Of a stretch of 63,602 nucleotides of DNA, positions 1 through 63,602 are shown in pieces (the first letter of the stretch is position 1; each line of letters begins with the position of its first letter). The position numbers and the translations under genes were made by a program. A model generated the notes under the pieces. That model was given only the letters and a program-made list of their open reading frames with translations. It did no database searches and was not told where the DNA came from. The stretch lies in contig CAZTXY010000004.1 in assembly GCA_964617815.1 (NCBI GenBank), positions 1 through 63,602 on the forward strand, in the 5' to 3' direction. The DNA comes from an uncultured Candidatus Saccharibacteria bacterium (GTDB taxonomy: Bacteria > Patescibacteriota > Doudnabacteria > UBA920).

Positions 1-1
1 C

Positions 2-958
2 CATGCTCCTGGATCCCAGATCAAGTCTGGGATGACACAAGAGTCGTTGATTGATCCTTTTGTTGAAGCAACAAGAATAGCCCAAGAGATCAAACAGCGC
101 ATTAAGCTTGAAGTGGGGGATTATTTGAGTTGTAGTGTTGGTATAGCTTCAAATAAACTCCTTGCAAAAATTGCATCAGATATGAAAAAGCCAGACGGTC
201 TTGTGGTAGTGCGGCCAGAAGAAAAATATAAATTGTACGATCAGCTTGCCTTGATAGATATTCCAGGTATTGGTTTTCGCATGGAGAGAAATTTAAACAA
301 ACTTGGGATTTATTCACTTAAAGATTTACGCAATTATCCAAAAACTAGGTTGATAGCTCAGTTTGGAATTCCCGGACACCATTTGTATCAAATGGGACAA
401 CTAGAGGGAAGTTGGAAAGAAAATTTTACTGATGAACCGCTAAAGTCCATTGGTCATATGTATACTGTGACTAAAGAATATCGCAGGGCTTCGACTTTTG
501 AGCCCCTGCTTTATAAACTTTCAGAAATGGTCGCTACGAGACTTCGGGTCAATAAGCTTTCCGGTAACGTGCTATCTGTCCATATGCATGATGAGAAGCG
601 TAACTGTGCAGGAGCCTCGAGGCGCTTGAGCTATCAGCTTTCGGATGGACGGGATATTTTTTTAGAAAGTCGGGCAATTTTTCGCAAGGGTGTGCAAGGT
701 TTGAAAAATTTTGAAGTTTATTTAATTGGTGTCACTGTGGCAGCACTTACTCCCGAGGTGGATCAGCCAAGTCTATTTGTTTCTGAAAATAATAAATTAG
801 CAGTTAAAGCACTAGATAAAATAAATGAAAAGTACGGGGATTTTACGATAGCACGAGTACCAGCGTTTCAAGCGCGGGATATTATTCGCGATTCTGTTGG
901 TTTTGGGCGAATGAAAGAGTTTAAACCAACACCAGCCCGCACAAATTTTGGTCATTAA
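2..958 (+). CDS. dinB: Y-family DNA polymerase IV (DinB), 5'-partial at window edge
   Basis: Frame is open to the window start. SVGIASNKLLAKIASDMKKPDG matches the DinB palm/thumb motif. The N-terminal ~100 aa are not in the window. nt 11-38 look like a CTGTCAT-family repeat arm read in frame. Confidence 0.75.
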   Translation, partial: HAPGSQIKSGMTQESLIDPFVEATRIAQEIKQRIKLEVGDYLSCSVGIASNKLLAKIASDMKKPDGLVVVRPEEKYKLYDQLALIDIPGIGFRMERNLNKLGIYSLKDLRNYPKTRLIAQFGIPGHHLYQMGQLEGSWKENFTDEPLKSIGHMYTVTKEYRRASTFEPLLYKLSEMVATRLRVNKLSGNVLSVHMHDEKRNCAGASRRLSYQLSDGRDIFLESRAIFRKGVQGLKNFEVYLIGVTVAALTPEVDQPSLFVSENNKLAVKALDKINEKYGDFTIARVPAFQARDIIRDSVGFGRMKEFKPTPARTNFGH

Positions 959-991
959 ATGAAAGGCGGGACTCGAAGTTTCGAGTCCCGC

Positions 992-1630
992 TTAGGTCTG
1001 CCTGTGCAGATACTGTTGTCGTTGCCCCAGCTTCCAGCGGTACCATGGTGTGGTTCCGTTGGGGTCGAGGCGAACATCAAGTTGCTGAACAATTCGTTTG
1101 ACCAGGGCGAATCTTGAAAGCCTCTGCGAACTTGGCACAATTGTGACCATGGGGACTGCTCTGTAGTCACAAACCATTTTGTGCAAATGGTATTGCAACA
1201 GAAAGCTCATGATACTACCATGCCATTTTTCGGTGCAGATCACGTGCTCGCAATCTGGCGGAAAAATGCCGGCATGCTCCATCATATCGAGACCCATGGG
1301 GACATTCTCGCGTGAAGTCAGCGACCGACTCTCAACCATAATCTTTCGGTTATAGTGGGAGTGGAGCTCTGGGAAATTTTGATAGATGTACTCTTCCATC
1401 ATTTCCGTAACTCGCTTTTGTTTGCCCCACAAGTGAACGTCTCCAACAAGAATGATCGTGCTAATTTGCCGGTACTTCAGAGTACTGATAAACCGCATGC
1501 CCGCTTCTATGTTGGCGATTGTATCTGTCTCCAGCTTGTCCACGCGTGTGGACAGGCAAGGTATCCACACTGCGTAATGCATTTTCACCCCCGTGAAGTT
1601 TTCGAACTCGAACTTGCTATAGTAACACAT
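992..1630 (-). CDS. DUF218/YdcF-like protein (weak call), moderately GC-enriched gene
   Basis: 212-aa ORF. ILVGD...VTEMMEEYI...VESRSLTSREN...ICTEKWH loosely fits the YdcF/ElyC pattern (SEA..M, E..S..T.EN, H..R). GC is visibly higher than in neighbours. Confidence 0.4.
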   Translation of the reverse strand: MCYYSKFEFENFTGVKMHYAVWIPCLSTRVDKLETDTIANIEAGMRFISTLKYRQISTIILVGDVHLWGKQKRVTEMMEEYIYQNFPELHSHYNRKIMVESRSLTSRENVPMGLDMMEHAGIFPPDCEHVICTEKWHGSIMSFLLQYHLHKMVCDYRAVPMVTIVPSSQRLSRFALVKRIVQQLDVRLDPNGTTPWYRWKLGQRQQYLHRQT

Positions 1631-1669
1631 TTTTTTGCTTTGGTCAACCCATTTGTGTATACTCAGTGC

Positions 1670-2185
1670 ATGGACGTTTTAGCACACACACTTTGGACAA
1701 ACGCTTTGTTTCATTTGAAATATCACCAGGAAAGAAAACAGCGCTATATTGCCGCCGCCTTTGGTGTTGTCCCAGACCTAATTGGTTTTGTTCCAGTGAC
1801 TGTTTACGCTTTGTGGAATCGGTTGGTCTTTGACCCTTCTACTTATCAAACCTATAACCACTGGACATTTACCTATGCCACAGAGGCTTACAACTATACT
1901 CATAGTTTAGTAATTGCTGTGGCCGCAATTTTGCTTGTGAGGGCCTTTCGTAAAGGCAAACTTTACTGGCCAATGCTGGGTTGGGTTCTTCATATCGTTA
2001 TAGATTTCTTTACTCACCCGGATTTTTATCAAACCCCAATTTTCTTTCCTATTTCTAACTATCAAAACACTCACGGTATTTCCTGGGCTCACCCCGTGTT
2101 TATGGTGGTAAATTATAGTTTAATGGTAATTACATATATCATAATTTTTAAATATCGAGATAAACGAAAAATAGATGCAAAATAA
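1670..2185 (+). CDS. Membrane-bound metal-dependent hydrolase, YdjM/DUF457-like
   Basis: Internal ATG of track ORF 1355..2185. The upstream part of that ORF is antisense to 992..1630. Multi-TM protein with His-rich THSL/THPDF motifs. TTGCTT-N17-TATACT lies just upstream. Confidence 0.5.
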   Translation: MDVLAHTLWTNALFHLKYHQERKQRYIAAAFGVVPDLIGFVPVTVYALWNRLVFDPSTYQTYNHWTFTYATEAYNYTHSLVIAVAAILLVRAFRKGKLYWPMLGWVLHIVIDFFTHPDFYQTPIFFPISNYQNTHGISWAHPVFMVVNYSLMVITYIIIFKYRDKRKIDAK

Positions 2186-2645
2186 ATCCTTTTTTGTGAT
2201 TGCGCATAATATCCGTTCGATCCTCAATGTAGGGTCGATTTTTAGGACAGCAGATGCATTTGGGGTGACTAAGCTGTATCTGACAGGCTACACAGGCACG
2301 CCAAAGCATCCCAAGCTTTCAAAAACTGCTCTTGGAGCTGAGAATTTTGTTGCTTGGGAATACAACTTGTCTGCCAAGCGAGTTATTAGTAAATTGCGCA
2401 GGGATTATCCTGGGATTATTATTTTAGCTTTGGAAAACAACATCAAAGGCCGAAAGCCTTTGGTTATGACAAAATATAAATCAAAATTTCCCGTGGCTTT
2501 ATTATTAGGCGAGGAAACTAAAGGAATTCCAAAACCTTTGCTGAAAGAATGCGACCAGTTACTAGAAATCCCGATGCATGGCCAAAAAGAAAGTTTAAAT
2601 GTCTCCGTGGCTTTTGGCATTGCCGCCTACGTCATCTCATCATGA
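2175..2645 (+). CDS. SpoU/TrmH-family RNA 2'-O-methyltransferase
   Basis: NVGSIFRTADAFG, LLLGEETKGIP and LEIPMHG..ESLNVSVAFGIAAY are the SPOUT motifs. Confidence 0.8.
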   Translation: MQNKSFFVIAHNIRSILNVGSIFRTADAFGVTKLYLTGYTGTPKHPKLSKTALGAENFVAWEYNLSAKRVISKLRRDYPGIIILALENNIKGRKPLVMTKYKSKFPVALLLGEETKGIPKPLLKECDQLLEIPMHGQKESLNVSVAFGIAAYVISS

Positions 2646-2814
2646 TGGTCACCTTCATGACGGATTTGGCAAAATAAGGAAAACTTAGTGTAATACAGAC
2701 TCAAAACCAACAAAGTTTGGTTTTTGTTTTTATTCTGTGGATAGCTTTTTCTAACAAGAGGCAAGCATGCCTAATTCCCTTATGGTTATTAGGTTTTATT
2801 ATATTTTACAAGCT

Positions 2815-2843
2815 TTGACCAATGGGGGACGGTGGGATATAAT
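2815..2843 (+). promoter_or_regulatory. mraZ (dcw) promoter, TTGACC-N17-TATAAT
   Basis: -35 at 2815-2820 and -10 at 2838-2843, with an exact 17-nt spacer. Confidence 0.7.
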
Positions 2844-2899
2844 TACTTTGTAGTGGCAGAAAGTGGATAAAAGTGGGGAGAAGTGGTAGATTCAGTGGA
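2823..2899 (+). promoter_or_regulatory. Candidate MraZ operator: helically phased (A)AGTGG / TGGG direct repeats
   Basis: TGG(G) occurs at 2823, 2833, 2854, 2864, 2874, 2884 and 2896, so the spacing is mostly exactly 10 nt. The series overlaps and follows the -10 box. Confidence 0.55.
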
Positions 2900-2908
2900 T
2901 AACTACTT

Positions 2909-2953
2909 TAGTAGCTAGTTTCTAGAAACTAGTCACTAGCGACTAGGAACTAG
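2909..2953. repeat. Heptad array, 7 x TAGNNNN, ending 4 nt before the mraZ ATG
   Basis: TAG occurs at 2909, 2916, 2923, 2930, 2937, 2944 and 2951. Most units contain CTAG. Confidence 0.85.
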
Positions 2954-2956
2954 ATT

Positions 2957-3388
2957 ATGTTTATTGGCGAATACAGTGCAACAATTGATGACAAAGGCCG
3001 CATCGCCATCCCTGTTAAGTTTCGCAGCCAGCTGAAAAGCAAAGTTGTGATAACTAAGGGCTTAGATAACTCTCTTTTTTTGTTAACGGTTGACGAATGG
3101 AAAAAGCTTGCTGAAAAATGGGCTAGTCTCCCAATTTCTACTGCCAATGCGCGAGCTTTTTCCCGCCACATGCTTGCAGGGGCCATGGATTGCGACATAG
3201 ATAAACAGGGTCGGGTAATTGTGCCAGGGTACCTCAAAGAGTTTGCCAAGATTGGGAAGAAGTTGATTTTTGCTGGACTCTATAACCGTATAGAAATTTG
3301 GAGCGAAGAGTTGTGGGTTAAATACAAGGCGCAGACTGAGAAAGAAAGCAACGCCATAGCAGAACAGTTAGGAAGCTTGGGAGTTTAA
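2957..3388 (+). CDS. mraZ: Transcriptional regulator MraZ
   Basis: Two SpoVT/AbrB-like halves (DDKGRIAIP and DKQGRVIVP). First gene of the dcw cluster. Confidence 0.9.
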   Translation: MFIGEYSATIDDKGRIAIPVKFRSQLKSKVVITKGLDNSLFLLTVDEWKKLAEKWASLPISTANARAFSRHMLAGAMDCDIDKQGRVIVPGYLKEFAKIGKKLIFAGLYNRIEIWSEELWVKYKAQTEKESNAIAEQLGSLGV

Positions 3389-3394
3389 ATGCTA

Positions 3395-3466
3395 CTGTCA
3401 TTCTGAGTGAAACGAAGAATCTCTTGGGTTGGCAGTTTAGATCCTTCACTTCGTTCAGGATGACAG
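3395..3466. repeat. CTGTCAT-family element, complete (two inverted arms)
   Basis: ctgtcattctgagtgaaacgaagaatct ... agatccttcacttcgttcaggatgacag. It lies between mraZ and rsmH. Confidence 0.9.
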
Positions 3467-3474
3467 ATCCACAT

Positions 3475-4407
3475 ATGTATAGCCATATCCCAGTTCTTTT
3501 ACAAGAAGTTTTAGAATATTTAGATCCTAAATCAGGACAAAATTTTGTTGATGGCACACTTGGCGGTGGGGGATACACTAAAGCGATTTTGGAAAAAATT
3601 TCTCCAGACGGCAAAGTCTTAGCTATAGACCTTGACCAAGCCGCAATAGACGAAGCTAGGAACAAGTCACTAGGAACTAGCAACTTAGTTCTTGTCCACG
3701 GTAATTTCAGAGATATTGATCAAATGGTTACTACACATAAGTTTGGCAACATCTCTGGAATTGTCGCGGATATTGGGTTGAGTAGTTTTCAACTAGACGG
3801 ATCTGGAAGGGGAATTAGTTTTCAGAAGCAAGAACCTTTAGATATGCGCTTTGACTTGTCTGACAACAGCACGGATGCAAAGTTTATTGTCAATAATTGG
3901 GAACAAGCACAGTTAACTGAAGTCTTCCGAAAGTATGGAGAAGAAAAATATGCAAGTCAGATTGCTCGAAAAATTGTTCAGCACAGGCAGTTAAAGCTAC
4001 TTCACTATACGACTGATTTGGTTGCCATAATTCAAGAAGCGCTTCCAGCACCAGAAAAACATCGGTTTGCAGACAGCGCTAGGCGGATCTTTCAAGCCTT
4101 AAGGATTACCGTTAATCATGAGTTAGAGAACTTAGAAACCTTTTTGCCTAAAGCTTTTGATCTCTTAGCAGAAGGCGGTAAGCTGGCCATTGTGAGCTTT
4201 CATTCCCTAGAAGACCGGATTGTTAAAGAATATTTCTTGTCCTTAGCACGTGGCTGCATTTGCCCCATAGATTTTCCACAGTGTATTTGTGGCCAAACTC
4301 CAAAGGGAAAAATATTAACAAAAAAGCCAATTACTGCAAAGACAGAAGAGTTAGACAAAAATCCAAGAAGTAAACCGGCCAAACTTCGCGTTATCGAAAA
4401 AGTATAA
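3475..4407 (+). CDS. rsmH: 16S rRNA (cytosine1402-N4)-methyltransferase RsmH
   Basis: MYSHIPVLLQEV start and DGTLGGGGY SAM motif. The track start at 3424 lies inside the repeat element. Confidence 0.9.
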   Translation: MYSHIPVLLQEVLEYLDPKSGQNFVDGTLGGGGYTKAILEKISPDGKVLAIDLDQAAIDEARNKSLGTSNLVLVHGNFRDIDQMVTTHKFGNISGIVADIGLSSFQLDGSGRGISFQKQEPLDMRFDLSDNSTDAKFIVNNWEQAQLTEVFRKYGEEKYASQIARKIVQHRQLKLLHYTTDLVAIIQEALPAPEKHRFADSARRIFQALRITVNHELENLETFLPKAFDLLAEGGKLAIVSFHSLEDRIVKEYFLSLARGCICPIDFPQCICGQTPKGKILTKKPITAKTEELDKNPRSKPAKLRVIEKV

Positions 4408-4438
4408 AAAAATAAAAAAAGTAAATTAAAATAAAAGA

Positions 4439-4891
4439 ATGACAAAATTACTTGCACTTTTTAACCCGTTTAGCTCCGTTGGTTCTTTTTCAACCTCCAA
4501 TTCAGCTGTTGTTAGAACAAAAGGTTATTCTCGGCCACAACACACAAGCTTATATTCTGCACCAGTTGCAAGAAAAAAAAGCGCGCTTGGTTTGAAAGCT
4601 TCTAGTCTTCAACAGGTAGGAGCTGGCTATTTTTTATTTAGTCTTTGCGTTGTATTGCTTGTTGTTCATTTTTTTGGAGTGAATCAGTACGCTGCTAAAG
4701 GTTATGAAATTAAGTCTGTGCAGTCAAAAATTACCGCACTTAATGAAGACAATAAAAAATTAGTTTTGCGTACCGCAGAAGTTGGTTCTTTGTTGGAAGT
4801 TCATAACAGTTTGGTTAGCGGAGACTTTATTCCAGTTTCAAATGCTGAATTTTTACAAGTAAACCAATTAAGCCTATCCTCACGCAATTAA
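4439..4891 (+). CDS. FtsL-like cell-division protein (single TM plus coiled coil)
   Basis: Position between rsmH and ftsI. One TM segment followed by a heptad-like KITALNEDNKKLVLR segment. Confidence 0.45.
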   Translation: MTKLLALFNPFSSVGSFSTSNSAVVRTKGYSRPQHTSLYSAPVARKKSALGLKASSLQQVGAGYFLFSLCVVLLVVHFFGVNQYAAKGYEIKSVQSKITALNEDNKKLVLRTAEVGSLLEVHNSLVSGDFIPVSNAEFLQVNQLSLSSRN

Positions 4892-4900
4892 CTATTTAAC

Positions 4901-6631
4901 ATGAGCCCTCAAGTCTTAAAAGCTTTGCTACATAAGCGAATGGTCTGGGTGGCTGTTTTTTTATTTGTAGGATTTTTACTAATTGCCGCTAGACTTGTGG
5001 TACTGCAGGCCATTGCGAGTAAACATTATAAAATTCAAGCAGAAGGTCAGTCTACGCTGGTAAAAAAACTTACCCCTTCGCGAGGGGAGATTAAAATTAG
5101 TGATAAATTTGCAGGAGAGCCTTATACAGTTGCTACAACCATAGACAAACCCCTTGTTTACGTTGTTCCAGCTTCTGTTCTGGATAAACTTGAAACTGCC
5201 GAAGAACTAGCAAAACTGCTTAGCTTAGAAAGCAGTGAAATTTTACCAAAGCTTTCCGACGACACCAGAAAGTATGTTGTGTTAAAAAAACAGCTTACTG
5301 AAGACGAAGTTAAAAAAATTGAGGAAGCCAAGCTTCCAGGAATTGCTTTTGACGCAGAAATTAGTCGGTTCTACCCTGAGCGGGATTTCTTGAGTAGCGT
5401 GCTTGGTTATGTGGGCTACAAAGAAAATGACAAAGTTGGTCTATATGGATTAGAAAAATATTTTGAAACAGAACTTAAAGGTACTTCTGGAAATTTGGCT
5501 CAAGAAAAGGATGCTGGTGGAGCTTGGATCTTTGGCACCAAGCGCGATTTAATCCCAGCAGTTGATGGCGATAATTTAATTTTAACAATAGATAAAAGCA
5601 TTCAGCTTAAAGTTGAAGAAGTGCTTAAGAAAACTGTCGAAAAACATCAAGCCGACGGTGGCAGTATTATTGTTATGGATCCTAAAACAGGGGCAATTTT
5701 GGCAATGGCTAGTAATCCTAGTTTTGATCCAAATGAATATACCAAAACAAAAGATTTAGCAAATTTTAATAATATAAATACTACTGGTAACTACGAATCA
5801 GGTTCAGTTTTTAAAGCCTTTACGATGGCGGCGGCCATTGACAGTGGGGCTGTTACTCCAGACACCACTTATGTAGACGAAGGGAAAATTGAAATTGACG
5901 GCTATACGTTGAAAAACTCAGACGGTAAAGCAAATGGTCAACAAACCATGACTCAGGTTTTGGAAAAATCACTTAATACTGGAGTTGTTTTTGCAAAAGA
6001 GAAAATCGGGAACAGTGAATTTTTGCGTTATATTAAGAAATTTGGATTTGGTGAGAAAACAGGAATTGAGTTACCAGAAACCGCAGGAAACTTAAGTAAT
6101 CTTTCTGGGAAAGTCAAAGTAAATTTTCACACTGCAAGTTATGGTCAAGGAATTAGTGTGACGCCAGTGCAGTTGGTTCAAGCTTATGGAGCTTTGGCAA
6201 ACGGCGGTAAAATGATGAAACCATTTATTGTGCGGACTAGGCTGACAGCGGACGGTAAAACTATTAATACAGAGCCGCATGAAGTGCGAGCAGTTATTTC
6301 GCCTAAAACGGCAGTATTAATTTCGGCGATGCTTGTTAATGTTGTAGAAAATGGTCATGGACAAAAAGCTAAAGTGGCTGGTTACGATCATGAGATAGCT
6401 GGCAAGACTGGTACGGCTCAAGTTTCTAAAACCACTGGCGCGGGATATCAGGAGGGAGTTAACATTGGGTCATTTGCTGGTTATGGTCCAGTGCAGGATC
6501 CACGGTTTGTAATGGTGGTGAGGGTTAACCATCCACGCACTGTCCAATTTGCAGAAAGTACAGCCACGCCAGCTTTTGGGGAAATTGCGCAGTTTATTTT
6601 AAATTATTATAATATTCCACCGCATAAGTAA
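4901..6631 (+). CDS. ftsI: Class B penicillin-binding protein (FtsI/PBP2-type transpeptidase)
   Basis: SGSVFK (SxxK), SLN (SxN) and KTGTA motifs, N-terminal TM segment, dcw context. Confidence 0.85.
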   Translation: MSPQVLKALLHKRMVWVAVFLFVGFLLIAARLVVLQAIASKHYKIQAEGQSTLVKKLTPSRGEIKISDKFAGEPYTVATTIDKPLVYVVPASVLDKLETAEELAKLLSLESSEILPKLSDDTRKYVVLKKQLTEDEVKKIEEAKLPGIAFDAEISRFYPERDFLSSVLGYVGYKENDKVGLYGLEKYFETELKGTSGNLAQEKDAGGAWIFGTKRDLIPAVDGDNLILTIDKSIQLKVEEVLKKTVEKHQADGGSIIVMDPKTGAILAMASNPSFDPNEYTKTKDLANFNNINTTGNYESGSVFKAFTMAAAIDSGAVTPDTTYVDEGKIEIDGYTLKNSDGKANGQQTMTQVLEKSLNTGVVFAKEKIGNSEFLRYIKKFGFGEKTGIELPETAGNLSNLSGKVKVNFHTASYGQGISVTPVQLVQAYGALANGGKMMKPFIVRTRLTADGKTINTEPHEVRAVISPKTAVLISAMLVNVVENGHGQKAKVAGYDHEIAGKTGTAQVSKTTGAGYQEGVNIGSFAGYGPVQDPRFVMVVRVNHPRTVQFAESTATPAFGEIAQFILNYYNIPPHK

Positions 6632-6669
6632 GGGTCATTAATCATGTATCATGAAGCATGAATAAAAAA

Positions 6670-6700
6670 CTCGCGATCAGAATCGCGAGGCTTTATTTTT
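6670..6700 (+). terminator. Intrinsic terminator after ftsI
   Basis: ctcgcgat-caga-atcgcgag stem followed by a T-rich tract. Confidence 0.7.
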
Positions 6701-6705
6701 ATCCG

Positions 6706-6742
6706 TGTCATTCCAGAAGCCACGAAGGGCTATGTGGAATCT
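6706..6742. repeat. CTGTCAT-family arm (solo)
   Basis: tgtcattccagaagccacgaagg...ggaatc. It matches the reverse complement of the right arm at 40430-40455. Confidence 0.7.
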
Positions 6743-6746
6743 ATAA

Positions 6747-6968
6747 TTATGACCTGTGGCTACGTCCCCAGTGGATTTTATTCCAAGCGCGTTCGTGTAT
6801 GAAGTATATGACAGTGCTAACAAGGCTAGTAATACTAATAAACCCAAGTGTAAGGTCGAGTCTTCCGGTATACAGCCAAAGAATAAGTCCATTTGAAGTA
6901 ATAATCAGCAGGCGATAGGTCACAGTCTTTGCCCACGACCGCTTGTGGTGTTCATAGTACAAGTTCAT
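6747..6968 (-). CDS. DUF2061-family small membrane protein
   Basis: KTVTYRLL...TG...HERAWNKIHWG is the signature of DUF2061. Confidence 0.55.
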   Translation of the reverse strand: MNLYYEHHKRSWAKTVTYRLLIITSNGLILWLYTGRLDLTLGFISITSLVSTVIYFIHERAWNKIHWGRSHRS

Positions 6969-6998
6969 GTTTATAGTATAACACTAATAATTAAGGGC

Positions 6999-7027
6999 TT
7001 TTCAAATCGCTCGAAATATTGTACAAT
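6999..7027 (+). promoter_or_regulatory. Putative promoter of tRNA-Gln(UUG), TTTTCA-N17-TACAAT
   Basis: -10 at 7022-7027 with a weaker -35 at 6999-7004. Confidence 0.45.
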
Positions 7028-7054
7028 AAGCAAGTAATTATTAGTGTTTTGTCA

Positions 7055-7093
7055 CTGTCATCCTGATCCGCCAACCGGCCGACGAAGGATCTC
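7055..7093. repeat. CTGTCAT-family arm in the pre-tRNA leader
   Basis: ctgtcatcctgatccgccaaccggccgacgaaggatctc, ending 19 nt upstream of the tRNA 5' end. Confidence 0.85.
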
Positions 7094-7112
7094 ACACGAT
7101 GATCTATTATTT

Positions 7113-7187
7113 TGGGGTGTAGCCAAGTGGTAAGGCAGGGGCCTTTGAAGCCCCCATTCGTAGGTTCGAACCCTACCACCCCAGCCA
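7113..7187 (+). tRNA. tRNA-Gln (anticodon UUG)
   Basis: 75-nt cloverleaf folded by hand. The UGGGG...CCCCAGCCA ends resemble E. coli tRNA-Gln. Anticodon loop is CTTTGAA and CCA is encoded. Confidence 0.9.
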
Positions 7188-7190
7188 AAT

Positions 7191-7215
7191 AAATCGCTCA
7201 AAAGGCGATTTTTTG
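7191..7215 (+). terminator. Terminator after tRNA-Gln(UUG)
   Basis: aaatcgc/gcgattt stem plus a T-run. Confidence 0.75.
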
Positions 7216-7282
7216 TTATTCTTATAGGGTTGTGAGTAGCTAAAATTTATTTGAGAGATTGTAGGATTGGATATTAAATACT

Positions 7283-7690
7283 ATGGATAATTTTCGGAAT
7301 GCTGTTAAGGCATTTATAGTAAAAAATGGTGAGGTATTGCTTATACGTCGTCGCAGTAATGACGTACATAAACCCGGCCAGTGGGATATTCCCGGTGGTC
7401 GTCTTGGACTTGGTGAAGATCCAATTGTTGGTTTGAAACGCGAAGTTCAAGAAGAAGTCGGTATAAATGTAGGTATAGAAATGCCAATTGATATTCACCA
7501 TTTTATTCGCGATGATGGCCAAAAAATTACCATGATTATATTTTGGTGTATTCCTTTAAGTACAGATATTGTGTTATCCGAAGAGCACCAAGAGTATAAA
7601 TGGGTTTCATTAGAAAGCGCTGACCAGTTTCCTCAATGGATGACAACGATAAGGGAAAATTTTTTGAAGCACGGCCTAAATAAACTTTAA
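7283..7690 (+). CDS. NUDIX hydrolase
   Basis: Nudix box GGRLGLGEDPIVGLKREVQEEVGI. Confidence 0.85.
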   Translation: MDNFRNAVKAFIVKNGEVLLIRRRSNDVHKPGQWDIPGGRLGLGEDPIVGLKREVQEEVGINVGIEMPIDIHHFIRDDGQKITMIIFWCIPLSTDIVLSEEHQEYKWVSLESADQFPQWMTTIRENFLKHGLNKL

Positions 7691-7699
7691 ATGTAATTA

Positions 7700-8326
7700 A
7701 TGATGGATTTAAAAAGTACTTATAATAAAATAGCTCAGGATTGGTTTACCGATCATGATAGTAGTACTCAAGCAACCCCGAGCATAGACAAATTCGCATC
7801 TTGTTTGAAAGAAGGAAGTACTGTTTTAGACGTTGGCTGTGGTCCTGGATTAAAAGCAAAGTATTTAAATAGTTTAGGATTTAAAATTACGGGAATAGAT
7901 TTTTCTGAGGAGATGATTGCTATTGCTAAGAAAAATTCGCCGTCTTCTGACTTTGAAGTTAAAGATATTACAAAGCCACTGGGGTTTACTGAAAAATTTG
8001 ATGGTGTTTTCGCTCATGCTGTTTTGCTTCATATTCCAAAGAAGCAGATCAAAGCTGTTTTGCAAAATTTAGCAGAAGTTCTGAATTCAGGTGGATATTT
8101 ATATGTCTCGGTAAAAGAATTGCAGGCGGGAAAGCCCGAGGAAGAAATCGTCACAGAATCTGATTATGGCTATGAGTACGAACGGTTTTTTAGCTATTTC
8201 ACTTTGCCGGAAATAAAAGAATATTTGGAAGACTCAAATTTTACTGTACTTTTTGAAACTCTCAACAATAGCAGAAATGCAAGCTGGGTTAAAGTAATCG
8301 CCCAAAAAAATAAAATCGCCGAATAG
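7700..8326 (+). CDS. Class I SAM-dependent methyltransferase
   Basis: VLDVGCGPG motif I, followed by a terminator overlapping the stop codon (8314-8337). Confidence 0.8.
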   Translation: MMDLKSTYNKIAQDWFTDHDSSTQATPSIDKFASCLKEGSTVLDVGCGPGLKAKYLNSLGFKITGIDFSEEMIAIAKKNSPSSDFEVKDITKPLGFTEKFDGVFAHAVLLHIPKKQIKAVLQNLAEVLNSGGYLYVSVKELQAGKPEEEIVTESDYGYEYERFFSYFTLPEIKEYLEDSNFTVLFETLNNSRNASWVKVIAQKNKIAE

Positions 8327-8350
8327 GCGATTTTTTGATATGCTGTATTT

Positions 8351-8917
8351 ATGACTGAAAAAAATCTTAATCCTGAATTGAAAAAAAGGCAAATAATGCT
8401 TTCTGAGGCTGTGACTGAAGATGCTCCTAAAATTGCAGAATTGCGTAAAATTACTTGGCTTGATACTTATGTTGGTGGAAGAAATAATATAACCAAAGAA
8501 GATATTCAAGCTAAGGATTTTGACAGTCCTGAAAAAATCGAAAAGATCGAGCATTTTATTAATGACGTATCTGGGAAAACTAAAACATGGGTAGCTAAAG
8601 AGGGTGATAAGGTAGTTGGCTATTGCGCATCGTCTAAAGATGGACAGTATGAAATTCGCGCTATATATGTTCTTCCAGACTATCAGGGTCTGGGAGCGGG
8701 CAAAAATTTAATGCAGGAAGCGATGCAATGGCTTGGTGGTGACAAAGATATTCACCTGTATGTTGCAGATTATAATTTAGATACGATTGAGTTTTATAAA
8801 AGTTTAGGATTTGTTGTGACCGATGGTAAGGTTCCAGAAGGATACGCGGTTAATGGAAAAGATATACCGTTAGTTAAAATGACTAAATTTAATAACAGCG
8901 ATAAATCAAATCAATAA
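8351..8917 (+). CDS. GNAT-family N-acetyltransferase
   Basis: IYVLPDYQGLGAGKNLM matches the acetyl-CoA motif (Q/RxxGxG/A). Confidence 0.8.
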   Translation: MTEKNLNPELKKRQIMLSEAVTEDAPKIAELRKITWLDTYVGGRNNITKEDIQAKDFDSPEKIEKIEHFINDVSGKTKTWVAKEGDKVVGYCASSKDGQYEIRAIYVLPDYQGLGAGKNLMQEAMQWLGGDKDIHLYVADYNLDTIEFYKSLGFVVTDGKVPEGYAVNGKDIPLVKMTKFNNSDKSNQ

Positions 8918-8919
8918 TT

Positions 8920-9336
8920 ATGGATTGTCCGTTTTGTAGATATTATAAAGAAAGAAGCACTGTGATTCGCGAAAGCGAGAATACTTTTACTGTGCTTAGT
9001 AGCCCGAGGCTTATGGAAGGGCATTTGTTAGTAATTCCCAAAAAACATATTGAAAAATTTAGTGAATTAGAGATTGAGATAAGACATGAGTTGTTAGAAG
9101 AAGCAATTAAACTTGAGGAAATAGTTTTAAAAGAGCTGGCTGGTGGTTGTGATATTACCCAACATTACCGCCCGTTTGTCCCGCCGAGCAAATATAAAGT
9201 TAATCATTTACATATTCATGTAAGGCCAAGAACCCTAAGTGATGAGCTTTACGAAAAAGTTCAGAAATATGAAAGTGATGTGTTTACAGAGGTAAACCAA
9301 GAAGAATTTGAAAAGTATAAAAAAATATTTAGCTAG
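8920..9336 (+). CDS. HIT-family hydrolase
   Basis: Histidine triad HLHIHV, with a CxxC near the N-terminus. Confidence 0.8.
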   Translation: MDCPFCRYYKERSTVIRESENTFTVLSSPRLMEGHLLVIPKKHIEKFSELEIEIRHELLEEAIKLEEIVLKELAGGCDITQHYRPFVPPSKYKVNHLHIHVRPRTLSDELYEKVQKYESDVFTEVNQEEFEKYKKIFS

Positions 9337-9414
9337 AATTTTAAGAATTTATATCTAAACAAAAGCTCCCACCGTGCGGGTACAGGGGGAGCTGAGGGGC
9401 GCTAGAAGCGCGGG

Positions 9415-9642
9415 TCATTTTTCGGTGTTGAGGCTTTCATTCTTGTAGAGCTTGTAAGCCACAAACATGACGGCGACGACGCCGAGTGTCATCAACCCGG
9501 GAACGTGTGCTCTGTCGATTGGGTCAATGATGAGCGACACATCATGGATGAGTGCGACCACTAACGATATGAGTAGCACGATTGCTATCCGAACGTTGGT
9601 GCGCTTGTCTGCTCGCGACTCTCTGGTGTTCACTTCTTGCAT
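9415..9642 (-). CDS. Small two-TM membrane ORFan in a GC-enriched islet
   Basis: 75-aa ORF with two hydrophobic helices. A GC-rich hairpin (agctccc...gggagct, 9364-9392) lies downstream. Confidence 0.4.
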   Translation of the reverse strand: MQEVNTRESRADKRTNVRIAIVLLISLVVALIHDVSLIIDPIDRAHVPGLMTLGVVAVMFVAYKLYKNESLNTEK

Positions 9643-9776
9643 CTGTCCTCCTGAACTAAGCCAAAAAATTATACTCTTTATATGGGTTTTGTCAATGTTT
9701 CGGCTAAATGAATCGCAGGCGAGGCCAATATTTGCTATTATTAGGACACCTTTATTATTAGTGTTCTATTTTTTAT

Positions 9777-10418
9777 ATGTCACAATCAACGCACGACGAT
9801 CACACGCAAACCACGCTTCGCATAGAGTTATTTAGCGATGCAGTTATTGCTATTATTGTTACCCTTCTTATTTTAGAAATTAAGATTCCAGAACTGCATG
9901 AGTTGAGTAATGCCGCTGTAAGGGAGTCTTTGGTTCACCTTATTCCAAAGTTTATTGGTTTTGTTGTTAGCTTTGTAACCATTTGTATTGTTTGGGTAAA
10001 TCACCACCATTTTTTTCATTCTGTGAGTCGCTCAGACCGAAGCTTGCTTTGGTATAACAATCATCTCTTGTTTTGGCTAGCCGTTATCCCATTTGTCACA
10101 GGTTTTATTGGTGAGTATCCAACCCAGCCACTGGTTATTGCTTTGTACGGTTTTGTTTTAATGATGGCCATATTTGCCTTTAGGTTAATGGTCAGGCATG
10201 CCTTTTTTAAGGGCAGACTTATTCATAGTCATGTCGACGAAGCAGCTCGAAAAAACGAATACCGTCGTTCACTATTCGGGATAATTTTATATGGGATTTC
10301 TGTGGCGGCGGCCTTTATCCACCCCTATATTTCCCTTGCTATTTTTATTTTAGTTCCCGTCTATTATTTTTTGCCCCGCTCGGTGCTTGGGGATATGGCA
10401 ATGAATCAGGATAATTAA
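9777..10418 (+). CDS. TMEM175/DUF1211-family putative K+ channel
   Basis: RIELFSDAVIAIIVTLLILE signature helix 1, about 6 TM segments. Confidence 0.7.
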   Translation: MSQSTHDDHTQTTLRIELFSDAVIAIIVTLLILEIKIPELHELSNAAVRESLVHLIPKFIGFVVSFVTICIVWVNHHHFFHSVSRSDRSLLWYNNHLLFWLAVIPFVTGFIGEYPTQPLVIALYGFVLMMAIFAFRLMVRHAFFKGRLIHSHVDEAARKNEYRRSLFGIILYGISVAAAFIHPYISLAIFILVPVYYFLPRSVLGDMAMNQDN

Positions 10419-10445
10419 AAAAGCTCCTATATTATCAACTTGATT

Positions 10446-10525
10446 TGTCATTCCTGACCTGATCGGGAATCCAGAATGATGGATCCCGGGTATCCCTCGA
10501 TGACTCGTGGATCCCGGGATGACAC
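10446..10525. repeat. CTGTCAT-family element, ~80-nt 'gatcgggaatccag' subtype
   Basis: Near-copy of 40376-40455 (roughly 85% identical by eye). It generates the false N-terminus of track ORF 10476. Confidence 0.9.
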
Positions 10526-10556
10526 AAGAGTAGAGGTATTGAGAAACTTTCATATT

Positions 10557-11753
10557 ATGACTAAAAAAAATACCATCGCCATCCTTGTCAGTATTACTGT
10601 ATCCATAGCAGTTGGCTGGTTTGTTGTTGACCGGTTTGCTTTGTTTAAATCTGGGCTCAAGCCAGGACAGATTGTTAATCAAATTGAAAAATCATTAGAA
10701 ACAGAAGGTCAGCAAAAACAAAGCGTGCCTTACAAAGTAGAAGAATTTGTCAGTGGCCTGCAAATTCCATGGAGCATTGTGTTTACTTCCGAGAATCGGA
10801 TGCTAGTGACAGAAAGACCTGGGCGAGTTCGAATTGTAGAAAATGGTAAGTTGCAAAGTAATCCCTTGCGGACTTTTCCAGAAGTTTCCACAACTGGTGA
10901 AGAAGGGTTGATGTCTCTGGCTTTAGATCCGGACTATTCAAACAATAAGCATATTTATGTATCCTTGGCTTATGGGAGAGGTGATGACTTAAAAGTTAAA
11001 GTTGTTCGTTTTCGTGACAATGGCAATGAGTTAGTAGATGACACAATTGTTATTGATAACATTCCCGCCGCTCAGTACCATGCTGGTTGTCGAATTGGTT
11101 TTGGACCAGATGGAAAATTATATATTACAACTGGAGATGCCACCGACAAAGCCATCGCCCAAAAACTTGATTCTTTAGGTGGAAAAATTTTGCGCGTAAA
11201 TAATGACGGTTCCATTCCAAAAGATAATCCTTTTGCTGGAAGCGCAGTCTGGAGTTATGGTCACAGAAATCCGCAGGGGATTGCGTGGCATCCGGTAACA
11301 GGCGACTTGTACGAAACAGAACATGGACCTTCAGTGTTTGACGGTCCTGCAGGAGGGGATGAAGTTAATCATATTAGCAAAGGTGGAAACTTTGGCTGGC
11401 CACTTGTATCGCACGAAAAAAAACGCGATGGAACAATTGCGCCACTTTTGGTATTCACACCTGCCGAAGCACCAGGCTCTGCTATGTTTTACAACAGCGA
11501 TGTTCTACCGCAATTTAAAAATAATTTTTTCTTTGGAAGCCTTAAAGGAGAAGGTTTAATGCGGGTGGTGTTTGACTCTTCAGATAGCAACAAGGTTGCT
11601 AGCTTTGAGAAATTGCTAGAGGTAAAGTTTGGCCGCATCCGTGAAGTCGCCCAAGGGCCAGATGGCTACATTTATTTCTCTACGTCTAACCGTGATGGCC
11701 GCGGAAAACCAGCTAACAGTGACGATCGTATTTTTCGCATCTTACCCCAATAA
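10557..11753 (+). CDS. PQQ-dependent sugar (glucose/sorbosone) dehydrogenase, YliI-like
   Basis: GLMSLALDPDY, YHAGCRIGFGPDGKLY and GHRNPQGIAWHP motifs, with an N-terminal TM anchor. Confidence 0.8.
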   Translation: MTKKNTIAILVSITVSIAVGWFVVDRFALFKSGLKPGQIVNQIEKSLETEGQQKQSVPYKVEEFVSGLQIPWSIVFTSENRMLVTERPGRVRIVENGKLQSNPLRTFPEVSTTGEEGLMSLALDPDYSNNKHIYVSLAYGRGDDLKVKVVRFRDNGNELVDDTIVIDNIPAAQYHAGCRIGFGPDGKLYITTGDATDKAIAQKLDSLGGKILRVNNDGSIPKDNPFAGSAVWSYGHRNPQGIAWHPVTGDLYETEHGPSVFDGPAGGDEVNHISKGGNFGWPLVSHEKKRDGTIAPLLVFTPAEAPGSAMFYNSDVLPQFKNNFFFGSLKGEGLMRVVFDSSDSNKVASFEKLLEVKFGRIREVAQGPDGYIYFSTSNRDGRGKPANSDDRIFRILPQ

Positions 11754-11815
11754 ATATGGTTTAAATCTATTCGCAGTTTGCGTGTTATAATTGAAAAGTC
11801 CTTAAACCCTAAGAA

Positions 11816-12682
11816 ATGTCAGAATATTACAACTCAAAAAGAGCAGAATCGTGGAATTACGGTGGAGTTAATTGGAAATTGAGCCGTTCCAAGATTGATT
11901 TATTCAAAGAGTGTCCGAGGTGTTTTTATATTGACAATAAGCTCGGTTTAAAGCGGGTCCCTGGATTCCCTTTTTCTATTAACAGTGCGGTGGACTATCT
12001 TTTAAAACAAGAGTTCGATTCGTATAGAGTTCAGAATAAACAGCATCCTTTACAAATAGAGTATGGAATAGACGCCAGACCAATGTCGCACTTGGAGCTT
12101 GATGAATGGCGAAGAAATTTTGGTGGTGTAAAATATTTACACGAGGCTACCGGACTTCTTGTTACTGGAGCAATTGATGATTTGTGGATTAATGGCAAAG
12201 ACGAATATATTGTTGTCGATTACAAGGCCACGGCAAAAGATGAAGCAGTAAAAGAGCTGGATAAAGAGTGGCAAAATGGCTATAAAAGGCAAATGGAAGT
12301 TTACCAATGGCTTCTGCGTCAAAATGGTTTGAAGGTTTCGGATATTGGATATTTTGTTTACTGCACTGGTAAAATGGACAGGCAAGCTTTTGATAAGCGG
12401 ATAGATTTTGACGTAAATTTAATTGAACATAAAGGTAGTGATTCTTGGGTTGAAAAAACTTTATTTGAAATTAAAAAATGCCTTGATAGTAATAGTATTC
12501 CAGAAACAGGAAAACATTGTGATTGGTGTGAGTATTGGAATGCGCGCAGTAAATTTGAAAATTCCAAAAGCCAGACAGCATTAATAAGCAAACAAGTTCC
12601 TGATAATAACTTAGAGAAGCAAAAGCCGGTGACAAGTAAAAAGAAAAAAGTTTCAAGTTCTGGACCTAGCTTGTTTGATTAG
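11816..12682 (+). CDS. PD-(D/E)XK (Cas4/RecB-like) nuclease with Lys-rich tail
   Basis: IDD...VVDYK and QMEVYQW motifs. N-terminal CPRC and C-terminal CDWC cysteine pairs. KKKK tail. Confidence 0.55.
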   Translation: MSEYYNSKRAESWNYGGVNWKLSRSKIDLFKECPRCFYIDNKLGLKRVPGFPFSINSAVDYLLKQEFDSYRVQNKQHPLQIEYGIDARPMSHLELDEWRRNFGGVKYLHEATGLLVTGAIDDLWINGKDEYIVVDYKATAKDEAVKELDKEWQNGYKRQMEVYQWLLRQNGLKVSDIGYFVYCTGKMDRQAFDKRIDFDVNLIEHKGSDSWVEKTLFEIKKCLDSNSIPETGKHCDWCEYWNARSKFENSKSQTALISKQVPDNNLEKQKPVTSKKKKVSSSGPSLFD

Positions 12683-12718
12683 CGTCATAAAAGTACTTTG
12701 TTTGCCATCTAAGCTACA

Positions 12719-12819
12719 CTGTCATTCCGAGCCTGCCTGTCGGCAGACAGGCTTGCCAAGGAATCTTTTCTTACATAGTTGAGATCCTTCGTCCGCCGGT
12801 TGGCGGATCAGGATGACAG
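12719..12819. repeat. CTGTCAT-family element, complete (two arms)
   Basis: ctgtcattccgagcctgcctgtcggcagacaggc... ...gagatccttcgtccgccggttggcggatcaggatgacag. Confidence 0.9.
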
Positions 12820-12841
12820 AGGGAAGAGAATTTTTCTATCC

Positions 12842-13537
12842 ATGCAAACTTATTTAACTGAAGTTACAGCAATAAAATATCTGACGGCCAATATTGTAGA
12901 GCTTCATGTGCGCTTAGTGCCACCTGAGCCTATGGCTTTTACGGCGGGTCAGTTTATGCAGTTTGATTGCAATGGCACGTGGCGTTCGTATTCTATAACC
13001 TCTGTACCTACAGGAACTGATGTGACGTTAACTTTTTGTGTAAAGCTTATTCCAGAAGGGGTTGGCTCAACTTTTGTACGGGGCTTAGAAGTAGGGGGTA
13101 GCGTTACAATGCGTGGTCCCTTAGGAGTTTTTGCTGTTAAAGAAATCGACTTTAATCGTAATTTATGTTTTGTGGCTACTGGGGTTGGTATCGCACCATT
13201 TTACAGCATGATCCCAGACTTGCTTACTCGTGGCTATGTTCATGCGGTTACGTTAGTGTTTGGTGTGCGCAGTGAAGAAGATGTTTTTTACTTTGATAAA
13301 TTTAGTAGTTTAGAAAAACTTCATCCAAACTTCGGTTTTATTCCAATGCTAAGTCAGCCCAAAAGTCATTGGCCAGGGGAGACTGGACGGGTTACTACTT
13401 ATGTTGACAGTGCCTTTGAGCGCTTTTCTGACAGGCTATTTTATTTGTGCGGTAGCCAAGAAATGGTCACAAATATGAGAGCTTTGCTTTTGAAAAAAGG
13501 TCATCATGCGCACGATATTCACCTTGAAATTTTTTAA
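12842..13537 (+). CDS. Ferredoxin-NADP reductase-like FAD/NAD(P)-binding oxidoreductase
   Basis: RSYSITS (RxYS) FAD motif and ATGVGIAPF NAD motif. The track start at 12779 lies in the repeat. Confidence 0.75.
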   Translation: MQTYLTEVTAIKYLTANIVELHVRLVPPEPMAFTAGQFMQFDCNGTWRSYSITSVPTGTDVTLTFCVKLIPEGVGSTFVRGLEVGGSVTMRGPLGVFAVKEIDFNRNLCFVATGVGIAPFYSMIPDLLTRGYVHAVTLVFGVRSEEDVFYFDKFSSLEKLHPNFGFIPMLSQPKSHWPGETGRVTTYVDSAFERFSDRLFYLCGSQEMVTNMRALLLKKGHHAHDIHLEIF

Positions 13538-13609
13538 GAGAAGATTTGCAAATTTGGCGAATATTCAGTATACTAAATACATAAATTTAAAGAATTAACT
13601 AATTTATAT

Positions 13610-14761
13610 ATGAAAAAAATATCTATATTTATGGCTGTGTGCAGCCTGTTTGTAGGTCTTACTGCGACCACATACGCCGCAGAATTTATTGCTCCAAGTG
13701 ATGACGATAATAGTAAGGTTAAAACATCGAGTACTGAAGTTCATCGTAATTTATATACTGCTGGTGGTTCTGTAACTATTTCTGGGGAAACTAAAGGTGA
13801 CTTGTACGCTGCCGGAGGAACATTAACTATTGAAGGTCCTGTTGAGCAGGATGTGGTAGTTGCTGGTGGCACAGTTAATATTCTTGGTAATGTTGGTGGC
13901 GATGTCCGAGTTTTTGCAGGAACAGTTATTATTTCAGGAACAGTTGGTGGTGACCTTCTTGGTTTTGGTGGCACAATTACTACCTCAGAAAAATCGACTA
14001 TCGCAGGTGACGTTGTAGTGGGTAGTGGTGATATAACTATAGACGGCCCAGTTGGTGGAATGCTCATGGCTTCTGGTGGGACTGTGACTATAAATAACAA
14101 AGTAGCAGGCACAGTAAAGATTCAATGCAGTGAACAGTTAACTTTTGGCTCTAAAGCAGAAGTTGCTGGAGCAATTACATATTATGGTAAAAAGGAAGCA
14201 ATAGTTAAAGATGGTGCAAAAGTTTCAAGCATTGACTACAAGCCTTACAAAGACGGACGCAAAGATGGCGCGGCACGAAAAGGCATGGCCGGATTGATTG
14301 GTTTTGGTTTTGCCATTAAGTTATTGGCATGGATAATTTCTGGCATGCTCTTAATTGGACTATTTAAGACAAAAACTCAGTCAGTGGTAGACCTTATAAA
14401 TAAGGAACCGGGAAAAAACCTTGGAATTGGTTTTCTAGTTTTGATTGTCGGTCCTATTGGAGGACTACTCGTCTTAATAACTTTAGTAGGTTACTACGTG
14501 GCACTACTAAGCTTCTTAGCTTATTTATTATTCTTTGGTTTATCAGCTTTGTTGGCTAGTATCTTTATTGGTGCATGGTTAGTTAAAGTTCTAACAAAAC
14601 GACCTTCATTGTCTGCTGATTGGCAAGCAGTGCTGGTTGGTGTAGCAATAATGGCCATTCTAGCGTTGATTCCTGTGTTTGGCTGGCTTATCGTTGCTGT
14701 CCTTAGCATAATTGCTTTAGGGGCTTTAGTTAGAGTTTTGCGCTCGGCCTTGATGAATTAA
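13610..14761 (+). CDS. Membrane protein with bactofilin-like beta-helix repeats
   Basis: Signal peptide, about 8 copies of GG(T/S)VxIxGxVxGD(V/L) units, then a multi-TM C-terminal half. Confidence 0.45.
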   Translation: MKKISIFMAVCSLFVGLTATTYAAEFIAPSDDDNSKVKTSSTEVHRNLYTAGGSVTISGETKGDLYAAGGTLTIEGPVEQDVVVAGGTVNILGNVGGDVRVFAGTVIISGTVGGDLLGFGGTITTSEKSTIAGDVVVGSGDITIDGPVGGMLMASGGTVTINNKVAGTVKIQCSEQLTFGSKAEVAGAITYYGKKEAIVKDGAKVSSIDYKPYKDGRKDGAARKGMAGLIGFGFAIKLLAWIISGMLLIGLFKTKTQSVVDLINKEPGKNLGIGFLVLIVGPIGGLLVLITLVGYYVALLSFLAYLLFFGLSALLASIFIGAWLVKVLTKRPSLSADWQAVLVGVAIMAILALIPVFGWLIVAVLSIIALGALVRVLRSALMN

Positions 14762-14794
14762 AATTCAGATTACTAATATTACGGAGAATATACA

Positions 14795-15073
14795 ATGGGA
14801 TTTTTAGACAAGATTAAGGATGTTAATGAAATGCGCAAGCAGGCCAAGCAGATTGAGGGCGTGCTTGGAAATGAGACAGTTACTGGTAAATCTAGTGGAG
14901 AAAAAATTAAAATTGTTATAGACGGTAACCAAGTTGTTAAAAGTGTGGAGGTAGATGCCTCCATTGCTGGAGACAAAAGTGAAGTTGCGCGCCATGTTCG
15001 GGCAGCACTTGAAGATTTATTTAAACAACATAAAAAAATGCTTCAATCTAAGTTTGGAAGCATGATGCAGTAA
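14795..15073 (+). CDS. YbaB/EbfC-family nucleoid-associated protein
   Basis: 92 aa. The MRKQAKQIE...VTG.SGGE.IKIVIDG...V.S pattern fits the family. Confidence 0.65.
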   Translation: MGFLDKIKDVNEMRKQAKQIEGVLGNETVTGKSSGEKIKIVIDGNQVVKSVEVDASIAGDKSEVARHVRAALEDLFKQHKKMLQSKFGSMMQ

Positions 15074-15108
15074 TTACTAGTAACTAGCTACTAGTCACTA
15101 GTTTCTTG
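15071..15108. repeat. Heptad array starting at the ybaB-like stop codon
   Basis: TAA at 15071, TAG at 15078, 15085, 15092 and 15099, degenerate TTG at 15106. The next ATG is at 15113. Confidence 0.85.
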
Positions 15109-15112
15109 AAAT

Positions 15113-16039
15113 ATGAAGATAATTAAGATATTTATAATTTTAGCAGTAGTAACCGCCGGCTTAATGCCGGCGGTGTCTTCTGCTTTAACCATGGACGAGC
15201 TTTTAGGTGTGGGCCTTGGGCAAGTTTTGGGGGTATCTGATGTTCAAACTAGCTCTTATGCAACCGTAGTGATGAATCAAGTCACCGGAGAAGTAGTTAT
15301 TTCTAAAAATGCTACAAGCCCTTGGGTTCCAGCAAGTCTGACAAAATTAGTGACAGCACAGGTTATTTTGGATTTGAATCCAAATTTTAAAGAGCGTTGT
15401 ATTGTGAAAAATACAGATAATGTTGGTGGTGCCAGATTATACGTCAATAATGGGGGAGTGTACTACCTTCAGGATTTATTTGCTGCCATGCTGATAGGCT
15501 CTGCTAATAATGCTGCTAATGCTTTGGCTAATTGCACGGGGATGACACGTGAGCAGTTTGCTCAAAAAATGAACGATAAAGCAAAAGCCCTTGGTGCGAC
15601 CAATTCTTTGTTTTTTGAGCCAAGCGGAATTAATGAGCATAACCAAAGCAGTGCGTTAGATATTGCAAAAATTTCTCAGGCCGCTTTTAGTACATCCAGG
15701 ATTCGAGAAGTTGCTCAAAGGAAATCAGTATATTTTTGTAGTGTCGGAGGAGTCAAAAAATGTCACACTATCAAAAACACTAATAAACTTTTTGGAGACC
15801 CTGGCGTAGATATTATCGCTGGCAAAACTGGCTATTTAGATGAGTCGAGATATAACTTCGCTGCTTCTTCAAAGAATAGCCAAGGTAATTATTTAATTAC
15901 CGTTTTGCTTGGGAATCCAACTCAACAGGAAGCCTTTGATAACACCCGTACGGCCAGTATATTAGGTTTTGAAAGACTAAATAAAACTTTAGCTTCCGCA
16001 AGCTTCATTAATTTTTTAGAACTAAGCCCTAAGAACTAA
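15113..16039 (+). CDS. D-alanyl-D-alanine carboxypeptidase (S11, PBP5-like)
   Basis: ASLTK (SxxK), SANN (SxN) and KTGY (KTG) motifs, with a signal peptide. Confidence 0.8.
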   Translation: MKIIKIFIILAVVTAGLMPAVSSALTMDELLGVGLGQVLGVSDVQTSSYATVVMNQVTGEVVISKNATSPWVPASLTKLVTAQVILDLNPNFKERCIVKNTDNVGGARLYVNNGGVYYLQDLFAAMLIGSANNAANALANCTGMTREQFAQKMNDKAKALGATNSLFFEPSGINEHNQSSALDIAKISQAAFSTSRIREVAQRKSVYFCSVGGVKKCHTIKNTNKLFGDPGVDIIAGKTGYLDESRYNFAASSKNSQGNYLITVLLGNPTQQEAFDNTRTASILGFERLNKTLASASFINFLELSPKN

Positions 16040-16043
16040 TTTT

Positions 16044-16466
16044 ATGACTTGGGTATTTTACGCAATTCTATCAGCCTTTTTCGCTTCTTTGGTGGCAATT
16101 TTTGGTAAGATTGGGATTAAGGGTGTAGACAGCAACTTAGCAGTCGCTATTCGCACAGTAGTTATTGTTGGCTTTGCTTGGCTAATTGTTTTGTTTCAAG
16201 GTAATGCTGGCGACATTTTTAAAATTTCTAAATACTCTTATACTTTTATTATTCTTTCAGCAATTGCGACAGGCTTGTCTTGGTTATTTTACTATAAAGC
16301 ACTTCAGTTAGGAGAGGCGAGTCGCGTGGCTCCGATAGACAAATTAAGTGTGGCTTTAACAGTTATTTTGGCTTTTATATTCCTTGGCGAGAAAGCCACT
16401 GTTGGAAATGTTACAGGTGGTATTTTAGTTACTGCTGGCGTGTTGGCTACCGTATTTTTAAAATAA
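16044..16466 (+). CDS. EamA/DMT-superfamily small transporter (single EamA domain)
   Basis: 140 aa, 4-5 TM segments, YYKALQLGEASRVAPIDKLS motif. Confidence 0.65.
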   Translation: MTWVFYAILSAFFASLVAIFGKIGIKGVDSNLAVAIRTVVIVGFAWLIVLFQGNAGDIFKISKYSYTFIILSAIATGLSWLFYYKALQLGEASRVAPIDKLSVALTVILAFIFLGEKATVGNVTGGILVTAGVLATVFLK

Positions 16467-16469
16467 TTT

Positions 16470-17042
16470 ATGCAGGAATTTTTAACTCAATCTTATTCAT
16501 ATATTGTTATCGCGCATGTTTTAGCTGTGGCCATTGGTCTTGGGGGAGCGACGATTACAGATGTTTTGTTTTTTAAATTTCTCCGGGATCTAAAAATTTC
16601 TGAGTTTGAGTCGAAGGTTATGAATTCTTTGTCGCAGGTTATTTGGATATCAATTGGTGGGATTGTTTTAACAGGATTATTACTGCTCCTAGGTAATCCG
16701 GAATACTATTTGGCTTCTAGTAAATTTTTGGCTAAGATGAGCATTGTCGGAGTTTTGATTGTCAATGGGGTTGTATTAAATGTTTTTATCGCTCCAAAAA
16801 TGACAAAAATATTTTCAGGTAAGGGACAGGGGAGTGCTGAAATAAAATCTTTTCGTAAATGGGCTTTTGCTTGCGGGGCGGTGTCTATGGTTTCTTGGTA
16901 CAGCGCCTTTTTACTTGGTTCATTACAAGGTTTAAATTTAACTTATGATATTTTAATTTTGATTTATGGATTGTTGCTTTGCGCAGCTTTGGTTGGAAGT
17001 CAGTTAGCAGAAAAAGTATTTGTGAGGCAATTGAACAGATAG
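16470..17042 (+). CDS. Hypothetical multi-TM membrane protein
   Basis: 190-aa ORF with background composition and 5 hydrophobic segments. Confidence 0.4.
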   Translation: MQEFLTQSYSYIVIAHVLAVAIGLGGATITDVLFFKFLRDLKISEFESKVMNSLSQVIWISIGGIVLTGLLLLLGNPEYYLASSKFLAKMSIVGVLIVNGVVLNVFIAPKMTKIFSGKGQGSAEIKSFRKWAFACGAVSMVSWYSAFLLGSLQGLNLTYDILILIYGLLLCAALVGSQLAEKVFVRQLNR

Positions 17043-17070
17043 TTTTAAATTTAAGCTATAAAATGACATT

Positions 17071-17100
17071 GACCCGATTCTCGCAAGCGAGAATCGGGTC
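17071..17100. terminator. 12-bp hairpin at the left edge of GC islet A
   Basis: gacccgattctc-gcaagc-gagaatcgggtc. It sits between convergent genes. Confidence 0.55.
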
Positions 17101-17125
17101 AAGTTTATGAGGACATTTTTCACCC

Positions 17126-17332
17126 TTACTGAACAGGTGCGAACCTTCCGGGATTCAGGATCTCCCAAAGTCCGGCGCGAGTCAGCTCGAGAGGCTGACC
17201 TTGTCCAATCTGGACAAGGCGGGTGGGGCGTTCGTGGGCACGCTTCCAGTTCACTGATTCGAGAAACTCTCCAAAGTTCGCCCTCGTGACTTCAGTGAGA
17301 TCGACAGTTATGATGTCCCTTTCGGAATTCAT
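17126..17332 (-). CDS. GC-rich ORFan, 68 aa
   Basis: AAGGAGG lies 4 nt upstream of the ATG at 17332. A candidate TTGCAA-N17-TAAACT promoter lies upstream. It is the internal start of track ORF 17126..17635. Confidence 0.5.
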   Translation of the reverse strand: MNSERDIITVDLTEVTRANFGEFLESVNWKRAHERPTRLVQIGQGQPLELTRAGLWEILNPGRFAPVQ

Positions 17333-17410
17333 AGGTCCTCCTTCTTGACTATCGACAGGATTTTGCTCAAGTTTAACTGAAAGCCTGACTTTTTGCAAGC
17401 AAAGAGAAAA

Positions 17411-17454
17411 GGCGAGCTGTGTCGGTAGCGGTAAAAACCGAACACTAGCTCGCC
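17411..17454 (-). terminator. Terminator of the 116-aa/54-aa gene pair
   Basis: ggcgagct...agctcgcc long stem followed, on the minus strand, by TTTTCTCTTT. Confidence 0.6.
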
Positions 17455-17477
17455 TTTTGGTCGCCGCCTGAGCTGTC

Positions 17478-17642
17478 TCAGGCGGCCGAAACTGAATCCT
17501 CCGTGTCGTTGTCGATTGCGACTCCGCAAACCGTGCAGCAGCCGCTACCCGAGTTGCAGATGTCGCAGAAGTCTGTGCCACACTCGTCGCAGTGGTACTT
17601 GTCGGCACCAGTGTTGCGGCATGATACGCATTCATCCAGCAT
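17478..17642 (-). CDS. GC-rich Cys-rich ORFan, 54 aa (four CxxC-type pairs)
   Basis: MLDECVSCRNTGADKYHCDECGTDFCDICNSGSGCCTVCG. The ATG is 8 nt after the upstream stop codon. A hairpin overlaps its stop codon. Confidence 0.5.
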   Translation of the reverse strand: MLDECVSCRNTGADKYHCDECGTDFCDICNSGSGCCTVCGVAIDNDTEDSVSAA

Positions 17643-17650
17643 CAGCGATT

Positions 17651-18001
17651 TTATTGCTTTCGCCACATGGCCTCCATGCCCTGCATGAGCAGGGTATTCT
17701 TGACCCACACAACGGTTGTGGGCTTGAGTTTTCCCAAGTCCACGACGTAGGTGCTCGTGGGTCTTTCCAGACGGACGAACGAGTGAGTTGCTGGCTCCTC
17801 GTCGCGTTCCAGCAGGATCTGCTGGACCGTGACTTTCACGGTCCCAAGCAGTTTCCTGAGTTTCCCGCGGTCGATGCTCGAGAGCTCCTCGCTCGAAGCA
17901 TCGAATGTAAGCTTGTCTTTCCCGAATGAGAGCTCAAAGGCTCCGTCTGCGAGCTCGGAGAGCTCCCCTGGGCCGGCGACGCTTCGTGTTTCCATCGCCA
18001 T
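17651..18001 (-). CDS. GC-rich ORFan, 116 aa
   Basis: AAAGGAGA RBS, AT-rich host-like upstream region, GC3-rich codons. Confidence 0.5.
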   Translation of the reverse strand: MAMETRSVAGPGELSELADGAFELSFGKDKLTFDASSEELSSIDRGKLRKLLGTVKVTVQQILLERDEEPATHSFVRLERPTSTYVVDLGKLKPTTVVWVKNTLLMQGMEAMWRKQ

Positions 18002-18126
18002 CTCCTTTTTCCGAGTTTCTGTCCTGCGCTCAACAAGTAAAGCATAAAAGCCTATAATTTAGGCGTTACTTGCTAAACACAGTCACATAATATAGAATTA
18101 AAACATATTTTTTAAATATTGTCAAT

Positions 18127-19326
18127 ATGTCAGCAGGGGAGAGTAAAAAAAATAAGAGATCCCTGCCTACCGGCAGGCAGGCTTCTTTCACTTTGAATGA
18201 TGACAGTGGGGTGGCCAAAGAAAAGAAAAGGGTACTGATTGCATTATCAGGCGGAATTGATTCTGCGGTTTCGGCATACAAACTTATAAAAGACGGTTAT
18301 GAAGTTGAAGCGGCCTTTATGAAAAACTGGTCATCAACCAGGGGACTTAAGTACGATGAATGTCCGTGGCTGACTGACAGGCAAGATGCTCTTCGGGTAG
18401 CTGCGTTTCTTAAAATTCCACTGCATACTATAGACTTTGAGAAAGAGTACAGCGCTACAGTTATGAATTATTTTTTCAAAGAGTATAAAGCGGGGAGGAC
18501 ACCAAATCCAGATGTGATGTGCAACAAGGAAATTAAGTTTAAATTGTTGTATGACTGGGCAATGAAGAAGAAGTTTGATTACTTAGCCACGGGTCATTAT
18601 GCGCGTGTCGCACAACGTAAAAATAAGACAGGGGAGATAGAGTATTTTTTGCAGAAAAGTGTTGATGAATTTAAAGATCAAACTTATTTTATTTACAATA
18701 TTAAAACTAAACAACTTCCGCATATTTTATTTCCAATTGGTGGAATGAAAAAAACTTTTGTACGCGCCTTGGCTAAAAAACTAAAACTTCCAAACGCGGA
18801 TAAAAAAGAAAGTATGGGACTGTGTTTTGTTGGTAAAATTAGACTTAAAGACTTTTTAGAGCAAAAATTAAAAGCAAAGCGGGGAAGTATTGTCGATACA
18901 AAAGGGAATGTGCTTGGTAAGCATGAAGGCTTGCATTATTATACGCTCGGGCAACGCCAAGGGATTAACATTGGTAGTGGCGGTCCTTGGTATGTTGCCA
19001 AAAAGCGACTTGTGGATAACACTTTGATTGTTACAAATAATCCAAAAGATAAATTGTTAGAAATCCGGGAGCTTGAAATTCATAGTGTTAATTGGATTGG
19101 TGGCATGGAATCAAGAATCAAGAATTATGAATCAAGGATTAAGCTCAAAGCGCGATATAGACACCAAGGTAGTTTAGAAAATGTAACACTATCCCCTATC
19201 TTGCTTTCAAAAAACAAACGTCATTTCAAAGTAGTTTTTGGTAAGCCTCAAACAGCAGTAGCTAGTGGGCAAAGCCTAGTGTTGTACGATAAAGATATTT
19301 GTGTTGGCGGCGGCGTGATTGTATAA
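18127..19326 (+). CDS. mnmA: tRNA 2-thiouridine(34) synthase MnmA
   Basis: ALSGGIDSAV PP-loop and NPDVMCN motif. The first ~28 codons overlap a repeat arm, so the true start may be the GTG at 18211. Confidence 0.9.
   Translation: MSAGESKKNKRSLPTGRQASFTLNDDSGVAKEKKRVLIALSGGIDSAVSAYKLIKDGYEVEAAFMKNWSSTRGLKYDECPWLTDRQDALRVAAFLKIPLHTIDFEKEYSATVMNYFFKEYKAGRTPNPDVMCNKEIKFKLLYDWAMKKKFDYLATGHYARVAQRKNKTGEIEYFLQKSVDEFKDQTYFIYNIKTKQLPHILFPIGGMKKTFVRALAKKLKLPNADKKESMGLCFVGKIRLKDFLEQKLKAKRGSIVDTKGNVLGKHEGLHYYTLGQRQGINIGSGGPWYVAKKRLVDNTLIVTNNPKDKLLEIRELEIHSVNWIGGMESRIKNYESRIKLKARYRHQGSLENVTLSPILLSKNKRHFKVVFGKPQTAVASGQSLVLYDKDICVGGGVIV
18156..18206. repeat. CTGTCAT-family arm (right-arm type)
   Basis: gagatccctgcctaccggcaggcaggc...gaatgatgacag. 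Confidence 0.7.
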
Positions 19327-19360
19327 AAAAACCAGCCCTAAGTGTGGGCTGGTTTTTTTA
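19326..19360. terminator. Bidirectional terminator between mnmA and hppA
   Basis: A-run, ccagccc-taagtgt-gggctgg stem, T-run. Confidence 0.85.
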
Positions 19361-19371
19361 TTTTAGAGAAC

Positions 19372-21381
19372 TTAGCCTTTGATGAATTTAACTAAGAGCA
19401 GGGCGACAATGTTCATAATCTTGATCATTGGGTTAATGGCAGGACCAGCAGTATCTTTGTAAGGGTCACCAACGGTATCCCCAGTCACTGCAGCTTTGTG
19501 AGCCTCGCTGCCTTTACCACCAAAGTTGCCTTCTTCAATATACTTTTTGGCGTTGTCCCAAGCAGCTCCTCCAGTAGTCATAGAGATACCGACAAATAAT
19601 CCTGTGACAATGGAACCAACTAACATTCCACCCAAAGCCTGTGCGCCAAGTCCAAAGCCAACTAGAACTGGGACAACTACAGGAAGTAATGCTGGAACGA
19701 TCATTTGTTTAATCGCAGACTTGGTGACGATATCAACGGCTTTTGAGTAGTCTGGTTTGCCAGTACCTGCTAGAATGCCTGGAATTTCGCGGAACTGACG
19801 GCGAACCTCTTCAACTACTGCTTTGGCGGCTTGGCCTACAGCAGACATTGCTAAGCTAGCAAACAAGTAAGGAAGGAGTCCACCAATTAAGAGCCCCACA
19901 AGCACTCTGTGGTCGGCAAGATCGAATACAGTTTTAATACCGCGCACCATTTCTAATTCTTGTGTGTAAGCGGCAAACAAAACCATAGCGGCAAGGCCGG
20001 CTGATGCAATGGCGTAACCTTTGGTCACGGCTTTGGTGGTGTTTCCAACTGCATCTAGTGGGTCGGTAATTGCGCGAACGCTGTCTGAAAGTTTGGCCAT
20101 TTCGGCAATTCCCCCAGCGTTGTCAGTAATTGGTCCGAAAGCGTCGATAGCCACAATAATTCCAGTAAGAGAAAGCATGCTCATTACAGACAAAGCTACA
20201 CCGTATAAACCAGCAAGTTTAAAAGCAAATAAAATTGCGATAACAATTACTAATACAGGAAGTGCTGTAGACTGCATTCCAATGGCTAGACCTTGAATAA
20301 TGTTTGTGCCATGCCCTGTGGTAGAGCTTTCTGCAATTTGTTTTACAGGACGGTAGTTTTTAGCTGTGTAGTATTCGGTAATAACTACAATAGCTGCGGT
20401 GACAAAAATACCTAACAAGGATGCGTAAAATAAATTATTAACTGAATATAATCCATTACCAGCCATCATCCATTTTGTAATGGGATAAAAAGCTATGCTG
20501 GAAAGGACCCCAGTAACGATTAAGCTTTTGTAGAGAGCGCCCATAATATTTTGGGATTTACCAAGGCGGACAAACCAGCTTCCAATAATGGTAGTAACAA
20601 TTGCGGCAGCTCCTAAAACTAATGGGTAAATAATAGCGTTGCTAAAATTTGGGAAAACGGCGTGACCAAGTAAAATAACAGCAACAGCAGAAACAGCGTA
20701 GGTTTCAAATAAATCAGCGGCCATTCCAGCACAGTCACCAACGTTGTCACCAACGTTGTCGGCAATAACACCAGGGTTTCTTGGGTCATCTTCAGGAATG
20801 CCACTTTCAATTTTACCAACCATGTCAGTTCCGACGTCGGCACCTTTTGTAAAAATACCGCCACCGAGTCGGGCAAAGACTGAAATTAAGCTAGCTCCAA
20901 AAGCAAGACCGGCCAGAGCCGCTAAGTCTTTAGTCGCAAAGTAGAAACCTGCCACGGATAGAAGCCCGAGCCCAACAACAAATAAACCAGTTACAGCACC
21001 ACCTTCAAACGCTAGTGACAGCGCTTTGCTTAAGCTTTCTTTGGCAGCCTGGGCTGTGCGGACATTGGCTCTAACAGAAATGTTCATACCAATAAAACCG
21101 GCTAAAGCAGACAAGATTGCTCCAACTGCAAAACCGTAAATAGTGTTGGCAGAAAAATTGCCAATATACATTAAGATTGCGATAACTAAAGCTACTAAAC
21201 CTACAGTTTTATACTGACGATTTAAATAAGCCTTGGCTCCAGTTTGAATGGCTGCTGCAATTTCCAGCATTTTGCCATCGCCACTTGGTTTTCGTAGGAT
21301 TTTATAAATTAAAAAAGCCCCATAGAGTAGTGCGAGAGCGCTTGCTGCCAAGACTATGAGCAGGTATGAGTTTTCTGTCAT
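19372..21381 (-). CDS. hppA: Membrane-bound H+/Na+-translocating pyrophosphatase
   Basis: [28 protein letters not shown] and about 16 TM segments. Confidence 0.9.
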
Positions 21382-21481
21382 GATTTTACCTAAAGCCTAA
21401 ATTGGCTATGATTAATAATTTTCTGCTATAATTATAAGCAATTAGGCAAGATTATTCAACCCCTAACTTAAAGTCCGCAAT

Positions 21482-21655
21482 ATGAAATTTTGGAGCCCAA
21501 GAACTTACACAACCAGTGTGGGACTACTGCTCTTTGCAGTTGGTGTGTTTGGGTTTGCTTTTCGCTCCATGTCTCGCTTGCCAGATATTTATATGTTTAC
21601 TGCTTTGGTTCTTGGTTTTTGGGGTTTGCTTGTTTCCTTTAACGCTAAACGATAA
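21482..21655 (+). CDS. Small two-TM membrane protein (57 aa, below the track cutoff)
   Basis: Translated by hand as MKFWSPRTYTTSVGLLLFAVGVFGFAF...FTALVLGFWGLLVSFNAKR. It is followed by a strong terminator. Confidence 0.35.
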   Translation: MKFWSPRTYTTSVGLLLFAVGVFGFAFRSMSRLPDIYMFTALVLGFWGLLVSFNAKR

Positions 21656-21664
21656 AAGTTATTT

Positions 21665-21704
21665 AAAACATCCCTCCCGCCTATGGCGGGAGGGATGTTT
21701 TTTT
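21665..21704. terminator. Bidirectional terminator (13-bp GC stem)
   Basis: catccctcccgcc-tat-ggcgggagggatg flanked by an A-run and a T-run. Confidence 0.85.
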
Positions 21705-21712
21705 ATATTGCT

Positions 21713-22294
21713 TTAGCCTTGAATGAACCGTACGCTTTCTAAGATTTTTTCAAATTCTAATTTACGGTCCAAGTTACCACCAATATCAAAAGTAAAGAAA
21801 TTTTGTTGTTTTTTAACTTCCACCAGCTGGCCGTCAGCACTAAGGGCGGGCAGGCCATCTACAGTTGTTTTTGTTGTCCTAAGTCCCTTCATCGCAAAAG
21901 AACTGTCGCTAATGTAAATGCGCATGTTGTCTGTACTGTTTTCTGGTTTGATAACTATTATATAAAGTCTTTGAGCGCCTTGGCTATAAGTTGTTGTTTT
22001 AGCGCTCCATGTTTGAGGTATTTTAAAAGTCAGATCATAGTTAGTGTCCTCATGAAGTTTCCAAGTGCTCAGGTCAATTTCCTCTGGCTCTTGAATTTGG
22101 GGAATTTCCACAGAAGCAAGTGCGGACATTCCTTGGATGCGGTGAGGCATGGCGACAGTGCCAGCTTTTTTAATGTAATAAGCAGCATCTAAGTTGGGAG
22201 CGGCTTGCTGGGTAACTAGCAAAGACGCGTAGGTGCTAGCAATAGCTATAAGCAAGAGAGCTATAAAAGATTTTGTCTGCATGGATTTAAACAT
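21713..22294 (-). CDS. Hypothetical secreted/anchored protein
   Basis: 193 aa with an N-terminal signal/TM segment. No recognisable motif. Confidence 0.45.
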   Translation of the reverse strand: MFKSMQTKSFIALLLIAIASTYASLLVTQQAAPNLDAAYYIKKAGTVAMPHRIQGMSALASVEIPQIQEPEEIDLSTWKLHEDTNYDLTFKIPQTWSAKTTTYSQGAQRLYIIVIKPENSTDNMRIYISDSSFAMKGLRTTKTTVDGLPALSADGQLVEVKKQQNFFTFDIGGNLDRKLEFEKILESVRFIQG

Positions 22295-22344
22295 TGAGGT
22301 TAGGGGATTAGTTTGAGTAATTTTATTTCAAAATAGACACTTCC

Positions 22345-22536
22345 CTACTTCTTTGGTAATTCGTTAAACATACTTTTTAGGTCGGCGGAAGTGCCACAAT
22401 AGTATAAATGTTCGGTGAGGTTAGTGCAAAATCCTGGATGCTTTTGTACAAAGGAATATTTAGGCAAAAACCAAAAAACAAAAGCAATGCCAGCTATAAT
22501 TAGTAAATAAATAAACCATTTTGCAACTTTAAACAT
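22345..22536 (-). CDS. Small membrane protein (63 aa)
   Basis: One TM helix, background composition. Confidence 0.35.
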   Translation of the reverse strand: MFKVAKWFIYLLIIAGIAFVFWFLPKYSFVQKHPGFCTNLTEHLYYCGTSADLKSMFNELPKK

Positions 22537-22598
22537 TGTTTTTTAAAAATAACTTTTATTAAGTAAGTCTATGTAATAACCAAACCTTTTTAAAGTTT

Positions 22599-23606
22599 TT
22601 ACTGCCTTTTAAGAGCAGGATAATACAATATCGCGCGCAAAGTCAGAAAAATTACAATTGAATGGAATAAAAACAAAATGCCGCAAAGTAAGAGGATTTG
22701 TATCATGAAGTCTGAGCGTTGGCTGAGAAATAGTTGAGCGGGGTGTTCTAGAATTACTCCCCATCCATATTTTGATATTGGCTCAAAAGCGGTTATGGTT
22801 TGTCTTTTGGTTTGTGCTGACCTTCCTATATATATGCCTCTTTGGCCTTGCTTTATTTTTGTCAGAATGAGGTCGTTACTTTCTTTTGCGATTTGACCCT
22901 GTGGCAAAAAGTCTCTTGACTTTGCTACCAACTGGCCGTCTTGATCTGTTACTGAAACTGTTGTCTTACTTTCTTTGTTCAAGATGTGAAGCCATTCAAG
23001 AAAATGATCAAGTCTGATTTGAACTCCTAGGATTCCATGAAGAAGTTGGTCGTTTCCAAAAATAGGGATAGCGACAGCTATAATTTTATATTGAGGCAAG
23101 TTAGCTCGCTCGTAAACTGGACTTACATAAGATTGATTAGTTGCGGTGACATTTTTATACCATTCACGGTAACTGAAGTCTTGCCCAAGAATGTCTTGCG
23201 CTGGCGGAGCCACTACTCGGACAATTCCTTGCGTGTCAGCGATAAATAACCCATCAACAAAGGTTTCAGTTGATAAGCTGGAATATATTTTGAGATGCTC
23301 AGTTAAAGCGTTCCAGTCTTGGCTTTGTGCTGAAGATCTGACGCGTGGGTTGGTGGCCAGAGCTTCTCCGTTACTAACCATTTCATCGAGTTGTTGGTCT
23401 AAAGCTATAGCAATTGGGTAAGCGGCAAAACGGGCTTCGTCTACAGCGGACTGATTTAGATGCTTTTGGGTGGCATATAGGCCTGAAGTTATCACAATTA
23501 AAACTGGTATGGAAAAAAGCAAAAATACAACTGAATAATTAAATCTCCAGTAAGGATTGTGCTTAGCAATGCACCCATCAAGTATGTTAAAAAACCAGTC
23601 AATCAT
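22599..23606 (-). CDS. Cache-like extracytoplasmic sensor domain protein without output domain
   Basis: TM, ~270-aa periplasmic domain (ADTQGIVRVV, YREWYK, YVSPVY), then a second TM. Confidence 0.45.
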   Translation of the reverse strand: MIDWFFNILDGCIAKHNPYWRFNYSVVFLLFSIPVLIVITSGLYATQKHLNQSAVDEARFAAYPIAIALDQQLDEMVSNGEALATNPRVRSSAQSQDWNALTEHLKIYSSLSTETFVDGLFIADTQGIVRVVAPPAQDILGQDFSYREWYKNVTATNQSYVSPVYERANLPQYKIIAVAIPIFGNDQLLHGILGVQIRLDHFLEWLHILNKESKTTVSVTDQDGQLVAKSRDFLPQGQIAKESNDLILTKIKQGQRGIYIGRSAQTKRQTITAFEPISKYGWGVILEHPAQLFLSQRSDFMIQILLLCGILFLFHSIVIFLTLRAILYYPALKRQ

Positions 23607-23681
23607 TTTGGTCCTTTGAAATTTGGTTTAAATCATGATTTTGTTTCAGAAGTAGACTTTTATTCATTTTACGATATTTCC

Positions 23682-23710
23682 TTGAAATTTACAAGTTAAC
23701 ATGCTAAAAT
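23682..23710 (+). promoter_or_regulatory. Promoter of tRNA-Gln(CUG), TTGAAA-N17-TAAAAT
   Basis: Exact 17-nt spacer. The predicted TSS is about 68 nt upstream of the tRNA. Confidence 0.65.
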
Positions 23711-23743
23711 TAGATAGTTTTGCACTCACAGACACCATTCTTG

Positions 23744-23772
23744 CTGTCATTCTGAGTAAAATGAAGAATCTC
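23744..23772. repeat. CTGTCAT-family arm in the pre-tRNA leader
   Basis: ctgtcattctgagtaaaatgaagaatctc, ending 12 nt upstream of the tRNA 5' end. Confidence 0.85.
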
Positions 23773-23784
23773 ATTAGTAAACGA

Positions 23785-23859
23785 TGGGGTGTAGCCAAGT
23801 GGTAAGGCAGAGGACTCTGAATCCTCCATCCGTAGGTTCGAATCCTACCACCCCAGCCA
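23785..23859 (+). tRNA. tRNA-Gln (anticodon CUG)
   Basis: 75-nt cloverleaf folded by hand. Anticodon loop is CTCTGAA. It is near-identical to the 7113 tRNA outside the anticodon arm. CCA is encoded. Confidence 0.9.
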
Positions 23860-23863
23860 AAGA

Positions 23864-23888
23864 AAATCGCCGAAAAGGCGGTTTTTTG
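23864..23888 (+). terminator. Terminator after tRNA-Gln(CUG)
   Basis: aaatcgcc-gaaaa-ggcggttt stem plus a T-run. Confidence 0.7.
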
Positions 23889-23901
23889 TTATGATAATTA
23901 T

Positions 23902-24480
23902 ATGACTTTAGAACAAATACAAGCATTGCATCATAAATATGCCGCAAGCGACATAGCTTACGATTTGGTATTTGTTCATTGCCAAGCTGTGGCTGATATT
24001 GCAGAACAACTGATTGACTCGGGTAATATTGACGTCGATAAAGACTTAGTTCGCACTGGCGCACTGCTTCACGATATCGGCTGTTATAAATTCATCGACA
24101 AAGATGGAGAGTTTTTTGGTGAATATATTTGCCACGGAATTGAAGGCTGTGCAATTTTAAAACAGGAAAATTTACCAGAAGAACTTTGTAGAATCGCAGA
24201 ACGCCACACTGGCGTTGGTCTGACCAAAGAACATATTATTGAATCTAATTTACCACTACCCCACCGTGATTTAGTCGCAGAAACTCTTGAAGAAGAACTT
24301 ATTATGTACGCAGACAAGTTCCATTCCAAGCCTCCACGCTTTAATTCCTATGAAAATTATAAAGCGCGTGCTCGTAAATTTGGCGAAGAAAACGTGCAAA
24401 AGTTTGAAGCTTTTGCAAATAAGTTTGGCATTCCAAATTTAGAGCCATTATCGAAGAAGTATAATCACCCAATAGTCTAA
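23902..24480 (+). CDS. HD-domain phosphohydrolase
   Basis: GALLHDIG (HD motif) and ERHTGVG. Confidence 0.7.
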   Translation: MTLEQIQALHHKYAASDIAYDLVFVHCQAVADIAEQLIDSGNIDVDKDLVRTGALLHDIGCYKFIDKDGEFFGEYICHGIEGCAILKQENLPEELCRIAERHTGVGLTKEHIIESNLPLPHRDLVAETLEEELIMYADKFHSKPPRFNSYENYKARARKFGEENVQKFEAFANKFGIPNLEPLSKKYNHPIV

Positions 24481-24559
24481 AACGCTCAAAAGACATTTTT
24501 TAGTATTATAATTATTTCTGACCATTTCCGATTAACAAGATTAATTTGCACAAATCACG

Positions 24560-25603
24560 ATGCTAGAAAGACCAAAAAATATAATATTAGTATTTGTTTT
24601 AGGGCTGGTTGCCATAGGCTTTGTAATTTTTGTTTTAAACAGTAGTGAACAAGATCAAAATAGTAATATATTAAACGAGCAAGAAAAGGTTTCATTAAAT
24701 GAAGATTTAAAAGCAGAGATGGTAGAGTTTGATTCAATTTCCTTACCTGCTTTAATGGACAAAGACTTTAACGGACGCGAGCTTAAACTAGTTCGTATTT
24801 TGGAAGAAAATTCTGTCTACACAAGACATTATATTACTTATAAAAGCGGGGATTTGACTATTTCAGGAATAATGAATATTCCCAAAGGGGCTATTCCTGA
24901 GGGTGGTTGGCCAGTTTTATTTCTAAATCATGGGCATATTGATACCTCAGTTTATTCCAATGGTCGAGGACTACGCCGTGAGCAGGATTATCTGGCTCGT
25001 CATGGCTTTGCTGTTTTGCATTCTGACTATCGCGATCACGCCCAGTCTGATAAAGATCCAAATACAGAAAACAACGTCCGCTTGGGCTATATTGAAGATG
25101 TGATCAATGGGGTTTTAGCAGTTAAAAATTCTGAAATTGGAGCTTTGTCCAAAGAAAAATTTGGGATGCTGGGCCATTCTATGGGTGGAGGGATATCCCA
25201 AGCAGTTATGGTGGTTAAACCAGAGTTAGTAGATGCTTTTGTTCTGTATGCACCAGTTAGTAGTAATGTCGTAGACAGTTATAACCGTTGGACTCGGACA
25301 AATTCTACTAATGCGGAAAGGATAAAAATGGCTCATGGATCCCCTAACGATAATCCAGAATTTTGGAAAAACATGTCTCCCAGAACATTTTTTGATAAAG
25401 TAAATGTACCAGTTATGATATTTCATGGCACTGCTGATGAAAGTTGTGAAATTGATTGGTCTAGACAAACTAGAGATTTGCTAGAAGAAAAAGGTAAGAA
25501 AGTTGAGCTTGTGGAATATCCAGGACAGCCCCATGAGTTTGGGGCATCTCACACTGACTTTATGAGACGTTCTGAAGAGTTTTTTAAAACTAATCTTAAA
25601 TAA
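24560..25603 (+). CDS. Alpha/beta hydrolase (S9 peptidase / dienelactone hydrolase-like)
   Basis: GHSMGG nucleophile elbow, C-terminal D and H residues, N-terminal TM segment. Confidence 0.7.
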   Translation: MLERPKNIILVFVLGLVAIGFVIFVLNSSEQDQNSNILNEQEKVSLNEDLKAEMVEFDSISLPALMDKDFNGRELKLVRILEENSVYTRHYITYKSGDLTISGIMNIPKGAIPEGGWPVLFLNHGHIDTSVYSNGRGLRREQDYLARHGFAVLHSDYRDHAQSDKDPNTENNVRLGYIEDVINGVLAVKNSEIGALSKEKFGMLGHSMGGGISQAVMVVKPELVDAFVLYAPVSSNVVDSYNRWTRTNSTNAERIKMAHGSPNDNPEFWKNMSPRTFFDKVNVPVMIFHGTADESCEIDWSRQTRDLLEEKGKKVELVEYPGQPHEFGASHTDFMRRSEEFFKTNLK

Positions 25604-25623
25604 TTATTGAAAGGCCAAAACTT

Positions 25624-25860
25624 ATGCCAAACACATATTGTGAAAGTTGTATGATGCCGTTTAGTAAAGATAAAGGCCCTCGTGAATCAGAAAAATATTG
25701 TAGCTTATGCTATAAAGACGGTAAGCTTTGTTATGAAGGTAGCGACATAAAAGAATTCCAAAAAGTTGCTTACGACTCAATGATTGCTAGGGGTACTAGC
25801 AAGCTTAAAGCTAAATTTTTTACTTTCATGATAAAATACGCTCCTCGGTGGAAAAAATAA
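25624..25860 (+). CDS. Zinc-ribbon domain protein
   Basis: CESC...CSLC pairs in the first 30 aa. Confidence 0.5.
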   Translation: MPNTYCESCMMPFSKDKGPRESEKYCSLCYKDGKLCYEGSDIKEFQKVAYDSMIARGTSKLKAKFFTFMIKYAPRWKK

Positions 25861-25875
25861 GTTTAATTTACAGAA

Positions 25876-26520
25876 ATGAAAAAAATATATTTTGTCAGAC
25901 ACGCTGAAAGTGAAGGAAACATTGCTTCTGTAATCCAATCTGGGGAAGTTCCATTAACTGCGAATGGCAAAAAGCAAGCCGAGTTTATTGCAGATCGGTT
26001 TACAGAACTCCCAATTGAGATAATAGTTTCTAGCACAATGCTAAGAGCTCAAAAGACTGCTAATATTATTTCTGCAAAAATTAATGCAGAAGTAATTTCT
26101 TTAGAACTTTTAATTGAAAGACGACACCCAAGCTTGCAAGTCGGCAAGCAAAAAACAGACCCACAAGTAGTCGAGTCGGAAAAGTTAATATTTGAAAATT
26201 TTGGTCAAGAAGATTATAAATTTTCAGACGAAGAAAATTTTGCGGACTTAAAAGACAGAGCAAGTAAAATTTTAGATTTTTTGGCGCAAAGGCCAGAAAA
26301 AGATATTTTAGTCGTTTCACATGGTTTTATTATGCGGATTATTTTAGCATTTGTTGTTATTGGTAAGGATCTTAGCGCACAGCAGTGTAAACAATTTATT
26401 TCTGCTTTCCATATGGAAAATACAGGTGTGACAATTTTTGATTACGACAAAACCAAAGCTAGCCCATGGCGGGTTTGGGTTTGGAATGATCACGCTCATT
26501 TAAAAGAGTTAGGCCGATAG
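25876..26520 (+). CDS. Histidine phosphatase (phosphoglycerate mutase superfamily)
   Basis: RHAESEGN (RHG-type motif) and a downstream SHG. Confidence 0.8.
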   Translation: MKKIYFVRHAESEGNIASVIQSGEVPLTANGKKQAEFIADRFTELPIEIIVSSTMLRAQKTANIISAKINAEVISLELLIERRHPSLQVGKQKTDPQVVESEKLIFENFGQEDYKFSDEENFADLKDRASKILDFLAQRPEKDILVVSHGFIMRIILAFVVIGKDLSAQQCKQFISAFHMENTGVTIFDYDKTKASPWRVWVWNDHAHLKELGR

Positions 26521-26561
26521 AAAATACAAAGGTTACATTCTTGTCTAGTTAGAAACAAAAT

Positions 26562-26589
26562 TTGAAATTTCTGAAGTATTTGTTATAAT
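26562..26589 (+). promoter_or_regulatory. Promoter TTGAAA-N16-TGtTATAAT (extended -10)
   Basis: -35 at 26562-26567 and -10 at 26584-26589, preceded by TGT. Confidence 0.6.
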
Positions 26590-26598
26590 CTATCTAAT

Positions 26599-26667
26599 AT
26601 GTTATTTAAACCTCAAACTACAATATTTGCATGGTGGTGGAACAGTCATTCGTTTGGTGATTGTTGA
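26599..26667 (+). other. Candidate 22-codon leader peptide with three consecutive Trp codons
   Basis: MLFKPQTTIFAWWWNSHSFGDC. The ATG is about 10 nt after the -10 box, so the transcript would be nearly leaderless. A 9-bp long-range stem (aaacctcaa/ttgaggttt) spans the ORF. Confidence 0.3.
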
Positions 26668-26721
26668 GGTTTTGCTATGTTTAATGGCTAGATTTTATCT
26701 AGATATATAGAAAATCCAAAC

Positions 26722-26750
26722 ACAGTCCCCAAGCGGGGCTGTTTTTTATT
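26722..26750 (+). terminator. Intrinsic terminator/attenuator upstream of 26771 gene
   Basis: acag(t)cccc-aagc-ggggctgt stem plus TTTTTTATTTT. It ends 21 nt before the AAAGGAGG RBS region. Confidence 0.7.
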
Positions 26751-26770
26751 TTGAAAGCAAAGGAGGCGGT

Positions 26771-27373
26771 ATGAAAACCAAAGACGCAAAGGTCGAGCTG
26801 GTGAGGGTTGCGCCAAGCCTACAAAGTGCTGTTCGAATGGCAGCGCTTGGTTTTGTGAAAGAAGAGTCTGTGATGTCAGTCGAAGATGTGGAATCCCATT
26901 TGAAGAGTGGTGAGTTGATATACCACATCTTTGTTGGCAAAAGCGAAGCAGGGTTTGCGATCTTCGCAGTATGCGACGACATTCTCTACTTGTCTGGAAT
27001 AATCATTATTCCAGAGTTTCAGAGTATGGGAATTAACGGGTTGGCTGTACAGCAAGCAAGATTGCTTTATCCGCAGTGCAAGTACTTGGCGCTTCGGACA
27101 CAAAGTTTGAGAATGTACTTGGCCGCATCACGACTGTGTCGGGAATTTTATCCCACAGTCGAGAATCTGGGCATTCCGGAAAACTTTGCAAGTCGTGGTC
27201 ACCAGGTGGCCAAAATGATTAATTCAAAATTTCCTGTACACCAGGGTTGTTATGGTGGCCCTTTGTACGGAACTAAACCTGGCTACAAGGATAAGCGACT
27301 GCAAAATCTCTGGGACGAGCTTTGCAATTTTGAAAGAGGAGACGCGATAATTTTTATCGGCATGCTCCTGTAG
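26771..27373 (+). CDS. GNAT-like acetyltransferase, GC-enriched
   Basis: GIIIIPEFQSMGINGLAVQQA resembles the GNAT motif A. Strong AAAGGAGG RBS. GC is visibly higher than the flanks. Confidence 0.45.
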   Translation: MKTKDAKVELVRVAPSLQSAVRMAALGFVKEESVMSVEDVESHLKSGELIYHIFVGKSEAGFAIFAVCDDILYLSGIIIIPEFQSMGINGLAVQQARLLYPQCKYLALRTQSLRMYLAASRLCREFYPTVENLGIPENFASRGHQVAKMINSKFPVHQGCYGGPLYGTKPGYKDKRLQNLWDELCNFERGDAIIFIGMLL

Positions 27374-27432
27374 AAAGCTTGGGTGAAGACATCGTAAGAT
27401 GTCTTCACCCACCAAATTAAATTTATAAATAT

Positions 27433-28176
27433 ATGAATTACAAAAATATCTTATTGATTGGTGGTACACATGGCGATGAAAGAACAGGTGTAGATTTAGT
27501 GAAGTATTTTGAAAATAATCCTTCGCAATACATTAAAACATTGATTGCTAATATTACTGCTGTTAAAGAAAACGTCAGGTTTATGGAAACCGATATGAAT
27601 CGGAGTGTTGGAAAAATAATTCCCATATCTTATGAAGAAGTATTGGTGAAGCAATTAGAGCCAGTAATAAAACAATCTGAGCTTGTTATTGAATTTCATA
27701 ATACCACTGCTAGTAATAATACTTGTGGAATTGTAACTACTAAGCCAAATCATTTACATTATTCTTTGGCAAATCATTTTGGGTTAAGCCGAATTTTGAT
27801 TATGCCTGCGAAAGGTTCTCTAAGCGGAATAAATTCTGAGAAATTTTTTAGTTTGGAAATATCGAACGATGATGTAAATTTTACCAGCATACAAAATTTA
27901 CAATCTAAAATAAAAGGTCTGCCAAGGCTTAAAATTATTCCCAATAAAAATGTTGGTGAATATAAATTTATAGGGATAACAGTTTCGAGAGCTACACTTA
28001 AAAGATTAAAAATATCTTTATCAGATATCAAAAATTTTCAAGCTTTTACAATAAAACAAAAATCCTTATTGCAGTTGTCTAAAGCTGGTAAATTTTGCCC
28101 AATTTTTATTGGAGAAAAGGCCTATGGTAATGAGTTTGGTTTCTATATTGCGGAGATTGTAAGCCGAATTAAATGA
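27433..28176 (+). CDS. Succinylglutamate desuccinylase/aspartoacylase-family zinc hydrolase
   Basis: GGTHGDERTG N-terminal zinc motif. Confidence 0.6.
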   Translation: MNYKNILLIGGTHGDERTGVDLVKYFENNPSQYIKTLIANITAVKENVRFMETDMNRSVGKIIPISYEEVLVKQLEPVIKQSELVIEFHNTTASNNTCGIVTTKPNHLHYSLANHFGLSRILIMPAKGSLSGINSEKFFSLEISNDDVNFTSIQNLQSKIKGLPRLKIIPNKNVGEYKFIGITVSRATLKRLKISLSDIKNFQAFTIKQKSLLQLSKAGKFCPIFIGEKAYGNEFGFYIAEIVSRIK

Positions 28177-28281
28177 CTTAATTTAAGAGGCACTCAAAGA
28201 TTACCGAAAAAGCAATTTTTTTGGTATGATAACTTTCTAAGAGAACCTCAGATTATTTAATAAAGTAAAAGCAATATTAGT

Positions 28282-28857
28282 ATGATCAAAGCAATTTTAT
28301 TTGATGCAGATGGAGTAGTGTTACAAAAACATGGTTATTTTAGCGAACGCTTTGCACAAGACTTTAGCGTGCCTATAGAAAAAGTCACACAATTTTTTAA
28401 AAACGAATTTCGGGTTTGCCAGCTGGGTCAGAGTGATCTCAAACAAATTTTGCCTGAATTTTTGAATTCTTGGGGCTGGCAAAAATCAGTTGATGAATTT
28501 TTAGAGTATTGGTTTAACTTTGACGTGCAATTAGACAGAGATGTCTTGGGTGTTATCAAAGATTTGCGTGATAAAGGTACTAAATGTTATTTAGCTACAG
28601 ATCAGGAAAAGTATCGCGCAGAGTATTTACTAGAGACTGCAAAATTCAACCAAGTCTTTGATGGTTGTTACTTTTCTTATGCCTTAGGGGTTTCAAAGTC
28701 TGATAAAACTTTTTTCGAAAAAGTACTTCAAGATCTCAACTGCGAGCCAAGTGAGTTAATATATTTTGACGACGATCAAAGCAATGTTGATGCGGCTAAA
28801 TCCCTTGGCATTGATGCACGGCTGTATAATAGCTTTGTGCAGTTAAAACAGCTATAA
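28282..28857 (+). CDS. HAD-superfamily hydrolase
   Basis: ILFDADGVV (DxDG) and DDD motif IV. Confidence 0.8.
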   Translation: MIKAILFDADGVVLQKHGYFSERFAQDFSVPIEKVTQFFKNEFRVCQLGQSDLKQILPEFLNSWGWQKSVDEFLEYWFNFDVQLDRDVLGVIKDLRDKGTKCYLATDQEKYRAEYLLETAKFNQVFDGCYFSYALGVSKSDKTFFEKVLQDLNCEPSELIYFDDDQSNVDAAKSLGIDARLYNSFVQLKQL

Positions 28858-28865
28858 TTATAAAT

Positions 28866-29936
28866 ATGAATTTAGATGAACTTGGGTGGGATAGATATTG
28901 TGAATTATCAAATTTGTCTGTACTTCCAAGTCCAGACAGTGTTGCTCGTGTGGCAGTTGAAAACAAAACTAACTATCTTTTGTATGCTAGAGCCGGAGAG
29001 CTGAGCGGCATTGTTCGAGGTAACTGGCTGAAGGACGAAAGCAAAGATTTACCAAAAGTTGGGGACTGGGTTGTTTTTGAAAAACTCCAAGGAGAAGACA
29101 AGGCTGTTGTCTTGGAAATTTTGCCGCGCCTTGGAGAAGTGTCCAGACCGAGTGTGGAAAAAGATAAATCCAAACAGGTCATTGCTACAAACGTTGATTT
29201 GTTATTCATTGTTCAAGGCTTGGACGATAATTACAGTCTCCCCCGTCTTCAGCGTTATATTTTAATGGCCAAGCAAAGCGGGGCAGTACCGATTATTTTA
29301 CTAAACAAAGCAGACTTAGCTGATAACCCACTTGATAGTGTCGCTGAGGTTAAACAGATTTTGCCAGACGTGGCTGTGTTTGCGGTCAGTATAAATCAGG
29401 CAAAAGGTTTAGAGAATGTGACGCAGTATATTCGTTCAGGCATGACAGTAGCTTTTGTCGGCTCATCTGGAGTAGGTAAGTCGAGTATTGTAAATAGCTT
29501 GTTTGGTTTTGCAAAACAGCAGACTAAAACAGTGCGAGAAAGCGATAGTCGTGGTCGCCACACGACAACAAAGCGTGAGCTTTTACTTTTGCCGCAAGGT
29601 GGTCTGGTTATTGACACACCGGGCATGCGTGAACTGCAAGTCACGGCCGACGACGAAACTATTGGTGGAACCTTTGTTGATATTGAAATGTTGGCAGGGA
29701 AGTGTGAATTTCGAAACTGTGACCATATTGGAAGCCAAGGCTGCGCAATTTTAGATGCAGTCCAACATGGAGAGCTTGATCCGGTTAGATATGCCCAGTT
29801 TATTAAGCTTCGAAAAGAAGCAGAGTTTTCTGCTTCCAAATCTGATGAAAAGTTGTCGCTACAAAGGAAGGCAGGGAAGAAGCGCCAAGCTAAAAATATA
29901 AAAACAGTTTTACAAAACAAAGGCCGAAAGAAGTAA
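28866..29936 (+). CDS. rsgA: Ribosome small-subunit-dependent GTPase A
   Basis: Circularly permuted G motifs NKADL...GSSGVGKSS...DTPG and zinc motif CEFRNCDHIGSQGC. Confidence 0.9.
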   Translation: MNLDELGWDRYCELSNLSVLPSPDSVARVAVENKTNYLLYARAGELSGIVRGNWLKDESKDLPKVGDWVVFEKLQGEDKAVVLEILPRLGEVSRPSVEKDKSKQVIATNVDLLFIVQGLDDNYSLPRLQRYILMAKQSGAVPIILLNKADLADNPLDSVAEVKQILPDVAVFAVSINQAKGLENVTQYIRSGMTVAFVGSSGVGKSSIVNSLFGFAKQQTKTVRESDSRGRHTTTKRELLLLPQGGLVIDTPGMRELQVTADDETIGGTFVDIEMLAGKCEFRNCDHIGSQGCAILDAVQHGELDPVRYAQFIKLRKEAEFSASKSDEKLSLQRKAGKKRQAKNIKTVLQNKGRKK

Positions 29937-29958
29937 TCGCATAGTGTATTCCGGTCTA

Positions 29959-30037
29959 CTGTCATTCCGAGCTTGTCTAGGAATCTCCGTGCCTATAATT
30001 GAGATCCTTCTCCGCCGTAGGCGGATCAGGATGACAG
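29959..30037. repeat. CTGTCAT-family element, complete
   Basis: ctgtcattccgagcttgtctaggaatctc...gagatccttctccgccgtaggcggatcaggatgacag. The right arm plus gtgctgggg matches 63211-63256. Confidence 0.9.
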
Positions 30038-30104
30038 TGCTGGGGTGTGACGACAGTGTGACTGGAATGGGATTAAAAAATTACCACTCCCCCATCTTAA
30101 AAAT

Positions 30105-30133
30105 AAAAAATCACCGCTTACGGTGATTTTTTT
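30105..30133. terminator. Bidirectional terminator overlapping the PBP1A stop
   Basis: A-run, atcaccg-ctta-cggtgat stem, T-run. Confidence 0.8.
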
Positions 30134-32196
30134 GGTTTGCTGTTTTCATTAAGTGGTGGGTTGGCATAATCTGCATAAACTTCTGTCCGCCATTTTTTTG
30201 CATTTTTGGCTGCTGGCCGATCGTTATATAAGTTTAATTTTTTTTCAATAATTCCTGGAGGTGGCGTAAAATTTTCTACCGGAAGATTGGCCGTAGCGGC
30301 TATCATAAACTTTTGCCAAATTGGTGCAGCTACAAAAACTGCATCTGCATTTTTTTTGAGAAGCGTTCCGTCGTTATTACCAACCCAAACTCCAGCGGCT
30401 AATTGTGGAGTGAAGCCAAGTGTCCAAGCATCGTGCCAGTCTTGTGTTGTGCCGGTTTTGGCGGCTACCGGTCGGTCCGGTAATGTTAGGGGGGATTTTG
30501 CGCCAAAAACATATGTCCTCGCGTCATTGTCAGTCATGATACTTATAAGTGAGTAAGCTGCTTGTTGGTCAACAACTTGGCTATTTTTTGGAGTGTAGCT
30601 TTCAAGTGTGTAGCCATATTTATTTTCAATGCGCATTATCCCAGTATTGCCATTGTTTTTGCCTCCATTGGCTAAAGCGCCAAAGGCTGCTGTATGGTCA
30701 ATAAGTTTAACTTCACAGCTTCCTAAAACAAGAGTTAGACCGCAGTTTTGAAGTGGTGTTGTGATGCCAAGACCTTTTGCAGTTAGCGTAACGTTATCAA
30801 TGCCAACTAAAGCTAGCGTTCTTACTGCCGGGACATTTAAACTTCCAGCTAAAGCTTTTCGCATTGTCATCCAGCCTCTACTACTGCCATCATAATTTTT
30901 GGGAATATAAGCAGGGGAGCCGGGGCTAGAAAAATTTTTTGGTATATCCAAGATTCTGGAAGTTGGACCATAACCAAATTTGGGGCCAAAAGCAGTTACA
31001 TAGGCGTATGGCTTGAAACTACTACCAGGCTGGCGAAGGGAGTTAGCGACGTTGACTTCTGGTTCAAACAAGCAGTTGTGACCGGGAATGCATCCTTTTG
31101 GTTCAGGTTCTGCAAAGAAATCTTTACTCCCGACCATAGCTAGAATTTGTCCGGTTTTCGGGTCTACGGCGACCAAGCTTCCGTTGTGACCATTAAATTT
31201 TTTTGAGGTTTCAACAACACCTTCGCTAAGTACTTGTTCGGCTATTTTCTGTAAATTTGGATCGAGAGTGGTGTAGACTTTAAGCCCACCTTCTTCTAGT
31301 AGTTGCTGGCCATACTCTTGTTCCAAATAATTTTGTATCCAAAAAACAAAGTGGGGAGCAGAAATTTTTGAGGTATTTTTTATGACTGTTACACGTTCAT
31401 TTTTAGCTTTAACAAATTGTTCTGCTGAAATGAGAGTTTGTTCTCGCATTACTGTTAGAATATAATTTTTCCGGCTTTCTAGCTCTAGGGCATTAGGCCC
31501 AGCTGGATTAAGGTAGCTTGGCGCTTGGGGTAGGGCAGCTAGAAGCGCACTTTCAGAAAGTGTCAAGTCTTTCGCACTTTTGCCAAGATAAATTTGGCTG
31601 GCAGCTTCAATGCCGTAGGCGTTGCGACCGTAAGGGATTTCGTTTAAATAGAGTTGTAGAATTTCGTCTTTACTCAAGCTACTTTCAAGTTTTATCGACA
31701 ATCCAATCTCACTAATTTTTCGTTTAAAGGAACGGTCAGGTGAAAGTAGGGCATTTTTGACAAATTGCTGGGTAATAGTACTCCCTCCTTGTTCCGTTTC
31801 CCCACTTTTGTAGTTCACTAAAATTGAACGTGCAATACCGGCAAGCGAAAATGCACCATGTTTGTAAAAATCCTTATCCTCGACGGCAATGGTCGCTTGT
31901 TTGATAAAAGGGGACATTTGGTCAAGGCTAATTGGAGAGCGTCTGGTTTCGCCATAAATTTCGTAAAGAAGTTGGCCGTTGCGTGCAAAAATTTTACTTG
32001 GTTCAGCGACGTCACGCTTTATAAGTGTTTCCGGGTCTGGCAGTCTGTAAATATAGAAGCCAAAAGTTAAAACTGTGAAAGTCGCTAAGAGAATTAAAAT
32101 ACCAAAAAAAGTTAAGATTACAGACAAAACTGTTTTTGTTAGAGATCTTTTAAGATGGTGAAAAAAATCTTGAAATGAATTGTTGCTATTTTTCAT
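30118..32196 (-). CDS. Class A penicillin-binding protein (glycosyltransferase GT51 plus transpeptidase)
   Basis: EDKDFYKHGA, GGSTITQQ and RKISE (GT51). SSFKP and KTGTT (TP). The start is moved to MKNSNN, because the track N-terminus runs through the neighbour's terminator. Confidence 0.9.
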   Translation of the reverse strand: MKNSNNSFQDFFHHLKRSLTKTVLSVILTFFGILILLATFTVLTFGFYIYRLPDPETLIKRDVAEPSKIFARNGQLLYEIYGETRRSPISLDQMSPFIKQATIAVEDKDFYKHGAFSLAGIARSILVNYKSGETEQGGSTITQQFVKNALLSPDRSFKRKISEIGLSIKLESSLSKDEILQLYLNEIPYGRNAYGIEAASQIYLGKSAKDLTLSESALLAALPQAPSYLNPAGPNALELESRKNYILTVMREQTLISAEQFVKAKNERVTVIKNTSKISAPHFVFWIQNYLEQEYGQQLLEEGGLKVYTTLDPNLQKIAEQVLSEGVVETSKKFNGHNGSLVAVDPKTGQILAMVGSKDFFAEPEPKGCIPGHNCLFEPEVNVANSLRQPGSSFKPYAYVTAFGPKFGYGPTSRILDIPKNFSSPGSPAYIPKNYDGSSRGWMTMRKALAGSLNVPAVRTLALVGIDNVTLTAKGLGITTPLQNCGLTLVLGSCEVKLIDHTAAFGALANGGKNNGNTGIMRIENKYGYTLESYTPKNSQVVDQQAAYSLISIMTDNDARTYVFGAKSPLTLPDRPVAAKTGTTQDWHDAWTLGFTPQLAAGVWVGNNDGTLLKKNADAVFVAAPIWQKFMIAATANLPVENFTPPPGIIEKKLNLYNDRPAAKNAKKWRTEVYADYANPPLNENSKPKKSP

Positions 32197-32227
32197 ATAA
32201 GTGTAGTATAGCTTATTTTTTGAGTCT

Positions 32228-32272
32228 AAAAAAAACAAAGAGCGCGGGCACGATTGTGGTCGTGTCCGCGCT
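32228..32272 (-). terminator. Terminator of the 213-aa islet gene (13-bp stem plus T-run)
   Basis: agcgcgggcacga-ttgtgg-tcgtgtccgcgct, with an A8 run on the plus strand. Confidence 0.85.
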
Positions 32273-32317
32273 GTCTGGTTTTGGTTCATGGAATCCTCCT
32301 TGGAAGCCATCTCTTGA

Positions 32318-32959
32318 TTATCTAGCCCCTCTGGGGCCGGGAGCAAATTCTTGCACCTCTATGCCCAGGGCTCTGAGCCGTCGCTTGAAGACGGGTCGCC
32401 AGTTGGCGTTTATTTTTGCATCTGGGTAGACTGCAAAAAGTTTGATCTGTGCCGCTTCTTGAGTGTGGCACCCTTCTGCAATCACGAAGTCGAGCGCTTG
32501 GGTTAGTGAGTGAAATTGGGTTGGCAAACTAGCAGAGTCGTCGCTGGTCTTGAATGTTCCCAAAATTTCGAGCATGGTTTGTTCGAAGAAAGTCGTAGGA
32601 ATTTCTTCACTCGACAATCTCTCTGGCTTCTCTCGTGGCGTTTCTTTGAGCCAGCGGAATTGTCTTAGCTGACTTTCCATCGAGTCAGCGTTCTTTACCG
32701 AAATGACTTCGGCGTGATTGTTTCGGGCGGCTTGGGCAACAAGCCAACTGTAGTCTTGTCCTTCCACACTCTCCTTGTTAATCACCACAGACCTGACCTT
32801 TTTTGGGAGGTCATGTTTGTGGAGCTGCATTTGGACCATGAAGGCCAGCGTCATGAAGTCGAACTTCTCGACATCGCTGAATTCTTCCTTAAGAGTTGCG
32901 AGGTTATCCTGCGAGTCTACTACCAGGACAACACTTCCAGCTTTGAGAAACTTTGTCAC
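32318..32959 (-). CDS. ORFan, 213 aa, GC-enriched islet B
   Basis: GTG start 4 nt after GGAGG. No recognisable motif. It has its own promoter and terminator. Confidence 0.45.
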   Translation of the reverse strand: MTKFLKAGSVVLVVDSQDNLATLKEEFSDVEKFDFMTLAFMVQMQLHKHDLPKKVRSVVINKESVEGQDYSWLVAQAARNNHAEVISVKNADSMESQLRQFRWLKETPREKPERLSSEEIPTTFFEQTMLEILGTFKTSDDSASLPTQFHSLTQALDFVIAEGCHTQEAAQIKLFAVYPDAKINANWRPVFKRRLRALGIEVQEFAPGPRGAR

Positions 32960-32991
32960 AAGGCCTCCTTTTTGGTCTGTGTCCGGATTGT

Positions 32992-33020
32992 ATTATAGGC
33001 TAGTGAGTATTATTGAGCAA
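32992..33020 (-). promoter_or_regulatory. Promoter of islet B gene, TTGCTC-N17-TATAAT
   Basis: Read on the minus strand. It is divergent from the abrB-like promoter. Confidence 0.6.
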
Positions 33021-33027
33021 TATTGCT
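33016..33027. promoter_or_regulatory. Perfect 12-bp palindrome AGCAATATTGCT between divergent promoters (candidate operator)
   Basis: It overlaps the minus-strand -35 box and ends 8 nt before the plus-strand -35 box. Confidence 0.35.
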
Positions 33028-33035
33028 ATATATAG

Positions 33036-33064
33036 TTGACAATTAGGTTTTCTAAGCGTATGAT
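33036..33064 (+). promoter_or_regulatory. Promoter TTGACA-N17-TATGAT of the abrB-like/efflux operon
   Basis: Consensus -35 box. The track ORF 'start' at 33036 is in fact this box. Confidence 0.7.
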
Positions 33065-33098
33065 AAGTATGATATTTCATACACTAATTATTACAATT

Positions 33099-33401
33099 AT
33101 GAAGCAGACAATTGACCCATATTTTTATAGGCAAGACAAAATGTATGGGACAACAACCGTTGGCAGTAGAGGGCAGATTGTAATCCCTGCTGAAGCTCGC
33201 AAAGAGCTGGGAATAAAGCCAGGTGATCAACTTTTAGTTATGGGAAAATTTGGCAAAGTCTTGGGGCTTATGAAGGCCGAGCAGTTAACTGAACTCGTTT
33301 CTATGTTTATGGATCATATTGCCGACCCGCGAGCTAAGCAGGAGATAAAAAAACGTACCCAACAAATTTTGGAACAAGTGGGACGTAAGGATAAAATTTA
33401 A
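33099..33401 (+). CDS. AbrB/MazE/SpoVT-family DNA-binding protein
   Basis: GTTTVGSRGQIVIPAEARKELGIKPGDQLLV swapped-hairpin motif. The start is uncertain (ATG at 33099 or 33141). Confidence 0.65.
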   Translation: MKQTIDPYFYRQDKMYGTTTVGSRGQIVIPAEARKELGIKPGDQLLVMGKFGKVLGLMKAEQLTELVSMFMDHIADPRAKQEIKKRTQQILEQVGRKDKI

Positions 33402-33419
33402 GAATTAGGATTTAACTTT

Positions 33420-34985
33420 ATGAATTTACGAAATTGGTTTACAAAAAAGCGCGTAATTATTGGAAGCATAATCGCTCTTGTCGTAATTGTTGGGGCTGTG
33501 TTTAGTCGTGGTGGCAACGATGTCAGTAATATATTAACTGAAAAAGTAAAGAAAACAGATTTAAAGCAAACTGTCTTGGCTACAGGGCAGGTTACTAGCA
33601 CTACCGACTTAAGTTTGAGTTTTAAAGTTAGTGGGGTGGTGGACAGGGTATTTGTTAAAGTTGGTGACTCTGTAAAAAATGGTTCAGTTTTAGCTCAATT
33701 GCAACAACGTGATCAGTCTGCAAGTTTGATTACTGCTCGCGGAGCTTTGGCTTCTGCTAATGCAAATTACCAGCGTGTTCTTGAGGGGGCCAGTAGTGAA
33801 GAGGTTATTGTCTCACAGCGGGCGGTAGATTCAGCTTTAGTGACTTTAGAGAATGCAAAAAATAATTTAGCTAAAGTAAAAAGTCAACAAGAAACAGCTG
33901 TAAAAAATGCCTATCTCGCTCTTTTAAACTCAACCAATGCCGCTATTCCTAATTCAGGAAATCTCAGTGGGATGACTCCGACAATCTCTGGAACTTACAA
34001 TGGCTCAGCCAAAGGGTCTTATGTCCTGTCTGTATCAAGCGGCCGGTATTATGTTAATGGTTTAGAAAGTTCCAGTGGTACGCTGAGTACAAGTTTGACT
34101 GTCTTAGGGACAAAAGGATTGTATTTTCAGTTTAGCAGCATCACTCCAGCTCTCTACAGTGGCAATGACAGTTGGACAATTGAAATTCCAAACACTCAAG
34201 CTAGTAATTACGTCACTAACCTAAATATCTACAACGCGGCTTTAGAAACACAAAGCTCTAGCGTTTCAACAGCTGAGTCAACAGTTAGTGCAAGCATGAG
34301 CAGTTATGATCAGGCTATAGCAGCTTTGAATTTGAAAAAAGCTCAAGCCAGACCGGCAGATGTGTCAGCGGCGCGCGCCCAAATTTTGTCTGCCCAAGGT
34401 CAGGTCGCTTCTGCTTCTGCGGCCTTAGAGAATACCATAATCCGCGCGCCTGCAGATGGTACAATCACTACAGTCGATGTAAAAGTTGGCGAGCTTGCAA
34501 CAGCGCTCCAGCCACTTGTGATACTTCAAGATGTGGTAAATCTTCACGTGGAGTCTAATATTAGTGAAGCCAATATTGCTAATGTAAAACCAGGACAAGT
34601 TGTAGAAATTACGCTTGATGCTCTTGGACCTGACCGTAATTTTAAAGGAACTGTGCAAACTATCGACCCATCTTCTACAGTTGTCTCAGGCGTGGTTAAT
34701 TATAAAGTTATCGCTTCTTTAGAAAAATTACCGGAAATAAAACCCGGAATGACTGCTAACATGACGATTTTAGTTTCCCAAAAAGATGGTGTGCTTTCTG
34801 TACCTTCGCGCTCAGTGTTAAATGAAAATGGAAAAAAGCAAGTTCGCGTGATTACTGACAGCAAAAAGAAAACCTACGAAAACCACGAAGTGACTTTAGG
34901 GATTGAAGCCGACGGTGGTTTAGTAGAAATTACAAGTGGTTTAGAAGAAAACCAAGAAATCGTCACCTTTATTAATAAAAAGTAA
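33420..34985 (+). CDS. HlyD/MacA-type periplasmic adaptor (membrane fusion protein)
   Basis: N-terminal TM segment, lipoyl/barrel motifs (GDSVKNGSVLAQL...ADGTITTVDVKVGE), long coiled-coil insert. Confidence 0.8.
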   Translation: MNLRNWFTKKRVIIGSIIALVVIVGAVFSRGGNDVSNILTEKVKKTDLKQTVLATGQVTSTTDLSLSFKVSGVVDRVFVKVGDSVKNGSVLAQLQQRDQSASLITARGALASANANYQRVLEGASSEEVIVSQRAVDSALVTLENAKNNLAKVKSQQETAVKNAYLALLNSTNAAIPNSGNLSGMTPTISGTYNGSAKGSYVLSVSSGRYYVNGLESSSGTLSTSLTVLGTKGLYFQFSSITPALYSGNDSWTIEIPNTQASNYVTNLNIYNAALETQSSSVSTAESTVSASMSSYDQAIAALNLKKAQARPADVSAARAQILSAQGQVASASAALENTIIRAPADGTITTVDVKVGELATALQPLVILQDVVNLHVESNISEANIANVKPGQVVEITLDALGPDRNFKGTVQTIDPSSTVVSGVVNYKVIASLEKLPEIKPGMTANMTILVSQKDGVLSVPSRSVLNENGKKQVRVITDSKKKTYENHEVTLGIEADGGLVEITSGLEENQEIVTFINKK

Positions 34986-35007
34986 AAGTGGGCTTCAGCA
35001 TTATTCT

Positions 35008-35724
35008 ATGAATTTAATTTCTGTAGAAAATTTGACTAAAGATTATGTAAATGAAGATGTAGTGACGCAAGTGTTACGTGGAGTGAGCTTTACGATTAAA
35101 GCTGGTGAGTTTGTGGCGATTATGGGACCTTCAGGTAGTGGTAAGTCCACCCTGATGCATATTTTGGGTTTTTTGGATCGTCCAAGCAAAGGTCTTTATG
35201 AGTTCGAAGGAAAAAAGACGACAACTTTTTCCGACGATGAACTTGCTAAAGTTAGAAATGAACGCATTGGTTTTGTGTTTCAGTCTTTTAATCTCCTTGC
35301 TCGAACCTCAGTGCTTGATAATGTGAAATTACCATTGCTTTATAGTGCTCGCAAAAATCATACTCAGTTAGCAACAGAGGCGCTCAACGCGGTTGGGCTT
35401 AGTCACCGTTTAAATTATTTTACAAACCAAATTTCTGGTGGAGAAAAACAACGCGTTGCAATTGCGCGGGCATTGGTAAATGACCCAGCTTTAATTTTTG
35501 CAGACGAGCCAACTGGAAACCTTGACTCAAAGAGTGGAAATACTGTAATGAAAATCCTTCAAGATTTAAACAAAGCCGGTAGAACAATTATTTTAGTTAC
35601 TCACGAGTTAGACACGGCTCAACATGCTAAGCGTCTGATTAAAGTAAAAGACGGAGAAATTGTAAGCGATGAATCTATTAGTAACCGGACAATCGCCACA
35701 GACGAAGGGGATCTACAAAAGTAA
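35008..35724 (+). CDS. ABC transporter ATP-binding protein, MacB/LolD-like
   Basis: Walker [10 protein letters not shown], signature SGGEKQR, Walker B IFADEPT. Confidence 0.9.
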
Positions 35725-35734
35725 ATAAATCACA

Positions 35735-37006
35735 GTGAATTTTTTTACGGAAATAAAACTTGTTTTTAAAGGTTTATTAGCGCGTAAAGGGCGTTCTTTT
35801 TTGACGATTTTAGGAATTGTTATTGGGGTAGCAGGAGTGATTGTGATTATTGCTTTAGGAGCAGGCGCGCAAAGTTTAGTGCTTGGTCAAATTACAAAAC
35901 TTGGCTCAAATTTGCTAAGCGTACAGCCTGGCAAAAGTAATGAAAAAGGACCGCCAGCACAAGTCTTTGGGATTGTCATAACAACTTTAGTTAACAGTGA
36001 TGCCGATGTATTGCGCAATAACCCAAGCATTCCGCATGCAGTGGCGGCTAACGCTTTAGTGCGTGGTCGGGCTACCGTAACATGGGAAAATAAAACCACT
36101 GATACTAATTTTATCGGCACAGACTCTGCCTATCCAAGCGTAGTTAGTTTTACTATGCAAGCTGGTGAATTTTTTAACGAGCAACAAGACAAAGGGGCTA
36201 GTAACGTTGTAGTGCTTGGCTCAACTGTGAGTGATCAATTATTTGGTGACAGTGGGACTGACCCCATTGGCCAAGTTATTAAAGTTAAAAGTGGTCCAAG
36301 TCAAAATGCTGGGGGAGTTCCACTTCGGGTAATTGGAGTAATTACTCCGCGTGGCAGTGCTTTTTTTCAAGATCAAGACGACCAAATTTTTATCCCTCTA
36401 GTTATTGGGCAACAACAACTCCTTGGAATTCGTTATTTGCAAGCAATCAATTTAAAAGTTGATGATGCCGTTAATGTTGATCAAACTTTATCAGAGGTAC
36501 ATGAAGTTTTAAAACAACGACATCGTATTCGTGACGATGCAGACGTCGATTTTACAATTCGGAACACCGCAGATGCTATTAGCATCTTAACCACAATCAC
36601 AAACGCTTTGCGTATTTTTCTGACAGCCATGGCTGGAATTGCACTTCTTGTTGGCGGTATTGGTATTCTTAACATTATGCTCGTGACTGTTGCTGAACGA
36701 ACTCGGGAAATTGGACTGCGTAAAGCTGTGGGTGCGAACAATCGCGCAATTCGTAACCAATTTCTATTTGAGGCCGGAACGTTAACTTTGCTTGGCGGCC
36801 TTGTCGGGATTATCGTAGGAATTGTGGTGGCCTATTTAATTTCTTTACTCATGAATAAACTTGGTTATGACTGGGCCTTTGTAGTTTCCATTACCTCAAT
36901 AGTATTAGCCATTGGCGTTTCCATTATAACTGGCGTAGCCTTTGGTTTATACCCAGCGCTAAAAGCCTCGAAGTTAAATCCAATTGACGCCTTAAGATAC
37001 GAATAA
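35735..37006 (+). CDS. ABC transporter permease, FtsX/MacB-type
   Basis: MacB periplasmic domain plus FtsX C-terminal 3 TM segments (ERTREIGLRKAVGA). Confidence 0.85.
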   Translation: MNFFTEIKLVFKGLLARKGRSFLTILGIVIGVAGVIVIIALGAGAQSLVLGQITKLGSNLLSVQPGKSNEKGPPAQVFGIVITTLVNSDADVLRNNPSIPHAVAANALVRGRATVTWENKTTDTNFIGTDSAYPSVVSFTMQAGEFFNEQQDKGASNVVVLGSTVSDQLFGDSGTDPIGQVIKVKSGPSQNAGGVPLRVIGVITPRGSAFFQDQDDQIFIPLVIGQQQLLGIRYLQAINLKVDDAVNVDQTLSEVHEVLKQRHRIRDDADVDFTIRNTADAISILTTITNALRIFLTAMAGIALLVGGIGILNIMLVTVAERTREIGLRKAVGANNRAIRNQFLFEAGTLTLLGGLVGIIVGIVVAYLISLLMNKLGYDWAFVVSITSIVLAIGVSIITGVAFGLYPALKASKLNPIDALRYE

Positions 37007-37015
37007 TTATATTTT

Positions 37016-38260
37016 ATGTTTTCATCTTTTACTCAAGCAATTCGCGGACTCATTGCCAACCCAGCACGGACTGTACTGACGACTCTTGGCATTGTTATTG
37101 GAATTGCCACTGTTATTTTAGTATTGTCTGCGGGAGCTGGGTTTAGAAGTTTGATCGACGCACAAGTCGATACTTTAGGTAGTAACACTTTATTTATTCA
37201 AACACGTGTTCCTCCCACTACTAAAAATCGCGCCGCAGGGAGCAGTGCAGCTGTTGATATTACCACAGTGGCGATTACTACATTTAAGCAACGCGATTTG
37301 GATGATATTAATAAGTTATCCAATATCGAAAATACTTATGGCATGGTCAATGGTTTAGCAGTTGTGTCGTACCGCGATGTGCAAAAAAGCGTCATTTATT
37401 ACGGAGCTTCAGCTAGTCGTTTTGAGATTGATAAAAATACTCTAGAATTCGGACGTTTTTATAGCCAAAGCGAGGAGTCTGGTGCCGACCAAGTTGTGAT
37501 TTTGGGAAATAAATTAGCGACAGACTTGTTTGGGCAAGATGATCCACAAGGCAAAATTATCAGAATTGGATCGTTAAATTTTCAAGTTATTGGGGTCTAC
37601 ACACTTAAAGGCGGAATCGCTAGTGAAGAAGACAACAGTCTTTTTATGCCACTTTTGACGGCTCAGAAAAAAATGCTGGGAATTGATCACATGACTATTG
37701 GGGTGGTTCAAGTCACAGACATTAAAAGCGGTGATGCCACAGCAGAAGATATTCGGGGAGTTTTGCGCGATAATCACAATATCACTGACCCTGAAAAAGA
37801 TGACTTTATAGTGCAGACGCAAGCCCAGGCTTTAGAGACCTTCAATACTATTTTTAACGGTATAACTCTGCTTCTTATCGCCATTGCGGCTATTTCTCTA
37901 ATTGTTGGGGGCGTCGGAATTATGAATATTATGTATGTAGTGGTGACAGAGAGGACCTCAGAGATTGGGCTAAAAAAAGCATTGGGTGCACGCAATAGCG
38001 ATATCCTTCGAGAATTTTTAATCGAAGCTGTGTTAGTCACAACTCTTGGTGGTGTTATTGGAATTTTGTTTGGCGCACTTCTTGGCTGGCTTGTCTCCTT
38101 GGTAGCAACGAGCGCGAATTTAACTTGGGCTTTTTCCGTTCCGCCTTACGCTATTATTTTAGGCTTTGGCGTTTCAGCTGTAATTGGTATTGGGTTTGGA
38201 GTATTACCAGCACGCAGTGCTTCTAAACTTGATCCGGTCGAAGCCATGAGGTATGAATAA
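37016..38260 (+). CDS. ABC transporter permease, FtsX/MacB-type (paralog)
   Basis: ERTSEIGLKKALGA. Same architecture as 35735. Confidence 0.85.
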   Translation: MFSSFTQAIRGLIANPARTVLTTLGIVIGIATVILVLSAGAGFRSLIDAQVDTLGSNTLFIQTRVPPTTKNRAAGSSAAVDITTVAITTFKQRDLDDINKLSNIENTYGMVNGLAVVSYRDVQKSVIYYGASASRFEIDKNTLEFGRFYSQSEESGADQVVILGNKLATDLFGQDDPQGKIIRIGSLNFQVIGVYTLKGGIASEEDNSLFMPLLTAQKKMLGIDHMTIGVVQVTDIKSGDATAEDIRGVLRDNHNITDPEKDDFIVQTQAQALETFNTIFNGITLLLIAIAAISLIVGGVGIMNIMYVVVTERTSEIGLKKALGARNSDILREFLIEAVLVTTLGGVIGILFGALLGWLVSLVATSANLTWAFSVPPYAIILGFGVSAVIGIGFGVLPARSASKLDPVEAMRYE

Positions 38261-38273
38261 GTAGCAGGGGATC

Positions 38274-38315
38274 CCTGTTCTTGATTCTTGTTACTTGATA
38301 CTTCATACTATAAAA
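38274..38315. repeat. Heptad array, TTGNNNC variant
   Basis: cctgttc ttgattc ttgttac ttgatac ttcatac tataaaa. The track start at 38295 is one of these TTGs. Confidence 0.6.
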
Positions 38316-38318
38316 GTA

Positions 38319-38900
38319 ATGCGAATATTTAAAAAGGTAGTTAAGTACGTTTTTATTTTAGTTTGTCTTGTCGTCGCACTGGACGCTGGGGCAGTTTTTT
38401 TGTTTGCTAATTTTCGTCCAGAAATAAAAAAAGCGGATGGCATTATTATTTTAGGCGCCGCTATTAACAGCCCAGCGCTCTATAATCGTACCACTACAGG
38501 ACTCCAGCTTTATCGTGATGGTAAAGCGCCAGTTATGGTTCTCTCTGGTGGGCGAATTTCTGACAAAGATATTTCCGAAGCTGGGTTTATGAAAAAAGTT
38601 ATTTTAAAAACAGGGGAGCCAGCGCCAAATTTAATTATTGAAGATCAGTCTGGAAATACTTTTGAAAATTTTAAAAATTCTCGGGCAAAATTACCCAATG
38701 CAAAAAGTATAATTATAGTTAGCGATAAATATCATCTAGCACGCAGTGTATTTTTAGCCCTGCGTAATGGTTTTTATCCGGTCTATTGGACTTCTCCAGA
38801 TGGGCACTACTACAGTAAAGACGATTGGCAGTATTATTATATGCGAGAATTTTTTGCTATTTTAGGTTATATTCCAAAGTTTATAACTAATAAAGATTAA
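38319..38900 (+). CDS. DUF218 (YdcF/ElyC/SanA-like) protein
   Basis: IIILGAA...VLSGG...SEAGFM...EDQSGNTFEN...VSDKYHLARS. Confidence 0.7.
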   Translation: MRIFKKVVKYVFILVCLVVALDAGAVFLFANFRPEIKKADGIIILGAAINSPALYNRTTTGLQLYRDGKAPVMVLSGGRISDKDISEAGFMKKVILKTGEPAPNLIIEDQSGNTFENFKNSRAKLPNAKSIIIVSDKYHLARSVFLALRNGFYPVYWTSPDGHYYSKDDWQYYYMREFFAILGYIPKFITNKD

Positions 38901-38951
38901 GTTTTAGGGCTTTAGTTAAAGTAATTTTATAGTTAAGAAAATAATAAGTAC

Positions 38952-38984
38952 AAAAAATATGGCTTTTATTAGCCATATTTTTTG
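38952..38984. terminator. Bidirectional terminator
   Basis: A-run, atatggct-tttatt-agccatat stem, T-run. Confidence 0.8.
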
Positions 38985-38992
38985 TACTACCC

Positions 38993-39021
38993 TTGACAAG
39001 ACTAGTTATTTATGGTATTCT
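38993..39021 (+). promoter_or_regulatory. Promoter TTGACA-N17-TATTCT of islet C gene
   Basis: Host-like AT-rich promoter and ~110-nt leader precede the GC-rich ORF. Confidence 0.65.
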
Positions 39022-39135
39022 ATGAGATTAAAACTTTTGCAGGAATAATTGTGGTTATTAAGTTGGTTTAGTTGCCACGATCATTCCCGCAATAGTGGGA
39101 AGCAGATTCGAATTTTTTGGTGTGAGAGGTACGAG

Positions 39136-40083
39136 ATGGAGATGATGACGACCAAGCGCCTTGTCATCGTTGGAAAGAATCACAAGCCGCTCCATGGAGC
39201 GGCCCTCAGCGCGCGCGAGCGCAAGATCAAGAGCAAGCTCGAAACTCTCCGAGCTGAGGGTGTGAGCTACACCACCTCGGAAGGCTGGGAGATCGAAAAG
39301 GCAGAGAAGGCGCGCAAGCGTTTGCTCGCGCAGAATCCGCCGTGTGGGAAGTGCCACGAGAATACGCCGCAGGCGGAGCTCGAGGGCAACGAAGGCTGGT
39401 GCTACGATTGTCGGGAAGCCGACAATCAGCGCTTGGCCGAAATCGAGCGTGCTGGCAAACAGCGGCTGGCCGACATCGAGTGGGCGAAGGTCATCGAGGC
39501 GTCGAAGCGGCCCTGCAAGGGCTGCCAGACGCGGATCGAGCCGTTCGCCTACAAGAATGGCAAGGGATTTTGCAATGCGGACTGCAGGTCGCAGTTTCGG
39601 GCAAACAAGCTCGAAGCCGAGCGTCTCGCGGTCATCGAAGCGAGCAAGGAGCCTTGCTCGGAGTGCGAGCAGCGTTTCATCCCCGAGGACCTTAAGTTCG
39701 GCTGGTGCGTGTCCTGCAAGGATGCACTCACTGCCGGACAGTTCGCATCCTGCGAGGGATGTGGAAAGCGTCACGGATACAGCGAGCTCGAGACCATCGA
39801 GATCAGCGGTGTCGAGCGCATGATCTGCATCAACAACGACGACTGTCTCGAGCTGGCATTCAGCCCGAAGCTCGAGCCGGCACATACTGTTGCTGAGACC
39901 GCGACTCCCGCGGTGACCATCGCGAAGAGGAAACTCCACGCGATGATCACGTACGGCGTCAGCGAGGATGGGCGCCCCAACAACCGGCGCAAGCCCAAGG
40001 TGCCGAAGTCGGCGCGCAAGAAGGGCACCAAGCCGCAGGAAAGCGGCAAGAAGGGCAAGGGCAAGGCCGCCTCCGGCGGCTAG
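39136..40083 (+). CDS. GC-rich ORFan: repeated CxxC zinc-ribbon-like modules plus Lys/Arg-rich tail (315 aa)
   Basis: MEMMTTKRL start after GAGAGG. Four CxxC-x(9-25)-C..C modules, two preceded by IEASK(R/E)PC. C-terminal KPKVPKSARKKGTKPQESGKKGKGK tail. One line counted by hand gave 63% GC. Confidence 0.55.
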   Translation: MEMMTTKRLVIVGKNHKPLHGAALSARERKIKSKLETLRAEGVSYTTSEGWEIEKAEKARKRLLAQNPPCGKCHENTPQAELEGNEGWCYDCREADNQRLAEIERAGKQRLADIEWAKVIEASKRPCKGCQTRIEPFAYKNGKGFCNADCRSQFRANKLEAERLAVIEASKEPCSECEQRFIPEDLKFGWCVSCKDALTAGQFASCEGCGKRHGYSELETIEISGVERMICINNDDCLELAFSPKLEPAHTVAETATPAVTIAKRKLHAMITYGVSEDGRPNNRRKPKVPKSARKKGTKPQESGKKGKGKAASGG

Positions 40084-40141
40084 CAAACAAAATTCCCAGG
40101 AGGGAAACGAAAAAGGCGAACGAGCGGTCTGACGTGCTCGT

Positions 40142-40175
40142 ACCCAGTTGTCATTGACGGCTGGGTTTTTCTTTT
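40142..40175 (+). terminator. Terminator of islet C gene
   Basis: acccag...ctgggt stem plus TTTTTCTTTT. Confidence 0.7.
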
Positions 40176-40177
40176 AT

Positions 40178-40206
40178 TTGACGAATTTATTACGATTTGG
40201 TATAAT
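40178..40206 (+). promoter_or_regulatory. rplJ operon promoter TTGACG-N17-TATAAT
   Basis: Exact spacing, consensus -10 box. Confidence 0.75.
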
Positions 40207-40350
40207 AATGCTAATTGAATACCCAATGACAGCTGGCGATCGCAAGATCTCAAACCCTATTATAGGGTCAGCCCGCCGAGGATATGACTACTAGTGACTA
40301 GTTGATAGTTATTAGTTTTTAGAAACTCGGGAAAGCCCGAGTTATTTTTA
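40207..40350 (+). promoter_or_regulatory. Candidate ribosomal protein L10 leader with attenuator hairpin
   Basis: ~145-nt leader with hairpins (accctattatagggt at 40253-40268). It ends in aactcggg-aaag-cccgagtt plus ATTTTTA (40324-40350). The L10 leader motif itself was not verified. Confidence 0.4.
40285..40322. repeat. Heptad array inside the rplJ leader
   Basis: TGA at 40285, then TAG at 40292, 40299, 40306, 40313 and 40320. Confidence 0.85.
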
Positions 40351-40358
40351 TTCTCAGA

Positions 40359-40455
40359 CTGTCATTGCCTTCTTGTGTCATTCTCGACCTGATCGGGAAT
40401 CCAGAAAAATGGATCTCAGATAGCCCTCGATGACTCGTGGCTTCTGGGATGACAG
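40359..40455. repeat. CTGTCAT-family element, ~80-nt 'gatcgggaatccag' subtype
   Basis: A near-copy of 10446-10525 occupies 40376-40455. An extra partial left arm lies at 40359-40375. Confidence 0.9.
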
Positions 40456-40523
40456 AAAAAAGTGATGGCAATTAACTGGTATTTAATTTAATTAAAGGTC
40501 GGAGTAAACAAGGAACACAATAA

Positions 40524-41045
40524 ATGCCAAAAAGTAAATCTCAAAAAGAACAAGACTTAGCAGAGTTAACACAGCGCTTAGCAGAAGCCAAAAGTGTGGT
40601 TTTCTCCGAATACCGCGGTACAACTGTCAAAGATATCGACAAGTTTCGTAAAACTTTGAGCAAGGAAGCAGTTACTAGCAAAGTCTATAAAGTTACGTTG
40701 GTTCGAAAAGCTTTGGAAGCCAATGGTATGGACTCTAAAGGTTTTGACTACAAACAGCCGGTGATTATGTCCATGTCTATGGACGAAGAAACCACTCCTG
40801 CAAGGCTAATCAAACAAGTCAGCAAGGATGTAAAGACTGTTGCCGTCCTCTCCGGTATCGTTGACCATAAGCTTATTGACAAGGCTCAGGTTATGGCACT
40901 CGCAGACTTGCCAAGTCGCGAACAGTTACTTGGTCAGTTGGTTGGTACAATCAACGCTCCAGTGTCTGGTTTTGTAAACGTGCTTGCTGGCAATTTGCGC
41001 GGACTTATCAACGTCCTCAACGCAGTTGGCCAGAAAAGTGCCTAG
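40524..41045 (+). CDS. rplJ: 50S ribosomal protein L10
   Basis: VVFSEYRGTTVKDIDKFRKTL...KVTLVRKAL pattern, followed by rplL. Confidence 0.9.
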   Translation: MPKSKSQKEQDLAELTQRLAEAKSVVFSEYRGTTVKDIDKFRKTLSKEAVTSKVYKVTLVRKALEANGMDSKGFDYKQPVIMSMSMDEETTPARLIKQVSKDVKTVAVLSGIVDHKLIDKAQVMALADLPSREQLLGQLVGTINAPVSGFVNVLAGNLRGLINVLNAVGQKSA

Positions 41046-41080
41046 TAGCTAGTTTCTAGTCACTAGTTACTATCAACTAA
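41043..41080. repeat. Heptad array starting at the rplJ stop codon
   Basis: TAG at 41043, 41050, 41057 and 41064, degenerate TAT at 41071, TAA at 41078. Confidence 0.85.
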
Positions 41081-41105
41081 TTATTATTTATTGAAAGGAA
41101 TATAT

Positions 41106-41513
41106 ATGTCAGATGAAAAAACCCCTGTAGAAGTTCCAGAAAAGTTTAAAGCTTTAGTTGATCAAATTGAAAAGCTTTCTGTCTTGGAACTTTCCGAATT
41201 AGTTAAAGTTCTTGAAGAAAAGTTTGGTGTCTCAGCCGCCGCTCCTATGATGATGGGTGCAGCACCAGCTGGCGGTGGAGCCGCTGCTGAAGTAGAAGAG
41301 AAGAGTGAATTTACTGTTGAATTAGTTGAAGCTGGTCCTAATAAAATCAATGTTATCAAAGTTGTTCGTGAAGCAACTGGTTTAGGACTTAAAGAAGCCA
41401 AGGACATTGTCGATGCAGCTCCTAAAGCTGTAAAAGAGAATGCTCCTAAAGCTGAAGCTGAAGAATTGAAGAAAAAGATTGAAGAAGCTGGCGGTAAAGT
41501 GGTCCTCAAATAA
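41106..41513 (+). CDS. rplL: 50S ribosomal protein L7/L12
   Basis: Ala/Gly hinge and C-terminal [20 protein letters not shown] domain. Start is at MSDEK. Confidence 0.9.
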
Positions 41514-41528
41514 TATTATTATTGTAGT

Positions 41529-41555
41529 GGATCATCCCTGCGAAAGCAGGGATCC
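41529..41555. repeat. Short GGATC-hairpin related to the CTGTCAT family
   Basis: ggatcatccctgc-gaaa-gcagggatcc. Confidence 0.5.
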
Positions 41556-41561
41556 AGTTTT

Positions 41562-41596
41562 AAAAGACCCCCGCCTTGGCGGGGGTCTTTTAATTT
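41562..41596 (+). terminator. rplJL terminator (10-bp GC stem)
   Basis: gacccccgcc/ggcgggggtc stem plus a T-run. Confidence 0.85.
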
Positions 41597-41650
41597 TGCT
41601 TTAGTGCTGATATACTAAAGCCCGAAAAGTTAGAGCCCCAAGGAGGCATT

Positions 41651-41983
41651 ATGCCAGGAAGTACTTATCACTCTGCAAGTGCGCATCGTTACGTTGAGCC
41701 GTTTCTCAACATGGCCAAACTGGTCATTGAGAGTTTGCATGACGGGCGAACGTTTCAGATTCTTTCGCCTACAGAACAGAGCGACAGCTGGTATCTCAAT
41801 ATCAGGTATGTAACCAAGAACATCTCGGGCGTTTGTGTACAGTTGGACCCAGGGATCACCGGTTTCATTGTTGGAAGCAAGTATGCTTCGACAAGCCGGC
41901 TTGTTCAGAGCCCAGAAGAGGTTTTGGAGGAGATTCTGCAGATTGAAGAGTACTTCGCATCTCTTAGATTCTGTGGACAATAG
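41651..41983 (+). CDS. Islet E small protein, paralog 1 (110 aa)
   Basis: AAGGAGG RBS. The VEPF..M..VIE....F.I..P....SW.L.I pattern is shared with 42013. Confidence 0.5.
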   Translation: MPGSTYHSASAHRYVEPFLNMAKLVIESLHDGRTFQILSPTEQSDSWYLNIRYVTKNISGVCVQLDPGITGFIVGSKYASTSRLVQSPEEVLEEILQIEEYFASLRFCGQ

Positions 41984-42012
41984 TCACCTTGGAATCTGCA
42001 CGGAGGTGCAAA

Positions 42013-42327
42013 ATGGAAACAGACATTGAGCCTTTCCGGGAGATGGTTTGGATTGTCATCGAACGCTTTGCTCTAGGGCGGGTGTTTGGGATAGTGCCCC
42101 CTAGTCCGGAAACTGAGACTTGGTTACTTCAGATTATGTCAGCAACTCCAGGCGATTACGATATCGCTGTCGAGTGGAAGTCGGACGATAGACACTTCTT
42201 CGTTCGCTGTGGTTACGATTCAGTTTTTCGCCATGACAATGCCATAGTCCTAAAAACATCGGCGGAAGTCGTGGCGGCCATCGAACTAATCCATAGTCGC
42301 AACAAGTTCATTAGGCGTTCCTCTTAA
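42013..42327 (+). CDS. Islet E small protein, paralog 2 (104 aa)
   Basis: ATG after the TGCACGGAGGTGCA hairpin-RBS. IEPFREMVWIVIERF...TWLLQI...IAVEWKSD. Confidence 0.5.
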   Translation: METDIEPFREMVWIVIERFALGRVFGIVPPSPETETWLLQIMSATPGDYDIAVEWKSDDRHFFVRCGYDSVFRHDNAIVLKTSAEVVAAIELIHSRNKFIRRSS

Positions 42328-42366
42328 GGGCGCATGAGTTCATTTGGCTATATCTTTGGAGGTAGC

Positions 42367-42702
42367 ATGAGTAAAGAGGAAAGACCCGCTGTTGTCGTTG
42401 AGCTTTTGGAAAAGATTTCAAAGGCTTTTCCCGAGGCTCGAGTCGAGGTAGACGAACCCAAGGATTTCCAGACAGGTTTCTGGTTTGTGGATGTTTACCT
42501 TGGCGAATTCCTTGTGGTCGTGGAGTGGCGGCCAAACCAAGGCTTTGGTTTGAGGATGATTCGTGGTGATGAAAGGTTTGGAGTTGGTCCTGACTGCGCA
42601 TTTCCATCAATCGACGAGTCGCTGTCACTGATGACAAAGATGTTTAGCGGTAACTACACCCGTCTGCGCGAAGGTGATGATGACAGCCCACTAATCCAGT
42701 AA
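42367..42702 (+). CDS. Islet E small protein, paralog 3 (111 aa)
   Basis: GGAGG RBS. FWFVDVYLGEFLVVVEWRPNQGFG aligns with paralog 2. Confidence 0.5.
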   Translation: MSKEERPAVVVELLEKISKAFPEARVEVDEPKDFQTGFWFVDVYLGEFLVVVEWRPNQGFGLRMIRGDERFGVGPDCAFPSIDESLSLMTKMFSGNYTRLREGDDDSPLIQ

Positions 42703-42775
42703 ATTCGTCACTGACTCCGCTAGCGCTTTTGATTGAGCGCACCTCAATTTCTAGTTTTTTGCACGGAGGTGCAAA

Positions 42776-43051
42776 GTGGACATTACTTGGATTGTTGGTA
42801 TGCTTGCCGTGGCGGTGACACTGCTTGGGACTGCTGGTGGTTATGCATCCCAAGTCTGGAAGAATTATCGAAACAAGAGTACGGAGGGGCTCTCGTGGTT
42901 TACCTTCGCCTCGCTCTTGCTTTCGCATTCCGTCTGGTTTGCGTACGGTGTTTTAGGAGGAGACTGGTTTCTGATCATCGCCAACATTCCCGGCGTGCTT
43001 TGTATGACCATCATCCAGGTGCAGTGGTGGTGGTACAAGGTCAGAGGGTGA
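42776..43051 (+). CDS. SemiSWEET / PQ-loop family 3-TM transporter
   Basis: 91 aa, GTG start after a second TGCACGGAGGTGCA hairpin-RBS. GYASQVWKNYRNKSTEGLS...W..YG...N motif. Confidence 0.65.
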   Translation: MDITWIVGMLAVAVTLLGTAGGYASQVWKNYRNKSTEGLSWFTFASLLLSHSVWFAYGVLGGDWFLIIANIPGVLCMTIIQVQWWWYKVRG

Positions 43052-43183
43052 TCAAATTTCGTGGCCGGAGTTTCGTGTTCAAAAGAACACAAAACTCCGG
43101 CTTTTCTGTTATTATAAACCCTTGCATTTTTGGACAATTATGCTATCCTAACAAGTCTTCGAAATTTCGGTGGAGAGGTTTTC

Positions 43184-44383
43184 ATGAGAAAAGAACCGGC
43201 TGTGTGCCTCGTGTTCTCGGAAAACCTGCTTCATGCAGATTTTCCAAGGCTAAGTTTGAATCGATGGCTGGATACAGAGTTAGTGCGAGTTCTGCGGGTT
43301 TTGCGTAAAATTCCGTGTTCAGTTTCTGTGGAAGGTTTTGACTCAGAGATATGCCCGGATCTTGCAAGATTCATTGCAGACTCTGGCAAAGCAGAAGTTA
43401 TTAGTCAGGAGTATGCTCACGTGTTCTCTGGCTGGTTGCCTTCTGAAATCGCGCTACATAACCTTTCCCAGTCATCGCATTCCGTTTGTTTTACGGCGGA
43501 GTACAATCCGCCCAAGACCGATGTGCTGGAAGCGTTGGGGGCTAAAAGTGGTGGAGAGCAAAGAGCCTTTTTTGTTCTCGACAATCAAAGCAGGATGTAT
43601 TCCTTGGCGGATTCTCCATCGCTGTCTTTGCCGCTCCGTTACAGTCTGCCAGAGAATGTTAACGCCCTCGAGCACGCAGGTAGCTTGATGCTCCTGATGC
43701 GCTACGAATACTTCCGGCCGGTGTTGAGCGAATGGTTCTCCTACCAGCGCTCTTTTGATCTCCCGGTCGCTTGTGTGATTGGTGAAATGGAAAGACAACT
43801 TCGCAAAGCACGAAACAACAAGGTGCCAGTAGTGTTTATCCCCATTGATATCGAAGCGTGCATGATCGGTTCACACCGTGGTGCAGAGGTCTTCGAAGAG
43901 ATTGTGGAGGCACTTTTGGCTTCTGGGATCCCACTCATTGGACCAACCGAGGCTTTGGGGATCCTTGCTCCGAATGCAGTTTCTGGCCCGCGTCCAGACC
44001 GGTCACTGAAGAAGTGGCTTGGTTACGGACTTCAGCTTCAGTTGCTGGAAGACTTACAGGCTACGACTTTGGTGACAAACTGGCAAAGCTTGAGCAGCTT
44101 TGAGCAAAAACTGTTTCTGCTTGCATGGGGCTCTGATGCCTTTGCAGTGCTTGAGTACCACTCTGGAACGCCGAGGCTTGTGGTACAGACCGAAGCAGAG
44201 CCGCTTCTAATCGGCGGAGCGAGCGAAGACTCGTACGCCATTAGCCGTGCCGCTTTGTACTATCACCAACTCGGGCTTTCCCCAGTTGAGAGCCTGAAAA
44301 ACTATCAAGAGGAACGCGGCACAAGCCGCCTGCTCGAACTCGTCCTCTCGTGGATGACGAGCGAAAGTGACATTGGCCCCTGA
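43184..44383 (+). CDS. Hypothetical 399-aa protein with weak GH57-like motifs
   Basis: GGAGAGG RBS. GWLPSE, PIDIEA...GSH and WGSDAF are reminiscent of GH57 regions III-V. This is motif-level only. Confidence 0.4.
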   Translation: MRKEPAVCLVFSENLLHADFPRLSLNRWLDTELVRVLRVLRKIPCSVSVEGFDSEICPDLARFIADSGKAEVISQEYAHVFSGWLPSEIALHNLSQSSHSVCFTAEYNPPKTDVLEALGAKSGGEQRAFFVLDNQSRMYSLADSPSLSLPLRYSLPENVNALEHAGSLMLLMRYEYFRPVLSEWFSYQRSFDLPVACVIGEMERQLRKARNNKVPVVFIPIDIEACMIGSHRGAEVFEEIVEALLASGIPLIGPTEALGILAPNAVSGPRPDRSLKKWLGYGLQLQLLEDLQATTLVTNWQSLSSFEQKLFLLAWGSDAFAVLEYHSGTPRLVVQTEAEPLLIGGASEDSYAISRAALYYHQLGLSPVESLKNYQEERGTSRLLELVLSWMTSESDIGP

Positions 44384-44412
44384 TTACTTCGGTAGTTGGG
44401 GGCCTTATTGTT
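44375..44412 (+). terminator. Hairpin at the right edge of islet E
   Basis: ggcccc...ggggcc stem overlapping the stop codon, then TTATTGTT. Confidence 0.6.
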
Positions 44413-44416
44413 ATAA

Positions 44417-44989
44417 TTATTCGATTTTGTCGAAAGTAAAATATTTTAAAGTATGTACAGGGATGTTGTAAATTTCTGCAATAACTGAGCCAGCATCTTT
44501 AAAAACTGCATTTGCCCAGTCAAGTCCCAGCATTGTCGCAATTTGTTTTAAGGCTTCTTCGCTCTGACCTTCAATTTCTAAATAAGTGGGAATTTTTGGC
44601 CAAGTATCAATATCAACAACACAATTGTTAAGTAAAAACGAGTGGCGCTTTTTTTCTTGCTTGCGAAATGGGGGATAGCCAAGCTCAGTTAATAGGTCAG
44701 TGATTTTTTGAGTATCAGATATTTTTAACTCTATTTCTGTTGTTCCTGTCGCGCTATATTCAAAATGATCTTTGTATGTTAGTAAATTCCCTGATTTATT
44801 TGATCGAATCCGAATAAATTTCTTTTTATCTTTGAGCCACTGACCATCTTTGTCATAAAAAATTGTTTCTGACAATAAATCTTCGCCAAAATCTTTTGCC
44901 CCAAGCTCTTTAAGTTTTTGGATCAATGCGTCTTTATCAATTTCCAAAAACCGCACTTCAATTTCTAGATTGTCAGAAGTTGCAGACAT
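44417..44989 (-). CDS. CYTH-domain protein (class IV adenylate cyclase / triphosphatase family)
   Basis: LEIEVRFLEIDK N-terminal ExExK-type motif, ~190 aa. Confidence 0.7.
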   Translation of the reverse strand: MSATSDNLEIEVRFLEIDKDALIQKLKELGAKDFGEDLLSETIFYDKDGQWLKDKKKFIRIRSNKSGNLLTYKDHFEYSATGTTEIELKISDTQKITDLLTELGYPPFRKQEKKRHSFLLNNCVVDIDTWPKIPTYLEIEGQSEEALKQIATMLGLDWANAVFKDAGSVIAEIYNIPVHTLKYFTFDKIE

Positions 44990-47001
44990 TAAAATGAAAT
45001 TTTTAACAAACTACTATCGTTAAGAACATAGATTGCTTTACTTGCTTCATTAACCGTAAAGTCTTTGGCGTTGGTTAAGTCGGAGCACTCTAAAATTTGT
45101 TGGAGTGCTCCAGTTTTGTTTAAAATAATAATGCGTTTGTTGCCAATGTCCAAAATGTAAACATTTTTTGTACTTGAGTCCGTATAAATCTTTCCTTTTG
45201 TAGAAAGCGGAGTGGTAAGACTAGGAAAATTAAACTCGGCAGCTTTACCCGATTGGAATTTGCTGACACCTGAGGGGCTTAAAATATATAAATTCCCATC
45301 GATGGCTAGATCTAAGCTTGTGGATAAGTCGCCAGCGTTTTGTAGAGAAATTAGTGGTTTGCCTAAATCTTTTTCTGTGGCAATAAAACTGATTACCCGA
45401 CTAGTTTTAGTGTCAATTGTGTAAACCCGATTATTTGTGGCATAACGACTTAGTCCAACTGCAGAATTTCCGGTAGGGACTTGGTCAGCAAACCCCGTTC
45501 CTAAAGTTGAGGTCTTATAGTTCCAAACATATAATCTTTCCCCGTTGTAAACTACAGCTGTCTCCTTGGTATTATAGATACTATCTTTGATAGGTTCAGC
45601 CGAGATTAGCGTGTTGTCTTCTGTTTTTTCTGTGGAGGTGTTATAGCTAATCAGAGTGCCGTTTGTTTGGGTGGCAAATATATTTGGTAAAACAATTAAG
45701 TTTTCCGCTGTACTTAAGGTGGCAACGGTTTCTGCTTTAACTGAAATTCGTTTTTCAATTTTAATAGCTAACTCATTGGATTGTTTTTCCAGTTCGGCAA
45801 TAGCTTCTGCCAAGTCTTTATTACTTTTTAAAGTTTCAATTTTAGTTCTAGCTAAAGCTAAAAATTCATTAGCTTGCGCTGGGTCTTGGTACAAAAAGGC
45901 TGAGTTAGCGTCGGTGATCAGTTTGCTAATCTCTTCAACTTGGCCTTGAATCTCTGTTTGCTCTACTTTAATTTTTTTATAGTAGCTAGTTATGCCAATG
46001 TTGGCTATTAGGGCTACTACTAAGACAATGCTAGAGACAAAGAAAATTTTCTTTTGGCGAGAGAATTTTTGAAATGTATCTGGATGAAAAGTATTTTTAG
46101 CTGTTGCGCCAAAAGATAATAGTTGCTGTTTATTCTTTTTAAACATTCCTCGAACATCAAAATTTCCGGTTGCGGGATTTCTTGTTGAGTTAATAATCTT
46201 AGCCCCTAAGGTTTTTGAAGAACTAAAGCCTTTTTTAAAAAAGTAGCTCGCTTGGTGTTGTAGAGTTTTCCAAAAACTTGTGGTTTCTTTGTCCGGGGCT
46301 ATGTAATCTTCTAGCGCAACTTGCTCCTGTGGAATTGTTCCAGGTTCGGCTTGTAAAATTAATAAAGTCCCAAAAGCTGTTTCTGGTCCAGCATTATCTT
46401 GCAAAATTTGCATAATTTGTTGGCCTGCTAAAGGCAAACTATGCTCCACTAAAATATTTTTTATGCGATCTATTGAAACGTGGTTAAAAAGTTGATTGGT
46501 GGAAAGAATAACAATGTCGTGCAGACGCACTTTGCCAACGGCAAAATTCTCAAAAGTTTTTAGCGGGTGCGTAGCCGGACTATTGTCTGCAATATTAGTA
46601 AAGTCATTTTCTCGAAAAAGCAAAGCGCTAATTTTTCCTGTAGTCGCAATACTAAAATCTTGACCATCTTTAACAGCAATGAGTCCGTTTAGTTTGCCAA
46701 TCCAGTAAGTTTGGCCTAATGAAGCCAGTTTGCCCAACTCTTCGTTAATTTGAGCAAGAGCATTTTCGAAAGTATCAGGGCCTGAGGTTTTTCGGTAAGA
46801 GCGTTTTAGGCTCGCGGCAATGGCTTTGGCTATGCGTTCACAGTCTTCTGTGGCCGCTGGGTTCATTAATGGCAACTCAGTAATAACATAAAGCTCAGTG
46901 CTGTCGTTAAAAGCCTTTTCAGCTAACATAAAAACGTGAGCATTTATAGCTTTTGGATTACCGAATTGGATTTTGGCAACTTGGGTTTCTAAGTTATCCA
47001 T
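44989..47001 (-). CDS. Hypothetical 670-aa membrane protein (cytoplasmic N-domain, 1 TM, coiled coil, beta-rich C-domain)
   Basis: Long ORF with background composition. Its TAA overlaps the CYTH ATG (TAATG). Confidence 0.5.
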   Translation of the reverse strand: MDNLETQVAKIQFGNPKAINAHVFMLAEKAFNDSTELYVITELPLMNPAATEDCERIAKAIAASLKRSYRKTSGPDTFENALAQINEELGKLASLGQTYWIGKLNGLIAVKDGQDFSIATTGKISALLFRENDFTNIADNSPATHPLKTFENFAVGKVRLHDIVILSTNQLFNHVSIDRIKNILVEHSLPLAGQQIMQILQDNAGPETAFGTLLILQAEPGTIPQEQVALEDYIAPDKETTSFWKTLQHQASYFFKKGFSSSKTLGAKIINSTRNPATGNFDVRGMFKKNKQQLLSFGATAKNTFHPDTFQKFSRQKKIFFVSSIVLVVALIANIGITSYYKKIKVEQTEIQGQVEEISKLITDANSAFLYQDPAQANEFLALARTKIETLKSNKDLAEAIAELEKQSNELAIKIEKRISVKAETVATLSTAENLIVLPNIFATQTNGTLISYNTSTEKTEDNTLISAEPIKDSIYNTKETAVVYNGERLYVWNYKTSTLGTGFADQVPTGNSAVGLSRYATNNRVYTIDTKTSRVISFIATEKDLGKPLISLQNAGDLSTSLDLAIDGNLYILSPSGVSKFQSGKAAEFNFPSLTTPLSTKGKIYTDSSTKNVYILDIGNKRIIILNKTGALQQILECSDLTNAKDFTVNEASKAIYVLNDSSLLKISF

Positions 47002-47070
47002 TTATTTTCTATAGTATACAACATTTTGCCTTGTTTTCAAAAATATTCCCCTCTTCTTTGAGGAATTGTT

Positions 47071-47153
47071 GAGATTCCTCGACAAGCTCGGAATGACAGT
47101 GAAAATAGGCCTAACTTTTAATACTGTCATCCTGAGCGAAGTCGAAGGATCTC
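47071..47153. repeat. CTGTCAT-family arms in tail-to-head arrangement
   Basis: gagattcctcgacaagctcggaatgacag ... ctgtcatcctgagcgaagtcgaaggatctc. Confidence 0.85.
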
Positions 47154-47210
47154 TTTTTGACCCGAGAGTTTTAAAGCCTATGCTATACTTAAACAGTAAA
47201 ACTTTTATAC

Positions 47211-47783
47211 ATGACTATTCAAGAAATTTTAGACTCGAAGCCAAAATCTTCTCTCATCGCGCTTTTATTACTTGCCCCTAACAGGAGCTTCTCAGGGGTT
47301 GAATTATCAAAGCGCCTTGGCATTCCGCAACCAAAGTTGCAACTTGTGTTATCTGAGTTAGTAAAGCAGGGGAGTGTAAAAACTTTTTTTAAACAGCGCG
47401 CCAAGTTTTATCTGTTAAATACTCAATCAAAATATTTTCCCGAACTTAAAGCTTCGCTTCAGAAAAATAAAGTTCACTATGAAGATGAATTATTTTTAGC
47501 CCTCAAGCAACTTGGAGAAGTTAAAGCGGTTTTTTTGAGCGGCGTATTTACTGGTAAACCAGAGCTTCCTGTAGATGTTTTGTTAGTTGGCAAAATAAAT
47601 CTAGATAAGTTGTCTAAGTTTTTAATTAATTGTAAAAAAATGATGGGGGTCGACATAAACTATAGTATTATGTCTGCGGATGAATTTGTTTCTAGACGCG
47701 ACACCTTTGATCGGTTTATTAAAGACATTTTCGATTATCCGCATTTGATAGTCCTTGATAAATTATCATCACCTAGTCACTAG
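47211..47783 (+). CDS. Putative winged-helix regulator with C-terminal nucleotidyltransferase-like domain
   Basis: FSGVELSKRLGIPQPKLQLVLSELVKQG resembles a wHTH motif. Confidence 0.4.
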   Translation: MTIQEILDSKPKSSLIALLLLAPNRSFSGVELSKRLGIPQPKLQLVLSELVKQGSVKTFFKQRAKFYLLNTQSKYFPELKASLQKNKVHYEDELFLALKQLGEVKAVFLSGVFTGKPELPVDVLLVGKINLDKLSKFLINCKKMMGVDINYSIMSADEFVSRRDTFDRFIKDIFDYPHLIVLDKLSSPSH

Positions 47784-47787
47784 CTTT

Positions 47788-48021
47788 ATGCAAGAAATTC
47801 AAAACATCTACAACTCAATTCTCGCGCCGTTTCCTTTATTTTTGCACCCATTTATATCCTTTGGGTTAGCTATATTTTTAATCTATTCGATTGTCCAAGT
47901 ATTAAAGAAAAACTTTATTTTTTTGATTGCGCTTATTATTTTACTCCCAGCTTCTATTCCGATAATAAAACAGGTTGGAGCCAGTCTGATTTCTGTGGTT
48001 AAGTTCTTATTGAAGATATAA
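47788..48021 (+). CDS. Small two-TM membrane protein
   Basis: Internal ATG (MQEIQNIY) of track ORF 47755. Confidence 0.4.
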   Translation: MQEIQNIYNSILAPFPLFLHPFISFGLAIFLIYSIVQVLKKNFIFLIALIILLPASIPIIKQVGASLISVVKFLLKI

Positions 48022-48025
48022 GACG

Positions 48026-48114
48026 AGTACTTGGTACATAGTACTTTGTACTTAGTTTTAAACAGAAGGACTCACTTGATACTACTTCGTACTAAGTACT
48101 CAGTACCAAGTACT
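48026..48114. repeat. 89-nt palindromic heptad element, copy 1 (upstream of lexA)
   Basis: Arms agtacttggtacatagtactttgtacttag / ctaagtactcagtaccaagtact surround a 30-nt core. Confidence 0.85.
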
Positions 48115-48140
48115 AAATAATTTAATTGTGGATAACTTTT

Positions 48141-48160
48141 GGGTGAACAAGCGTTTACCC
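48141..48160. promoter_or_regulatory. Candidate LexA (Cheo-type) box 1
   Basis: GGGTGAAC-AAGC-GTTTACCC, a GAAC-N4-GTTY dyad. Confidence 0.55.
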
Positions 48161-48175
48161 TTATTTTATTATATT

Positions 48176-48204
48176 TTGACACTAGGTGAACGAACGTATA
48201 CAAT
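48176..48204 (+). promoter_or_regulatory. lexA promoter TTGACA-N17-TACAAT with LexA-like box 2 in the spacer
   Basis: GAACGAACGTAT at 48188-48199 lies inside the spacer. Confidence 0.65.
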
Positions 48205-48212
48205 CAAGTTAC

Positions 48213-48250
48213 TAGCCTCTAGTGCCTAGCCACTAGTTACAAGGAACTAA
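48213..48250. repeat. Heptad array ending in phase with the lexA ATG
   Basis: TAG at 48213, 48220, 48227 and 48234, degenerate unit at 48241, TAA at 48248, ATG at 48255. Confidence 0.8.
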
Positions 48251-48254
48251 TTAC

Positions 48255-48866
48255 ATGTCCATCACCGATCGTCAAAAACAACTCCTCAAGTTTATTTCTA
48301 AACAGATCCGTGAGCATAATATGCCACCTTCAATCTCTGAGATGGCTGACTATCTTGAAGTTAAATCCAAGAATGCTGTGGCAAAACTATTGGATGCATT
48401 AGAAGAAGGGAATTATATTAAAACCAGTGGAAAAGCTAGAGGAATTACTGTTTTAAATAGTTTATCAGAAAGTTTAGAAAAAGGTTTTATTAGAGTGCCA
48501 GTTTTGGGTTCTGTCCAAGCTGGGAGCCCACATCTAGCCGAGGAGCATATTGAAGACTGGATTAATTTACCGCAAACCATGGTTAAAGGTAGACGCGATG
48601 TATTTTTACTCAAAGTCCGTGGTGACAGTATGATTAAAGCTGGAATATTTGAAGGAGATTTGGTTATTGTTCGTCCTACTCGCGAAGCCAAAAATAATGA
48701 TATTGTTGTGGCACTCTTGCACGATGAAGCAACGGTCAAACGTTTTGTGCAAATTAAAAATCGAGCCTATTTAAAAGCTGAAAACCCAGACTACCCAAAT
48801 ATCTATCCTAAGGAAGAGTGGATGATACAAGGTAAAGTCGTTGGTGTAATAAGAAACCTAGAATAA
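48255..48866 (+). CDS. lexA: LexA repressor (S24 peptidase)
   Basis: N-terminal wHTH (MPPSISEMADYL), cleavage-site region, GDSM catalytic Ser and VKRF Lys. Confidence 0.9.
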   Translation: MSITDRQKQLLKFISKQIREHNMPPSISEMADYLEVKSKNAVAKLLDALEEGNYIKTSGKARGITVLNSLSESLEKGFIRVPVLGSVQAGSPHLAEEHIEDWINLPQTMVKGRRDVFLLKVRGDSMIKAGIFEGDLVIVRPTREAKNNDIVVALLHDEATVKRFVQIKNRAYLKAENPDYPNIYPKEEWMIQGKVVGVIRNLE

Positions 48867-48873
48867 TAAATTT

Positions 48874-48962
48874 AGTACCTAGTACTGAGTACTTAGTACG
48901 AAGTCGGCTCAAGCGAGCACTTCTGTTTGAAACTAAGTACTAAGTACTAAGTACAAAGTACT
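48874..48962. repeat. 89-nt palindromic heptad element, copy 2 (inverted, downstream of lexA)
   Basis: The reverse complement aligns with copy 1 across arms and core (~80% in the core, by eye). Confidence 0.85.
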
Positions 48963-48968
48963 AAACAA

Positions 48969-49151
48969 ATGTCAGAACTTGAACTCACAAAAATTAATAT
49001 TGTTAAACAGTTGAGGGGTTTATGCGCTCACTGTGCTAATAACCGGGCTCATAGCTGTCCAGTTCAAACTATTGCAAAACAAGTTAGGTCTATTCGAGGC
49101 ATCCCTTTAATTGTTAACAATGAATTCAAAGGCGTGTTGTTAGCGCACTAG
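48969..49151 (+). CDS. Small Cys-containing hypothetical protein (60 aa)
   Basis: CAHC...SC. It starts 6 nt after the palindromic element. Confidence 0.35.
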   Translation: MSELELTKINIVKQLRGLCAHCANNRAHSCPVQTIAKQVRSIRGIPLIVNNEFKGVLLAH

Positions 49152-49168
49152 GCAAGTTTGGAGGGCTT

Positions 49169-49525
49169 ATGAATAATGGCATATATATTCAAGAAGGTTT
49201 GGCAGACTTAGCTGTTAATGACCTCCTTGTCACTTTAAAAACGGAGACGCGTAAAAATTTTGATAAGTTAGAGGCACTACCAAGCAGAACACTAATTTAT
49301 TTTAGTTTTAATGAGCTTGATGCCGACAATTTAGCTGGGAGGTTTAGCCTGTCTTTAAAATTTGGTTACTTTGTAACTTTTTTTACTTCAACAGAAGTCT
49401 ATGTAATTTTTCCAGAAAGATTTTTTAAATACACAAAAGGGCTTTATGGCGTTAGAGAAAATATTATTATCTACGGTCAAACTCAAGGGATACCCAAACA
49501 AGAGTTAGTCTGGGCGGAGCAGTAG
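49169..49525 (+). CDS. Hypothetical protein (118 aa)
   Basis: GGAGGG RBS, no recognisable motif. Confidence 0.4.
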   Translation: MNNGIYIQEGLADLAVNDLLVTLKTETRKNFDKLEALPSRTLIYFSFNELDADNLAGRFSLSLKFGYFVTFFTSTEVYVIFPERFFKYTKGLYGVRENIIIYGQTQGIPKQELVWAEQ

Positions 49526-49529
49526 AATT

Positions 49530-49796
49530 ATGAAATCTGAGGAAGTTATATTAAAGGAGTTGCAGATTATCCCTGGGGTTGGTAAGAGTATTGCTCAGGA
49601 TTTACTAGATCTTGGCATACGTACTCCTAAAGCTTTAAAAGGCCGGAACCCTGAGAAACTTTATTTTCAACTTTGTAATTTACGAGGCCAGCACATAGAC
49701 CGTTGTATGCTCTATGTTTTTAGGTGTGCAGTTTATTTTGTAGAAACTAAAAAACCCCAGCCTAGACTTCTTTTGTGGTGGAATTGGAAAGATTAG
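49530..49796 (+). CDS. Helix-hairpin-helix (Cdd1-like) small protein
   Basis: LQIIPGVGKSIAQDLLDLGIRT HhH motif and conserved C-terminal Cys residues. Confidence 0.55.
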   Translation: MKSEEVILKELQIIPGVGKSIAQDLLDLGIRTPKALKGRNPEKLYFQLCNLRGQHIDRCMLYVFRCAVYFVETKKPQPRLLLWWNWKD

Positions 49797-49907
49797 TAAC
49801 CTAAAAATATTTTTTAGATTCTTATTATATAGACTTACTAAAGTAACTGTATGTTGCTTTTTTGGCATAATCCGCTTAGATATAAGGGGTAATCATCTGC
49901 TTTAGAC

Positions 49908-49936
49908 TTGACAAAAATTGTAAATTACTCTATAAT
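49908..49936 (+). promoter_or_regulatory. Promoter TTGACA-N17-TATAAT of the surface-protein gene
   Basis: Perfect consensus, ~110-nt leader. Confidence 0.75.
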
Positions 49937-50053
49937 AATCAATCGTATCAAAGTCTCGCTTATTTTCGGGACTTGCTATGTATTAATTTATTAATATTTT
50001 ATAAACTAGTATTAGGACTTGAAACTTTAACAAGTCACTAAGGCAAAACACCT

Positions 50054-53000
50054 ATGACATTTATTAAATCATTATTTGCGCGCACCAATCTATTCGGGTC
50101 CAGAAAAGCTAGTCGCTCATTTGCAGTGCTTGCTGTTTTGGCGGTTACTGCTGGGCTTTTGATTATTCCACAAGCTTCTGACAGGGCTCAATCAGTCGAA
50201 TGTCCAAATCCACCAACCAATGCGACTCTAAACCCTTACCCTGTGCAATGGTATCCTGGTGGGGCCTTATGTAAAGACTTTCCAGCTATTGTTGGACGTA
50301 ACGTGACTCGTGGTCAGCATTATCCTACAAGCCAAGCAGAACAGAACAGTGGTGTGACTGCAACCAGCGGTGAAGAAATTGACGTCCAAATGTATTTACA
50401 TAATGGAGCAGCGAACAATCTTCCCCAAGACCAAACCGATGCCACTAATGTGCGTATTACTACATCTACCCCTACTAGCGTAGGAAGTAATCATACAATT
50501 AGTGTTTCTATGGTTGGAACTCGTGCCAATGGCAATCCAACTAACACGGTTTCTGGTAGCTTTACTGTGCATACTGGCGCTAATGAGCGTCTTGAGATTG
50601 TTCCAAATTCTGGGGAGCGTTATGACTCAAGTAATAATCTTGAACAAAGTGGTTTCTCTATGGGTAATAATACTGTTACCGTAAATAGATTACGCGCTTG
50701 TTTTGAATATGCTAAATTTTTCCGTTACACTGTTCGCGTAGTTTCTGACGCAGGTCAGTTAAATCTGACAAAAGACGTTCGAAACGTTACTCAAAATGAT
50801 ACCAGCTTTGCTGATACTACCAATGCAAATACTAACGATGTTGTTGAATACCGAATTAATGTTTCTGCTACCAATGGCAATTTAACCAATGTTACTCTAC
50901 GCGATGTTGGTGTTTCTGGCATTGCTTTTATACCGGGAACTCTTCGAGTTAATGGAGGTCTTGGTAGCGGTACTTTAAATCCAGCTATCTCTTTGGGGAA
51001 TATAAACTCTGGCCAAACAGATATTATAAACTATCAAGCTCGTGTAACAGCTGGTGCTGGCACCTATGTTAATACTGCAACTGCTACTAGTGGTTCTTTA
51101 ACTGACAGCGATACGGCTACAGTAATTGTCAGCCAAGTTGTTAACCCTGTAGTTTGTAACCCATCCACTCAAACTGTAAACGTCAACCAAAACGCTAACT
51201 TTACTGCCACTGGTGGCAATGGTACTTTTTCTTGGCAAGCAAGTGGCGGCACTCCAGCAAATGGTAGTGGCTCCTCTTTTTCCACTCGCTATACAACTTC
51301 TGGCACAAAAACTGTAACCGTAACTTCAAATGGTCAATCAGACTCTTGTGCTGTTATTGTTAACCAAATTGTTAACCCTGTAGTTTGTAACCCATCTACT
51401 CAAACTGTGAACGTCAACCAAAATGCCAACTTTACCGCCACTGGTGGTAATGGTACTTTCTCATGGCAAGCTAGCGGTGGTAGCCCTTCGGCTGGTAATG
51501 GTTCAAGTTTTTCAACTTCATATAATACTTCTGGCACAAAAACTGTGACAGTAACTTCAAATGGTCAATCAGACTCTTGTGCTGTTATTGTTAACCAAAT
51601 TGTTAACCCTGTAGTTTGCAACCCTTCAAGTCAAACTGTAGACATTAATCAGAACGCTAACTTTACCGCCACTGGTGGTAATGGTACTTTCTCATGGCAA
51701 GCCAGCGGCGGCACTCCAGCAAATGGTAGCGGTTCTTCTTTTTCCACTCGCTATACAACTTCTGGCACAAAAACTGTGACAGTAACTTCAAATGGTCAAA
51801 GTGACAGTTGTTCTGTTATTGTTCGTGATATCCCACAAGTTTTTTGTTCTCCCTCTTCTCAAACAGTAGACCTTAATGAAAATGCTTTCTTGTCAGCGAC
51901 TGGTGGTAACGGTACTTTCTCATGGCAAGCTAGCGGTGGGACACCTTCGACTGGAAGTGGTTCAACTTTTCAAACCAGCTATCCTGTTTCTGGCACTAAA
52001 AATGTAACCGTAACTTCTGGTACCCGTACCGCGAACTGTACAGTTATTGTCAGACAGCCCCAAATTAATAGCGTTGTTTGTAACCCTTTAAGTCAAACTG
52101 TAAATATTGGTCAGCCAGCTAACTTTACTGCCACTGGTGGTAACGGTACTTTCTCATGGCAAGCAAGCGGTGGTAGTCCTTCCACTGGCAGTGGTTCAAG
52201 TTTTTCCACTTCATATAATGCTTCTGGAAGTCGCACTGTAACTGTGACTTCAGGGAATACTTCAGACTCTTGTCAGGTCTTAATCAATCAAAATCAAGGC
52301 TACTTATCTATCGACAAGTCTGTCCGTAACTTCACAAACAGTGGTAATTTCTCCAGCAGTATTGAAGTTGAGAATAATACTACAGTTGAATATCGTATTT
52401 TAGTTACTGCTAATGGTGGTAACGTCAATAACGTACGTTTACTTGAAAACTTACCAAGTCAGTTAACACTAGTTTCTGGCTCAGTTCGTTTAGACAACAC
52501 TACTATTAGTGATAACTTCAGTAATTCTTCAATTAGTCTTGGCACTATGACTAGTGGCCAAACTCGTACTTTAACTTTCCGCGCAGTCGCCAGAGCTATC
52601 TCTGGGCAAAGCCAGACAGTTATTAACAATACTGCAATTGCAAGCGGGGATAACACTCCAAGCGTTAGTGATTCAGCAACTGTAACAATCCGTCAATTAA
52701 TTGGTACTTGTTGCAAGCAACTTGCTATTACTAAGCAAGTTCGTAACGTTACAACAGGAACTTCTTTCCAAAACAGTGTTCAGGCTGCTAATGCCGATAG
52801 AGTTAGTTATGAAGTAATTGTTTCTAACGTTGGTACAGAAACCGTCTTTAATGTTCAACTAACAGACGCTTTGCCAGGCTTGCTTTCACTGGACAATAGT
52901 TCAATTCGCGTAGACGGCAACCAGTTTCCTACTGGTAATAACCTAATCAATTTATCTTTAGGAACTTTAAACGTTGGCCAGCAAAAGCGTATTACTTACG

Positions 53001-53605
53001 AAGTAACTGTTAACGCTACTGCCACTTCTGTTATTCAAAACATTGCCCGAGCCACAGGTGACGGTGTTAGCCAAGTACAAGACGATGCCTTTGTCTATGT
53101 TAACAGCGGTAATACCAATGTAACCTTGTCCAAGAAAGCTTGGAATGATACTAAGAATGTGAACGCTCAAAGCACACACGCAGACCGCGAAAATTATATC
53201 ACCTATACCCTTATGGTTACCAACAGTAACTCTACAGCGGTCAATAACTTTATAATTACAGACGATCTTTCCGGAGTATTACCATTAGCAGATATGGTTG
53301 AGCTTGGTGGTGGTTTCCTTTCTGGAAATGTCATTAGCTATCCAGCCATTACTATTCCAGCAAATGGTTCTGTAACCAAAACTTTTAAAGTTCGTGTTAA
53401 GTACCACTTAAATACTACACAGAGTTTTACAATGGTGAATACCTACGGTAACACTGTGACTATTAACATTCCTGGCAACACTCCTTTTGAAGCTCCAAAA
53501 ACTGGAGCTAGTGGAACAAGTGCTATGGTCTTTGGTGGCTTACTTTCTTCTGGTCTTATGCTTTGGCGCAAGCGCCGCGAGATCATGAGTTTGATTCTTG
53601 CTTAA
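50054..53605 (+). CDS. Giant cell-surface protein: DUF11-type repeats, 5 tandem Ig-like repeats, LPXTG-like (APKTG) anchor
   Basis: N-terminal TM/signal segment. VEYRI.V.N.G..NV.L.D DUF11 motifs occur 4 times. C-terminal APKTG, then a hydrophobic stretch, then RKRRE. Confidence 0.8.
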   Translation: MTFIKSLFARTNLFGSRKASRSFAVLAVLAVTAGLLIIPQASDRAQSVECPNPPTNATLNPYPVQWYPGGALCKDFPAIVGRNVTRGQHYPTSQAEQNSGVTATSGEEIDVQMYLHNGAANNLPQDQTDATNVRITTSTPTSVGSNHTISVSMVGTRANGNPTNTVSGSFTVHTGANERLEIVPNSGERYDSSNNLEQSGFSMGNNTVTVNRLRACFEYAKFFRYTVRVVSDAGQLNLTKDVRNVTQNDTSFADTTNANTNDVVEYRINVSATNGNLTNVTLRDVGVSGIAFIPGTLRVNGGLGSGTLNPAISLGNINSGQTDIINYQARVTAGAGTYVNTATATSGSLTDSDTATVIVSQVVNPVVCNPSTQTVNVNQNANFTATGGNGTFSWQASGGTPANGSGSSFSTRYTTSGTKTVTVTSNGQSDSCAVIVNQIVNPVVCNPSTQTVNVNQNANFTATGGNGTFSWQASGGSPSAGNGSSFSTSYNTSGTKTVTVTSNGQSDSCAVIVNQIVNPVVCNPSSQTVDINQNANFTATGGNGTFSWQASGGTPANGSGSSFSTRYTTSGTKTVTVTSNGQSDSCSVIVRDIPQVFCSPSSQTVDLNENAFLSATGGNGTFSWQASGGTPSTGSGSTFQTSYPVSGTKNVTVTSGTRTANCTVIVRQPQINSVVCNPLSQTVNIGQPANFTATGGNGTFSWQASGGSPSTGSGSSFSTSYNASGSRTVTVTSGNTSDSCQVLINQNQGYLSIDKSVRNFTNSGNFSSSIEVENNTTVEYRILVTANGGNVNNVRLLENLPSQLTLVSGSVRLDNTTISDNFSNSSISLGTMTSGQTRTLTFRAVARAISGQSQTVINNTAIASGDNTPSVSDSATVTIRQLIGTCCKQLAITKQVRNVTTGTSFQNSVQAANADRVSYEVIVSNVGTETVFNVQLTDALPGLLSLDNSSIRVDGNQFPTGNNLINLSLGTLNVGQQKRITYEVTVNATATSVIQNIARATGDGVSQVQDDAFVYVNSGNTNVTLSKKAWNDTKNVNAQSTHADRENYITYTLMVTNSNSTAVNNFIITDDLSGVLPLADMVELGGGFLSGNVISYPAITIPANGSVTKTFKVRVKYHLNTTQSFTMVNTYGNTVTINIPGNTPFEAPKTGASGTSAMVFGGLLSSGLMLWRKRREIMSLILA
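51134..52290 (+). repeat. Five tandem ~231-nt (77-aa) coding repeats
   Basis: VVCNPSTQTVNVNQNANFTATGGNGTFSWQASGG...TVTVTS...SC.VIV units. Repeats 1-3 are near-identical and mosaic. Repeats 4-5 are diverged. Confidence 0.9.
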
Positions 53606-53631
53606 ACATGACAGCACAGCCCTCTCTTGCA

Positions 53632-53659
53632 CTGTCATCCTGAGTGAAGCGAAGGATCT
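53632..53659. repeat. CTGTCAT-family arm
   Basis: ctgtcatcctgagtgaagcgaaggatct. Confidence 0.85.
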
Positions 53660-53660
53660 A

Positions 53661-53702
53661 AAAAAAGCCCCGCCCTTTTGTAAAAAAGGCGGGGCTTTTT
53701 TG
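53661..53702 (+). terminator. Terminator after the surface-protein gene
   Basis: gccccgcc/ggcggggc stem flanked by an A-run and a T-run. Confidence 0.8.
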
Positions 53703-53717
53703 ATTTAACTTTTATTG

Positions 53718-53796
53718 TGTCATTCCAGGTTTGAACTGGAATCCATAATCATCTGATTATTTAATCTTGGATCCCAAATCTAGTTTGGGATGACAT
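53718..53796. repeat. CTGTCAT-family element ('ccaggtttgaactggaatcc' subtype)
   Basis: The right arm ggatcccaaatctagtttgggatgacat matches window positions 11-38. Confidence 0.85.
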
Positions 53797-53852
53797 AAGC
53801 CTTCTATTTTCAGCCTAAGTACTGAGCACTAAGGACTATTTGTATCTCAAGT

Positions 53853-53880
53853 TTGCATAATTTTCATAACTTGCTATGAT
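53853..53880 (+). promoter_or_regulatory. Promoter TTGCAT-N16-TATGAT upstream of galE
   Basis: Sequence match only. Confidence 0.5.
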
Positions 53881-53975
53881 AAAAATACAGAAAATAAATA
53901 CTCAAACAAAAAGACAGCCCAAGCAGTCGAAATATAATTTGACTGACTAGCTGTCTTTGTTGTTTAATCACTTTT

Positions 53976-55109
53976 ATGGACACTTTATTCCTTGAACAAT
54001 TACTTTTGGAGTTAAAAACCCGCGGTGGGGGGATGGTTATTGGTGATAACGATCAATTTAAAGCAGTAGTTTTAAGTTTAGATAAGTATAATGAATTATT
54101 GCTTCAATCTGGTAAGGTTGTAGAGGATGTAATAACCAAAGTCAATAATCAAACTGTTTTGGTTACTGGGGGTGCTGGATATATTGGTAGTCATTGCACC
54201 AGACAACTTTTGGCAGCCGGTTATAAGGTCATTGTTTTAGACAACTTAAGCTCTGGAAAAAGAGAAAATATCCCTGCCGAGGCTATTTTTATTGAAGGAG
54301 ACTACGGAGATTTGGACCTATTGGCTGAACTTTTTAGCCGAGAAGCCGTATCTTCCGTAATTCATTTTGCCGCTAGCATTTTAGTGCAGGAATCTTTGCA
54401 AAATCCAAGTGAGTATTTTACCAATAATGTTCTAAAAACAACCCATCTTTTAGCTGCAATGGGTGAGTTTGGGATTAAACGGATTCTATTTTCATCAACA
54501 GCTGGGGTCTATGGCCCAAGTAATGAGGCCTTAACAGAGACAAGTAGCACTAACCCAATCAATCCCTATTCTGCTGGAAAATTGGCCGTGGAAGAACTGC
54601 TGAAATACCAAGCTTTGTGGTGCGGTTGGACTGTTACAGTCATGCGTTCCTTTAACGCCGCAGGAAGCGACCCAGAGGCCCTTATTCGGCCTACAGTGGC
54701 CGCTTCTATTACCTGGCGACTAATGGATGTGGCTTTGGGTAAAACGGATAAATTCGTGGTTTTTGGCCGAGACCAAGCAACTCGAGACGGGACTACAGTG
54801 CGAGACTATATTCATGTGCAAGACATTGCTAAAGCCTTTGCTTTGGCATTAGATTTGCCGCAGGAAAGACCTTTTGAAATTTACAACGTTGGTAGCGGAC
54901 AGGGGACAAGTATTACCCAGTTAATTGATGTGGCAATAGAAACTACAAATAGGATGATTCCAATTGAGTACGTTAACTCTGTACCCGGTGATATTCCTTT
55001 GTCTTTGGCTAATATAAATAAAATTCAAACTAAGCTGGGTTTTGAACCAAGCAATAGTACACTAGAAAACATTTTTAAAACCAGCTGGCACGCCGCCAAG
55101 CATCAGTAG
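53976..55109 (+). CDS. galE: UDP-glucose 4-epimerase with ~55-aa N-terminal extension
   Basis: VLVTGGAGYIGSH Rossmann motif and the SDR Y..K region. The extension has a Phd/YefM-like MVIGDNDQFKAVVLSLDKYNELL segment. Confidence 0.85.
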   Translation: MDTLFLEQLLLELKTRGGGMVIGDNDQFKAVVLSLDKYNELLLQSGKVVEDVITKVNNQTVLVTGGAGYIGSHCTRQLLAAGYKVIVLDNLSSGKRENIPAEAIFIEGDYGDLDLLAELFSREAVSSVIHFAASILVQESLQNPSEYFTNNVLKTTHLLAAMGEFGIKRILFSSTAGVYGPSNEALTETSSTNPINPYSAGKLAVEELLKYQALWCGWTVTVMRSFNAAGSDPEALIRPTVAASITWRLMDVALGKTDKFVVFGRDQATRDGTTVRDYIHVQDIAKAFALALDLPQERPFEIYNVGSGQGTSITQLIDVAIETTNRMIPIEYVNSVPGDIPLSLANINKIQTKLGFEPSNSTLENIFKTSWHAAKHQ

Positions 55110-55125
55110 CAAATTTTATCCAGAT

Positions 55126-55153
55126 TGTCATCCTGAACGGAGTGAAGGATCTC
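55126..55153. repeat. CTGTCAT-family arm
   Basis: tgtcatcctgaacggagtgaaggatctc. Confidence 0.85.
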
Positions 55154-55191
55154 AAATACTGACAGCGATTACACACGAGCAAAAAACTATA

Positions 55192-55228
55192 AAAGCCAAT
55201 CGGTCAATTTCTGACCCTTGGCTTTTTT
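55192..55228 (+). terminator. Terminator after galE
   Basis: aagccaa...ttggctt stem with an inner ggtca/tgacc stem, plus a T-run. Confidence 0.7.
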
Positions 55229-55254
55229 GTAAATATAAAATAAATTTTTTGAGT

Positions 55255-55329
55255 TGGTAGCGGTACGGGGAATCGAACCCCGATTACATGGATGAGAACC
55301 ATGCGTCCTAACCATTAGACGATACCGCC
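55255..55329 (-). tRNA. tRNA-Glu (anticodon CUC)
   Basis: 75-nt cloverleaf folded by hand from the reverse complement. Anticodon stem catgg/ccatg, loop TTCTCAT. CCA is encoded. Confidence 0.85.
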
Positions 55330-55506
55330 GTAAGTTGTCTAAATATTGGAAATCCTACTAATTTTAGCAGAAGTTGCTTAGTTGATAAAGAGGCATTTTT
55401 CAGCTGTTTATATTAATTTTCTGGGCACTAGCGACTGGGAACTAGCTACTCTTGTAGTCATGTATGCTATAATAAAAAGACAAGAGAGTTATTACTTGAC
55501 ATAGCT

Positions 55507-55626
55507 ATGTATAAATATATTCTATTAGTAGGGTTAGTTTTTTTAGCAGTGGGTTGCGAGAATGTTGAACTTAAGCGTGAAGTACCAACTTCACCTGTGG
55601 AATCATTCCAACCACTTCCGAAATAA
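55507..55626 (+). CDS. Possible 39-aa lipoprotein (below the track cutoff)
   Basis: MYKYILLVGLVFLAVGC, a lipobox-like LAVGC. Confidence 0.3.
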   Translation: MYKYILLVGLVFLAVGCENVELKREVPTSPVESFQPLPK

Positions 55627-55634
55627 GAACAAAA

Positions 55635-56030
55635 ATGGCCAACACACAACTTGTTGATTATATATTAAAAGCACGCGCTGCGCGCGCTACCGAAGATCAA
55701 ATTCGTCTAATTCTGTCCGACCGTGGCTGGAGCATTGGCGATGTAGATGACGCTTTTGCTATGGCCTCAAAAATGGGTAGCACTGGTGGTGGTAAAAGCT
55801 TTCCAATTAAGTACATCGCTTTTTCTCTAGCAGTTATTTTAATAGCCGCAGGCGGATACTTTGCCTATCAATTTTTGAGCAATCTTAAAGGAAAAGGTGT
55901 GGATGCAGACGCCAGTAAAATTAAAGTTGAATGCCTTCCAGATAAAGACTATGCTTATCCAGACAAGTGTGCCAGAGACAAGTATCAAAAAGAAGAACCA
56001 TCTAAACCAAACTCTCCTTCATTACGCTAA
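55635..56030 (+). CDS. Hypothetical single-TM protein (131 aa)
   Basis: ORF with background composition and a central TM helix. Confidence 0.45.
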   Translation: MANTQLVDYILKARAARATEDQIRLILSDRGWSIGDVDDAFAMASKMGSTGGGKSFPIKYIAFSLAVILIAAGGYFAYQFLSNLKGKGVDADASKIKVECLPDKDYAYPDKCARDKYQKEEPSKPNSPSLR

Positions 56031-56038
56031 ACCAAATT

Positions 56039-56626
56039 TTAAATTTCTGAAGCTGCGCTAGGATTTTCGTCCAGCGCAGTTTTGTTTTCATCGCTCAGCG
56101 CCGGAGTTTGGGGCAAGCTAATTTTACTAACTAAAGTTTCAAAATCTGGTAAGTCAGTCATGGAAGTTAAGCCAAGTTGCTGCATAAATTCTGTTGTGAC
56201 TTGGTAATAGTTACTGCGACCATCGTCTGGATTGGAAATTTTTTCAATTAATCCACGCATCAACAAATGACGGATGCTGTATTGTGAATTTACTCCCCGA
56301 ATTGCTTCAATTTCAGATTTAGCGATAGGTTGGCGGTAGGCAATGATTGCTAAAACTTCAACTGTGGCTTCGGTTAATTTTTCGCGAAGGTCAGCGTTTA
56401 AAAAGTTTTTAACCATTTCGCTATTTTCGCTATGGGTTGCTAATTGATACTGACCATTGGCCTCTAGTAACACAATTCCGTTGTCCTTAAGTGAGTTAAG
56501 TAGTTCTCCAAGCGCTGTGCGAATGTCGCCTTCGCCCGCACCGGTAGCTTTGGCAAGTTGATTAATAGAAAGGGGTTTGTTTGAGACAAACAGAATACTT
56601 TGCAGTTGGGATTGTAATTTGTTCAT
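56039..56626 (-). CDS. scpB: Segregation and condensation protein B
   Basis: Two wHTH halves, EVLAIIAYRQPIAKSEIEAIRGV motif. Confidence 0.85.
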   Translation of the reverse strand: MNKLQSQLQSILFVSNKPLSINQLAKATGAGEGDIRTALGELLNSLKDNGIVLLEANGQYQLATHSENSEMVKNFLNADLREKLTEATVEVLAIIAYRQPIAKSEIEAIRGVNSQYSIRHLLMRGLIEKISNPDDGRSNYYQVTTEFMQQLGLTSMTDLPDFETLVSKISLPQTPALSDENKTALDENPSAASEI

Positions 56627-56632
56627 AAAATA

Positions 56633-56866
56633 TTAATTACCGCTTATAATCATCCAAATACCAAAAGCGACTAAGATAAGTGTATAAAAAATAATTTGAG
56701 GTTTGCTGGTAAAGTTTGACTGAGTGTTTGGTCTTAAACTTTCCGGTTTGACTAGTTCAAGTTTAAGTAGGTAGCGCGCTACAAAGTTATAGTATGGTCG
56801 CCAAAGTAGCAGGCCATAAAGCGTCGCAAATGCTAGAAATAATATTCCGATAGAAAGTTTAGACAT
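56633..56866 (-). CDS. Small two-TM membrane protein inserted between scpA and scpB
   Basis: 77-aa ORF, hydrophobic at both ends. Confidence 0.4.
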   Translation of the reverse strand: MSKLSIGILFLAFATLYGLLLWRPYYNFVARYLLKLELVKPESLRPNTQSNFTSKPQIIFYTLILVAFGIWMIISGN

Positions 56867-56871
56867 ATAAA

Positions 56872-56902
56872 TAGTTTTTAGTACCTAGTAACTAGTCGCT
56901 AG
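56872..56902. repeat. Heptad array overlapping the scpA stop
   Basis: TAG at 56872, 56879, 56886, 56893 and 56900 on the plus strand. The CTAG units give stop codons on both strands. Confidence 0.85.
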
Positions 56903-57623
56903 TGACTTCTGTTTTATTGTATTGTTTAATGGTAATGTCAGTGAATAGTGTTTCCTGTTCCACCGTAAAGATTTTTTGTTTAATTAGTTCAAGTAAAGCC
57001 AAAAAAGTAATAATCATCTCAGGTTTATTCTTTGCACTTGCCATAATGTCACTAAGTTTGGTTTCAATCTGGTTACTTAACTGAGTTTGAAGTTGGTCAA
57101 TTTTTTCTTGAATAGAAATGGCTTCTCGAATTTTGGCTTTGGGTAAATTGTCTAGTTCCGCTAGGCCCTCAAGGACTCCCATTACTGAGTCGTGAAGCAT
57201 GCTGGCAGTTACAGTCCTGTCAGGGAGAAAACTAATGCGTTGGCTAAATACAAGTAGTCTGGTAAAACTTTGACTACCTCTAGCGTCCAACATTTTGAGG
57301 TGCTTTCCCGCTTCTTTAAACTGTTTGTAAAGCAGGAGACGTTCTGTTAAGTCCATGCCTACTTCCTCTTCCTCTTGTTGGATTTCCAAGGAAGGTAAGA
57401 TGGCTTTAGATTTTATGACAAGCAATTTGGCAGCGATGGACAGGTAATCTGCAAGCAGGGAAGCATCTACTTTCTCCAGTTGTTTTATATAAGTTAAAAA
57501 CTGCTCAGTGACATTGGCAAGAGCAATTTGGGTAATGTCTAACTTCTGCTCTTCAATTAACGAGAGCAGTAAGTCTAATGGTCCTTCAAACTGATGTTGT
57601 TGTAATTTTATGCTATGACTCAT
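56892..57623 (-). CDS. scpA: Segregation and condensation protein A
   Basis: FEGPLDLLLSLIEEQKLDITQIALANVTEQF kleisin N-terminal motif. Confidence 0.85.
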   Translation of the reverse strand: MSHSIKLQQHQFEGPLDLLLSLIEEQKLDITQIALANVTEQFLTYIKQLEKVDASLLADYLSIAAKLLVIKSKAILPSLEIQQEEEEVGMDLTERLLLYKQFKEAGKHLKMLDARGSQSFTRLLVFSQRISFLPDRTVTASMLHDSVMGVLEGLAELDNLPKAKIREAISIQEKIDQLQTQLSNQIETKLSDIMASAKNKPEMIITFLALLELIKQKIFTVEQETLFTDITIKQYNKTEVTSD

Positions 57624-57629
57624 TTTTGT

Positions 57630-57667
57630 TTCAGAGTTCTAAGTACCAAGTACTCAGTACTAAGTAC
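57630..57667. repeat. Heptad array, GTACTNN variant, between aspS stop and scpA start
   Basis: The minus strand reads gtactta gtactga gtacttg gtactta gaactct. Confidence 0.8.
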
Positions 57668-59438
57668 TCTTTTTCGGCAAATCCAGTTTAATGTGAAGTT
57701 CTTTTAATTGTTTTTCGTCAACACTACTTGGTGCATCCATCATGACGTCTTCGGCTGAACCATTTTTTGGAAAGGCAATAACTTCGCGGATGTTAGGTTC
57801 GTTTTCCAGAAGCATTAAGAGGCGGTCAATCCCAGGAGCAAAACCACCGTGTGGTGGCGCGCCATACTCAAAAGCGCGGATCATAGCTCCAAATTTTTCA
57901 TCCACAACTTCTTTGCTATAACCAACAATCTCAAAGGCTTTGTAGAGAATTTCTGGGTTGTAGTTTCGAATCGCACCACTAGAAAGTTCTAAGCCGTTGG
58001 CAATAATATCGTACTGGTCAGCCATGATTTCTAGAGGGTCCCCGGTTTCCAAAGCCTTCAGGCCACCTATAGGCATAGAGAATGGGTTGTGCATAAAGTC
58101 AATTTTTTTGGCCTTATCATCGTACTCATACATTGGGAAATCGGTAATCCAAGCCCATGCAACAATATCAGGATCCTTTAGTCCAAAGTCGTCTGCAAGC
58201 TGGTTTCGCAGTTTGCCAAGTACTTTGTTCACAACAGTTCGATCATCTGCGCCAAAGAAAATAACGTCACCTGTTTTAGCGCCAGTTTTTGTTACGATTA
58301 CGCTAATTTCTTGTTCAGATAGGAATTTTAAAATAGGGGACTTCATACCATCGTTGTCCAAAACAATATAAGCTAAACCACCCGCGCCTTCTTTTTTTAC
58401 AAATTCAGTTAAAGTGTCAATTTGGCTACGTGTAAGCTTACTACCATTTTCAAGACACAAAGCTTTCACCACACCCCCACCTTTGATTGCGTTGGCAAAC
58501 ACACTAAATTCGGTATTGGCTAAATCCGTTGTTAAGTCTACTAACTGCATATCAAAACGTAAGTCAGGACGGTCATTGCCATATTTTTCCATGGCCTCAA
58601 GGTAAGGAAGACGTGGAAAAGGGTTTTGCATCACTTTTTTACCAGCCCAGTCTTCGGTTAGCTTGATAAACAGTGGTTCCATTTCTTGAAAAACAATTTC
58701 ACTTTTGTCGGCAAATGCAATTTCTAAATCGAGTTGATAAAATTCACCAGGGCTTCGGTCGGCTCTTGGGTCTTCATCTCTAAAACATGGAGCAATTTGA
58801 AAATATTTTGGTACGCCAGCAACCATCAACAATTGCTTGAATTGCTGAGGGGCTTGAGGGAGGGCGTAAAATTTTCCCGGGTGCAGGCGAGAGGGAACAA
58901 GAAAATCGCGGGCACCTTCTGGAGAAGAGCTGGTTAAAATGGGTGTGTTAATTTCAATAAAGTCATGTTCGTCCATGTAGTCACGAATAAACTTTATCAT
59001 TTTGTGACGTTGCTTGAGCATCCTTTGCATCTTCTCTCGACGCAAATCTAAAAAGCGAAACTTCAAACGAAGCTCTTCGTTGATTGTTTCTTCTTGGTGC
59101 ATAATCTGGAATGGCAGGGGTTTGCTCGCGTTTAAAACTGTAAGTTTTTCAACTACAATTTCTATTGTACCAGTTTCAATGTTTTGGTTTACTAAATCTG
59201 GCGCTCGTTCGGTAACAGTACCAGTAGCTGTAATAACAAATTCGTCTCGAATTTTCTGCGCAACTTCAAAAACATCCTTGTTTTCTGGATGAATGGTAAG
59301 TTGGACAATGCCGGTGTGGTCGCGAAGGTCAATAAAAATAAGTCCGCCGTGGTCGCGAGTAGACGCGCTCCAGCCCGACAGCGTGACTTCTTCTCCAATT
59401 TTTCCTAAAGTTTCAGTAGCGAGTGTTCGAGTTTCCAT
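57660..59438 (-). CDS. aspS: Aspartyl-tRNA synthetase
   Basis: [13 protein letters not shown] (OB), [10 protein letters not shown] (motif 2) and [10 protein letters not shown] (motif 3). The start is moved to METRT, because the track N-terminus enters a repeat. Confidence 0.9.
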
Positions 59439-59473
59439 GATTTCTGTGTTTCTGTCATCCCGCACATCTTGTG

Positions 59474-59535
59474 CTGTCATCCTGAACGCAGTGAAGGATC
59501 TCTGCAGAGATTCCTCGACAAGCTCGGAATGACAG
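59474..59535. repeat. CTGTCAT-family element, complete
   Basis: ctgtcatcctgaacgcagtgaaggatctc tgca gagattcctcgacaagctcggaatgacag. Confidence 0.9.
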
Positions 59536-59610
59536 TGAGAAGTAAGGACGAGAGTAAAAGATACGTTAAATACTGTAAAATTATAGCAAAATAAGCCAAT
59601 TTAGACAAAT

Positions 59611-59654
59611 GAAAAAGGGATCGTGAGCATACAGCGGTATGACACTAATCCCTT
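59611..59654 (-). terminator. Terminator at the left end of island F unit 3
   Basis: aagggat...atccctt stem with an inner catac/gtatg stem, followed on the minus strand by TTTTT. Confidence 0.6.
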
Positions 59655-60979
59655 TATCGGTTTGGCCCGTTTTGATATAGGCCTTAACAATTGTCCTCTA
59701 TTTGGTTGTTGTCGGCGGGCTGTGCCCGCCGACTGCCCAATCGTGGGCTGCTGACCATCGATCGACCGCCACAGATTGCTCCGTGGACATGTCTGCGAAG
59801 GTCTCGTTCACCTTCTGTATGCGTGGATTCGGGCCACACGCCCATCCCGGCTATTCATTTGTCCCGCGTGCCCTGGCACTCATGGCCAGGGGCTTTCAAG
59901 ACGTACCGGTTTAGGTCCGGCAACCATCGTGTCAGTCAGTCGAAGGTTCTTGGCAAATGGCCTACCGGCTTAGAGGGCCGGAGCTAAATGCCGTGACGAT
60001 TTTAACATGTCGACCTCCTGCCATCTCTGGTTGGAGTTTGCCCGAGGCGACGGAGCGGGGAACATAGCCCCACCCCGCGCCTGAGGCATGCCCGTTTCCG
60101 GGCCAATGGTGGCCTTCGTCGGATCCAATGGGCCACCGGTCGCGCGTCGGATAACTACAAGGGAGCCGACGCACTCCTCACGCCCTGCCGCCTTTACTAC
60201 TCGCCGGGCGACAGTCATTCCGGCCACAGCCTGCCAATTGCAAACTCCCCTCGAGAATGCTTTTGGCAGACTGCAACGCGCCGGATTCGCAAAAAAAGTA
60301 CTACTTACTAACACTAACCTTGATAACGCTCGTTATCACCACGAGCGGGATGGCGATTATCCGTTCGCTTCGGGTTCTTTCGGCCGTCTGCCCAATGTGT
60401 GGGCTTGGCGAGGCTAGAAATCGAGCTCACTTCTGTCGGTCTGTGACCTGTCGAGTGATGCTAGATCTAGCGGTTTCGCCTTTTCCTTTGCGGCCTAGAG
60501 GTTTGTGGCTTTCGCCTTCGTCGTTGTGCCGCCAGAGACTGAAATCAATGGCGGATGAGCAGAGGCATCTGCCTCATTTCTACCTCCATTTCCGTCAGTA
60601 GGGGGGACCGACACACCAACCCTCCTTGAGGGGTTGTTTGTTGGTGTGCTCCCGAGTGGGCAAGCGCACTGGTAATGGTTGCTCCGTTCTCTGGAGACAT
60701 TGACCAGTGCAGGCGGTAGCCGCCCCAGCATTGCTAGGGTGGCGTTCCCGAAACGGGATTCGCCATGATATCACCTCGCCCGTATCGCTGGGCCAGCGCG
60801 GTGAGCCGTCATCGATCGCTCGAAGTGGATGGGGATGTTGTCATCCCGCCGGCGCGACAGTCTGTCGCGTCGAATCCGTCTTCTTAGCGGTGCGAGAACG
60901 CGCTCGCCAGAGAGGCAATTCATGCACTCAGCAACGGCTGAGCGCTCTTCGTCGCGGTCGCCGACCCGATGCCGTGGGT

Positions 60980-61084
60980 CTAGCGGCCGACGCGCATGCC
61001 GACGCAGCTGCCGTCGTCGATCGTGACGAGGCGATTTTCTTTCAACATGTTGAGGGGCGTTGCCGCCCGGTACTGGTTCTTCAT
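60980..61084 (-). CDS. Mini-ORF, 34 aa, first cistron of unit 3
   Basis: GGAGG-caac-ATG. Peptide MKNQYRAATPLNMLKENRLVTIDDGSCVGMRVGR. A perfect 16-nt palindrome (cctcgcctaggcgagg) lies just upstream. Confidence 0.25.
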   Translation of the reverse strand: MKNQYRAATPLNMLKENRLVTIDDGSCVGMRVGR

Positions 61085-61323
61085 GTTGCCTCCGCATCCT
61101 CGCCTAGGCGAGGAAATCGAGGTTCGCGTCAGGACTTTGCCTGACCGCGAAACACACTGAGAAAAAAGAACGAACTTGCTATCGGTGTTGTCGCACTACG
61201 AATCAAAAAGGCAAAACCTCTTTAATCGTCGTAGTATACGAGGCAACAAAAAAGTAATTAGTGAAAGTAGCTTTCTTGAAACTAATTATTTTTTTACTGC
61301 CCCTATACAAAACATAATTTCAT

Positions 61324-61352
61324 ATATTAGCAAATATTATAGCTTTTGTCAA
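61324..61352 (-). promoter_or_regulatory. Promoter TTGACA-N17-TAATAT (unit 3)
   Basis: -35 at 61347-61352 and -10 at 61324-61329, read on the minus strand. It lies in the AT-rich spacer inside the island. Confidence 0.65.
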
Positions 61353-61399
61353 GTACCATTCTAAAATGCTGAAAATGCTTATTTATAAGGTAAAAGGAA

Positions 61400-61421
61400 G
61401 GCCGACACAGTTGCGTCGGCC
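61400..61421 (-). terminator. Terminator of unit 2
   Basis: ggccgac-acagttgc-gtcggcc stem, followed on the minus strand by TTCCTTTTA. Confidence 0.6.
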
Positions 61422-61715
61422 TCTGAAACAGGGTCCACCGAATCGGTGCGAAGCTCATCGAACGAACGTGCTAACGAACGGCCGTCGATGGTTTGATGTT
61501 GGTGGAGCCCAAAGTGATAATCCCTCCGAGGAATTGTGTGGTTCCGGGTTACGGAACCTGAGTGGTGAAGTGGCACAGGGCTTGAGCTAAGAGAGTTAGC
61601 CCTAGGCGCCTATAGTGGCCCAGATGCGGGAGTCCGCAGATCCAGGCCCGTGGTTCGCCGCGTCGCAAATCCGGGGCAACTCAAGTTCCGAAAATGCAAC
61701 CGACGAATGTCGAGA
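61422..61715 (-). ncRNA. Candidate structured 3' region of unit 2
   Basis: ~290 nt of GC-rich sequence between the 68-aa ORF stop and the terminator. Hairpins include agggct...agccct and ggttccg-taac-ccggaacc. No plausible ORF. Confidence 0.3.
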
Positions 61716-61922
61716 TTACAGCAGCCGAAGCGGCCGCTTGTCGACGCTATCGCTCCCAAGAACATCTTGGATGAAGCTCCAGCGCCCCTCACGTCGGCCC
61801 CCGAACTTGGGTGGAACTCGATTCACACCTTTTTCGGTGGTTCCAGGCCTGTCTTGGCCTGGATGAGTGTCGTCCGATGCCGGGACTTCAGTGTCCGGCG
61901 CAGTTGCAGTCGCATTGCTCAT
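61716..61922 (-). CDS. ORFan, 68 aa, disordered-looking (unit 2)
   Basis: TTGACA-N17-TAGTAT promoter, with AAGGAG 7 nt before the ATG. Peptide MSNATATAPDTEVPASDDTHPGQDRPG...RWSFIQDVLG. Confidence 0.4.
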   Translation of the reverse strand: MSNATATAPDTEVPASDDTHPGQDRPGTTEKGVNRVPPKFGGRREGRWSFIQDVLGSDSVDKRPLRLL

Positions 61923-61948
61923 CTGCGTTCTCCTTTGTGACTTTCAAC

Positions 61949-61977
61949 ATACTACAGCTTTTGTTATGTTTTGTCAA
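61949..61977 (-). promoter_or_regulatory. Promoter TTGACA-N17-TAGTAT (unit 2)
   Basis: -35 at 61972-61977 and -10 at 61949-61954, read on the minus strand. Confidence 0.65.
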
Positions 61978-61986
61978 CGTAACGGG

Positions 61987-62023
61987 AGACCCCCAACGGA
62001 GGGGAATCTTCCGTTGGGGGTCT
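61987..62023. other. 13-bp perfect hairpin between unit 1 terminator and unit 2 promoter
   Basis: agacccccaacgg-aggggaatctt-ccgttgggggtct. Confidence 0.7.
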
Positions 62024-62033
62024 TGGGAATGCG

Positions 62034-62087
62034 AGAAAAAAAGCAGCGCTGAGTCACTCACCGGTAAAGGTGACGTGACTCAGCGCT
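62034..62087 (-). terminator. Strong terminator of unit 1 (13 plus 5 bp stem, T-run)
   Basis: agcgctgagtcac(tcacc...ggtga)gtgactcagcgct, preceded on the plus strand by an A-run. Confidence 0.85.
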
Positions 62088-62380
62088 TAAATGCAGGGCA
62101 GTTTAGAGTTGGGCGACTCAGGTTAGCCCTGGTTGGCGTTTAGGAGGCCCAAACGCCAAACAAAATTCCTCCAGTCATGAAATGTTAAACCCTTCGACCG
62201 TGCCACCGTACGCATGATCGAGGCCTTCGCGGGGTTCACCGCAAGCCCATCCTGGGCTCGCAGAGTTGCTTTCTTGGTTTTGGATATTTGTTGGTGTTAA
62301 TATCCTGCCTTCAGGCGGATCTTCTTTAACCATCTTAGTTGCAGTATCTGGCAATGTTTTTCTCCTTCTTGTATTCAAGT
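62088..62380 (-). ncRNA. Candidate ~300-nt transcript (unit 1), coding status unclear
   Basis: It lies between the promoter at 62387-62415 and the terminator. Internal 9-bp hairpin ttggcgttt/aaacgccaa (62132-62158). The only ORF (track 62175..62378) lacks an RBS and looks non-protein-like. Confidence 0.3.
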
Positions 62381-62386
62381 CGAGTC

Positions 62387-62415
62387 ATGGTAAGGTTTTT
62401 TTCGACTTTTGTCAA
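62387..62415 (-). promoter_or_regulatory. Promoter TTGACA-N17-TACCAT (unit 1)
   Basis: -35 at 62410-62415 and a weaker -10 at 62387-62392, read on the minus strand. Confidence 0.45.
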
Positions 62416-62457
62416 GACTTTGCAGTGCTTAGCCAAGAAGTGGGGTATAATAAACTT

Positions 62458-62560
62458 ATGCTTAAAAAAATTGTGCTAGACCTTGAAACACATCCATCCT
62501 ACGCTAAAGCTTCGGAGGATTTATTTGAAAAGTTGATTATCAGTTGCAATGGAGGCGCTC
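62458..62560 (+). pseudogene. Duplicated 5' end (11 codons) of the downstream exonuclease gene followed by a degenerate repeat arm
   Basis: 62458-62490 and 62561-62593 both encode MLKKIVLDLET using different synonymous codons. 62489-62523 resembles a CTGTCAT arm. Confidence 0.5.
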
Positions 62561-63139
62561 ATGCTTAAAAAGATAGTTTTAGATTTAGAAACTCAAAATT
62601 TATTTCAAGATGTTGGGGGGCGGGGAAAAAATCATCTATTAAAAATTTCCGTTTGTGGAATTTATGAATATAGTAAAAATGAATATTCGATTTACGAAGA
62701 ATTAGAATTGCCGAAGTTGGCGTCAATTTTGCAGTCAGCTGATCAGATTATTGGTTTTAATATTAAAAGTTTTGACTTTGAAGTCCTACAGCCGTACTTA
62801 GACTTTGATATTTTTGAGCTTCCTTACTACGATATATTGGAAGAGATCAACAGAAGCCTTGGACGGCGCATTAGTTTGGAAACCGTGGCACAAGGAACGC
62901 TTGGAAGTGGGAAGTCTGGAAGTGGCAAAGAAGCGGTGTTATATTATCGCAGTGGGCGAATGGATTTACTAAAAAAGTATTGTTTGGACGACGTTAAAGT
63001 GACCAAACAAGTTTACGAGTATGCCTTGAAGAATCAAAAATTATTGTATCGTGATTTTTTTAATTTAGCTGAAATCCCAATTGTTTGCCAAGAGCCTGAT
63101 CCTCGAGTGGGTGTGCAACATCAGTCGGTGTTGTTTTAG
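62561..63139 (+). CDS. RNase H-like / DEDD-type 3'-5' exonuclease domain protein
   Basis: VLDLETQN (Exo I-like motif), C-terminal YCLDDV. GGAGG lies 5 nt before the ATG. Confidence 0.55.
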   Translation: MLKKIVLDLETQNLFQDVGGRGKNHLLKISVCGIYEYSKNEYSIYEELELPKLASILQSADQIIGFNIKSFDFEVLQPYLDFDIFELPYYDILEEINRSLGRRISLETVAQGTLGSGKSGSGKEAVLYYRSGRMDLLKKYCLDDVKVTKQVYEYALKNQKLLYRDFFNLAEIPIVCQEPDPRVGVQHQSVLF

Positions 63140-63161
63140 CATTAAGTAGTATGTTCACGTG

Positions 63162-63247
63162 CTGTCATTCCGATCCGCCAGCCGGCGGACGGGGAATCTC
63201 TTGCTCTTTTGGGATCCTTCTCCGCCGGAGGCGGATCAGGATGACAG
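63162..63247. repeat. CTGTCAT-family element, complete ('ccgcc-NGGC-ggcgg' subtype)
   Basis: ctgtcattccgatccgccagccggcggacggggaatctc ... gggatccttctccgccggaggcggatcaggatgacag. Confidence 0.9.
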
Positions 63248-63270
63248 TGCTGGGGAAGAGTCCTTAACTC

Positions 63271-63602
63271 ATGATTTTTTATTTAAAAAAAATATTACTA
63301 TTGAGCTTAGGTTTTGTTAGCCTAATTATTTTTGTATATGTATTGCATCTGGTGTTCACCGGCAAAATTATTCTTCCTCAAGAATTTGTTTTTGCTAATT
63401 TTAGAGTTCGCTATTATGGGTTGGCTTTGGCTTTGGCTACTGCTAGCGCCTATGCTATTGGTTTATACAGAGCAAAGGATTACGGCTTAGTTCATAAAAC
63501 AGCGGAGAGTATAATGCTTTTGGCTATTATTGGTGGTTTTATCGGGGCGAGGCTTTATCATGTTGTAGTAGAGTTTTCTTTGTATCAGAATAATTTATGG
63601 GA
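63271..63602 (+). CDS. lgt: Prolipoprotein diacylglyceryl transferase, 3'-partial at window edge
   Basis: Translated by hand. ...FRVRYYGLALALA...IIGGFIGARLYHV fits the Lgt N-terminal region. The frame is open to the window end. Confidence 0.6.
   Translation, partial: MIFYLKKILLLSLGFVSLIIFVYVLHLVFTGKIILPQEFVFANFRVRYYGLALALATASAYAIGLYRAKDYGLVHKTAESIMLLAIIGGFIGARLYHVVVEFSLYQNNLW

Follow-up and report, generated by a model that had tools for sequence, protein, structure and literature searches.

The window, that is, the whole 63,602-nt stretch of DNA that was analysed, comes from a Patescibacteria (CPR) bacterium with a small genome. It has a GC content of 41.1% (120-nt windows: median 40%, 99th percentile 62.5%) and contains eight GC-rich islets (A to H) with the following features:

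Islet A, 992..1630, minus strand: 212-aa ORF with no function assigned, GC 0.49
Islet B, 9362..9698, minus strand: promoter 9670-9698, ORF 9415-9642, terminator ~9362-9405
Islet C, 17060..18125, minus strand: promoter ~18097-18125, terminator ~17060-17100
C1, 17651-18001, minus strand: 116-aa ORF
C2, 17478-17642, minus strand: 54-aa, Cys-rich ORF
C internal terminator, ~17400-17470, minus strand
C3, 17126-17332, minus strand: 68-aa ORF
Islet D, 26771..27373, plus strand: 200-aa ORF
Islet E, 32318..32959, minus strand: 213-aa ORF with a GTG start
Islet F, 38993..40170, plus strand: promoter 38993-39021, structured leader, ORF 39136-40083, terminator ~40119-40170
Islet G, first part, 41651..42702, plus strand: G1 41651-41983, G2 42013-42327, G3 42367-42702
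Islet G, second part, 42776..44410, plus strand: G4 42776-43051, terminator, G5 43184-44383, terminator
H1, 59612..61352, minus strand: promoter 61324-61352 (TTGACA-17-TAATAT), terminator 59612-59653
H2, 61395..61977, minus strand: promoter 61949-61977 (TTGACA-17-TAGTAT), terminator 61398-61423
H3, 62028..62415, minus strand: promoter 62387-62415 (TTGACA-17-TACCAT)

Four islets deviate strongly in GC content, namely C (17060-18005, 50-59%), F (39074-40188, 59%), G (41628-44436, 47-55%) and the ~3-kb islet H (59614-61220 and 61364-62342, 54-58%; over the islet 56-58%, vs. 36% in ordinary spacers). The other four (916-1620, 9343-9666, 26771-27373, and 32218-32941) reach only 46-51%, so that the 50-67% claimed by an earlier, sequence-only reading of this DNA is too high for half of the islets. 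In GC3, every one of the 13 islet ORFs is an outlier relative to 53 core genes (0.328 +/- 0.050, maximum 0.47), with z = 3.2-9.6: F 0.81 (z 9.6), C1 0.73, C2 0.71, B 0.64, G4 0.63, A 0.60 (z 5.5), C3 0.58, E 0.55 (z 4.4), G5 0.54, G1-G3 0.50-0.52, and D, the weakest islet, 0.49 (z 3.2). GC1 and GC2 are elevated as well in F, C, and G5, and F and C also have a GC-normalised dinucleotide signature past the 95th percentile of equally long core segments. The islets are genuine, and, as their junctions recur in independent assemblies (see below), they are not chimeric.

Each islet stands as an autonomous unit in which a promoter and a terminator enclose a GC-rich body. Promoters include TTGACA-17-TTTAAT in C (read off the sequence), TTGACA-17-TATTCT in F, a perfect TTGACA-16-TATAAT in B, and three TTGACA-17 promoters on the minus strand inside H; TTGAAA-16-TATAAT is found ~180 nt upstream of D, and in E a ribosome-binding site (AAGGAGG) precedes the GTG start. 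At the boundaries of B, C, F, G, and H lie terminator hairpins; in B, a T-run follows. We found no direct repeats flanking the islets, no att repeats at any of them, no integrase or transposase domains among the ORFs scanned, and no PHROG matches. The islets thus do look compositionally foreign, self-contained, and free of mobility genes, as had been noticed.

The products of A, D, and E match no family in Pfam or NCBIfam. The 75-aa ORF of B reads as a putative membrane protein with two hydrophobic stretches, and at the B site a sibling contig (L087) carries a different 87-aa minus-strand ORF that does not align to it. Members with at least 90% identity are present in JGI metagenomes for D, and one JGI cluster member at this level exists for E; synteny around A, D, and E is lost in relatives. 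The plus-strand ORF at 1355-2185, which overlaps A, is real only from ~1670, where a YdjM domain starts.

Islet F encodes a 315-aa protein with 16 invariant Cys residues, all conserved in the sibling, and a Lys/Arg-rich tail, a candidate Zn-ribbon nucleic-acid-binding protein. Among 5.8 billion proteins it matches only two, itself and a sibling protein with 79% identity. G1-G3 are paralogous small proteins (13-33% identity) sharing a W...VEW motif, and are found in sibling contigs L080-L083 at 42-79% nucleotide identity. The 91-aa G4 matches the NCBIfam SemiSWEET_2 model at E = 7.6e-10, which is under the curated cutoff, and a member of its cluster carries the name “PQ loop repeat.” For the 399-aa G5, with no sequence-level match in Pfam, NCBIfam, or PDB and only 17 family representatives in 1.84 billion proteins, the best Foldseek matches of the AF2 model (pLDDT 89) are GH57 enzymes, at a TM of only ~0.55. 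G4 and G5 look like a sugar module of a SemiSWEET-like protein and a GH57-like fold, possibly functioning in sugar uptake and processing.

Islet H consists of three units of ~1.7, 0.55, and 0.15-0.35 kb on the minus strand, all non-coding, strongly folding, and conserved in a mosaic fashion. In H1, an AT-rich leader bearing a terminator-like hairpin precedes a GC-rich, non-coding body of ~1.35 kb; codon periodicity is absent except in a conserved 34-aa micro-ORF (60980-61084), and 19 of 23 indels relative to the sibling have lengths not divisible by 3. Blocks of 90-100% identity alternate with blocks of 40-65%, and in the 3′ 650 nt 96% of 166 predicted pairs are paired, with compensatory double changes at 10 pairs vs. 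0-3 in slid controls. H2 has a variable 5′ half and a 230-nt core (61430-61660) that is 90-100% identical to the sibling, with fold z-scores of -6.4 on the minus and -2.5 on the plus strand; a 68-aa ORF (61716-61922) is without conservation in the sibling. The core of H3 is a multi-hairpin candidate RNA of ~150 nt (62028-62185) that ends in a 13-bp hairpin and a T-run, shares 94% identity with the sibling, and has a fold z-score of -8.4; a 192-nt insert specific to the window, with a possible 59-aa ORF (62181-62373), is missing in the sibling. Searched against 4227 Rfam families, H gave no match with a cutoff as loose as E ≤ 1, and it is known from only a single clade of genus level, represented by three distinct sequences. 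It is a candidate cluster of three structured RNAs of no known family, which may act as regulatory or scaffold RNAs. Contrary to what had been suggested, then, H is not “nothing,” and G4 and G5 are no featureless ORFans.

C, F, G, and H are found at the corresponding loci of a sibling species (~85% nucleotide identity), whose flanking core genes have a synonymous divergence of 0.5-1.2 (rplL excepted); F is likewise in place in L079 and L082, and C in L088 (64-97% identity per 100 nt). Purifying selection, with dN/dS of 0.15-0.30, acts on those genes of the islets that were tested (F and G2-G5), and these have also kept their GC3 there. In more distant relatives, C, F, H, and G1-G4 are missing at the syntenic sites and the flanking core genes are adjacent, a pattern that fits older insertions and upholds insertion as such. 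The family-level relative L084, with the gene order DUF218-rplJ-rplL-G5-CYTH, contains neither F (its DUF218-rplJ spacer is 240 bp) nor G1-G4, the g16044-mnmA distance at the C site is 79-960 bp, and the gap from aspS to the RNaseH-like gene at the H site is 80-2760 bp vs. 3068 bp here. G5 is different: its syntenic ortholog in L084 is GC-rich too (GC4 0.62 vs. 0.36 in the core), while core four-fold sites are saturated (X = 0.047). G5 is thus ancestral and syntenic, with no insertion within the resolved time frame, an observation of the kind that the earlier reading itself had named as refuting it.

We lean, with modest confidence, toward reading the islets as old, conserved, lineage-specific accessory units that were inserted from GC-richer DNA and then kept. 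They would be accessory transcription units of one Patescibacteria genus, comprising three ncRNA genes besides single genes and small operons. In each, a sigma-70 promoter of host type and an AT-rich leader precede the GC-rich body, which an intrinsic terminator closes. The majority (C, F, H, and G1-G4) would have entered spacers between core genes before the split from the sibling, most likely from GC-richer DNA of an unsampled donor, by illegitimate or homology-facilitated recombination after DNA uptake without an integrase. Purifying selection would since have held them at fixed loci, their GC-richness not decaying towards host composition, and at least one cassette (G4-G5) was apparently swapped as a unit between sibling lineages, in line with the sharp-edged, highly identical tract described below. 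No donor was found in any database searched (host, phage, plasmid), the phage, plasmid, and IMG/VR collections held no relatives, and neither 5.8 billion nor 1.84 billion proteins contained homologs outside Patescibacteria contexts; likewise no islet product had an out-of-lineage homolog, although the broad search for C1-C3 and G1-G4 was technically unreliable. Because of this, it is solely composition and patchy distribution that speak for a foreign origin.

Alternatively, though we consider it rather unlikely, the islets may be native, fast-evolving lineage-specific genes and RNAs without any foreign trace, whose GC-richness is intrinsic and actively maintained, either through selection (for RNA structure or stability, or for codon choice) or through GC-biased gene conversion at hot spots of recombination. 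The persistence of GC-richness, which is also part of the case for the favoured reading, speaks for this. An amelioration model was calibrated with 2,837 four-fold sites of the core; it is crude in having two states, in assuming stationarity, and in having few sites in short genes. Under this model, GC4 at the split would have had to be 1.10 (F), 0.98 (C1), and 1.03 (G4) if amelioration had been neutral ever since. The two siblings do not differ in GC4, and the S/W mismatches, at 0.06-0.24, are below the expected 0.32-0.39. Two lineages with saturated synonymous sites share a GC-rich G5 at one and the same locus, the H RNAs may be GC-rich because they are structured, the islet-bearing spacers are variable hot spots in relatives, and the missing donor fits as well. 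However, native origin sits poorly with the empty syntenic sites of distant relatives, and selection on synonymous sites would not yield the atypical GC1, GC2, and dinucleotides of F and C. In addition, the native, highly expressed rplL and rplJ are GC3-poor, and L086 has a G5 homolog whose GC does not deviate.

The reading originally put forward, namely that small cassettes were recently and repeatedly captured from a GC-rich host or partner organism or from its mobile elements, is improbable. High GC3 (up to 0.81) and the dinucleotide signature agree with it, and the neutral fit becomes possible, a point against the favoured reading as well, if islet alleles are younger than the split and coalesced at 10-50% of the core-split age, with an ancestral GC4 of 0.84-0.92 (F and C1). 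The G4-G5 tract, ~93% identical to the sibling with sharp edges, is also less diverged than its flanks (68-78%). Yet every traceable islet (C, F, G, and H) lies at the same site in the sibling, which already largely refutes recency; islet identity is about that of the flanks, F has diverged by 21% in amino acids under a dN/dS of 0.26, and the donor searches came back empty. Of the capture scenario, then, the foreign-looking units and empty sites stand, while recency, donor, and unusualness (see below) do not. A chimeric joining of GC-rich contaminant pieces into a low-GC contig during assembly or binning is scarcely credible: three sibling contigs (L087, L089, and L090) end exactly at the C boundary hairpin, which marks the islet boundaries as assembly-fragile, but the Logan contig L077 is 100% identical over both F junctions, at least five independent assemblies from other samples (ENA, Logan, and JGI) agree on how the genes are ordered across C, F, G, and H, and host-type promoters and terminators lie precisely at the boundaries. 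What deserves attention is the persistence of GC-richness and the H RNA cluster.

The concept of the genomic islet, a small genomic island, reportedly goes back to Hacker and Kaper. The islets here are ordinary genomic islets of a kind documented in Patescibacteria, i.e., atypical accessory segments between core genes that are patchy among relatives (PMC12455944). Such islets acquired by HGT are common in CPR genomes, where HGT has been held responsible for up to 13% of the length of a genome, so they are not unusual in a streamlined genome (PMC12455944). In contrast to those, the present ones are very small (0.3-3 kb), lack integrase, tRNA adjacency, direct repeats, and a detectable donor, and are common to and constrained across species with GC-richness that is not ameliorating. 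They also resemble phage “morons,” reportedly described by Hendrix and Juhala, which likewise consist of one gene or a small operon, have a promoter and terminator of their own and a deviant base composition, and are inserted where two genes would otherwise be adjacent. The islets, however, lie in a bacterial chromosome amid housekeeping genes (rplJL, aspS, and mnmA) and not in a prophage, and there are no PHROG matches or viral relatives. G4 resembles SemiSWEET transporters as a PQ-loop protein with a sub-threshold match, and the G5 model superposes on the (beta/alpha)7-barrel enzymes of GH57, a likeness in predicted fold.

Large structured ncRNAs include OLE, GOLLD, and ROOL. Large GC-rich structured ncRNAs have been discovered in AT-rich bacteria by searching GC-rich intergenic regions (PMC6429828, PMC8632094, PMC11109978). 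Unlike these, H fits no Rfam family, is confined to its clade, and has a conserved micro-ORF in H1; like them, it occupies a long intergenic stretch that is GC-rich although the genome is AT-rich, with its own promoters and terminators, strong fold z-scores, mosaic conservation, and compensatory changes.

The window is a bacterial chromosome segment of 63.6 kb with 41% GC, and its housekeeping content includes dinB, mnmA, rplJ-rplL with an L10-leader-like element, aspS, lexA, and three tRNAs. Among public genomes, it is most closely related to Patescibacteria (CPR) MAGs labeled either Saccharibacteria or Doudnabacteria, with AspRS identity of at most 80-82% once a small sibling group is left out. 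Using a 300-nt GC profile and a 120-nt scan, we detected eight GC islands (referred to as islets A to H in order of position), and ORFs were re-called before the gene-level test.

GC islands of the window (strong, 50-62% GC; weak, 46-51% GC) and their contents
916-1620: islet A, weak
9343-9666: islet B, weak; perfect TTGACA-16-TATAAT promoter, 75-aa ORF with two hydrophobic stretches, terminator
17060-18005, minus strand: islet C, strong; operon of 116-aa, 54-aa Cys-rich, and 68-aa ORFs (C1-C3), with an internal and a final terminator
26771-27373: islet D, weak
32218-32941: islet E, weak
39074-40188: islet F, strong; TTGACA-17-TATTCT, leader, 315-aa protein (16 conserved Cys, basic tail), terminator
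41628-44436: islet G, strong; 3' of the rplL terminator, three ~110-aa paralogues (G1-G3), then G4 and G5
59614-62342: islet H, strong; three units, listed next
H1, minus strand: ~1.7 kb, predicted promoter and terminator
H2, minus strand: ~0.55 kb, predicted promoter and terminator
H3, minus strand: 0.15-0.35 kb, predicted promoter and terminator

All 13 islet genes are outliers in GC at third codon positions (GC3 0.49-0.81, z = 3.2-9.6), as compared with a core-gene GC3 of 0.328 +/- 0.050 and a core maximum of 0.47. GC1 and GC2 are raised as well in F, C, and G5, and, in GC-normalised dinucleotide signature, F and C fall beyond the 95th percentile of equal-size core segments. On these grounds the islets are real and far beyond chance, which confirms the sequence-only reading of GC-rich islets in a low-GC genome, and their base composition and codon usage are as expected of horizontally acquired genomic islets. 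We also considered whether the GC-rich segments are known RNA genes, as in thermophiles; Rfam gives only the three tRNAs and a sub-threshold L10 leader in the window, and the majority of the islets are clearly coding. The L10-leader-like element lies upstream of rplJ (40205-40359; 36.6 bits vs. the Rfam gathering threshold of 44) and is conserved in a family-level relative (L084) and in the sibling contig L079, the sibling being a species of ~85% nucleotide identity.

The islet joins are not assembly artefacts. Both junctions of F are matched at 100% identity by a Logan contig, and the order of genes through islets C, F, G, and H recurs in independent ENA, Logan, and JGI assemblies of the sibling species. 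Contigs identical to the window come from SRR8893622/3, and SRR21621035-37 are read sets of the sibling. Separately, three independent sibling contigs (L087, L089, and L090) have their 3' ends inside the boundary hairpin of C, at about window 17076-17090, and assemblies seem to break systematically at islet edges, reflecting either a GC- or hairpin-related drop in coverage or strain heterogeneity.

Every islet is a self-contained unit, and the insertion site of islet F lies between the terminator of DUF218 and the promoter of rplJ. The F protein had no match in a PDB sequence search, and its AF2 model, built from a two-sequence alignment, has a pLDDT of 47, too low for use. In islet C, the spacer between C2 and C3 (17300-17500, consisting of a terminator hairpin and the C3 leader) is 91-97% identical to the sibling, above the 64-88% of the adjoining coding sequence, and may be a regulatory RNA element. 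In islet G, a 21-nt repeat, TGCACGGAGGTGCAAA(A/G)TGGA, occurs at 41997-42017 and 42760-42780 and puts the ribosome-binding sites of G2 and G4 in the loop of a small hairpin.

Islets C, F, and H and genes G1-G4 are missing from the syntenic sites of more distant relatives, and were therefore gained in the common lineage of the window and its sibling; G5 is the exception, being syntenic in L084, which is without F and without G1-G4. In distant relatives, aspS and an RNaseH-like gene are divergent neighbors separated by gaps of 80-2760 bp with unrelated content, and the distance between g16044 and mnmA ranges from 79 to 960 bp; the spacers holding C, F, H, and G1-G4 are variable hot spots. Gene order around 30118-32346 is not conserved in relatives, so D and E could not be dated from synteny. 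The mobility hallmarks of a genomic island were not found: the ORFs scanned contain no integrase or transposase domains, no direct repeats flank the islets, and the tRNAs (at 7113, 23785, and 55255) adjoin no islet, consistent with the earlier statement that integrases, transposases, and obvious att repeats are missing.

In the distant relative L025, the same aspS-RNaseH spacer (4383-7142) holds unrelated cargo: an ORF for a DUF559-like endonuclease, a 116-aa GC-rich ORF whose hydrophobic N-terminus resembles a signal peptide, and GC-rich repeats translating as "...GEGWG...". The first ~11 codons of the RNaseH-like gene of the window (MLKKIVLDLET...) are duplicated 103 nt upstream (62455-62492 and 62558-62595), where the upstream copy opens a short ORF (62458-62568); a similar duplicate is detectable in two distant relatives (L004 and L006), and the duplicate may represent a leader peptide or the trace of an old insertion. 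A further variable spot is 8341-8919 (188-aa ORF), which corresponds to a SET-domain gene and a 253-aa ORF in the sibling (L087, 1252-2464), and shows accessory turnover without a GC shift.

Recent capture does not agree with the sibling comparison. This ~85% identical species has C, F, G, and H in the same gene order, its identity is alike in islets and flanks, core dS is 0.5-1.2 (rplL excepted), and the islet genes tested (F and G2-G5) have dN/dS of 0.15-0.30 with GC3 equal in both species. We calibrated a two-state amelioration model on 2,837 core four-fold sites (GC4 0.31; strong/weak base, or S/W, mismatches 0.268). Under this model, neutral amelioration since the split would require ancestral GC4 values of 1.10 (F), 0.98 (C1), and 1.03 (G4), and the S/W mismatches observed in islet genes (0.06-0.24) are below the neutral expectation of 0.32-0.39. 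This persistence could be explained either by active maintenance of GC or by islet alleles that coalesced at only 10-50% of the core-split age, implying later exchange between the siblings.

Each explanation has some support. In L084, where the gene order is DUF218-rplJ-rplL-G5-CYTH, G5 has a GC3 of 0.66 and a GC4 of 0.62 vs. ~0.36 in its neighbors, with core four-fold sites saturated (X = 0.047); the retention of GC over this distance supports active maintenance. The G4-G5 tract, on the other hand, is ~93% identical to the sibling with sharp edges, vs. 68-78% in the flanks, a pattern that supports later exchange of these two genes (i.e., a young coalescence). Synonymous changes could not be polarised in a three-taxon comparison because the sibling contigs L080 and L082 are 98.6% identical, too close for this purpose. 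The comparisons on GC persistence, as well as those on the candidate RNAs of islet H discussed below, cover two or three lineages.

G4 is a 91-aa PQ-loop/SemiSWEET-like protein (NF037968, 38.8 bits vs. a cutoff of 80, E = 7.6e-10), and a weak Pfam PQ-loop match is on record for its sibling gene. The AF2 model of G5 is of high confidence (pLDDT 89.4) and superposes on GH57 enzymes, with best Foldseek matches to 1ufa, 1k1x, 7e1y, and 5wu7 (E = 5.6e-9 to 5.2e-7, TM 0.54-0.58), so that the predicted fold is a GH57-type (beta/alpha)7 barrel. G5 had no match in Pfam, NCBIfam, or PDB by sequence, nor in a profile search against PDB; invariant E, D, and H residues are present, and its likeness to GH57 is one of fold. 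The G5 family has 17 representatives among 1.84 billion proteins, those examined all being in Patescibacteria contexts, and a locus search with a five-sequence family profile recovered only two already known loci. These features suggest that G4-G5 is a small exchangeable module for sugar handling, in an organism whose metabolism is minimal.

Neither a donor lineage nor phylogenetic incongruence was found for the islets. Homologs of F among 5.8 billion proteins are limited to itself and one sibling; searches of IMG/VR, phage, and plasmid collections (viral contigs for F, C1, and G5; plasmid and phage BLAST for H, F, and G5) returned no match, and PHROGs and PADLOC scans gave nothing meaningful. 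The proposed origin from a GC-rich host or partner, or its mobile elements, is not borne out by these searches. The small proteins of C and G are likely ORFans, judging from negative searches of four profile libraries (partial for some proteins) and, for C only, from their absence from the syntenic loci of relatives. As for the products listed earlier, the Cys-rich proteins and the triplicated small-protein family hold, while G4 and G5 are SemiSWEET-like and GH57-like, and islet H, rather than encoding nothing, contains three minus-strand units bounded by predicted promoters and terminators.

The units of H, within 59612-62380, have predicted minus-strand TTGACA-17 promoters with matching terminators. 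Outside a 34-aa micro-ORF, no codon periodicity was found in H. Blocks of 90-100% identity to the sibling alternate with blocks of 40-65%, the lengths of 19 of 23 indels are not divisible by three, and the ORFs are not conserved in the sibling, i.e., H carries no protein-coding signal by this test. The 34-aa micro-ORF, in H1 (60980-61084), keeps its ribosome-binding site, start, and stop in the sibling; its middle is hypervariable, and a 12-nt indel leaves the frame intact. A second micro-ORF of 14-15 codons inside H1 (60545-60592; MEVEMRQMPLLIRH in the window, MEVTMGYCMPLLIRH in the sibling) is retained with a 3-nt indel that keeps the frame, possibly by coincidence.

In folding, H3 has a z-score of -8.4 and H2 one of -6.4, vs. 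-2.5 for the opposite strand of H2. In the 3' 650 nt of H1, 166 pairs are predicted across three sequences with 96% of cells paired, and 10 pairs carry compensatory double changes, vs. 0-3 in slid alignments; shuffled alignments gave 3.9 +/- 1.5, with none of 500 having as many as 10. With only three distinct sequences, this covariation is suggestive, not conclusive, of a conserved secondary structure. H had no gathering-threshold match to Rfam covariance models and, at E <= 1, none of relevance. Phage and plasmid records showed no similarity to it, and nhmmer against the loci of all relatives gave no remote homologs; the aspS-RNaseH spacers of 13 relatives share no RNA. In metagenomes, a pattern derived from H1 had no match, and one derived from H2 matched only three further contigs, all of the same sibling, which kept the covariation power at three sequences.

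It is conceivable, if on balance rather doubtful, that H encodes three undescribed structured RNAs in a CPR bacterium and, more generally, that the GC-richness of these cassettes is actively maintained rather than a decaying foreign trace. Such maintenance may act through selection on RNA structure or biased gene conversion, and one of the RNAs may be ~1.7 kb long, its 5' end carrying a conserved, hypervariable micro-ORF of 30-34 aa. If true, the "GC islets" of low-GC Patescibacteria would be markers of accessory RNA and protein modules that form a functional class. Both the persistence of GC-richness and the 3-kb spacer with its three candidate structured RNAs are worth following up.

Two further features of the window were observed. 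Intergenic spacers and 5' leaders contain scattered copies of a short palindromic repeat family (core GTCATTC...GGAATGACA), e.g., immediately 5' of rplJ and gene 10476 and beside the aspS start (copies at 40376-40457, 10446-10524, 59475-59540, 47071-47102, 29958-29987, 3439-3466, 55126-55153, 6706-6725, and 12717-12732), and the family resembles a MITE- or REP-like element. The 1183-aa protein encoded at 50054-53605 is probably a surface protein, with an LPXTG anchor and DUF11-type repeats; its GC2 is unusually high at 0.51, and its internal DNA repeats are ~75% identical.

Taken together, the deviant composition, the autonomy of the units, and the insertion of C, F, H, and G1-G4 stand, while recency, donor, and rarity do not; genomic islands and HGT have already been reported to be frequent in Patescibacteria (PMC12455944), which removes the argument that such cassettes are unusual in a streamlined genome. 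The islets are old, fixed, constrained accessory cassettes whose foreign origin is probable but as yet unproven. Striking compositional islands in a streamlined CPR genome thus need not mean recent gene capture from host to symbiont, and GC-richness lasting beyond neutral amelioration bears on how base composition is maintained in AT-biased genomes.

Among known systems, H fits the profile of long GC-rich intergenic regions used for ncRNA discovery in AT-rich bacteria (PMC6429828, PMC8632094, PMC11109978), but belongs to none of the described RNA families, and our literature search on the phylum found no non-coding RNAs of this kind. The closest concepts to the islets as a whole are genomic islets and phage morons. 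These are autonomous units of deviant composition between adjacent genes. Unlike morons, the islets do not reside in a phage or prophage: their neighbors are rplJ/rplL, aspS, mnmA, and DUF218, with no meaningful PHROG match. What they share with morons is the autonomous promoter-gene-terminator organization.

Follow-up and report, generated by a model that had tools for sequence, protein, structure and literature searches.

Dual-function bacterial RNAs such as Staphylococcus aureus RNAIII/hld, SgrS/SgrT and SR1/SR1P are structured, carry a short translated ORF and possess their own promoter and terminator, the conserved RNA beyond the ORF being the main functional part. Leader-peptide attenuators and regulatory upstream ORFs are represented by trpL, pheL, tnaC and ermCL, and phage morons are autonomous promoter-gene-terminator cassettes of deviant GC content that are inserted between conserved genes. 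Large ornate non-coding RNAs (OLE, GOLLD, ROOL, HEARO and raiA) were discovered via GC-rich intergenic regions (PMC8723152, PMC11109978).

Here, we analyse a minus-strand island of three units (U1, U2 and U3) in the window, i.e. the whole 63.6-kb stretch of DNA under study. Like the dual-function RNAs, the island shows predicted independent promoter/terminator units, a short constrained ORF inside and conserved sequence outside; a short ORF under coding constraint lies in an RNA unit, the unit itself being predicted from sequence. It differs from them in that three units stand in tandem, in a CPR host, that any regulatory role is putative, and that neither sequence nor covariance models indicate kinship. 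Compared to RNAIII, U3 is about three times longer and holds at least three mini-ORFs. With the large ornate RNAs the island shares a long, GC-rich, ORF-poor intergenic setting in an AT-rich genome, conserved sequence, many hairpins and hairpin loops of the UUCG or GNRA type, whereas it is narrower in distribution (four lineages), has embedded mini-ORFs and shows insufficient covariation in its long body. Own consensus promoters and terminators, deviant GC and a position between genes that are adjacent in relatives recall morons; however, the island is chromosomal in a CPR bacterium, its cargo is mostly non-coding and no phage genes lie nearby. The mini-ORFs, in turn, resemble leader peptides: they are SD-led, keep frame and position while the sequence varies, use host-rare codons and lie within conserved RNA structure. 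In contrast to attenuators, the U3 unit has no downstream structural gene, and neither a terminator/antiterminator pair nor a regulatory-codon run was found in it. Taken together, we consider it slightly more probable than its opposite that the island encodes an undescribed family of structured RNAs, in the form of three units that are autonomous and translated in part. The earlier note on this DNA had proposed an undescribed system that is either RNA-based or micropeptide-based; "undescribed" stands, while the alternative dissolves, as the locus appears to be both.

Setting, layout and distribution of the island

The GC content of the island is 0.58–0.59 (0.49 in the U1 part) compared to 0.41 across the whole window and contig. 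No frame contains an ORF of more than 145 aa, and the one that attains this length (plus strand, 60707–61144) is a shadow of a minus-strand frame. GC count and the lack of any ORF above 145 codons thus bear out the earlier description of a GC-rich, ORF-poor island of about 2.8 kb. The diagnostic value that had been attached to GC-richness is weakened, since three other GC-rich islands of the same contig are all protein-coding (orphans). The island is flanked by the AspRS gene aspS (tRNA-synt_2, GAD and OB domains) and by an exonuclease-like gene of the RNase_H_2 superfamily; lgt is also found in the flanks. Homologous copies come from L029, L030, L031, L033 and contigs of the OF lineage, three contigs representing one population. 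The elements that delimit the units are the following.

62387–62415, minus strand: U1 promoter, TTGACA-17-TACCAT; conserved in L029, TTGACG in the OF lineage
62034–62087, minus strand: U1 intrinsic terminator, 13-bp stem and U7 (hairpin 62087–62045 plus T7 run)
61987–62023, minus strand: perfect 14-bp hairpin without a U-run, separating the U1 terminator from the U2 -35 box
61949–61977, minus strand: U2 promoter, TTGACA-17-TAGTAT; conserved in homologues
61398–61423, minus strand: U2 intrinsic terminator, invariant across all lineages
61324–61352, minus strand: U3 promoter, TTGACA-17-TAATAT with TG extension; conserved
59611–59654, minus strand: U3 terminator-like hairpin and U-run, outside all homologue coverage

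The three minus-strand TTGACA promoters with 17-nt spacers are present exactly where the earlier note had placed them and are kept in the homologous copies; TTGACA-17-TAnnnT occurs seven times in the window (1.1 expected), and three of these sites lie within the island. All three terminators claimed for the units are likewise present, the first two being kept in homologues and the third lying beyond homologue coverage, and the tandem arrangement of three units with individual promoters and terminators is conserved in four lineages. The hairpin between U1 and U2 had been described correctly except for its length, given as 13 bp; the OF lineage retains it, and L029 has a different hairpin in this position. 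No convergent plus-strand promoter with more than 9/12 matches was found in the island. From this layout we infer that the units would be transcribed as predicted.

The island stands next to the same exonuclease gene in four independent lineages and hence does not represent an assembly chimera. Thirteen relatives at greater distance share the exo/aspS gene pair but lack the island, and the exo/aspS intergenic content differs among relatives from 84 nt to 2.76 kb. A Logan contig (run SRR8893623) equals window positions 59505–61492 at 100% identity, and the exonuclease/U1 junction was also assembled in L029 and three ENA metagenome contigs. Both junctions, which had been regarded as possible chimera points, are thus reproduced in independent assemblies or lineages, with host synteny resuming on either side. 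The island occupies the same chromosomal site in all lineages, which together with a divergence of its variable patches comparable to that of the flanks suggests vertical inheritance. Signs of allelic recombination are seen as well: the differences between L031 and L033 are patchy, and the window equals OF over the 3' 170 nt. Part of the high inter-lineage identity could therefore stem from recent exchange rather than selection.

In line with the earlier claim, no known RNA family was recovered. At the gathering threshold, Rfam cmscan of the whole window yielded only three tRNAs, all outside the island; a permissive scan of the island gave at best 23.6 bits (threshold 84 bits) for an unrelated miRNA model, and the copies in L029, L030 and L031 had no Rfam match at E ≤ 1. 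GOLLD, ROOL, OLE, HEARO, raiA, RNase P, SRP, 6S, group I/II introns and T-box were rejected for want of a covariance-model match, and tmRNA because ARAGORN reported neither tmRNA nor tRNA in 59400–62600 and Rfam no tmRNA.

Coding constraint on the small ORFs

Four small ORFs, one in U2 and three in U3, are considered here.

61716–61922, minus strand: U2 small-protein ORF, 68 aa, AAGGAG-N7-ATG; C-terminal RPLRLL, then stop
60980–61084, minus strand: mini-ORF a, GGAGG-N4-ATG, 34 codons, TAG stop
60545–60616, minus strand: mini-ORF b, 23 codons from GTG 60616, ending ...PLLIRH-stop
59970–60008, minus strand: mini-ORF c, AGGAGG-N5-ATG, 12 codons, MLKSSRHLAPAL

The ORFs of the island had been taken for nonsense throughout, a view that does not hold for several short SD-led ORFs, in which indels keep the frame: inside mini-ORFs a and b 5/5 indels are multiples of 3, compared to 3/44 outside (Fisher P = 2.9e-5). 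Moreover, SD, start, stop and frame of the small ORFs are conserved in three to four lineages. Hence, the small ORFs are under coding constraint. At the amino-acid level, a substitution test of the mini-ORFs revealed no purifying selection except at the termini.

In mini-ORF a (30–34 aa in four lineages), the initial residues MKN(R/Q)(H/Y), the terminal GR and the stop codon TAG are conserved; behind the conserved N-terminus the core is variable and rich in Ser, Cys, Gly and Asp. In every lineage it is built from host-rare codons (GC3 0.85–0.94, host CAI 0.41–0.48). Mini-ORF b, which starts with ATG in the other lineages and could alternatively be read as 10 codons from an internal GGAGG-N5-ATG at 60577, retains its frame in four lineages despite two 3-nt indels. 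In mini-ORF c, SD and frame are kept in L031 and L033, where 4/12 residues differ between contigs that are otherwise 99% identical. The U2 ORF measures 68, 66 and 54 aa across three lineages and shows an in-frame 6-nt indel between window and L029; in OF the protein body is unalignable, yet RPLRLL is retained via synonymous codon changes. The U2 protein is an orphan, an exhaustive HMMER search having returned no homologue.

The small peptides are hydrophilic or disordered and contain no hydrophobic stretch of about 20 residues. A type I toxin-antitoxin locus was rejected, as there is no hydrophobic peptide, no convergent plus-strand promoter and no PADLOC match. Despite the variable core of mini-ORF a, the same applies to a RiPP precursor locus (no modifying-enzyme gene in island or flanks), and a diversity-generating retroelement is disfavoured by the lack of a repeat pair and of a reverse-transcriptase domain and by L031/L033 differences in mini-ORF c that are not adenine-specific.

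Conserved non-coding sequence and RNA structure

Apart from the small ORFs, the units contain the following segments.

62181–62373, minus strand: window-specific 193-nt insert in U1, missing from L029 and all OF contigs
62088–62180, minus strand: conserved U1 sRNA body, 94–97% identity, all lineages
61424–61715, minus strand: U2 multi-hairpin 3' domain, about 91% identity to L029, conserved in OF too
61085–61317, minus strand: U3 structured 5' leader, by AlifoldZ and covariation
60680–60979, minus strand: U3 conserved non-coding block 1, 83–95% identity across lineages
60140–60544, minus strand: U3 conserved blocks 2 and 3, interrupted by an AT-rich variable patch (about 60340–60290)
59736–59905, minus strand: U3 3' block, 100% identical between window and OF lineage
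59711–59733, minus strand: 10-bp G+C hairpin GUCGGCGGGC ACA GCCCGCCGAC, read from sequence; OF contigs break here

In the flanking exonuclease gene, identity at fourfold-degenerate sites is 69.5% between window and L029 and 41.5% between window and OF. The island blocks are 84–100% identical and interleaved with patches at 50–65%; the blocks together amount to about 1.5 kb, and in U3 strong non-coding conservation extends over about 1.2 kb. Indels outside the mini-ORFs are mostly of 1–2 nt (35/44) and occur throughout the U3 body, and no block shows 3-periodic substitution (phase test of the whole U3 body, P = 0.39). Since 1–2-nt indels are tolerated and 3-periodicity is lacking, the long blocks represent conserved non-coding sequence. 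The 3-periodic conservation of a frameshifted gene, which the earlier note had set against its own proposal, is hence not seen in the blocks and does not refute the reading as an undescribed RNA.

Structural covariation is evident in three elements: the leader of U3, the 3' domain of U2 and the terminator of U1. For the first two and for U1, covariation and AlifoldZ favour the minus strand. The U3 leader comprises an AT-rich hairpin (61301–61242), a long hairpin (about 61240–61195), additional stems and, directly 5' of the SD, one more hairpin. Its AlifoldZ z-scores range from -6.7 to -9.4 on the minus strand compared to -1.4 to -4.3 on the plus strand; ten compensatory pairs were found in a pairwise test where 3.3 are expected (P = 0.0005), and its covariation score of 0.261 exceeds that of shuffles (0.178; 0/500 reach 0.261) and of slid partners (≤0.09). 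For the U2 3' domain, z is about -6 on the minus strand compared to -0.9 to -1.8 on the plus strand, with five compensatory pairs and a covariation score of 0.128 (shuffles 0.093, 4/500 reaching 0.128; slid partners ≤0.069).

In the U3 body (1.3 kb), the compensatory excess in the pairwise test is not significant, the comparison being underpowered with four lineages only. The covariation expected of a structured RNA was thus recovered in part, i.e. in the U3 leader and U2 3' domain and not in the U3 body. In block 1, some hairpins are invariant, as is a 10-codon ORF with an SD, MANPVSGTPP, starting at 60766; 1-nt indels are present, substitution periodicity is insignificant (P = 0.93) and its consensus helices hold only three compensatory pairs. 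Outside their patch, blocks 2 and 3 are 84–90% identical to L030 and OF, with z of -3.8 to -5.3 in most windows. The complete identity of the 3' block could reflect either extreme constraint or recent allelic exchange. The single-sequence fold of the U3 body has a z of -2.2, compared to -1.8 to -2.0 for protein-coding GC-rich cassettes of the same contig; as these fold nearly as well, single-sequence folding is not diagnostic.

The U1 body (AlifoldZ z about -8) forms a 12-bp hairpin (62162–62130) with CCUCC in its loop, which may recall C-rich loops targeting SD sequences, and a second stem-loop; in L029, pairing in the U1 terminator is preserved through two compensatory and three one-sided changes. 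The insert upstream carries AAGGAG (62367–62362), a TTG start (62354) and a predicted 59-codon ORF with a GC3 of 0.42, the stop codon of which (62177–62175) lies just beyond the insert edge; no relative of the insert was found anywhere in our searches. Unit 1, as described earlier, is real, yet it consists mostly of this window-specific insert, the other lineages having a predicted ~150-nt sRNA.

Interpretation of the island

In the proposed organisation, U1 would be a ~150-nt sRNA that is lengthened in the window by the ORF-carrying 193-nt insert, and U2 a ~550-nt RNA encoding a disordered 54–68-aa protein with C-terminal RPLRLL, followed by the ~300-nt multi-hairpin domain. U3 would be an RNA of ~1.7 kb that combines a covarying structured leader with three short ORFs, each led by an SD (30–34, ~23 and 12 codons), and its conserved sequence probably folds into many hairpins. 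The mini-ORF frames would be preserved while the peptide cores vary freely. The ancestor of a small clade of Doudnabacteria-like bacteria may have acquired the island, which would thus be a lineage-restricted locus. It is presumably at the RNA rather than the DNA level that the conserved blocks act, as a scaffold or regulator comparable to dual-function RNAs like RNAIII; translation of the mini-ORFs, with their rare codons, may be coupled to downstream RNA folding or stability.

Alternatively, the island could be a horizontally acquired cluster of orphan micropeptides and small proteins, its GC-rich stretches being UTRs and its identity the result of gene flow or recombination. We regard this as unlikely, even though the protein-coding orphans in the other GC-rich islands of the contig have the same promoter type and the same host-atypical codons, the small ORFs are constrained in frame, recombination mosaics are visible and covariation in the U3 body is weak. 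About 1.5 kb of blocks are more conserved than the adjacent essential-gene neighbourhood, with near-neutral patches only a few nucleotides away; a single recent transfer would not give such a fine mosaic in all four lineages, and both the U3 leader and the U2 3' domain show significant, strand-specific covariation.

Deviant GC, self-contained units, an intergenic hotspot of varying content and the swapping of modules (the U1 insert, the U2 5' half) could also point to a mobile element, either as a remnant or in a non-autonomous form (similar to a phage moron, a satellite or an integrative cassette), that would itself be served by the RNAs, e.g. in maintenance, interference or addiction. This appears quite improbable, as the island contains no integrase, transposase, terminal repeat or target duplication, phage, plasmid and IMG/VR collections, PHROGs and PADLOC gave no match to it, and the common site and flank-like divergence of the variable patches speak against mobility. 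A repeat search found no repeat shared between island and rest of the window.

Leader-peptide and T-box control are known for aminoacyl-tRNA synthetase genes. All three units are co-directional with aspS and directly upstream of it, and mini-ORF a consists of host-rare codons; U3 or the whole island might thus be a giant cis-acting aspS leader, in which mini-ORF translation controls read-through at 59654–59611. However, aspS has its own promoter (TTGTCT-17-TATAAT, 59608–59580) downstream of the U3 terminator, aspS spacers in relatives are as short as 84 nt, T-box and other leader families are unmatched and Asp codons are not enriched in the mini-ORFs, which renders this reading very improbable. 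Finally, it is hardly credible, and already largely refuted, that the island arose by decay and frameshifting of a gene from a GC-rich donor or that it is a contaminant or a chimera of the assembly: GC-rich composition, the GC3 of ~0.88 in mini-ORF a and a frame that still looks GC3-rich past its TAG in the window would fit, but this frame is broken by a 1-nt insertion in L029, a six-frame Pfam search of the island is empty, 3-periodic substitution is lacking, the blocks, being conserved far above neutral identity, are not decaying, and both junctions are independently reproduced within restored host synteny.

Returning to the reading as structured RNAs, a more far-reaching version is possible, though we hold it only tentatively: U3 might represent an undescribed ~1.7-kb structured-RNA class of CPR bacteria, its folding or function coupled to mini-ORF translation, which would form one RNA-centred module with the U1 sRNA and the U2 RPLRLL protein/RNA. 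As one RNA of this length, U3 would be longer than OLE, GOLLD and ROOL. If its body folds as a single RNA, it would rank with the largest structured RNAs known from bacteria outside the ribosome and would provide a natural case of translated mini-ORFs alternating with conserved structure. The narrow distribution (four lineages) for the present limits the general importance of the locus. G/C-ending host-rare codons (GC3 ~0.9) are maintained in a mini-ORF that evolves fast, and likewise in further GC-rich cassettes of the genome, an unexplained evolutionary signal that deserves attention. If the RNA-centred module is real, high G+C would be maintained in an AT-rich, reduced genome. Genomes of CPR bacteria (Patescibacteria) are tiny and have little spare DNA; hence, a 2.8-kb locus with strong predicted promoters, in which about 1.5 kb of non-coding sequence evolves more slowly than the neighbouring genes, would imply an important, undescribed function at the RNA level.

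Composition and organisation of the island

The GC-rich locus between aspS and an exonuclease-like gene (the island) consists of three predicted minus-strand units, U1, U2 and U3, named in that order from the exonuclease side towards aspS. An earlier note, made from the sequence alone, had described an organised GC-rich island lacking long ORFs, and our analysis confirms this description. Between 59660 and 62380 the GC content amounts to 0.58-0.59 (0.49 in the U1 part), compared to 0.41 for the whole 63.6-kb window, and the longest ORF in any frame encodes 145 aa. A consensus scan recovered all three proposed minus-strand TTGACA-17 nt-TAnnnT promoters at their sites, and each unit possesses the hairpin terminator ascribed to it. 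An extra hairpin at 61987-62023 is present and perfect as described, its stem comprising 14 bp and not the 13 bp originally given. The island is flanked by AspRS and an RNase-H-superfamily exonuclease-like protein, and a fourth, weaker promoter found in the consensus scan (59608/59580) precedes aspS.

Predicted promoters and terminators of the island
62415/62387, minus strand: U1 promoter (consensus scan)
61977/61949, minus strand: U2 promoter (consensus scan)
61352/61324, minus strand: U3 promoter (consensus scan)
62087-62045: U1 terminator, 13-bp stem plus U7
61423-61398: U2 terminator, hairpin
59654-59611: U3 terminator, hairpin

Counted over both strands, the window contains seven strict TTGACA-N17-TAnnnT matches, compared to 1.1 expected. 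Three of the seven are the island's own and a fourth, at 38993, drives another GC-rich cassette; the other three perfect promoters of the contig lie on the plus strand (33036, 48176 and 49908).

An assembly artefact is ruled out for the island. The window represents an NCBI contig in full; a Logan contig from run SRR8893623 corresponds to window 59505-61492 at 100% identity and crosses the aspS-side junction, and a second Logan contig (SRR8893625) spans window 59892-61144. A MITE/REP-like inverted-repeat element (CTGTCATCC...GGAATGACAG type) is found in at least six copies across the contig (59450-59540, 63150-63250, 47071-47153, 53629-53668, 55126-55156, 29957-30045, 3393-3466) and in one relative (L029:2642-2719); the Logan contig L027 ends within one such copy.

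Distribution and insertion site

A search with the U2 ORF, a small protein of 68 aa, returned a single ortholog, P0004, with 88% identity; it is encoded on NCBI contig JBGAWY010000066.1 (L029). This contig shares lgt and the exonuclease gene with the window, and beyond them lies an island copy of about 82% identity that is cut off by the contig end. A Logan contig from SRR29236923 (L030), reached via a 145-aa plus-strand shadow ORF, is 80% identical to window 60132-61247. A 24-nt block invariant in the window, L029 and L030 matched three ENA metagenome contigs (L031-L033), which are mutually 99-99.8% identical and represent one lineage, OF; they carry the exonuclease gene and an island copy extending to window 59725. 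When JGI metagenomes were searched, the U3 24-mer recovered the three OF contigs and the U2 peptide patterns gave no match. Since nothing further was matched in GTDB representative genomes (U2 peptide patterns and three invariant DNA blocks), in IMG/VR (three invariant blocks) or in phage and plasmid collections (blastn, distant mode), the island is represented by four lineages in all, and it occupies the same site in each of them. L030 bears Illumina adapter at both ends (1-21 and 1161-1181), with extra G residues beside one; if the SRR29236923 library were stranded RNA-seq, the orientation of L030 would put read 2 sense to the predicted transcript.

According to a comparison set of 26 aspS loci from GTDB representative genomes, the host belongs with the Doudnabacteria-like CPR bacteria, the best AspRS match being 80% identical. 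In 13 of the 26 loci aspS is preceded by the exonuclease gene in divergent orientation. The spacer between both genes, surveyed in L001-L012, L024 and L025, can be as short as 84 nt (L007) or as long as 2.76 kb (L025), and its contents are mutually unrelated. No diverged island copy was detected in the spacers of the 26 loci by blastn, nhmmer or profile nhmmer. As the relatives' spacers are thus unrelated to each other and to the island, the latter is lineage-specific and resides in a variable intergenic hotspot. The L025 spacer contains a moderately GC-rich stretch with ORFs of 120-155 aa. A 38-nt duplicate of the exonuclease start (MLKKIVLDLET...; window 62455-62492 vs 62558-62595, 76% identical) sits upstream of the true start, at a distance of 103 nt; because it is also present in L006, L029 and the OF contigs, this duplication is older than the island and not linked to it. 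Exact-protein look-ups of the exonuclease protein and of protein P0003 returned no record.

Coding capacity and small ORFs

The bulk of the island is non-coding on either strand, on the following evidence. Its six frames contain no Pfam domain, and the long ORFs show flat GC3 and no coding signal in GC3 and frame analysis. Outside the small ORFs, the U3 sequences of the four lineages differ by 44 unique indel events, 35 of which are of 1-2 nt and only three multiples of three, and variable columns lack 3-periodicity in every conserved block (whole U3 body of ~1.3 kb, P=0.39). Codon-like conservation of a frameshifted gene, which the earlier note had named as a refuting outcome, is hence found neither in the indels nor in the periodicity. 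A concatenated minus-strand three-frame query (stops replaced by X) against a 5.8-billion-protein collection came back empty, and was discarded as an unreliable negative since it failed to recover even the 68-aa ORF of the window, which is itself indexed.

As positive control we used genuine genes from other GC-rich islands of the contig. Three such islands (window 17100-18000, 39050-40170 and 42800-44400; 0.52-0.63 GC) encode orphan proteins with GC3 of 0.73-0.81 and a host CAI of 0.44-0.56, and their sense strands, too, fold more stably than shuffled controls (z about -2).

ORFs of the other GC-rich islands
17.5-18.0 kb: 116-aa and 76-aa ORFs
39136-40083: 315-aa Cys-rich ORF with its own TTGACA-17 promoter (38993) and terminator (40142)
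43130-44383: 417-aa ORF

Within the island under study, coding-like GC3 (0.89) is confined to mini-ORF a, one of several short SD-led ORFs in U3.

Short ORFs of U3
61084-60980, minus strand: mini-ORF a, 34 codons, GGAGG-N4-ATG
60766: SD-led 10-codon ORF, sequence invariant
60616-60545: mini-ORF b, 22-23 aa, ends PLLIR(H/T)-stop
60008-59970: mini-ORF c, 12 aa

SD, start, stop and frame are kept in mini-ORFs a, b and c, and the five indels that fall inside a and b all have lengths divisible by three; compared to the indels outside, this gives Fisher P=2.9e-5. Substitutions are equal at all three codon positions; it is the frames that are preserved and not the sequences. Mini-ORF a occurs in all four lineages (30-34 aa) with a conserved MKN(R/Q)(H/Y) start, GR end and TAG stop around a variable Asp/Gly/Ser/Cys-rich core. 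In every lineage its GC3 is 0.85-0.94 and its host-referenced CAI 0.41-0.48, compared to 0.65-0.76 for host genes; since these values stay within that range although the sequence is nearly saturated with changes, host-rare codons are evidently maintained. GGAGG motifs are not significantly enriched (6 observed vs 3.5 expected).

The U2 ORF is preceded by AAGGAG-N7-ATG and encodes 68 aa, or 66 aa in L029, the difference being a 6-nt indel that keeps the frame. The OF lineage has unrelated sequence in place of the entire 5' half of U2, and this sequence contains a GGAG-led 54-aa ORF with the same RPLRLL-stop ending. This ending is written with different codons (window CGG CCG CTT CGG CTG CTG TAA; OF AGG CCT CTC AGA CTG TTG TAG), which shows that this C-terminal ending is selected at the amino-acid level. 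Apart from it, the protein is disordered. It is an orphan: HMMER, run exhaustively against 1.84 billion representatives, gave no hits other than the ortholog and one spurious repeat protein. The OF 5' UTR (L031 reverse strand, ~2130-2250) carries a leader of about 110 nt made of reiterated (T)TTCCGGTT-like motifs before the 54-aa ORF. In U1, the 59-codon ORF of the window lies on a 193-nt insert; the other lineages are devoid of this insert, and their U1 is a predicted sRNA of about 150 nt. None of the small peptides matched Pfam, PHROGs, PADLOC or NCBIfam.

Nucleotide conservation, RNA structure and relation to known systems

As neutral reference we used fourfold-degenerate sites of the exonuclease gene, which are 69.5% identical between window and L029 and 41.5% between window and OF. 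Island windows of 60 nt reach 0.84-1.00 identity in long blocks, with patches of 0.50-0.65 between them; this fine-grained mosaic of conserved blocks and near-neutral patches points to purifying selection at the nucleotide level.

Conserved blocks (0.84-1.00 identity)
60979-60680
60555-60380
~60250
60075-59960
59905-59736

Conservation extends to the promoters, to the U1 body (94-97%) and, at ~91% to L029, to the U2 3' domain. L031 and L033, 99% identical overall, differ sharply in two patches (alignment columns ~1268-1290 and ~1478-1600; window ~60225-60205 and ~60040-59925) where L031 is window-like, the second patch covering mini-ORF c. These patches indicate allelic recombination or localised hypervariability within a population. 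Taken together with the 3' 170 nt of U3, which are 100% identical between window and OF, they imply that some allelic exchange occurs and that local identity may be inflated. Overall, about 1.5 kb of non-coding island sequence is conserved well above the neutral expectation. A duplication of domains within U3 was considered and rejected, the sole candidate being a 35-nt module of marginal significance that occurs twice (AGCCCAC-loop-UUGGGCAG, then a G+C hairpin; 60405-60371 and 59749-59716, minus strand, 77% identical).

Single-sequence folding yields z values of -6.0 for U1 and -5.5 for U2, and the minus strand gives the lower z values in a sliding scan. In a control using the same non-overlapping scan, host genes score about 0, GC-rich coding cassettes -1.8 to -2.0 and the U3 body -2.2; the thermodynamic argument alone is thus weak, since GC-rich protein-coding cassettes fold nearly like the U3 body. 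Comparative tests do better. In a pairwise test, based on the window-only MFE structure with L029 substitutions shuffled among columns with the same base, compensatory pairs are in excess in the U3 leader (10 vs 3.3 expected, P=0.0005), in U2 (3 vs 0.46, P=0.008) and in the 3' part of U1; the U3 body shows no excess, and the plus strand generally shows none either. The AlifoldZ-type test compares the consensus MFE with column-shuffled alignments.

AlifoldZ-type z values
U3 leader: minus strand -6.7 to -9.4; plus strand -1.4 to -4.3
U2 3' domain: minus strand about -6; plus strand -0.9 to -1.8
U1: minus strand about -8; plus strand about -7
U3 body windows: minus strand -0.3 to -5.3; plus strand -0.8 to -4.8

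The covariation score of the U3 leader (0.261; shuffled mean 0.178) is reached by none of 500 shuffles, and that of the U2 3' domain (0.128; shuffled mean 0.093) by four of 500, with slid partners scoring at most 0.09 and 0.069, respectively. A hairpin just 5' of the SD of mini-ORF a has three sequences in three lineages, all of which pair. Conserved structure is shown in the terminators as well as in the U3 leader and the U2 3' domain. Block 1 of U3, with mostly invariant helices, three compensatory pairs and variable loops, is suggestive of structure but underpowered, and a conserved structure of the long U3 body is plausible at most. Base pairing between U1 and U2 (62171-62160 with 61539-61528) was considered and rejected, as it is not conserved in L029.

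Neither the window nor three of its homologs match an Rfam family at gathering or permissive thresholds, and ARAGORN finds no tmRNA. A literature search returned nothing like the locus in CPR bacteria, only the general strategy of searching GC-rich intergenic regions and the known large RNAs; a search for the run and assembly accessions came back empty. When tested for membership, the island fits no named family. A phage 'moron' is an autonomous cassette that runs from promoter to terminator and deviates in GC content; each island unit is alike in architecture, but the context is chromosomal and without phage signal. RNAs of the dual-function type, RNAIII among them, are structured and also harbour a small ORF.

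In conclusion, the island is an unusual as well as rare, vertically retained and strongly promoted three-unit locus, which is presumably transcribed and functional and whose short ORFs, lying within or preceding conserved RNA, are likely translated. By analogy, the nearest functional counterparts of its units would be dual-function RNAs like RNAIII and the large ornate ncRNAs.

Follow-up and report, generated by a model that had tools for sequence, protein, structure and literature searches.

The window analysed here, a stretch of 63,602 nucleotides from a Doudnabacteria-like bacterium of the Candidate Phyla Radiation (CPR), contains a variable spacer flanked on one side by an RNase H-like gene and on the other by aspS, the gene encoding aspartyl-tRNA synthetase. 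This spacer is occupied by Unit 3, a segment of about 1.7 kb on the minus strand (59612-61352), located upstream of aspS. From 5' to 3', Unit 3 begins with a near-consensus promoter and an AU-rich leader, continues with about 1.45 kb of GC-rich sequence and closes with an intrinsic terminator (Table 1); its GC content is 58%, compared with about 40% genome-wide. It is probably a separate RNA gene, read on the minus strand from about 61317 to 59612, both ends being placed by sequence signals.

Table 1. Features of Unit 3 and its downstream border, in the order of predicted transcription
Feature	Position	Strand	Details
Sigma-70-type promoter	61324-61352	-	-35 TTGACA 61352-61347; 17-nt spacer with extended TG; -10 TAATAT 61329-61324; predicted start ~61317
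Long 5' leader stem-loop	61240-61303	-	A-run pairs with T-run; closed by GGCAG/GUUGCC; inverted repeat I1
Second leader hairpin	61190-61239	-	Helix 3: 21 pairs, 2 with double changes
Hairpin	61123-61151	-	Helix 5: 12 pairs, 3 with double changes; initially annotated as 61125-61149
Hairpin on 16-nt palindrome CCTCGCCTAGGCGAGG (61098-61113)	61096-61116	-	Helix 6: 7 pairs, 2 with double changes
sORF1 with Shine-Dalgarno (predicted)	60980-61093	-	GGAGG 61093-61089; ATG 61084 to TAG 60980; 34 codons, MKNQYRAATPLNMLKENRLVTIDDGSCVGMRVGR
Domain A	60326-60972	-	GC-rich multi-helix body, helices 7-35; several GNRA-type loops; contains 60666-60710 and 60612-60648
Putative mini-ORF MRQMPLLIRH, 10-11 codons	60545-60587	-	GGAGG-5-ATG; overlaps covarying hairpin 60562-60575
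Motif hairpin AGCCCACACATTGGGCAG	60388-60405	-	Near 3' end of domain A
AU-rich linker	60291-60320	-	Weak AU hairpin, then U7 60297-60291; candidate leaky terminator or processing site
Domain B	59711-60283	-	GC-rich multi-helix body, helices 36-58; final hairpin 59711-59733
Putative 12-codon mini-ORF MLKSSRHLAPAL	59970-60018	-	GGAGG-5-ATG
Motif hairpin AGCCCACGATTGGGCAG	59733-59749	-	Near 3' end of domain B; helix 57
Intrinsic terminator	59612-59653	-	Hairpin 59617-59652 and U5 59616-59612; helix 61: 2 pairs with double changes
aspS promoter	59608-59580	-	Separate, conserved; directly after the Unit 3 terminator

The promoter of Unit 3 is conserved in five lineages and near-invariant in the relatives L027, L039, L041 and L042. 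A similar promoter lies 615 nt upstream of it (61949-61969). In the leader, the initial annotation had described an attenuator-like hairpin followed by a T-run. The hairpin is real and conserved (folding z -5.3 for the window copy and -4.2 for L027, whose inner sequence differs; as helix 2, it has three pairs with double changes), but the T-run pairs with the A-run inside the stem and the element therefore does not look like a clean attenuator. In the window copy the inner stem consists of AU pairs only, with the U-run paired to the upstream A-run, and no alternative fold was identified. This stem-loop may act either as a 5' stabiliser or as a leaky terminator. Further into the leader, the hairpin at 61123-61151 has a counterpart at the same place in L027 (CAGAGC-CGAAA-GCUUUG). 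At the other end of Unit 3, the terminator reaches a folding z of -5.5, with -6.5 for its L030 counterpart, and both the terminator and the leader stem-loop hold their shape while their sequence changes among lineages.

The helices that the initial annotation had picked out by eye (61125-61149, 61098-61113, 60666-60710, 60612-60648 and 59711-59733), as well as the T7 run (60291-60297), were all found where it had placed them. Domain B includes a three-way junction at about 60011-60283 and a multi-helix region at 59812-59945. Domains A and B each finish with an AGCCCAC-N4/5-TGGGCAG hairpin, which occurs twice against 0.01 expected and is confined to Unit 3 homologues. Of the two positions first reported for this recurring hairpin, 60388-60405 holds, while the second copy lies at 59733-59749 and not at 59743-59759, a displacement of 10 nt. 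Local alignment of domain A with domain B, with the upstream units and with other GC islands yields nothing in common but this motif (22 nt). Regarding the linker, the folding signal of its AU hairpin is not significant alone; the tract is U8 in L027 and U9 in L041, each behind a different weak AU hairpin. A U7-U9 tract thus divides two GC-rich blocks in three lineages and, together with the common end hairpin, fits the earlier suggestion that the AT-rich stretch may split the transcript into two domains.

The comparison of folding energy with dinucleotide-shuffled controls, which had been set beforehand as a check, shows that Unit 3 folds better than its shuffles. On the minus strand, 300-nt segments between 59450 and 61700 give folding z-scores of -2.4 to -7.6, against about 0 in aspS, and 200-nt segments compared with 60 shuffles are all negative across Unit 3, with a mean of about -2.8. 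The effect of natural substitutions on this fold was then compared with that of random ones. When the 100-115 substitutions found in relatives are inserted into domain B, its energy changes from -314 to -310 or -311 kcal/mol, whereas random substitutions matched in number and type lead to -269 or -261 kcal/mol (z -5.0 and -6.0; under a local null of 30 nt, -4.3 and -6.0). Matched random changes cost 30-50 kcal/mol, and natural ones almost nothing, while in the aspS control the z-scores are -0.4 and -1.7. The trend is repeated in a fourth lineage of domain B, in the leader (z -3.2 to -4.7 in four lineages) and in domain A (-4.3 in L041, -2.8 in L039, -1.9 in L027 and -1.7 in L042); around sORF1, in the 5' part of domain A, fold preservation is absent (z -0.17 in L027).

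Base pairs also covary, with substitutions that preserve the fold, as the proposed covariation analysis was meant to reveal. Over 447 pairs (94.9% paired), in a structure derived from the same alignment, 29 show compensatory double changes, against 12.5 +/- 2.4 in shuffles (0 of 500 reaching this number) and 4-6 in slid controls. These statistics are modest because the homologues cover no more than about five lineages, with 72-86% identity and some of them mosaic. An asymmetry between the strands is seen in 188 G-U cells against 34 A-C cells, and domain B folds to -314 kcal/mol in the minus sense against -285 kcal/mol on the other strand. The full-length minimum-energy fold was rejected, as in a pair-by-pair comparison with L027 single changes kept pairing in 26%, which equals chance. 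The global fold was therefore dropped in favour of local helices, alignment-based folds and the energy test, and the support drawn from sequence covers only the local helices of Unit 3 and not a global model.

The view that Unit 3 has no real ORF can be retained in part. No long conserved ORF exists: the longest at the locus has at most 149 codons, and a 141-aa ORF called in L027 is not conserved. Codon periodicity is missing from about 85% of Unit 3, domain A included, with period-3 z-scores of -0.9 to 1.8 outside sORF1 compared with 1.8-6.6 in aspS, and indels are 1, 2, 4, 5 and 14 nt long, none a multiple of three. Periodicity is strong in aspS and in two other GC-rich islands of the window (17.1-18.0 kb and 39.05-40.1 kb), so the idea that every GC-rich island of the window is an RNA gene was rejected. 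Translations of Unit 3 find no match in Pfam or NCBIfam, and a six-frame pseudo-protein searched against 5.8 billion proteins returns nothing among the 8000 candidates considered, a limit at which weak matches could be lost. Indels, periodicity and the lack of a protein match speak against a protein-coding gene or a recent pseudogene.

What the claim had missed is sORF1 (60980-61084), of 28-34 codons with a Shine-Dalgarno sequence. It is a predicted small protein gene: start, frame and stop are common to the window (34 codons), L027 (30 aa), L039 (33 aa) and L042 (28 aa), and it presents, alone within Unit 3, a period-3 z of 4.3-4.7. Judging from the aligned homologues it is hypervariable, its variable core at alignment columns 281-370 agreeing in only 43-64% of nucleotides, and optional, since in L041 it is cleanly deleted together with its Shine-Dalgarno sequence and stop, and promoter, leader and both domains are retained. 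Library matches of its peptide (E down to 5e-12) were rejected as relatives, as they add up numerous hits on a short '...ATIDDGSC' repeat in unrelated T9SS-secreted PKD proteins and were not taken as homology. As for the mini-ORFs, the one at 59970-60018 keeps start and stop in five lineages, with codons 2-6 varying without indels, and helix 25, in domain A at the putative mini-ORF 60545-60587, shows a GC to AU change; their conservation says little because they sit within conserved sequence. Three of the four GGAGG motifs in Unit 3 have an ATG at 5 nt, an mRNA-like feature; a ribosome sponge acting through Shine-Dalgarno-like motifs was discarded, with four GGAGG against 2.5 expected.

The search for homologues, also suggested at the outset, did find them, in about five closely related Doudnabacteria lineages only and always between the same two flanking genes. 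The nearest outgroup, L031, has at this locus a 120-nt spacer without Unit 3. Among relatives the spacer ranges from 60 to 2740 nt, and close relatives carry aspS behind 60-160 nt; modules have been swapped, inserted or deleted between lineages, in a mosaic exchange. Mosaics are seen in L033 and L036 and a join to rpsM in L041, which may be true recombinants or chimeras of assembly. As the same arrangement recurs in NCBI, JGI, ENA and Logan assemblies, Unit 3 is not an assembly artefact; samples containing the organism include those that gave SRR21621035-37, JGI 3300045379/3300045396 and GCA_044227365.1. Searches for further homologues with the 3-kb block (blastn; phage and plasmid collections) and with two conserved 19-21-mers (viral contigs) gave none. 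A conserved 20-mer searched in metagenome contigs recovered only the L027-type strain and a chance match of 22 nt, located within ParA in an organism of high GC content. An nhmmer profile of Unit 3 detects no paralogue or distant copy in all fetched loci and the window, and none of 26 aspS loci from species-representative genomes (best AspRS identity 83%, a partial match) has Unit 3.

Known RNA families do not account for Unit 3. With Rfam 15 at gathering thresholds, only three tRNAs pass in the whole window; with permissive filters (55000-63602, Unit 3 alone and L027) every match has an E-value of at least 0.6, no family matches both the window and L027 near its gathering threshold, and 12 related loci give nothing. 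OLE, GOLLD, ROOL, HEARO, raiA, RNase P, tmRNA, SRP, 6S, rRNA, T-box and riboswitch models all remain below thresholds, and ARAGORN calls no tRNA or tmRNA in 59400-62600. A group II intron was rejected, given the lack of matches to domain V/VI or domain I-IV models (E up to 10), the intergenic site with its own promoter and terminator, and no Pfam match to a reverse transcriptase. CRISPR, TIGR or other repeat arrays were rejected as well, the only repeat being a trivial one of 12 nt in 2.7 copies, and so was a transposon or MITE, as no inverted or direct repeat pair brackets 59.6-62.44 kb. In the flanks, the only duplication involves 38 nt from the 5' end of the neighbouring gene, copied at a distance of 103 nt.

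Taken together, non-triplet indels, missing periodicity, the lack of a family match, preserved energy and compensatory pairs argue for selection on the fold, and from the sequence comparisons it looks as though evolution has kept the fold of Unit 3 and not a protein. We consider it probable that Unit 3 represents a new family of structured RNA, built from two domains, restricted to one group of lineages and possibly of dual function. An alternative of some weight, although rather unlikely, is that Unit 3 serves chiefly as an mRNA coding for one or more tiny peptides, from sORF1 and possibly from the ORFs of 10 and 12 codons. The structured rest would then be an unusually large 3' UTR or a region between cistrons through which stability or translation is controlled, or the whole would be an RNAIII-like dual-function RNA. 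The GGAGG-5-ATG start of sORF1, its frame and stop kept in four lineages despite the divergence of its core, its periodicity, and the spacing of the GGAGG motifs with conserved mini-ORFs agree with this proposal, but L041 dispenses with sORF1 while keeping the remainder, the non-periodic 85% is under fold-preserving selection, the mini-ORFs are weakly informative, and no protein family matches the peptides, whose only library matches are to the TIDDGSC repeat in unrelated secreted proteins. That Unit 3 could instead be a giant cis-acting leader regulating aspS, to which it lies directly upstream on the same strand, can hardly be entertained: a strong terminator and then the separate aspS promoter stand in between, there is no T-box or riboswitch match, and close relatives have aspS behind a short spacer.

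The composition and distribution of the locus bear on two further explanations. A selfish or mobile element RNA without its own protein gene (ORF-less intron-like or satellite-like), inserted between the RNase H-like gene and aspS and folded for its own propagation, would be in line with the GC content, the empty site in L031, the range of spacer lengths, the exchange of modules, the duplicated 5' end of the neighbouring gene, and the confinement to one narrow clade at a hot-spot location, which would also suit a transient element. It is nevertheless improbable, as the block is not bordered by terminal repeats, whether inverted or direct, genes for an integrase, a reverse transcriptase or a transposase are missing near Unit 3, no Rfam intron matches at E up to 10, each locus set has one copy with none elsewhere in the window or fetched loci, and the element has its own promoter and terminator at a site that is always the same. 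More improbable still is the view that Unit 3 consists of foreign DNA in decay, for instance a dead operon that no longer has a function, and folds well as a by-product of composition. A GC-rich island in an AT-rich genome, three Shine-Dalgarno-ATG sites about 500 nt apart that resemble former gene starts, and the protein-coding nature of the two other GC-rich islands would be expected of such remains, but natural substitutions spare the fold far better than matched random ones, in which the aspS control differs, compensatory pairs are in excess, promoter and terminator are conserved, and neither residual codon periodicity nor, among the matches listed, protein similarity in any frame is present.

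According to the preferred reading of a structured RNA, the sigma-70 promoter, which appears strong, would drive Unit 3 and the terminator would stop it just before the aspS promoter. The transcript would open with the AU-rich leader bearing the long conserved stem-loop, may then encode a short fast-evolving peptide (28-34 codons, lost in one lineage), and would continue with two multi-helix domains rich in GC, each about 0.65 kb long. The U-rich linker between them may be a leaky terminator or a cleavage site. The folded RNA would act in trans, as a stable structural RNA, a protein scaffold or an RNA-only assembly, with the peptide as a second, accessory function. Neither a partner protein nor a target was found, and no extended complementarity to the rest of the 63.6-kb window was seen. 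A bolder version, offered tentatively, takes Unit 3 as the first representative to be seen of a novel class of structured RNAs, very large, ornate and with two domains, from an episymbiotic CPR lineage. Such an RNA would reside on a recombining accessory island and function as an RNA machine (a ribozyme, or a self-assembling or protein-scaffolding particle) with an optional hypervariable peptide in the same transcript. The narrow distribution limits present claims.

Bacterial RNAs other than rRNA that exceed about 500 nt are few; several of them are large RNA assemblies or ribonucleoprotein complexes, and for ROOL, GOLLD and OLE self-assembling or protein-scaffolding particles have been described. 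To our knowledge, the CPR has so far yielded no example. Unit 3 resembles OLE, GOLLD, ROOL, raiA-motif RNA and HEARO in comprising hundreds of nucleotides of GC-rich, multi-helix sequence in an AT-richer genome, in having its own promoter and terminator, GNRA-type loops and compensatory changes, and in lacking a protein product over most of the RNA and a function evident from context. It differs from them in matching none of their models (E up to 10), in its larger size (1.7 kb, or two domains of about 0.65 kb), in its restriction to one narrow CPR clade where theirs span many species, in its short ORF, and in its location in a variable spacer and not near phage genes or tRNAs.

RNAIII of Staphylococcus aureus, of 514 nt and encoding the 26-aa delta-haemolysin, is a dual-function RNA, as are SR1 and SgrS. 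Unit 3 shares with these an independent (here predicted) transcription, a short ORF with its own Shine-Dalgarno sequence and a structured part far exceeding the ORF, but presents no sequence or model similarity to them, its ORF is dispensable in L041 and translated only by prediction, and compared with RNAIII it is three times longer and shows no target complementarity within the window. ORF-less and circularly permuted group II introns have also been described (PMC8637638). Like Unit 3, these are large GC-rich structured RNAs with no long ORF, a patchy distribution and possibly a mobile origin, whereas Unit 3, set against them, has no model match, lies outside a host gene with its own promoter and terminator, and has no reverse transcriptase nearby.

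The tiny genomes of the CPR leave little room for 1.7 kb of non-coding DNA, or 3 kb with the neighbouring units. If transcribed, Unit 3 would be among the largest structured RNAs besides rRNA, and its natural variants, which include a domain swap, helix replacements and the loss of the ORF, would already mark dispensable parts.

Judged from its sequence, Unit 3, a ~1.7-kb minus-strand locus between aspS and a gene for an RNase H-like protein, appears to be a real, conserved and strand-specific structured RNA locus, whose transcription and transcript boundaries, as well as any function or trans-acting role, we infer. The window (~40% GC) comes from a Doudnabacteria-like CPR (Patescibacteria) bacterium; among species-representative genomes, its AspRS finds its best matches at 75-83% identity, under the labels Candidatus Doudnabacteria, Patescibacteria and, from some depositors, Saccharibacteria. 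The 59.65-62.3 kb block has 52-58% GC and lacks both a long ORF and terminal repeats bounding it. Within Unit 3, the two GC-rich multi-helix bodies, domains A and B, are separated by a U7-U9 tract and weak AU hairpin that are kept as a feature in the window and in the related loci L027 and L041, with differing sequence. Both domains end in a shared hairpin, AGCCCAC-N4/5-TGGGCAG, with a second hairpin after it; this ending is the sole similarity between them, and supports the proposal of the initial annotation that the unit may comprise two modules or two RNAs. Its helix coordinates were all correct except for the second copy of the small hairpin, which lies at 59733-59749 and not at 59743-59759.

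Features of Unit 3 and its surroundings (window coordinates)
Feature	Position	Strand	Remark
RNase H-like gene, 192-196 aa	62549/62561-63139	plus	Pfam RNase_H_2; flanks Unit 3
Promoter-like sites of upstream GC-rich units	62415 and 61977	minus	
Perfect 13-14-bp inverted repeats, upstream units	61987-62023 and 62045-62087		
Terminator of upstream GC-rich units	61398-61423	minus	
Promoter TTGACA-17-TAATAT	61352-61324	minus	
Leader: 64-nt A-run/U-run stem-loop	61240-61303	minus	three further hairpins also in leader
sORF1	ATG 61084, end 60980	minus	between leader and domain A
Domain A	60326-60972	minus	3' of sORF1
U7-U9 tract after weak AU hairpin	60291-60320	minus	between domains A and B
Domain B	59711-60283	minus	followed by terminator
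Terminator, hairpin + U5	59612-59653	minus	end of unit; aspS promoter 4 nt further on
aspS	57660-59438/59480	minus	flanks Unit 3
Dispersed palindromic element, example sites	3455, 7056, 12808, 30026, 47125, 53633, 55126, 63236		

Most of Unit 3 is non-coding. Comparisons between lineages give gap-free aspS identities of 85-91%, against 77-85% for Unit 3, whose indels measure 1, 2, 4, 5 and 14 nt; about 85% of the unit shows no codon periodicity (z -0.9 to 1.8), a signal that aspS and two other GC-rich islands of the window show strongly. Its ORFs have no Pfam or NCBIfam matches, and a six-frame protein search returned nothing among the candidates listed. The 141-aa ORF of L027, a gene-caller prediction, is frame-shifted in the other lineages. 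The initial view that the unit holds no real ORF has to be amended, as GGAGG-5-ATG (61093-61084) starts a 34-codon frame, sORF1, that is kept in relatives, with the same start, frame and stop in L027, L039 and L042 (30, 33 and 28 codons, respectively). This is the only codon-periodic part of Unit 3 (z 4.3-4.7), its variable core (alignment columns 281-370) has 43-64% nucleotide identity to homologues, and fold preservation, present in its flanks, is absent within it (L027 z -0.17); sORF1 is taken as a real, if predicted, small gene. In L041 it is cleanly deleted, including the Shine-Dalgarno site and the stop, with all else kept, and is therefore accessory to the RNA; the short peptide gene is apparently optional. 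Two further conserved ORFs, of 10 and 12 codons, begin at 60577 and 60008, likewise with GGAGG-5-ATG; they are situated in conserved, partly base-paired sequence, and an ATG at that spacing after three of the four GGAGG motifs is unlikely to be due to chance. Residues 9-28 of the sORF1 peptide (60983-61084; TPLNMLKENRLVTIDDGSCV) are similar to a repeat of about 20 aa, 'TDPNALNYNPLATIDDGSC', that occurs in many copies in PKD-domain proteins with a T9SS sorting tail (summed E-value 5e-12); taken singly, the matches are weak, and other sORF1 versions retain the motif poorly.

The comparison with dinucleotide shuffles proposed in the initial annotation yielded minimum free energies well below the controls: 300-nt windows over 59450-61700 (minus strand) gave z -2.4 to -7.6, vs ~0 inside aspS, and all 16 of the 200-nt windows were negative (mean ~-2.8). 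A coarse scan of the whole window found ten consecutive strongly folding windows at Unit 3; elsewhere, ~21% of windows also had a better-strand z below -3, owing to the low number of shuffles (15) and the frequency of terminators, and z-scores alone are therefore not decisive. Folding the full 1.7 kb as a single sequence gives a minimum-energy structure that lacks pair-by-pair support, and the structural claim is restricted to local helices.

Unit 3 has evolved in a fold-preserving manner. In an energy test that is independent of any chosen structure, the natural substitutions of a homologue were put into the window sequence and compared with an equal number and kind of changes at random sites. 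For domain B, natural sets of 100 and 115 changes moved the energy from -314 to only -310 and -311 kcal/mol, and random sets to -269 and -261 kcal/mol (z -5.0 and -6.0, or -4.3 and -6.0 with random changes kept within the same 30-nt bins); aspS gave z -0.4 and -1.7. Under a 40-nt local null, z was -3.2 to -4.7 for the leader in four lineages, -1.7 to -4.3 for domain A 3' of the short ORF, and -2.3 to -2.9 for the first 420 nt of domain B in three lineages. The covariation check likewise came out in favour of the fold: a piecewise RNAalifold structure computed from alignment A4 (eight rows) comprises 447 pairs, in which 94.9% of cells are paired, and 29 pairs changed on both sides, vs 12.5 +/- 2.4 in shuffles (0/500) and 4-6 with slid partners, a comparison somewhat inflated because the structure was taken from the same alignment. 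G-U cells outnumber A-C cells (188 vs 34), and domain B folds 30 kcal/mol more stably in the minus sense than in the plus sense, both in agreement with the strand given by promoter and terminator.

The search for homologues retrieved relatives, though few and close, and the restricted distribution of Unit 3, like its sequence features, is directly observed. It was absent from all 26 aspS loci inspected in species-representative genomes. From the two closest AspRS proteins in a large protein collection, at 95% and 92% identity, we reached contigs L030 and L027-L029, which share ~81% identity with the GC-rich block over up to 2.2 kb; scanning metagenome contigs with a 20-mer contributed strain variants L033, L034 and L036, and an RNase H-like protein search with its 90% cluster listing added L039, L041, L042 and L043. 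No Rfam match was found at any threshold tried, nor any tRNA or tmRNA gene or repeat array at the locus, similarity to the block in phage, plasmid and viral collections, or described large RNA from CPR bacteria in the literature searched. Unit 3 would represent a new family, confined to one narrow CPR clade. A 22-nt exact match (60245-60266, CCAAAAGCATTCTCGAGGGGAG) to a ParA-like ATPase coding sequence on ~60% GC contigs (L035, L037, L038) was read as chance, the flanks being unalignable and the window reading frame holding no ParA-like peptide.

An assembly artefact in the window is ruled out, since the unit lies between the same two flanking genes in each of about five carrier lineages, in assemblies from NCBI, JGI, ENA and Logan. 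The next relative, L031 (AspRS 82% identity), has a 120-nt spacer at the site, and across Doudnabacteria the RNase H-like/aspS spacer can be as short as about 60 nt or as long as 2740 nt; this makes Unit 3 an accessory insertion at a variable site. Spacers in L001-L012, L024, L025, L031 and L032 have no detectable similarity in sequence, very strong folding is common among them (z to -10), and that of L025 contains a DUF559-like endonuclease gene; the spacer would seem to be a hot spot at which variable, structured elements insert. Helices and modules are exchanged between lineages. L033 and L036 combine the window type with L027 or L030 types (in alignment A3, columns about 270-580), being L027-like over most of the unit and, in domain B, exactly matching the window and, in some stretches, L030; either recombination or mosaic assembly would explain them. 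In L041 (1-234), domain B runs directly into an internal part of a ribosomal protein S13 gene, probably through chimeric assembly. Seven contigs that stem from different projects (L030, L033, L034, L036, L039, L042 and L043) terminate inside Unit 3, pointing to co-occurring strain variants as a cause of assembly breaks here.

A duplication at 62455-62492 and 62558-62595 comprises the initial 11 codons (MLKKIVLDLET) of the RNase H-like gene (copies 103 nt apart, 76% identical), the upstream copy having a good -10 box before it and reaching a stop after 36 codons; the arrangement, shared by L027, looks like a scar of insertion or recombination at the gene's 5' end. Upstream of Unit 3, 61395-62420 (minus strand) holds one or two more GC-rich units with strong folding (z to -9.8) and no codon periodicity. 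Relative to L027, the window has 193 nt extra at 62180-62373, and an unalignable 292 nt stand in L027 in place of 61712-61937; the promoter at 61949-61969 resembles that of Unit 3 (81% over 21 nt). The islands 17126-17990 and 39049-40083 (55-59% GC) are strongly codon-periodic (z up to 11-12) and hence probably ordinary protein-coding genes of foreign origin, not RNA genes; no Pfam match above threshold was obtained for either. A dispersed short palindromic element ending TCAGGATGACA / GTCATYC occurs at 59476-59533 and at 11 other window sites (its 11-mer 12 times, vs 0.7 expected); one full, hairpin-forming copy falls within the aspS leader, immediately 3' of Unit 3, and L039 carries a related copy after the RNase H-like gene.
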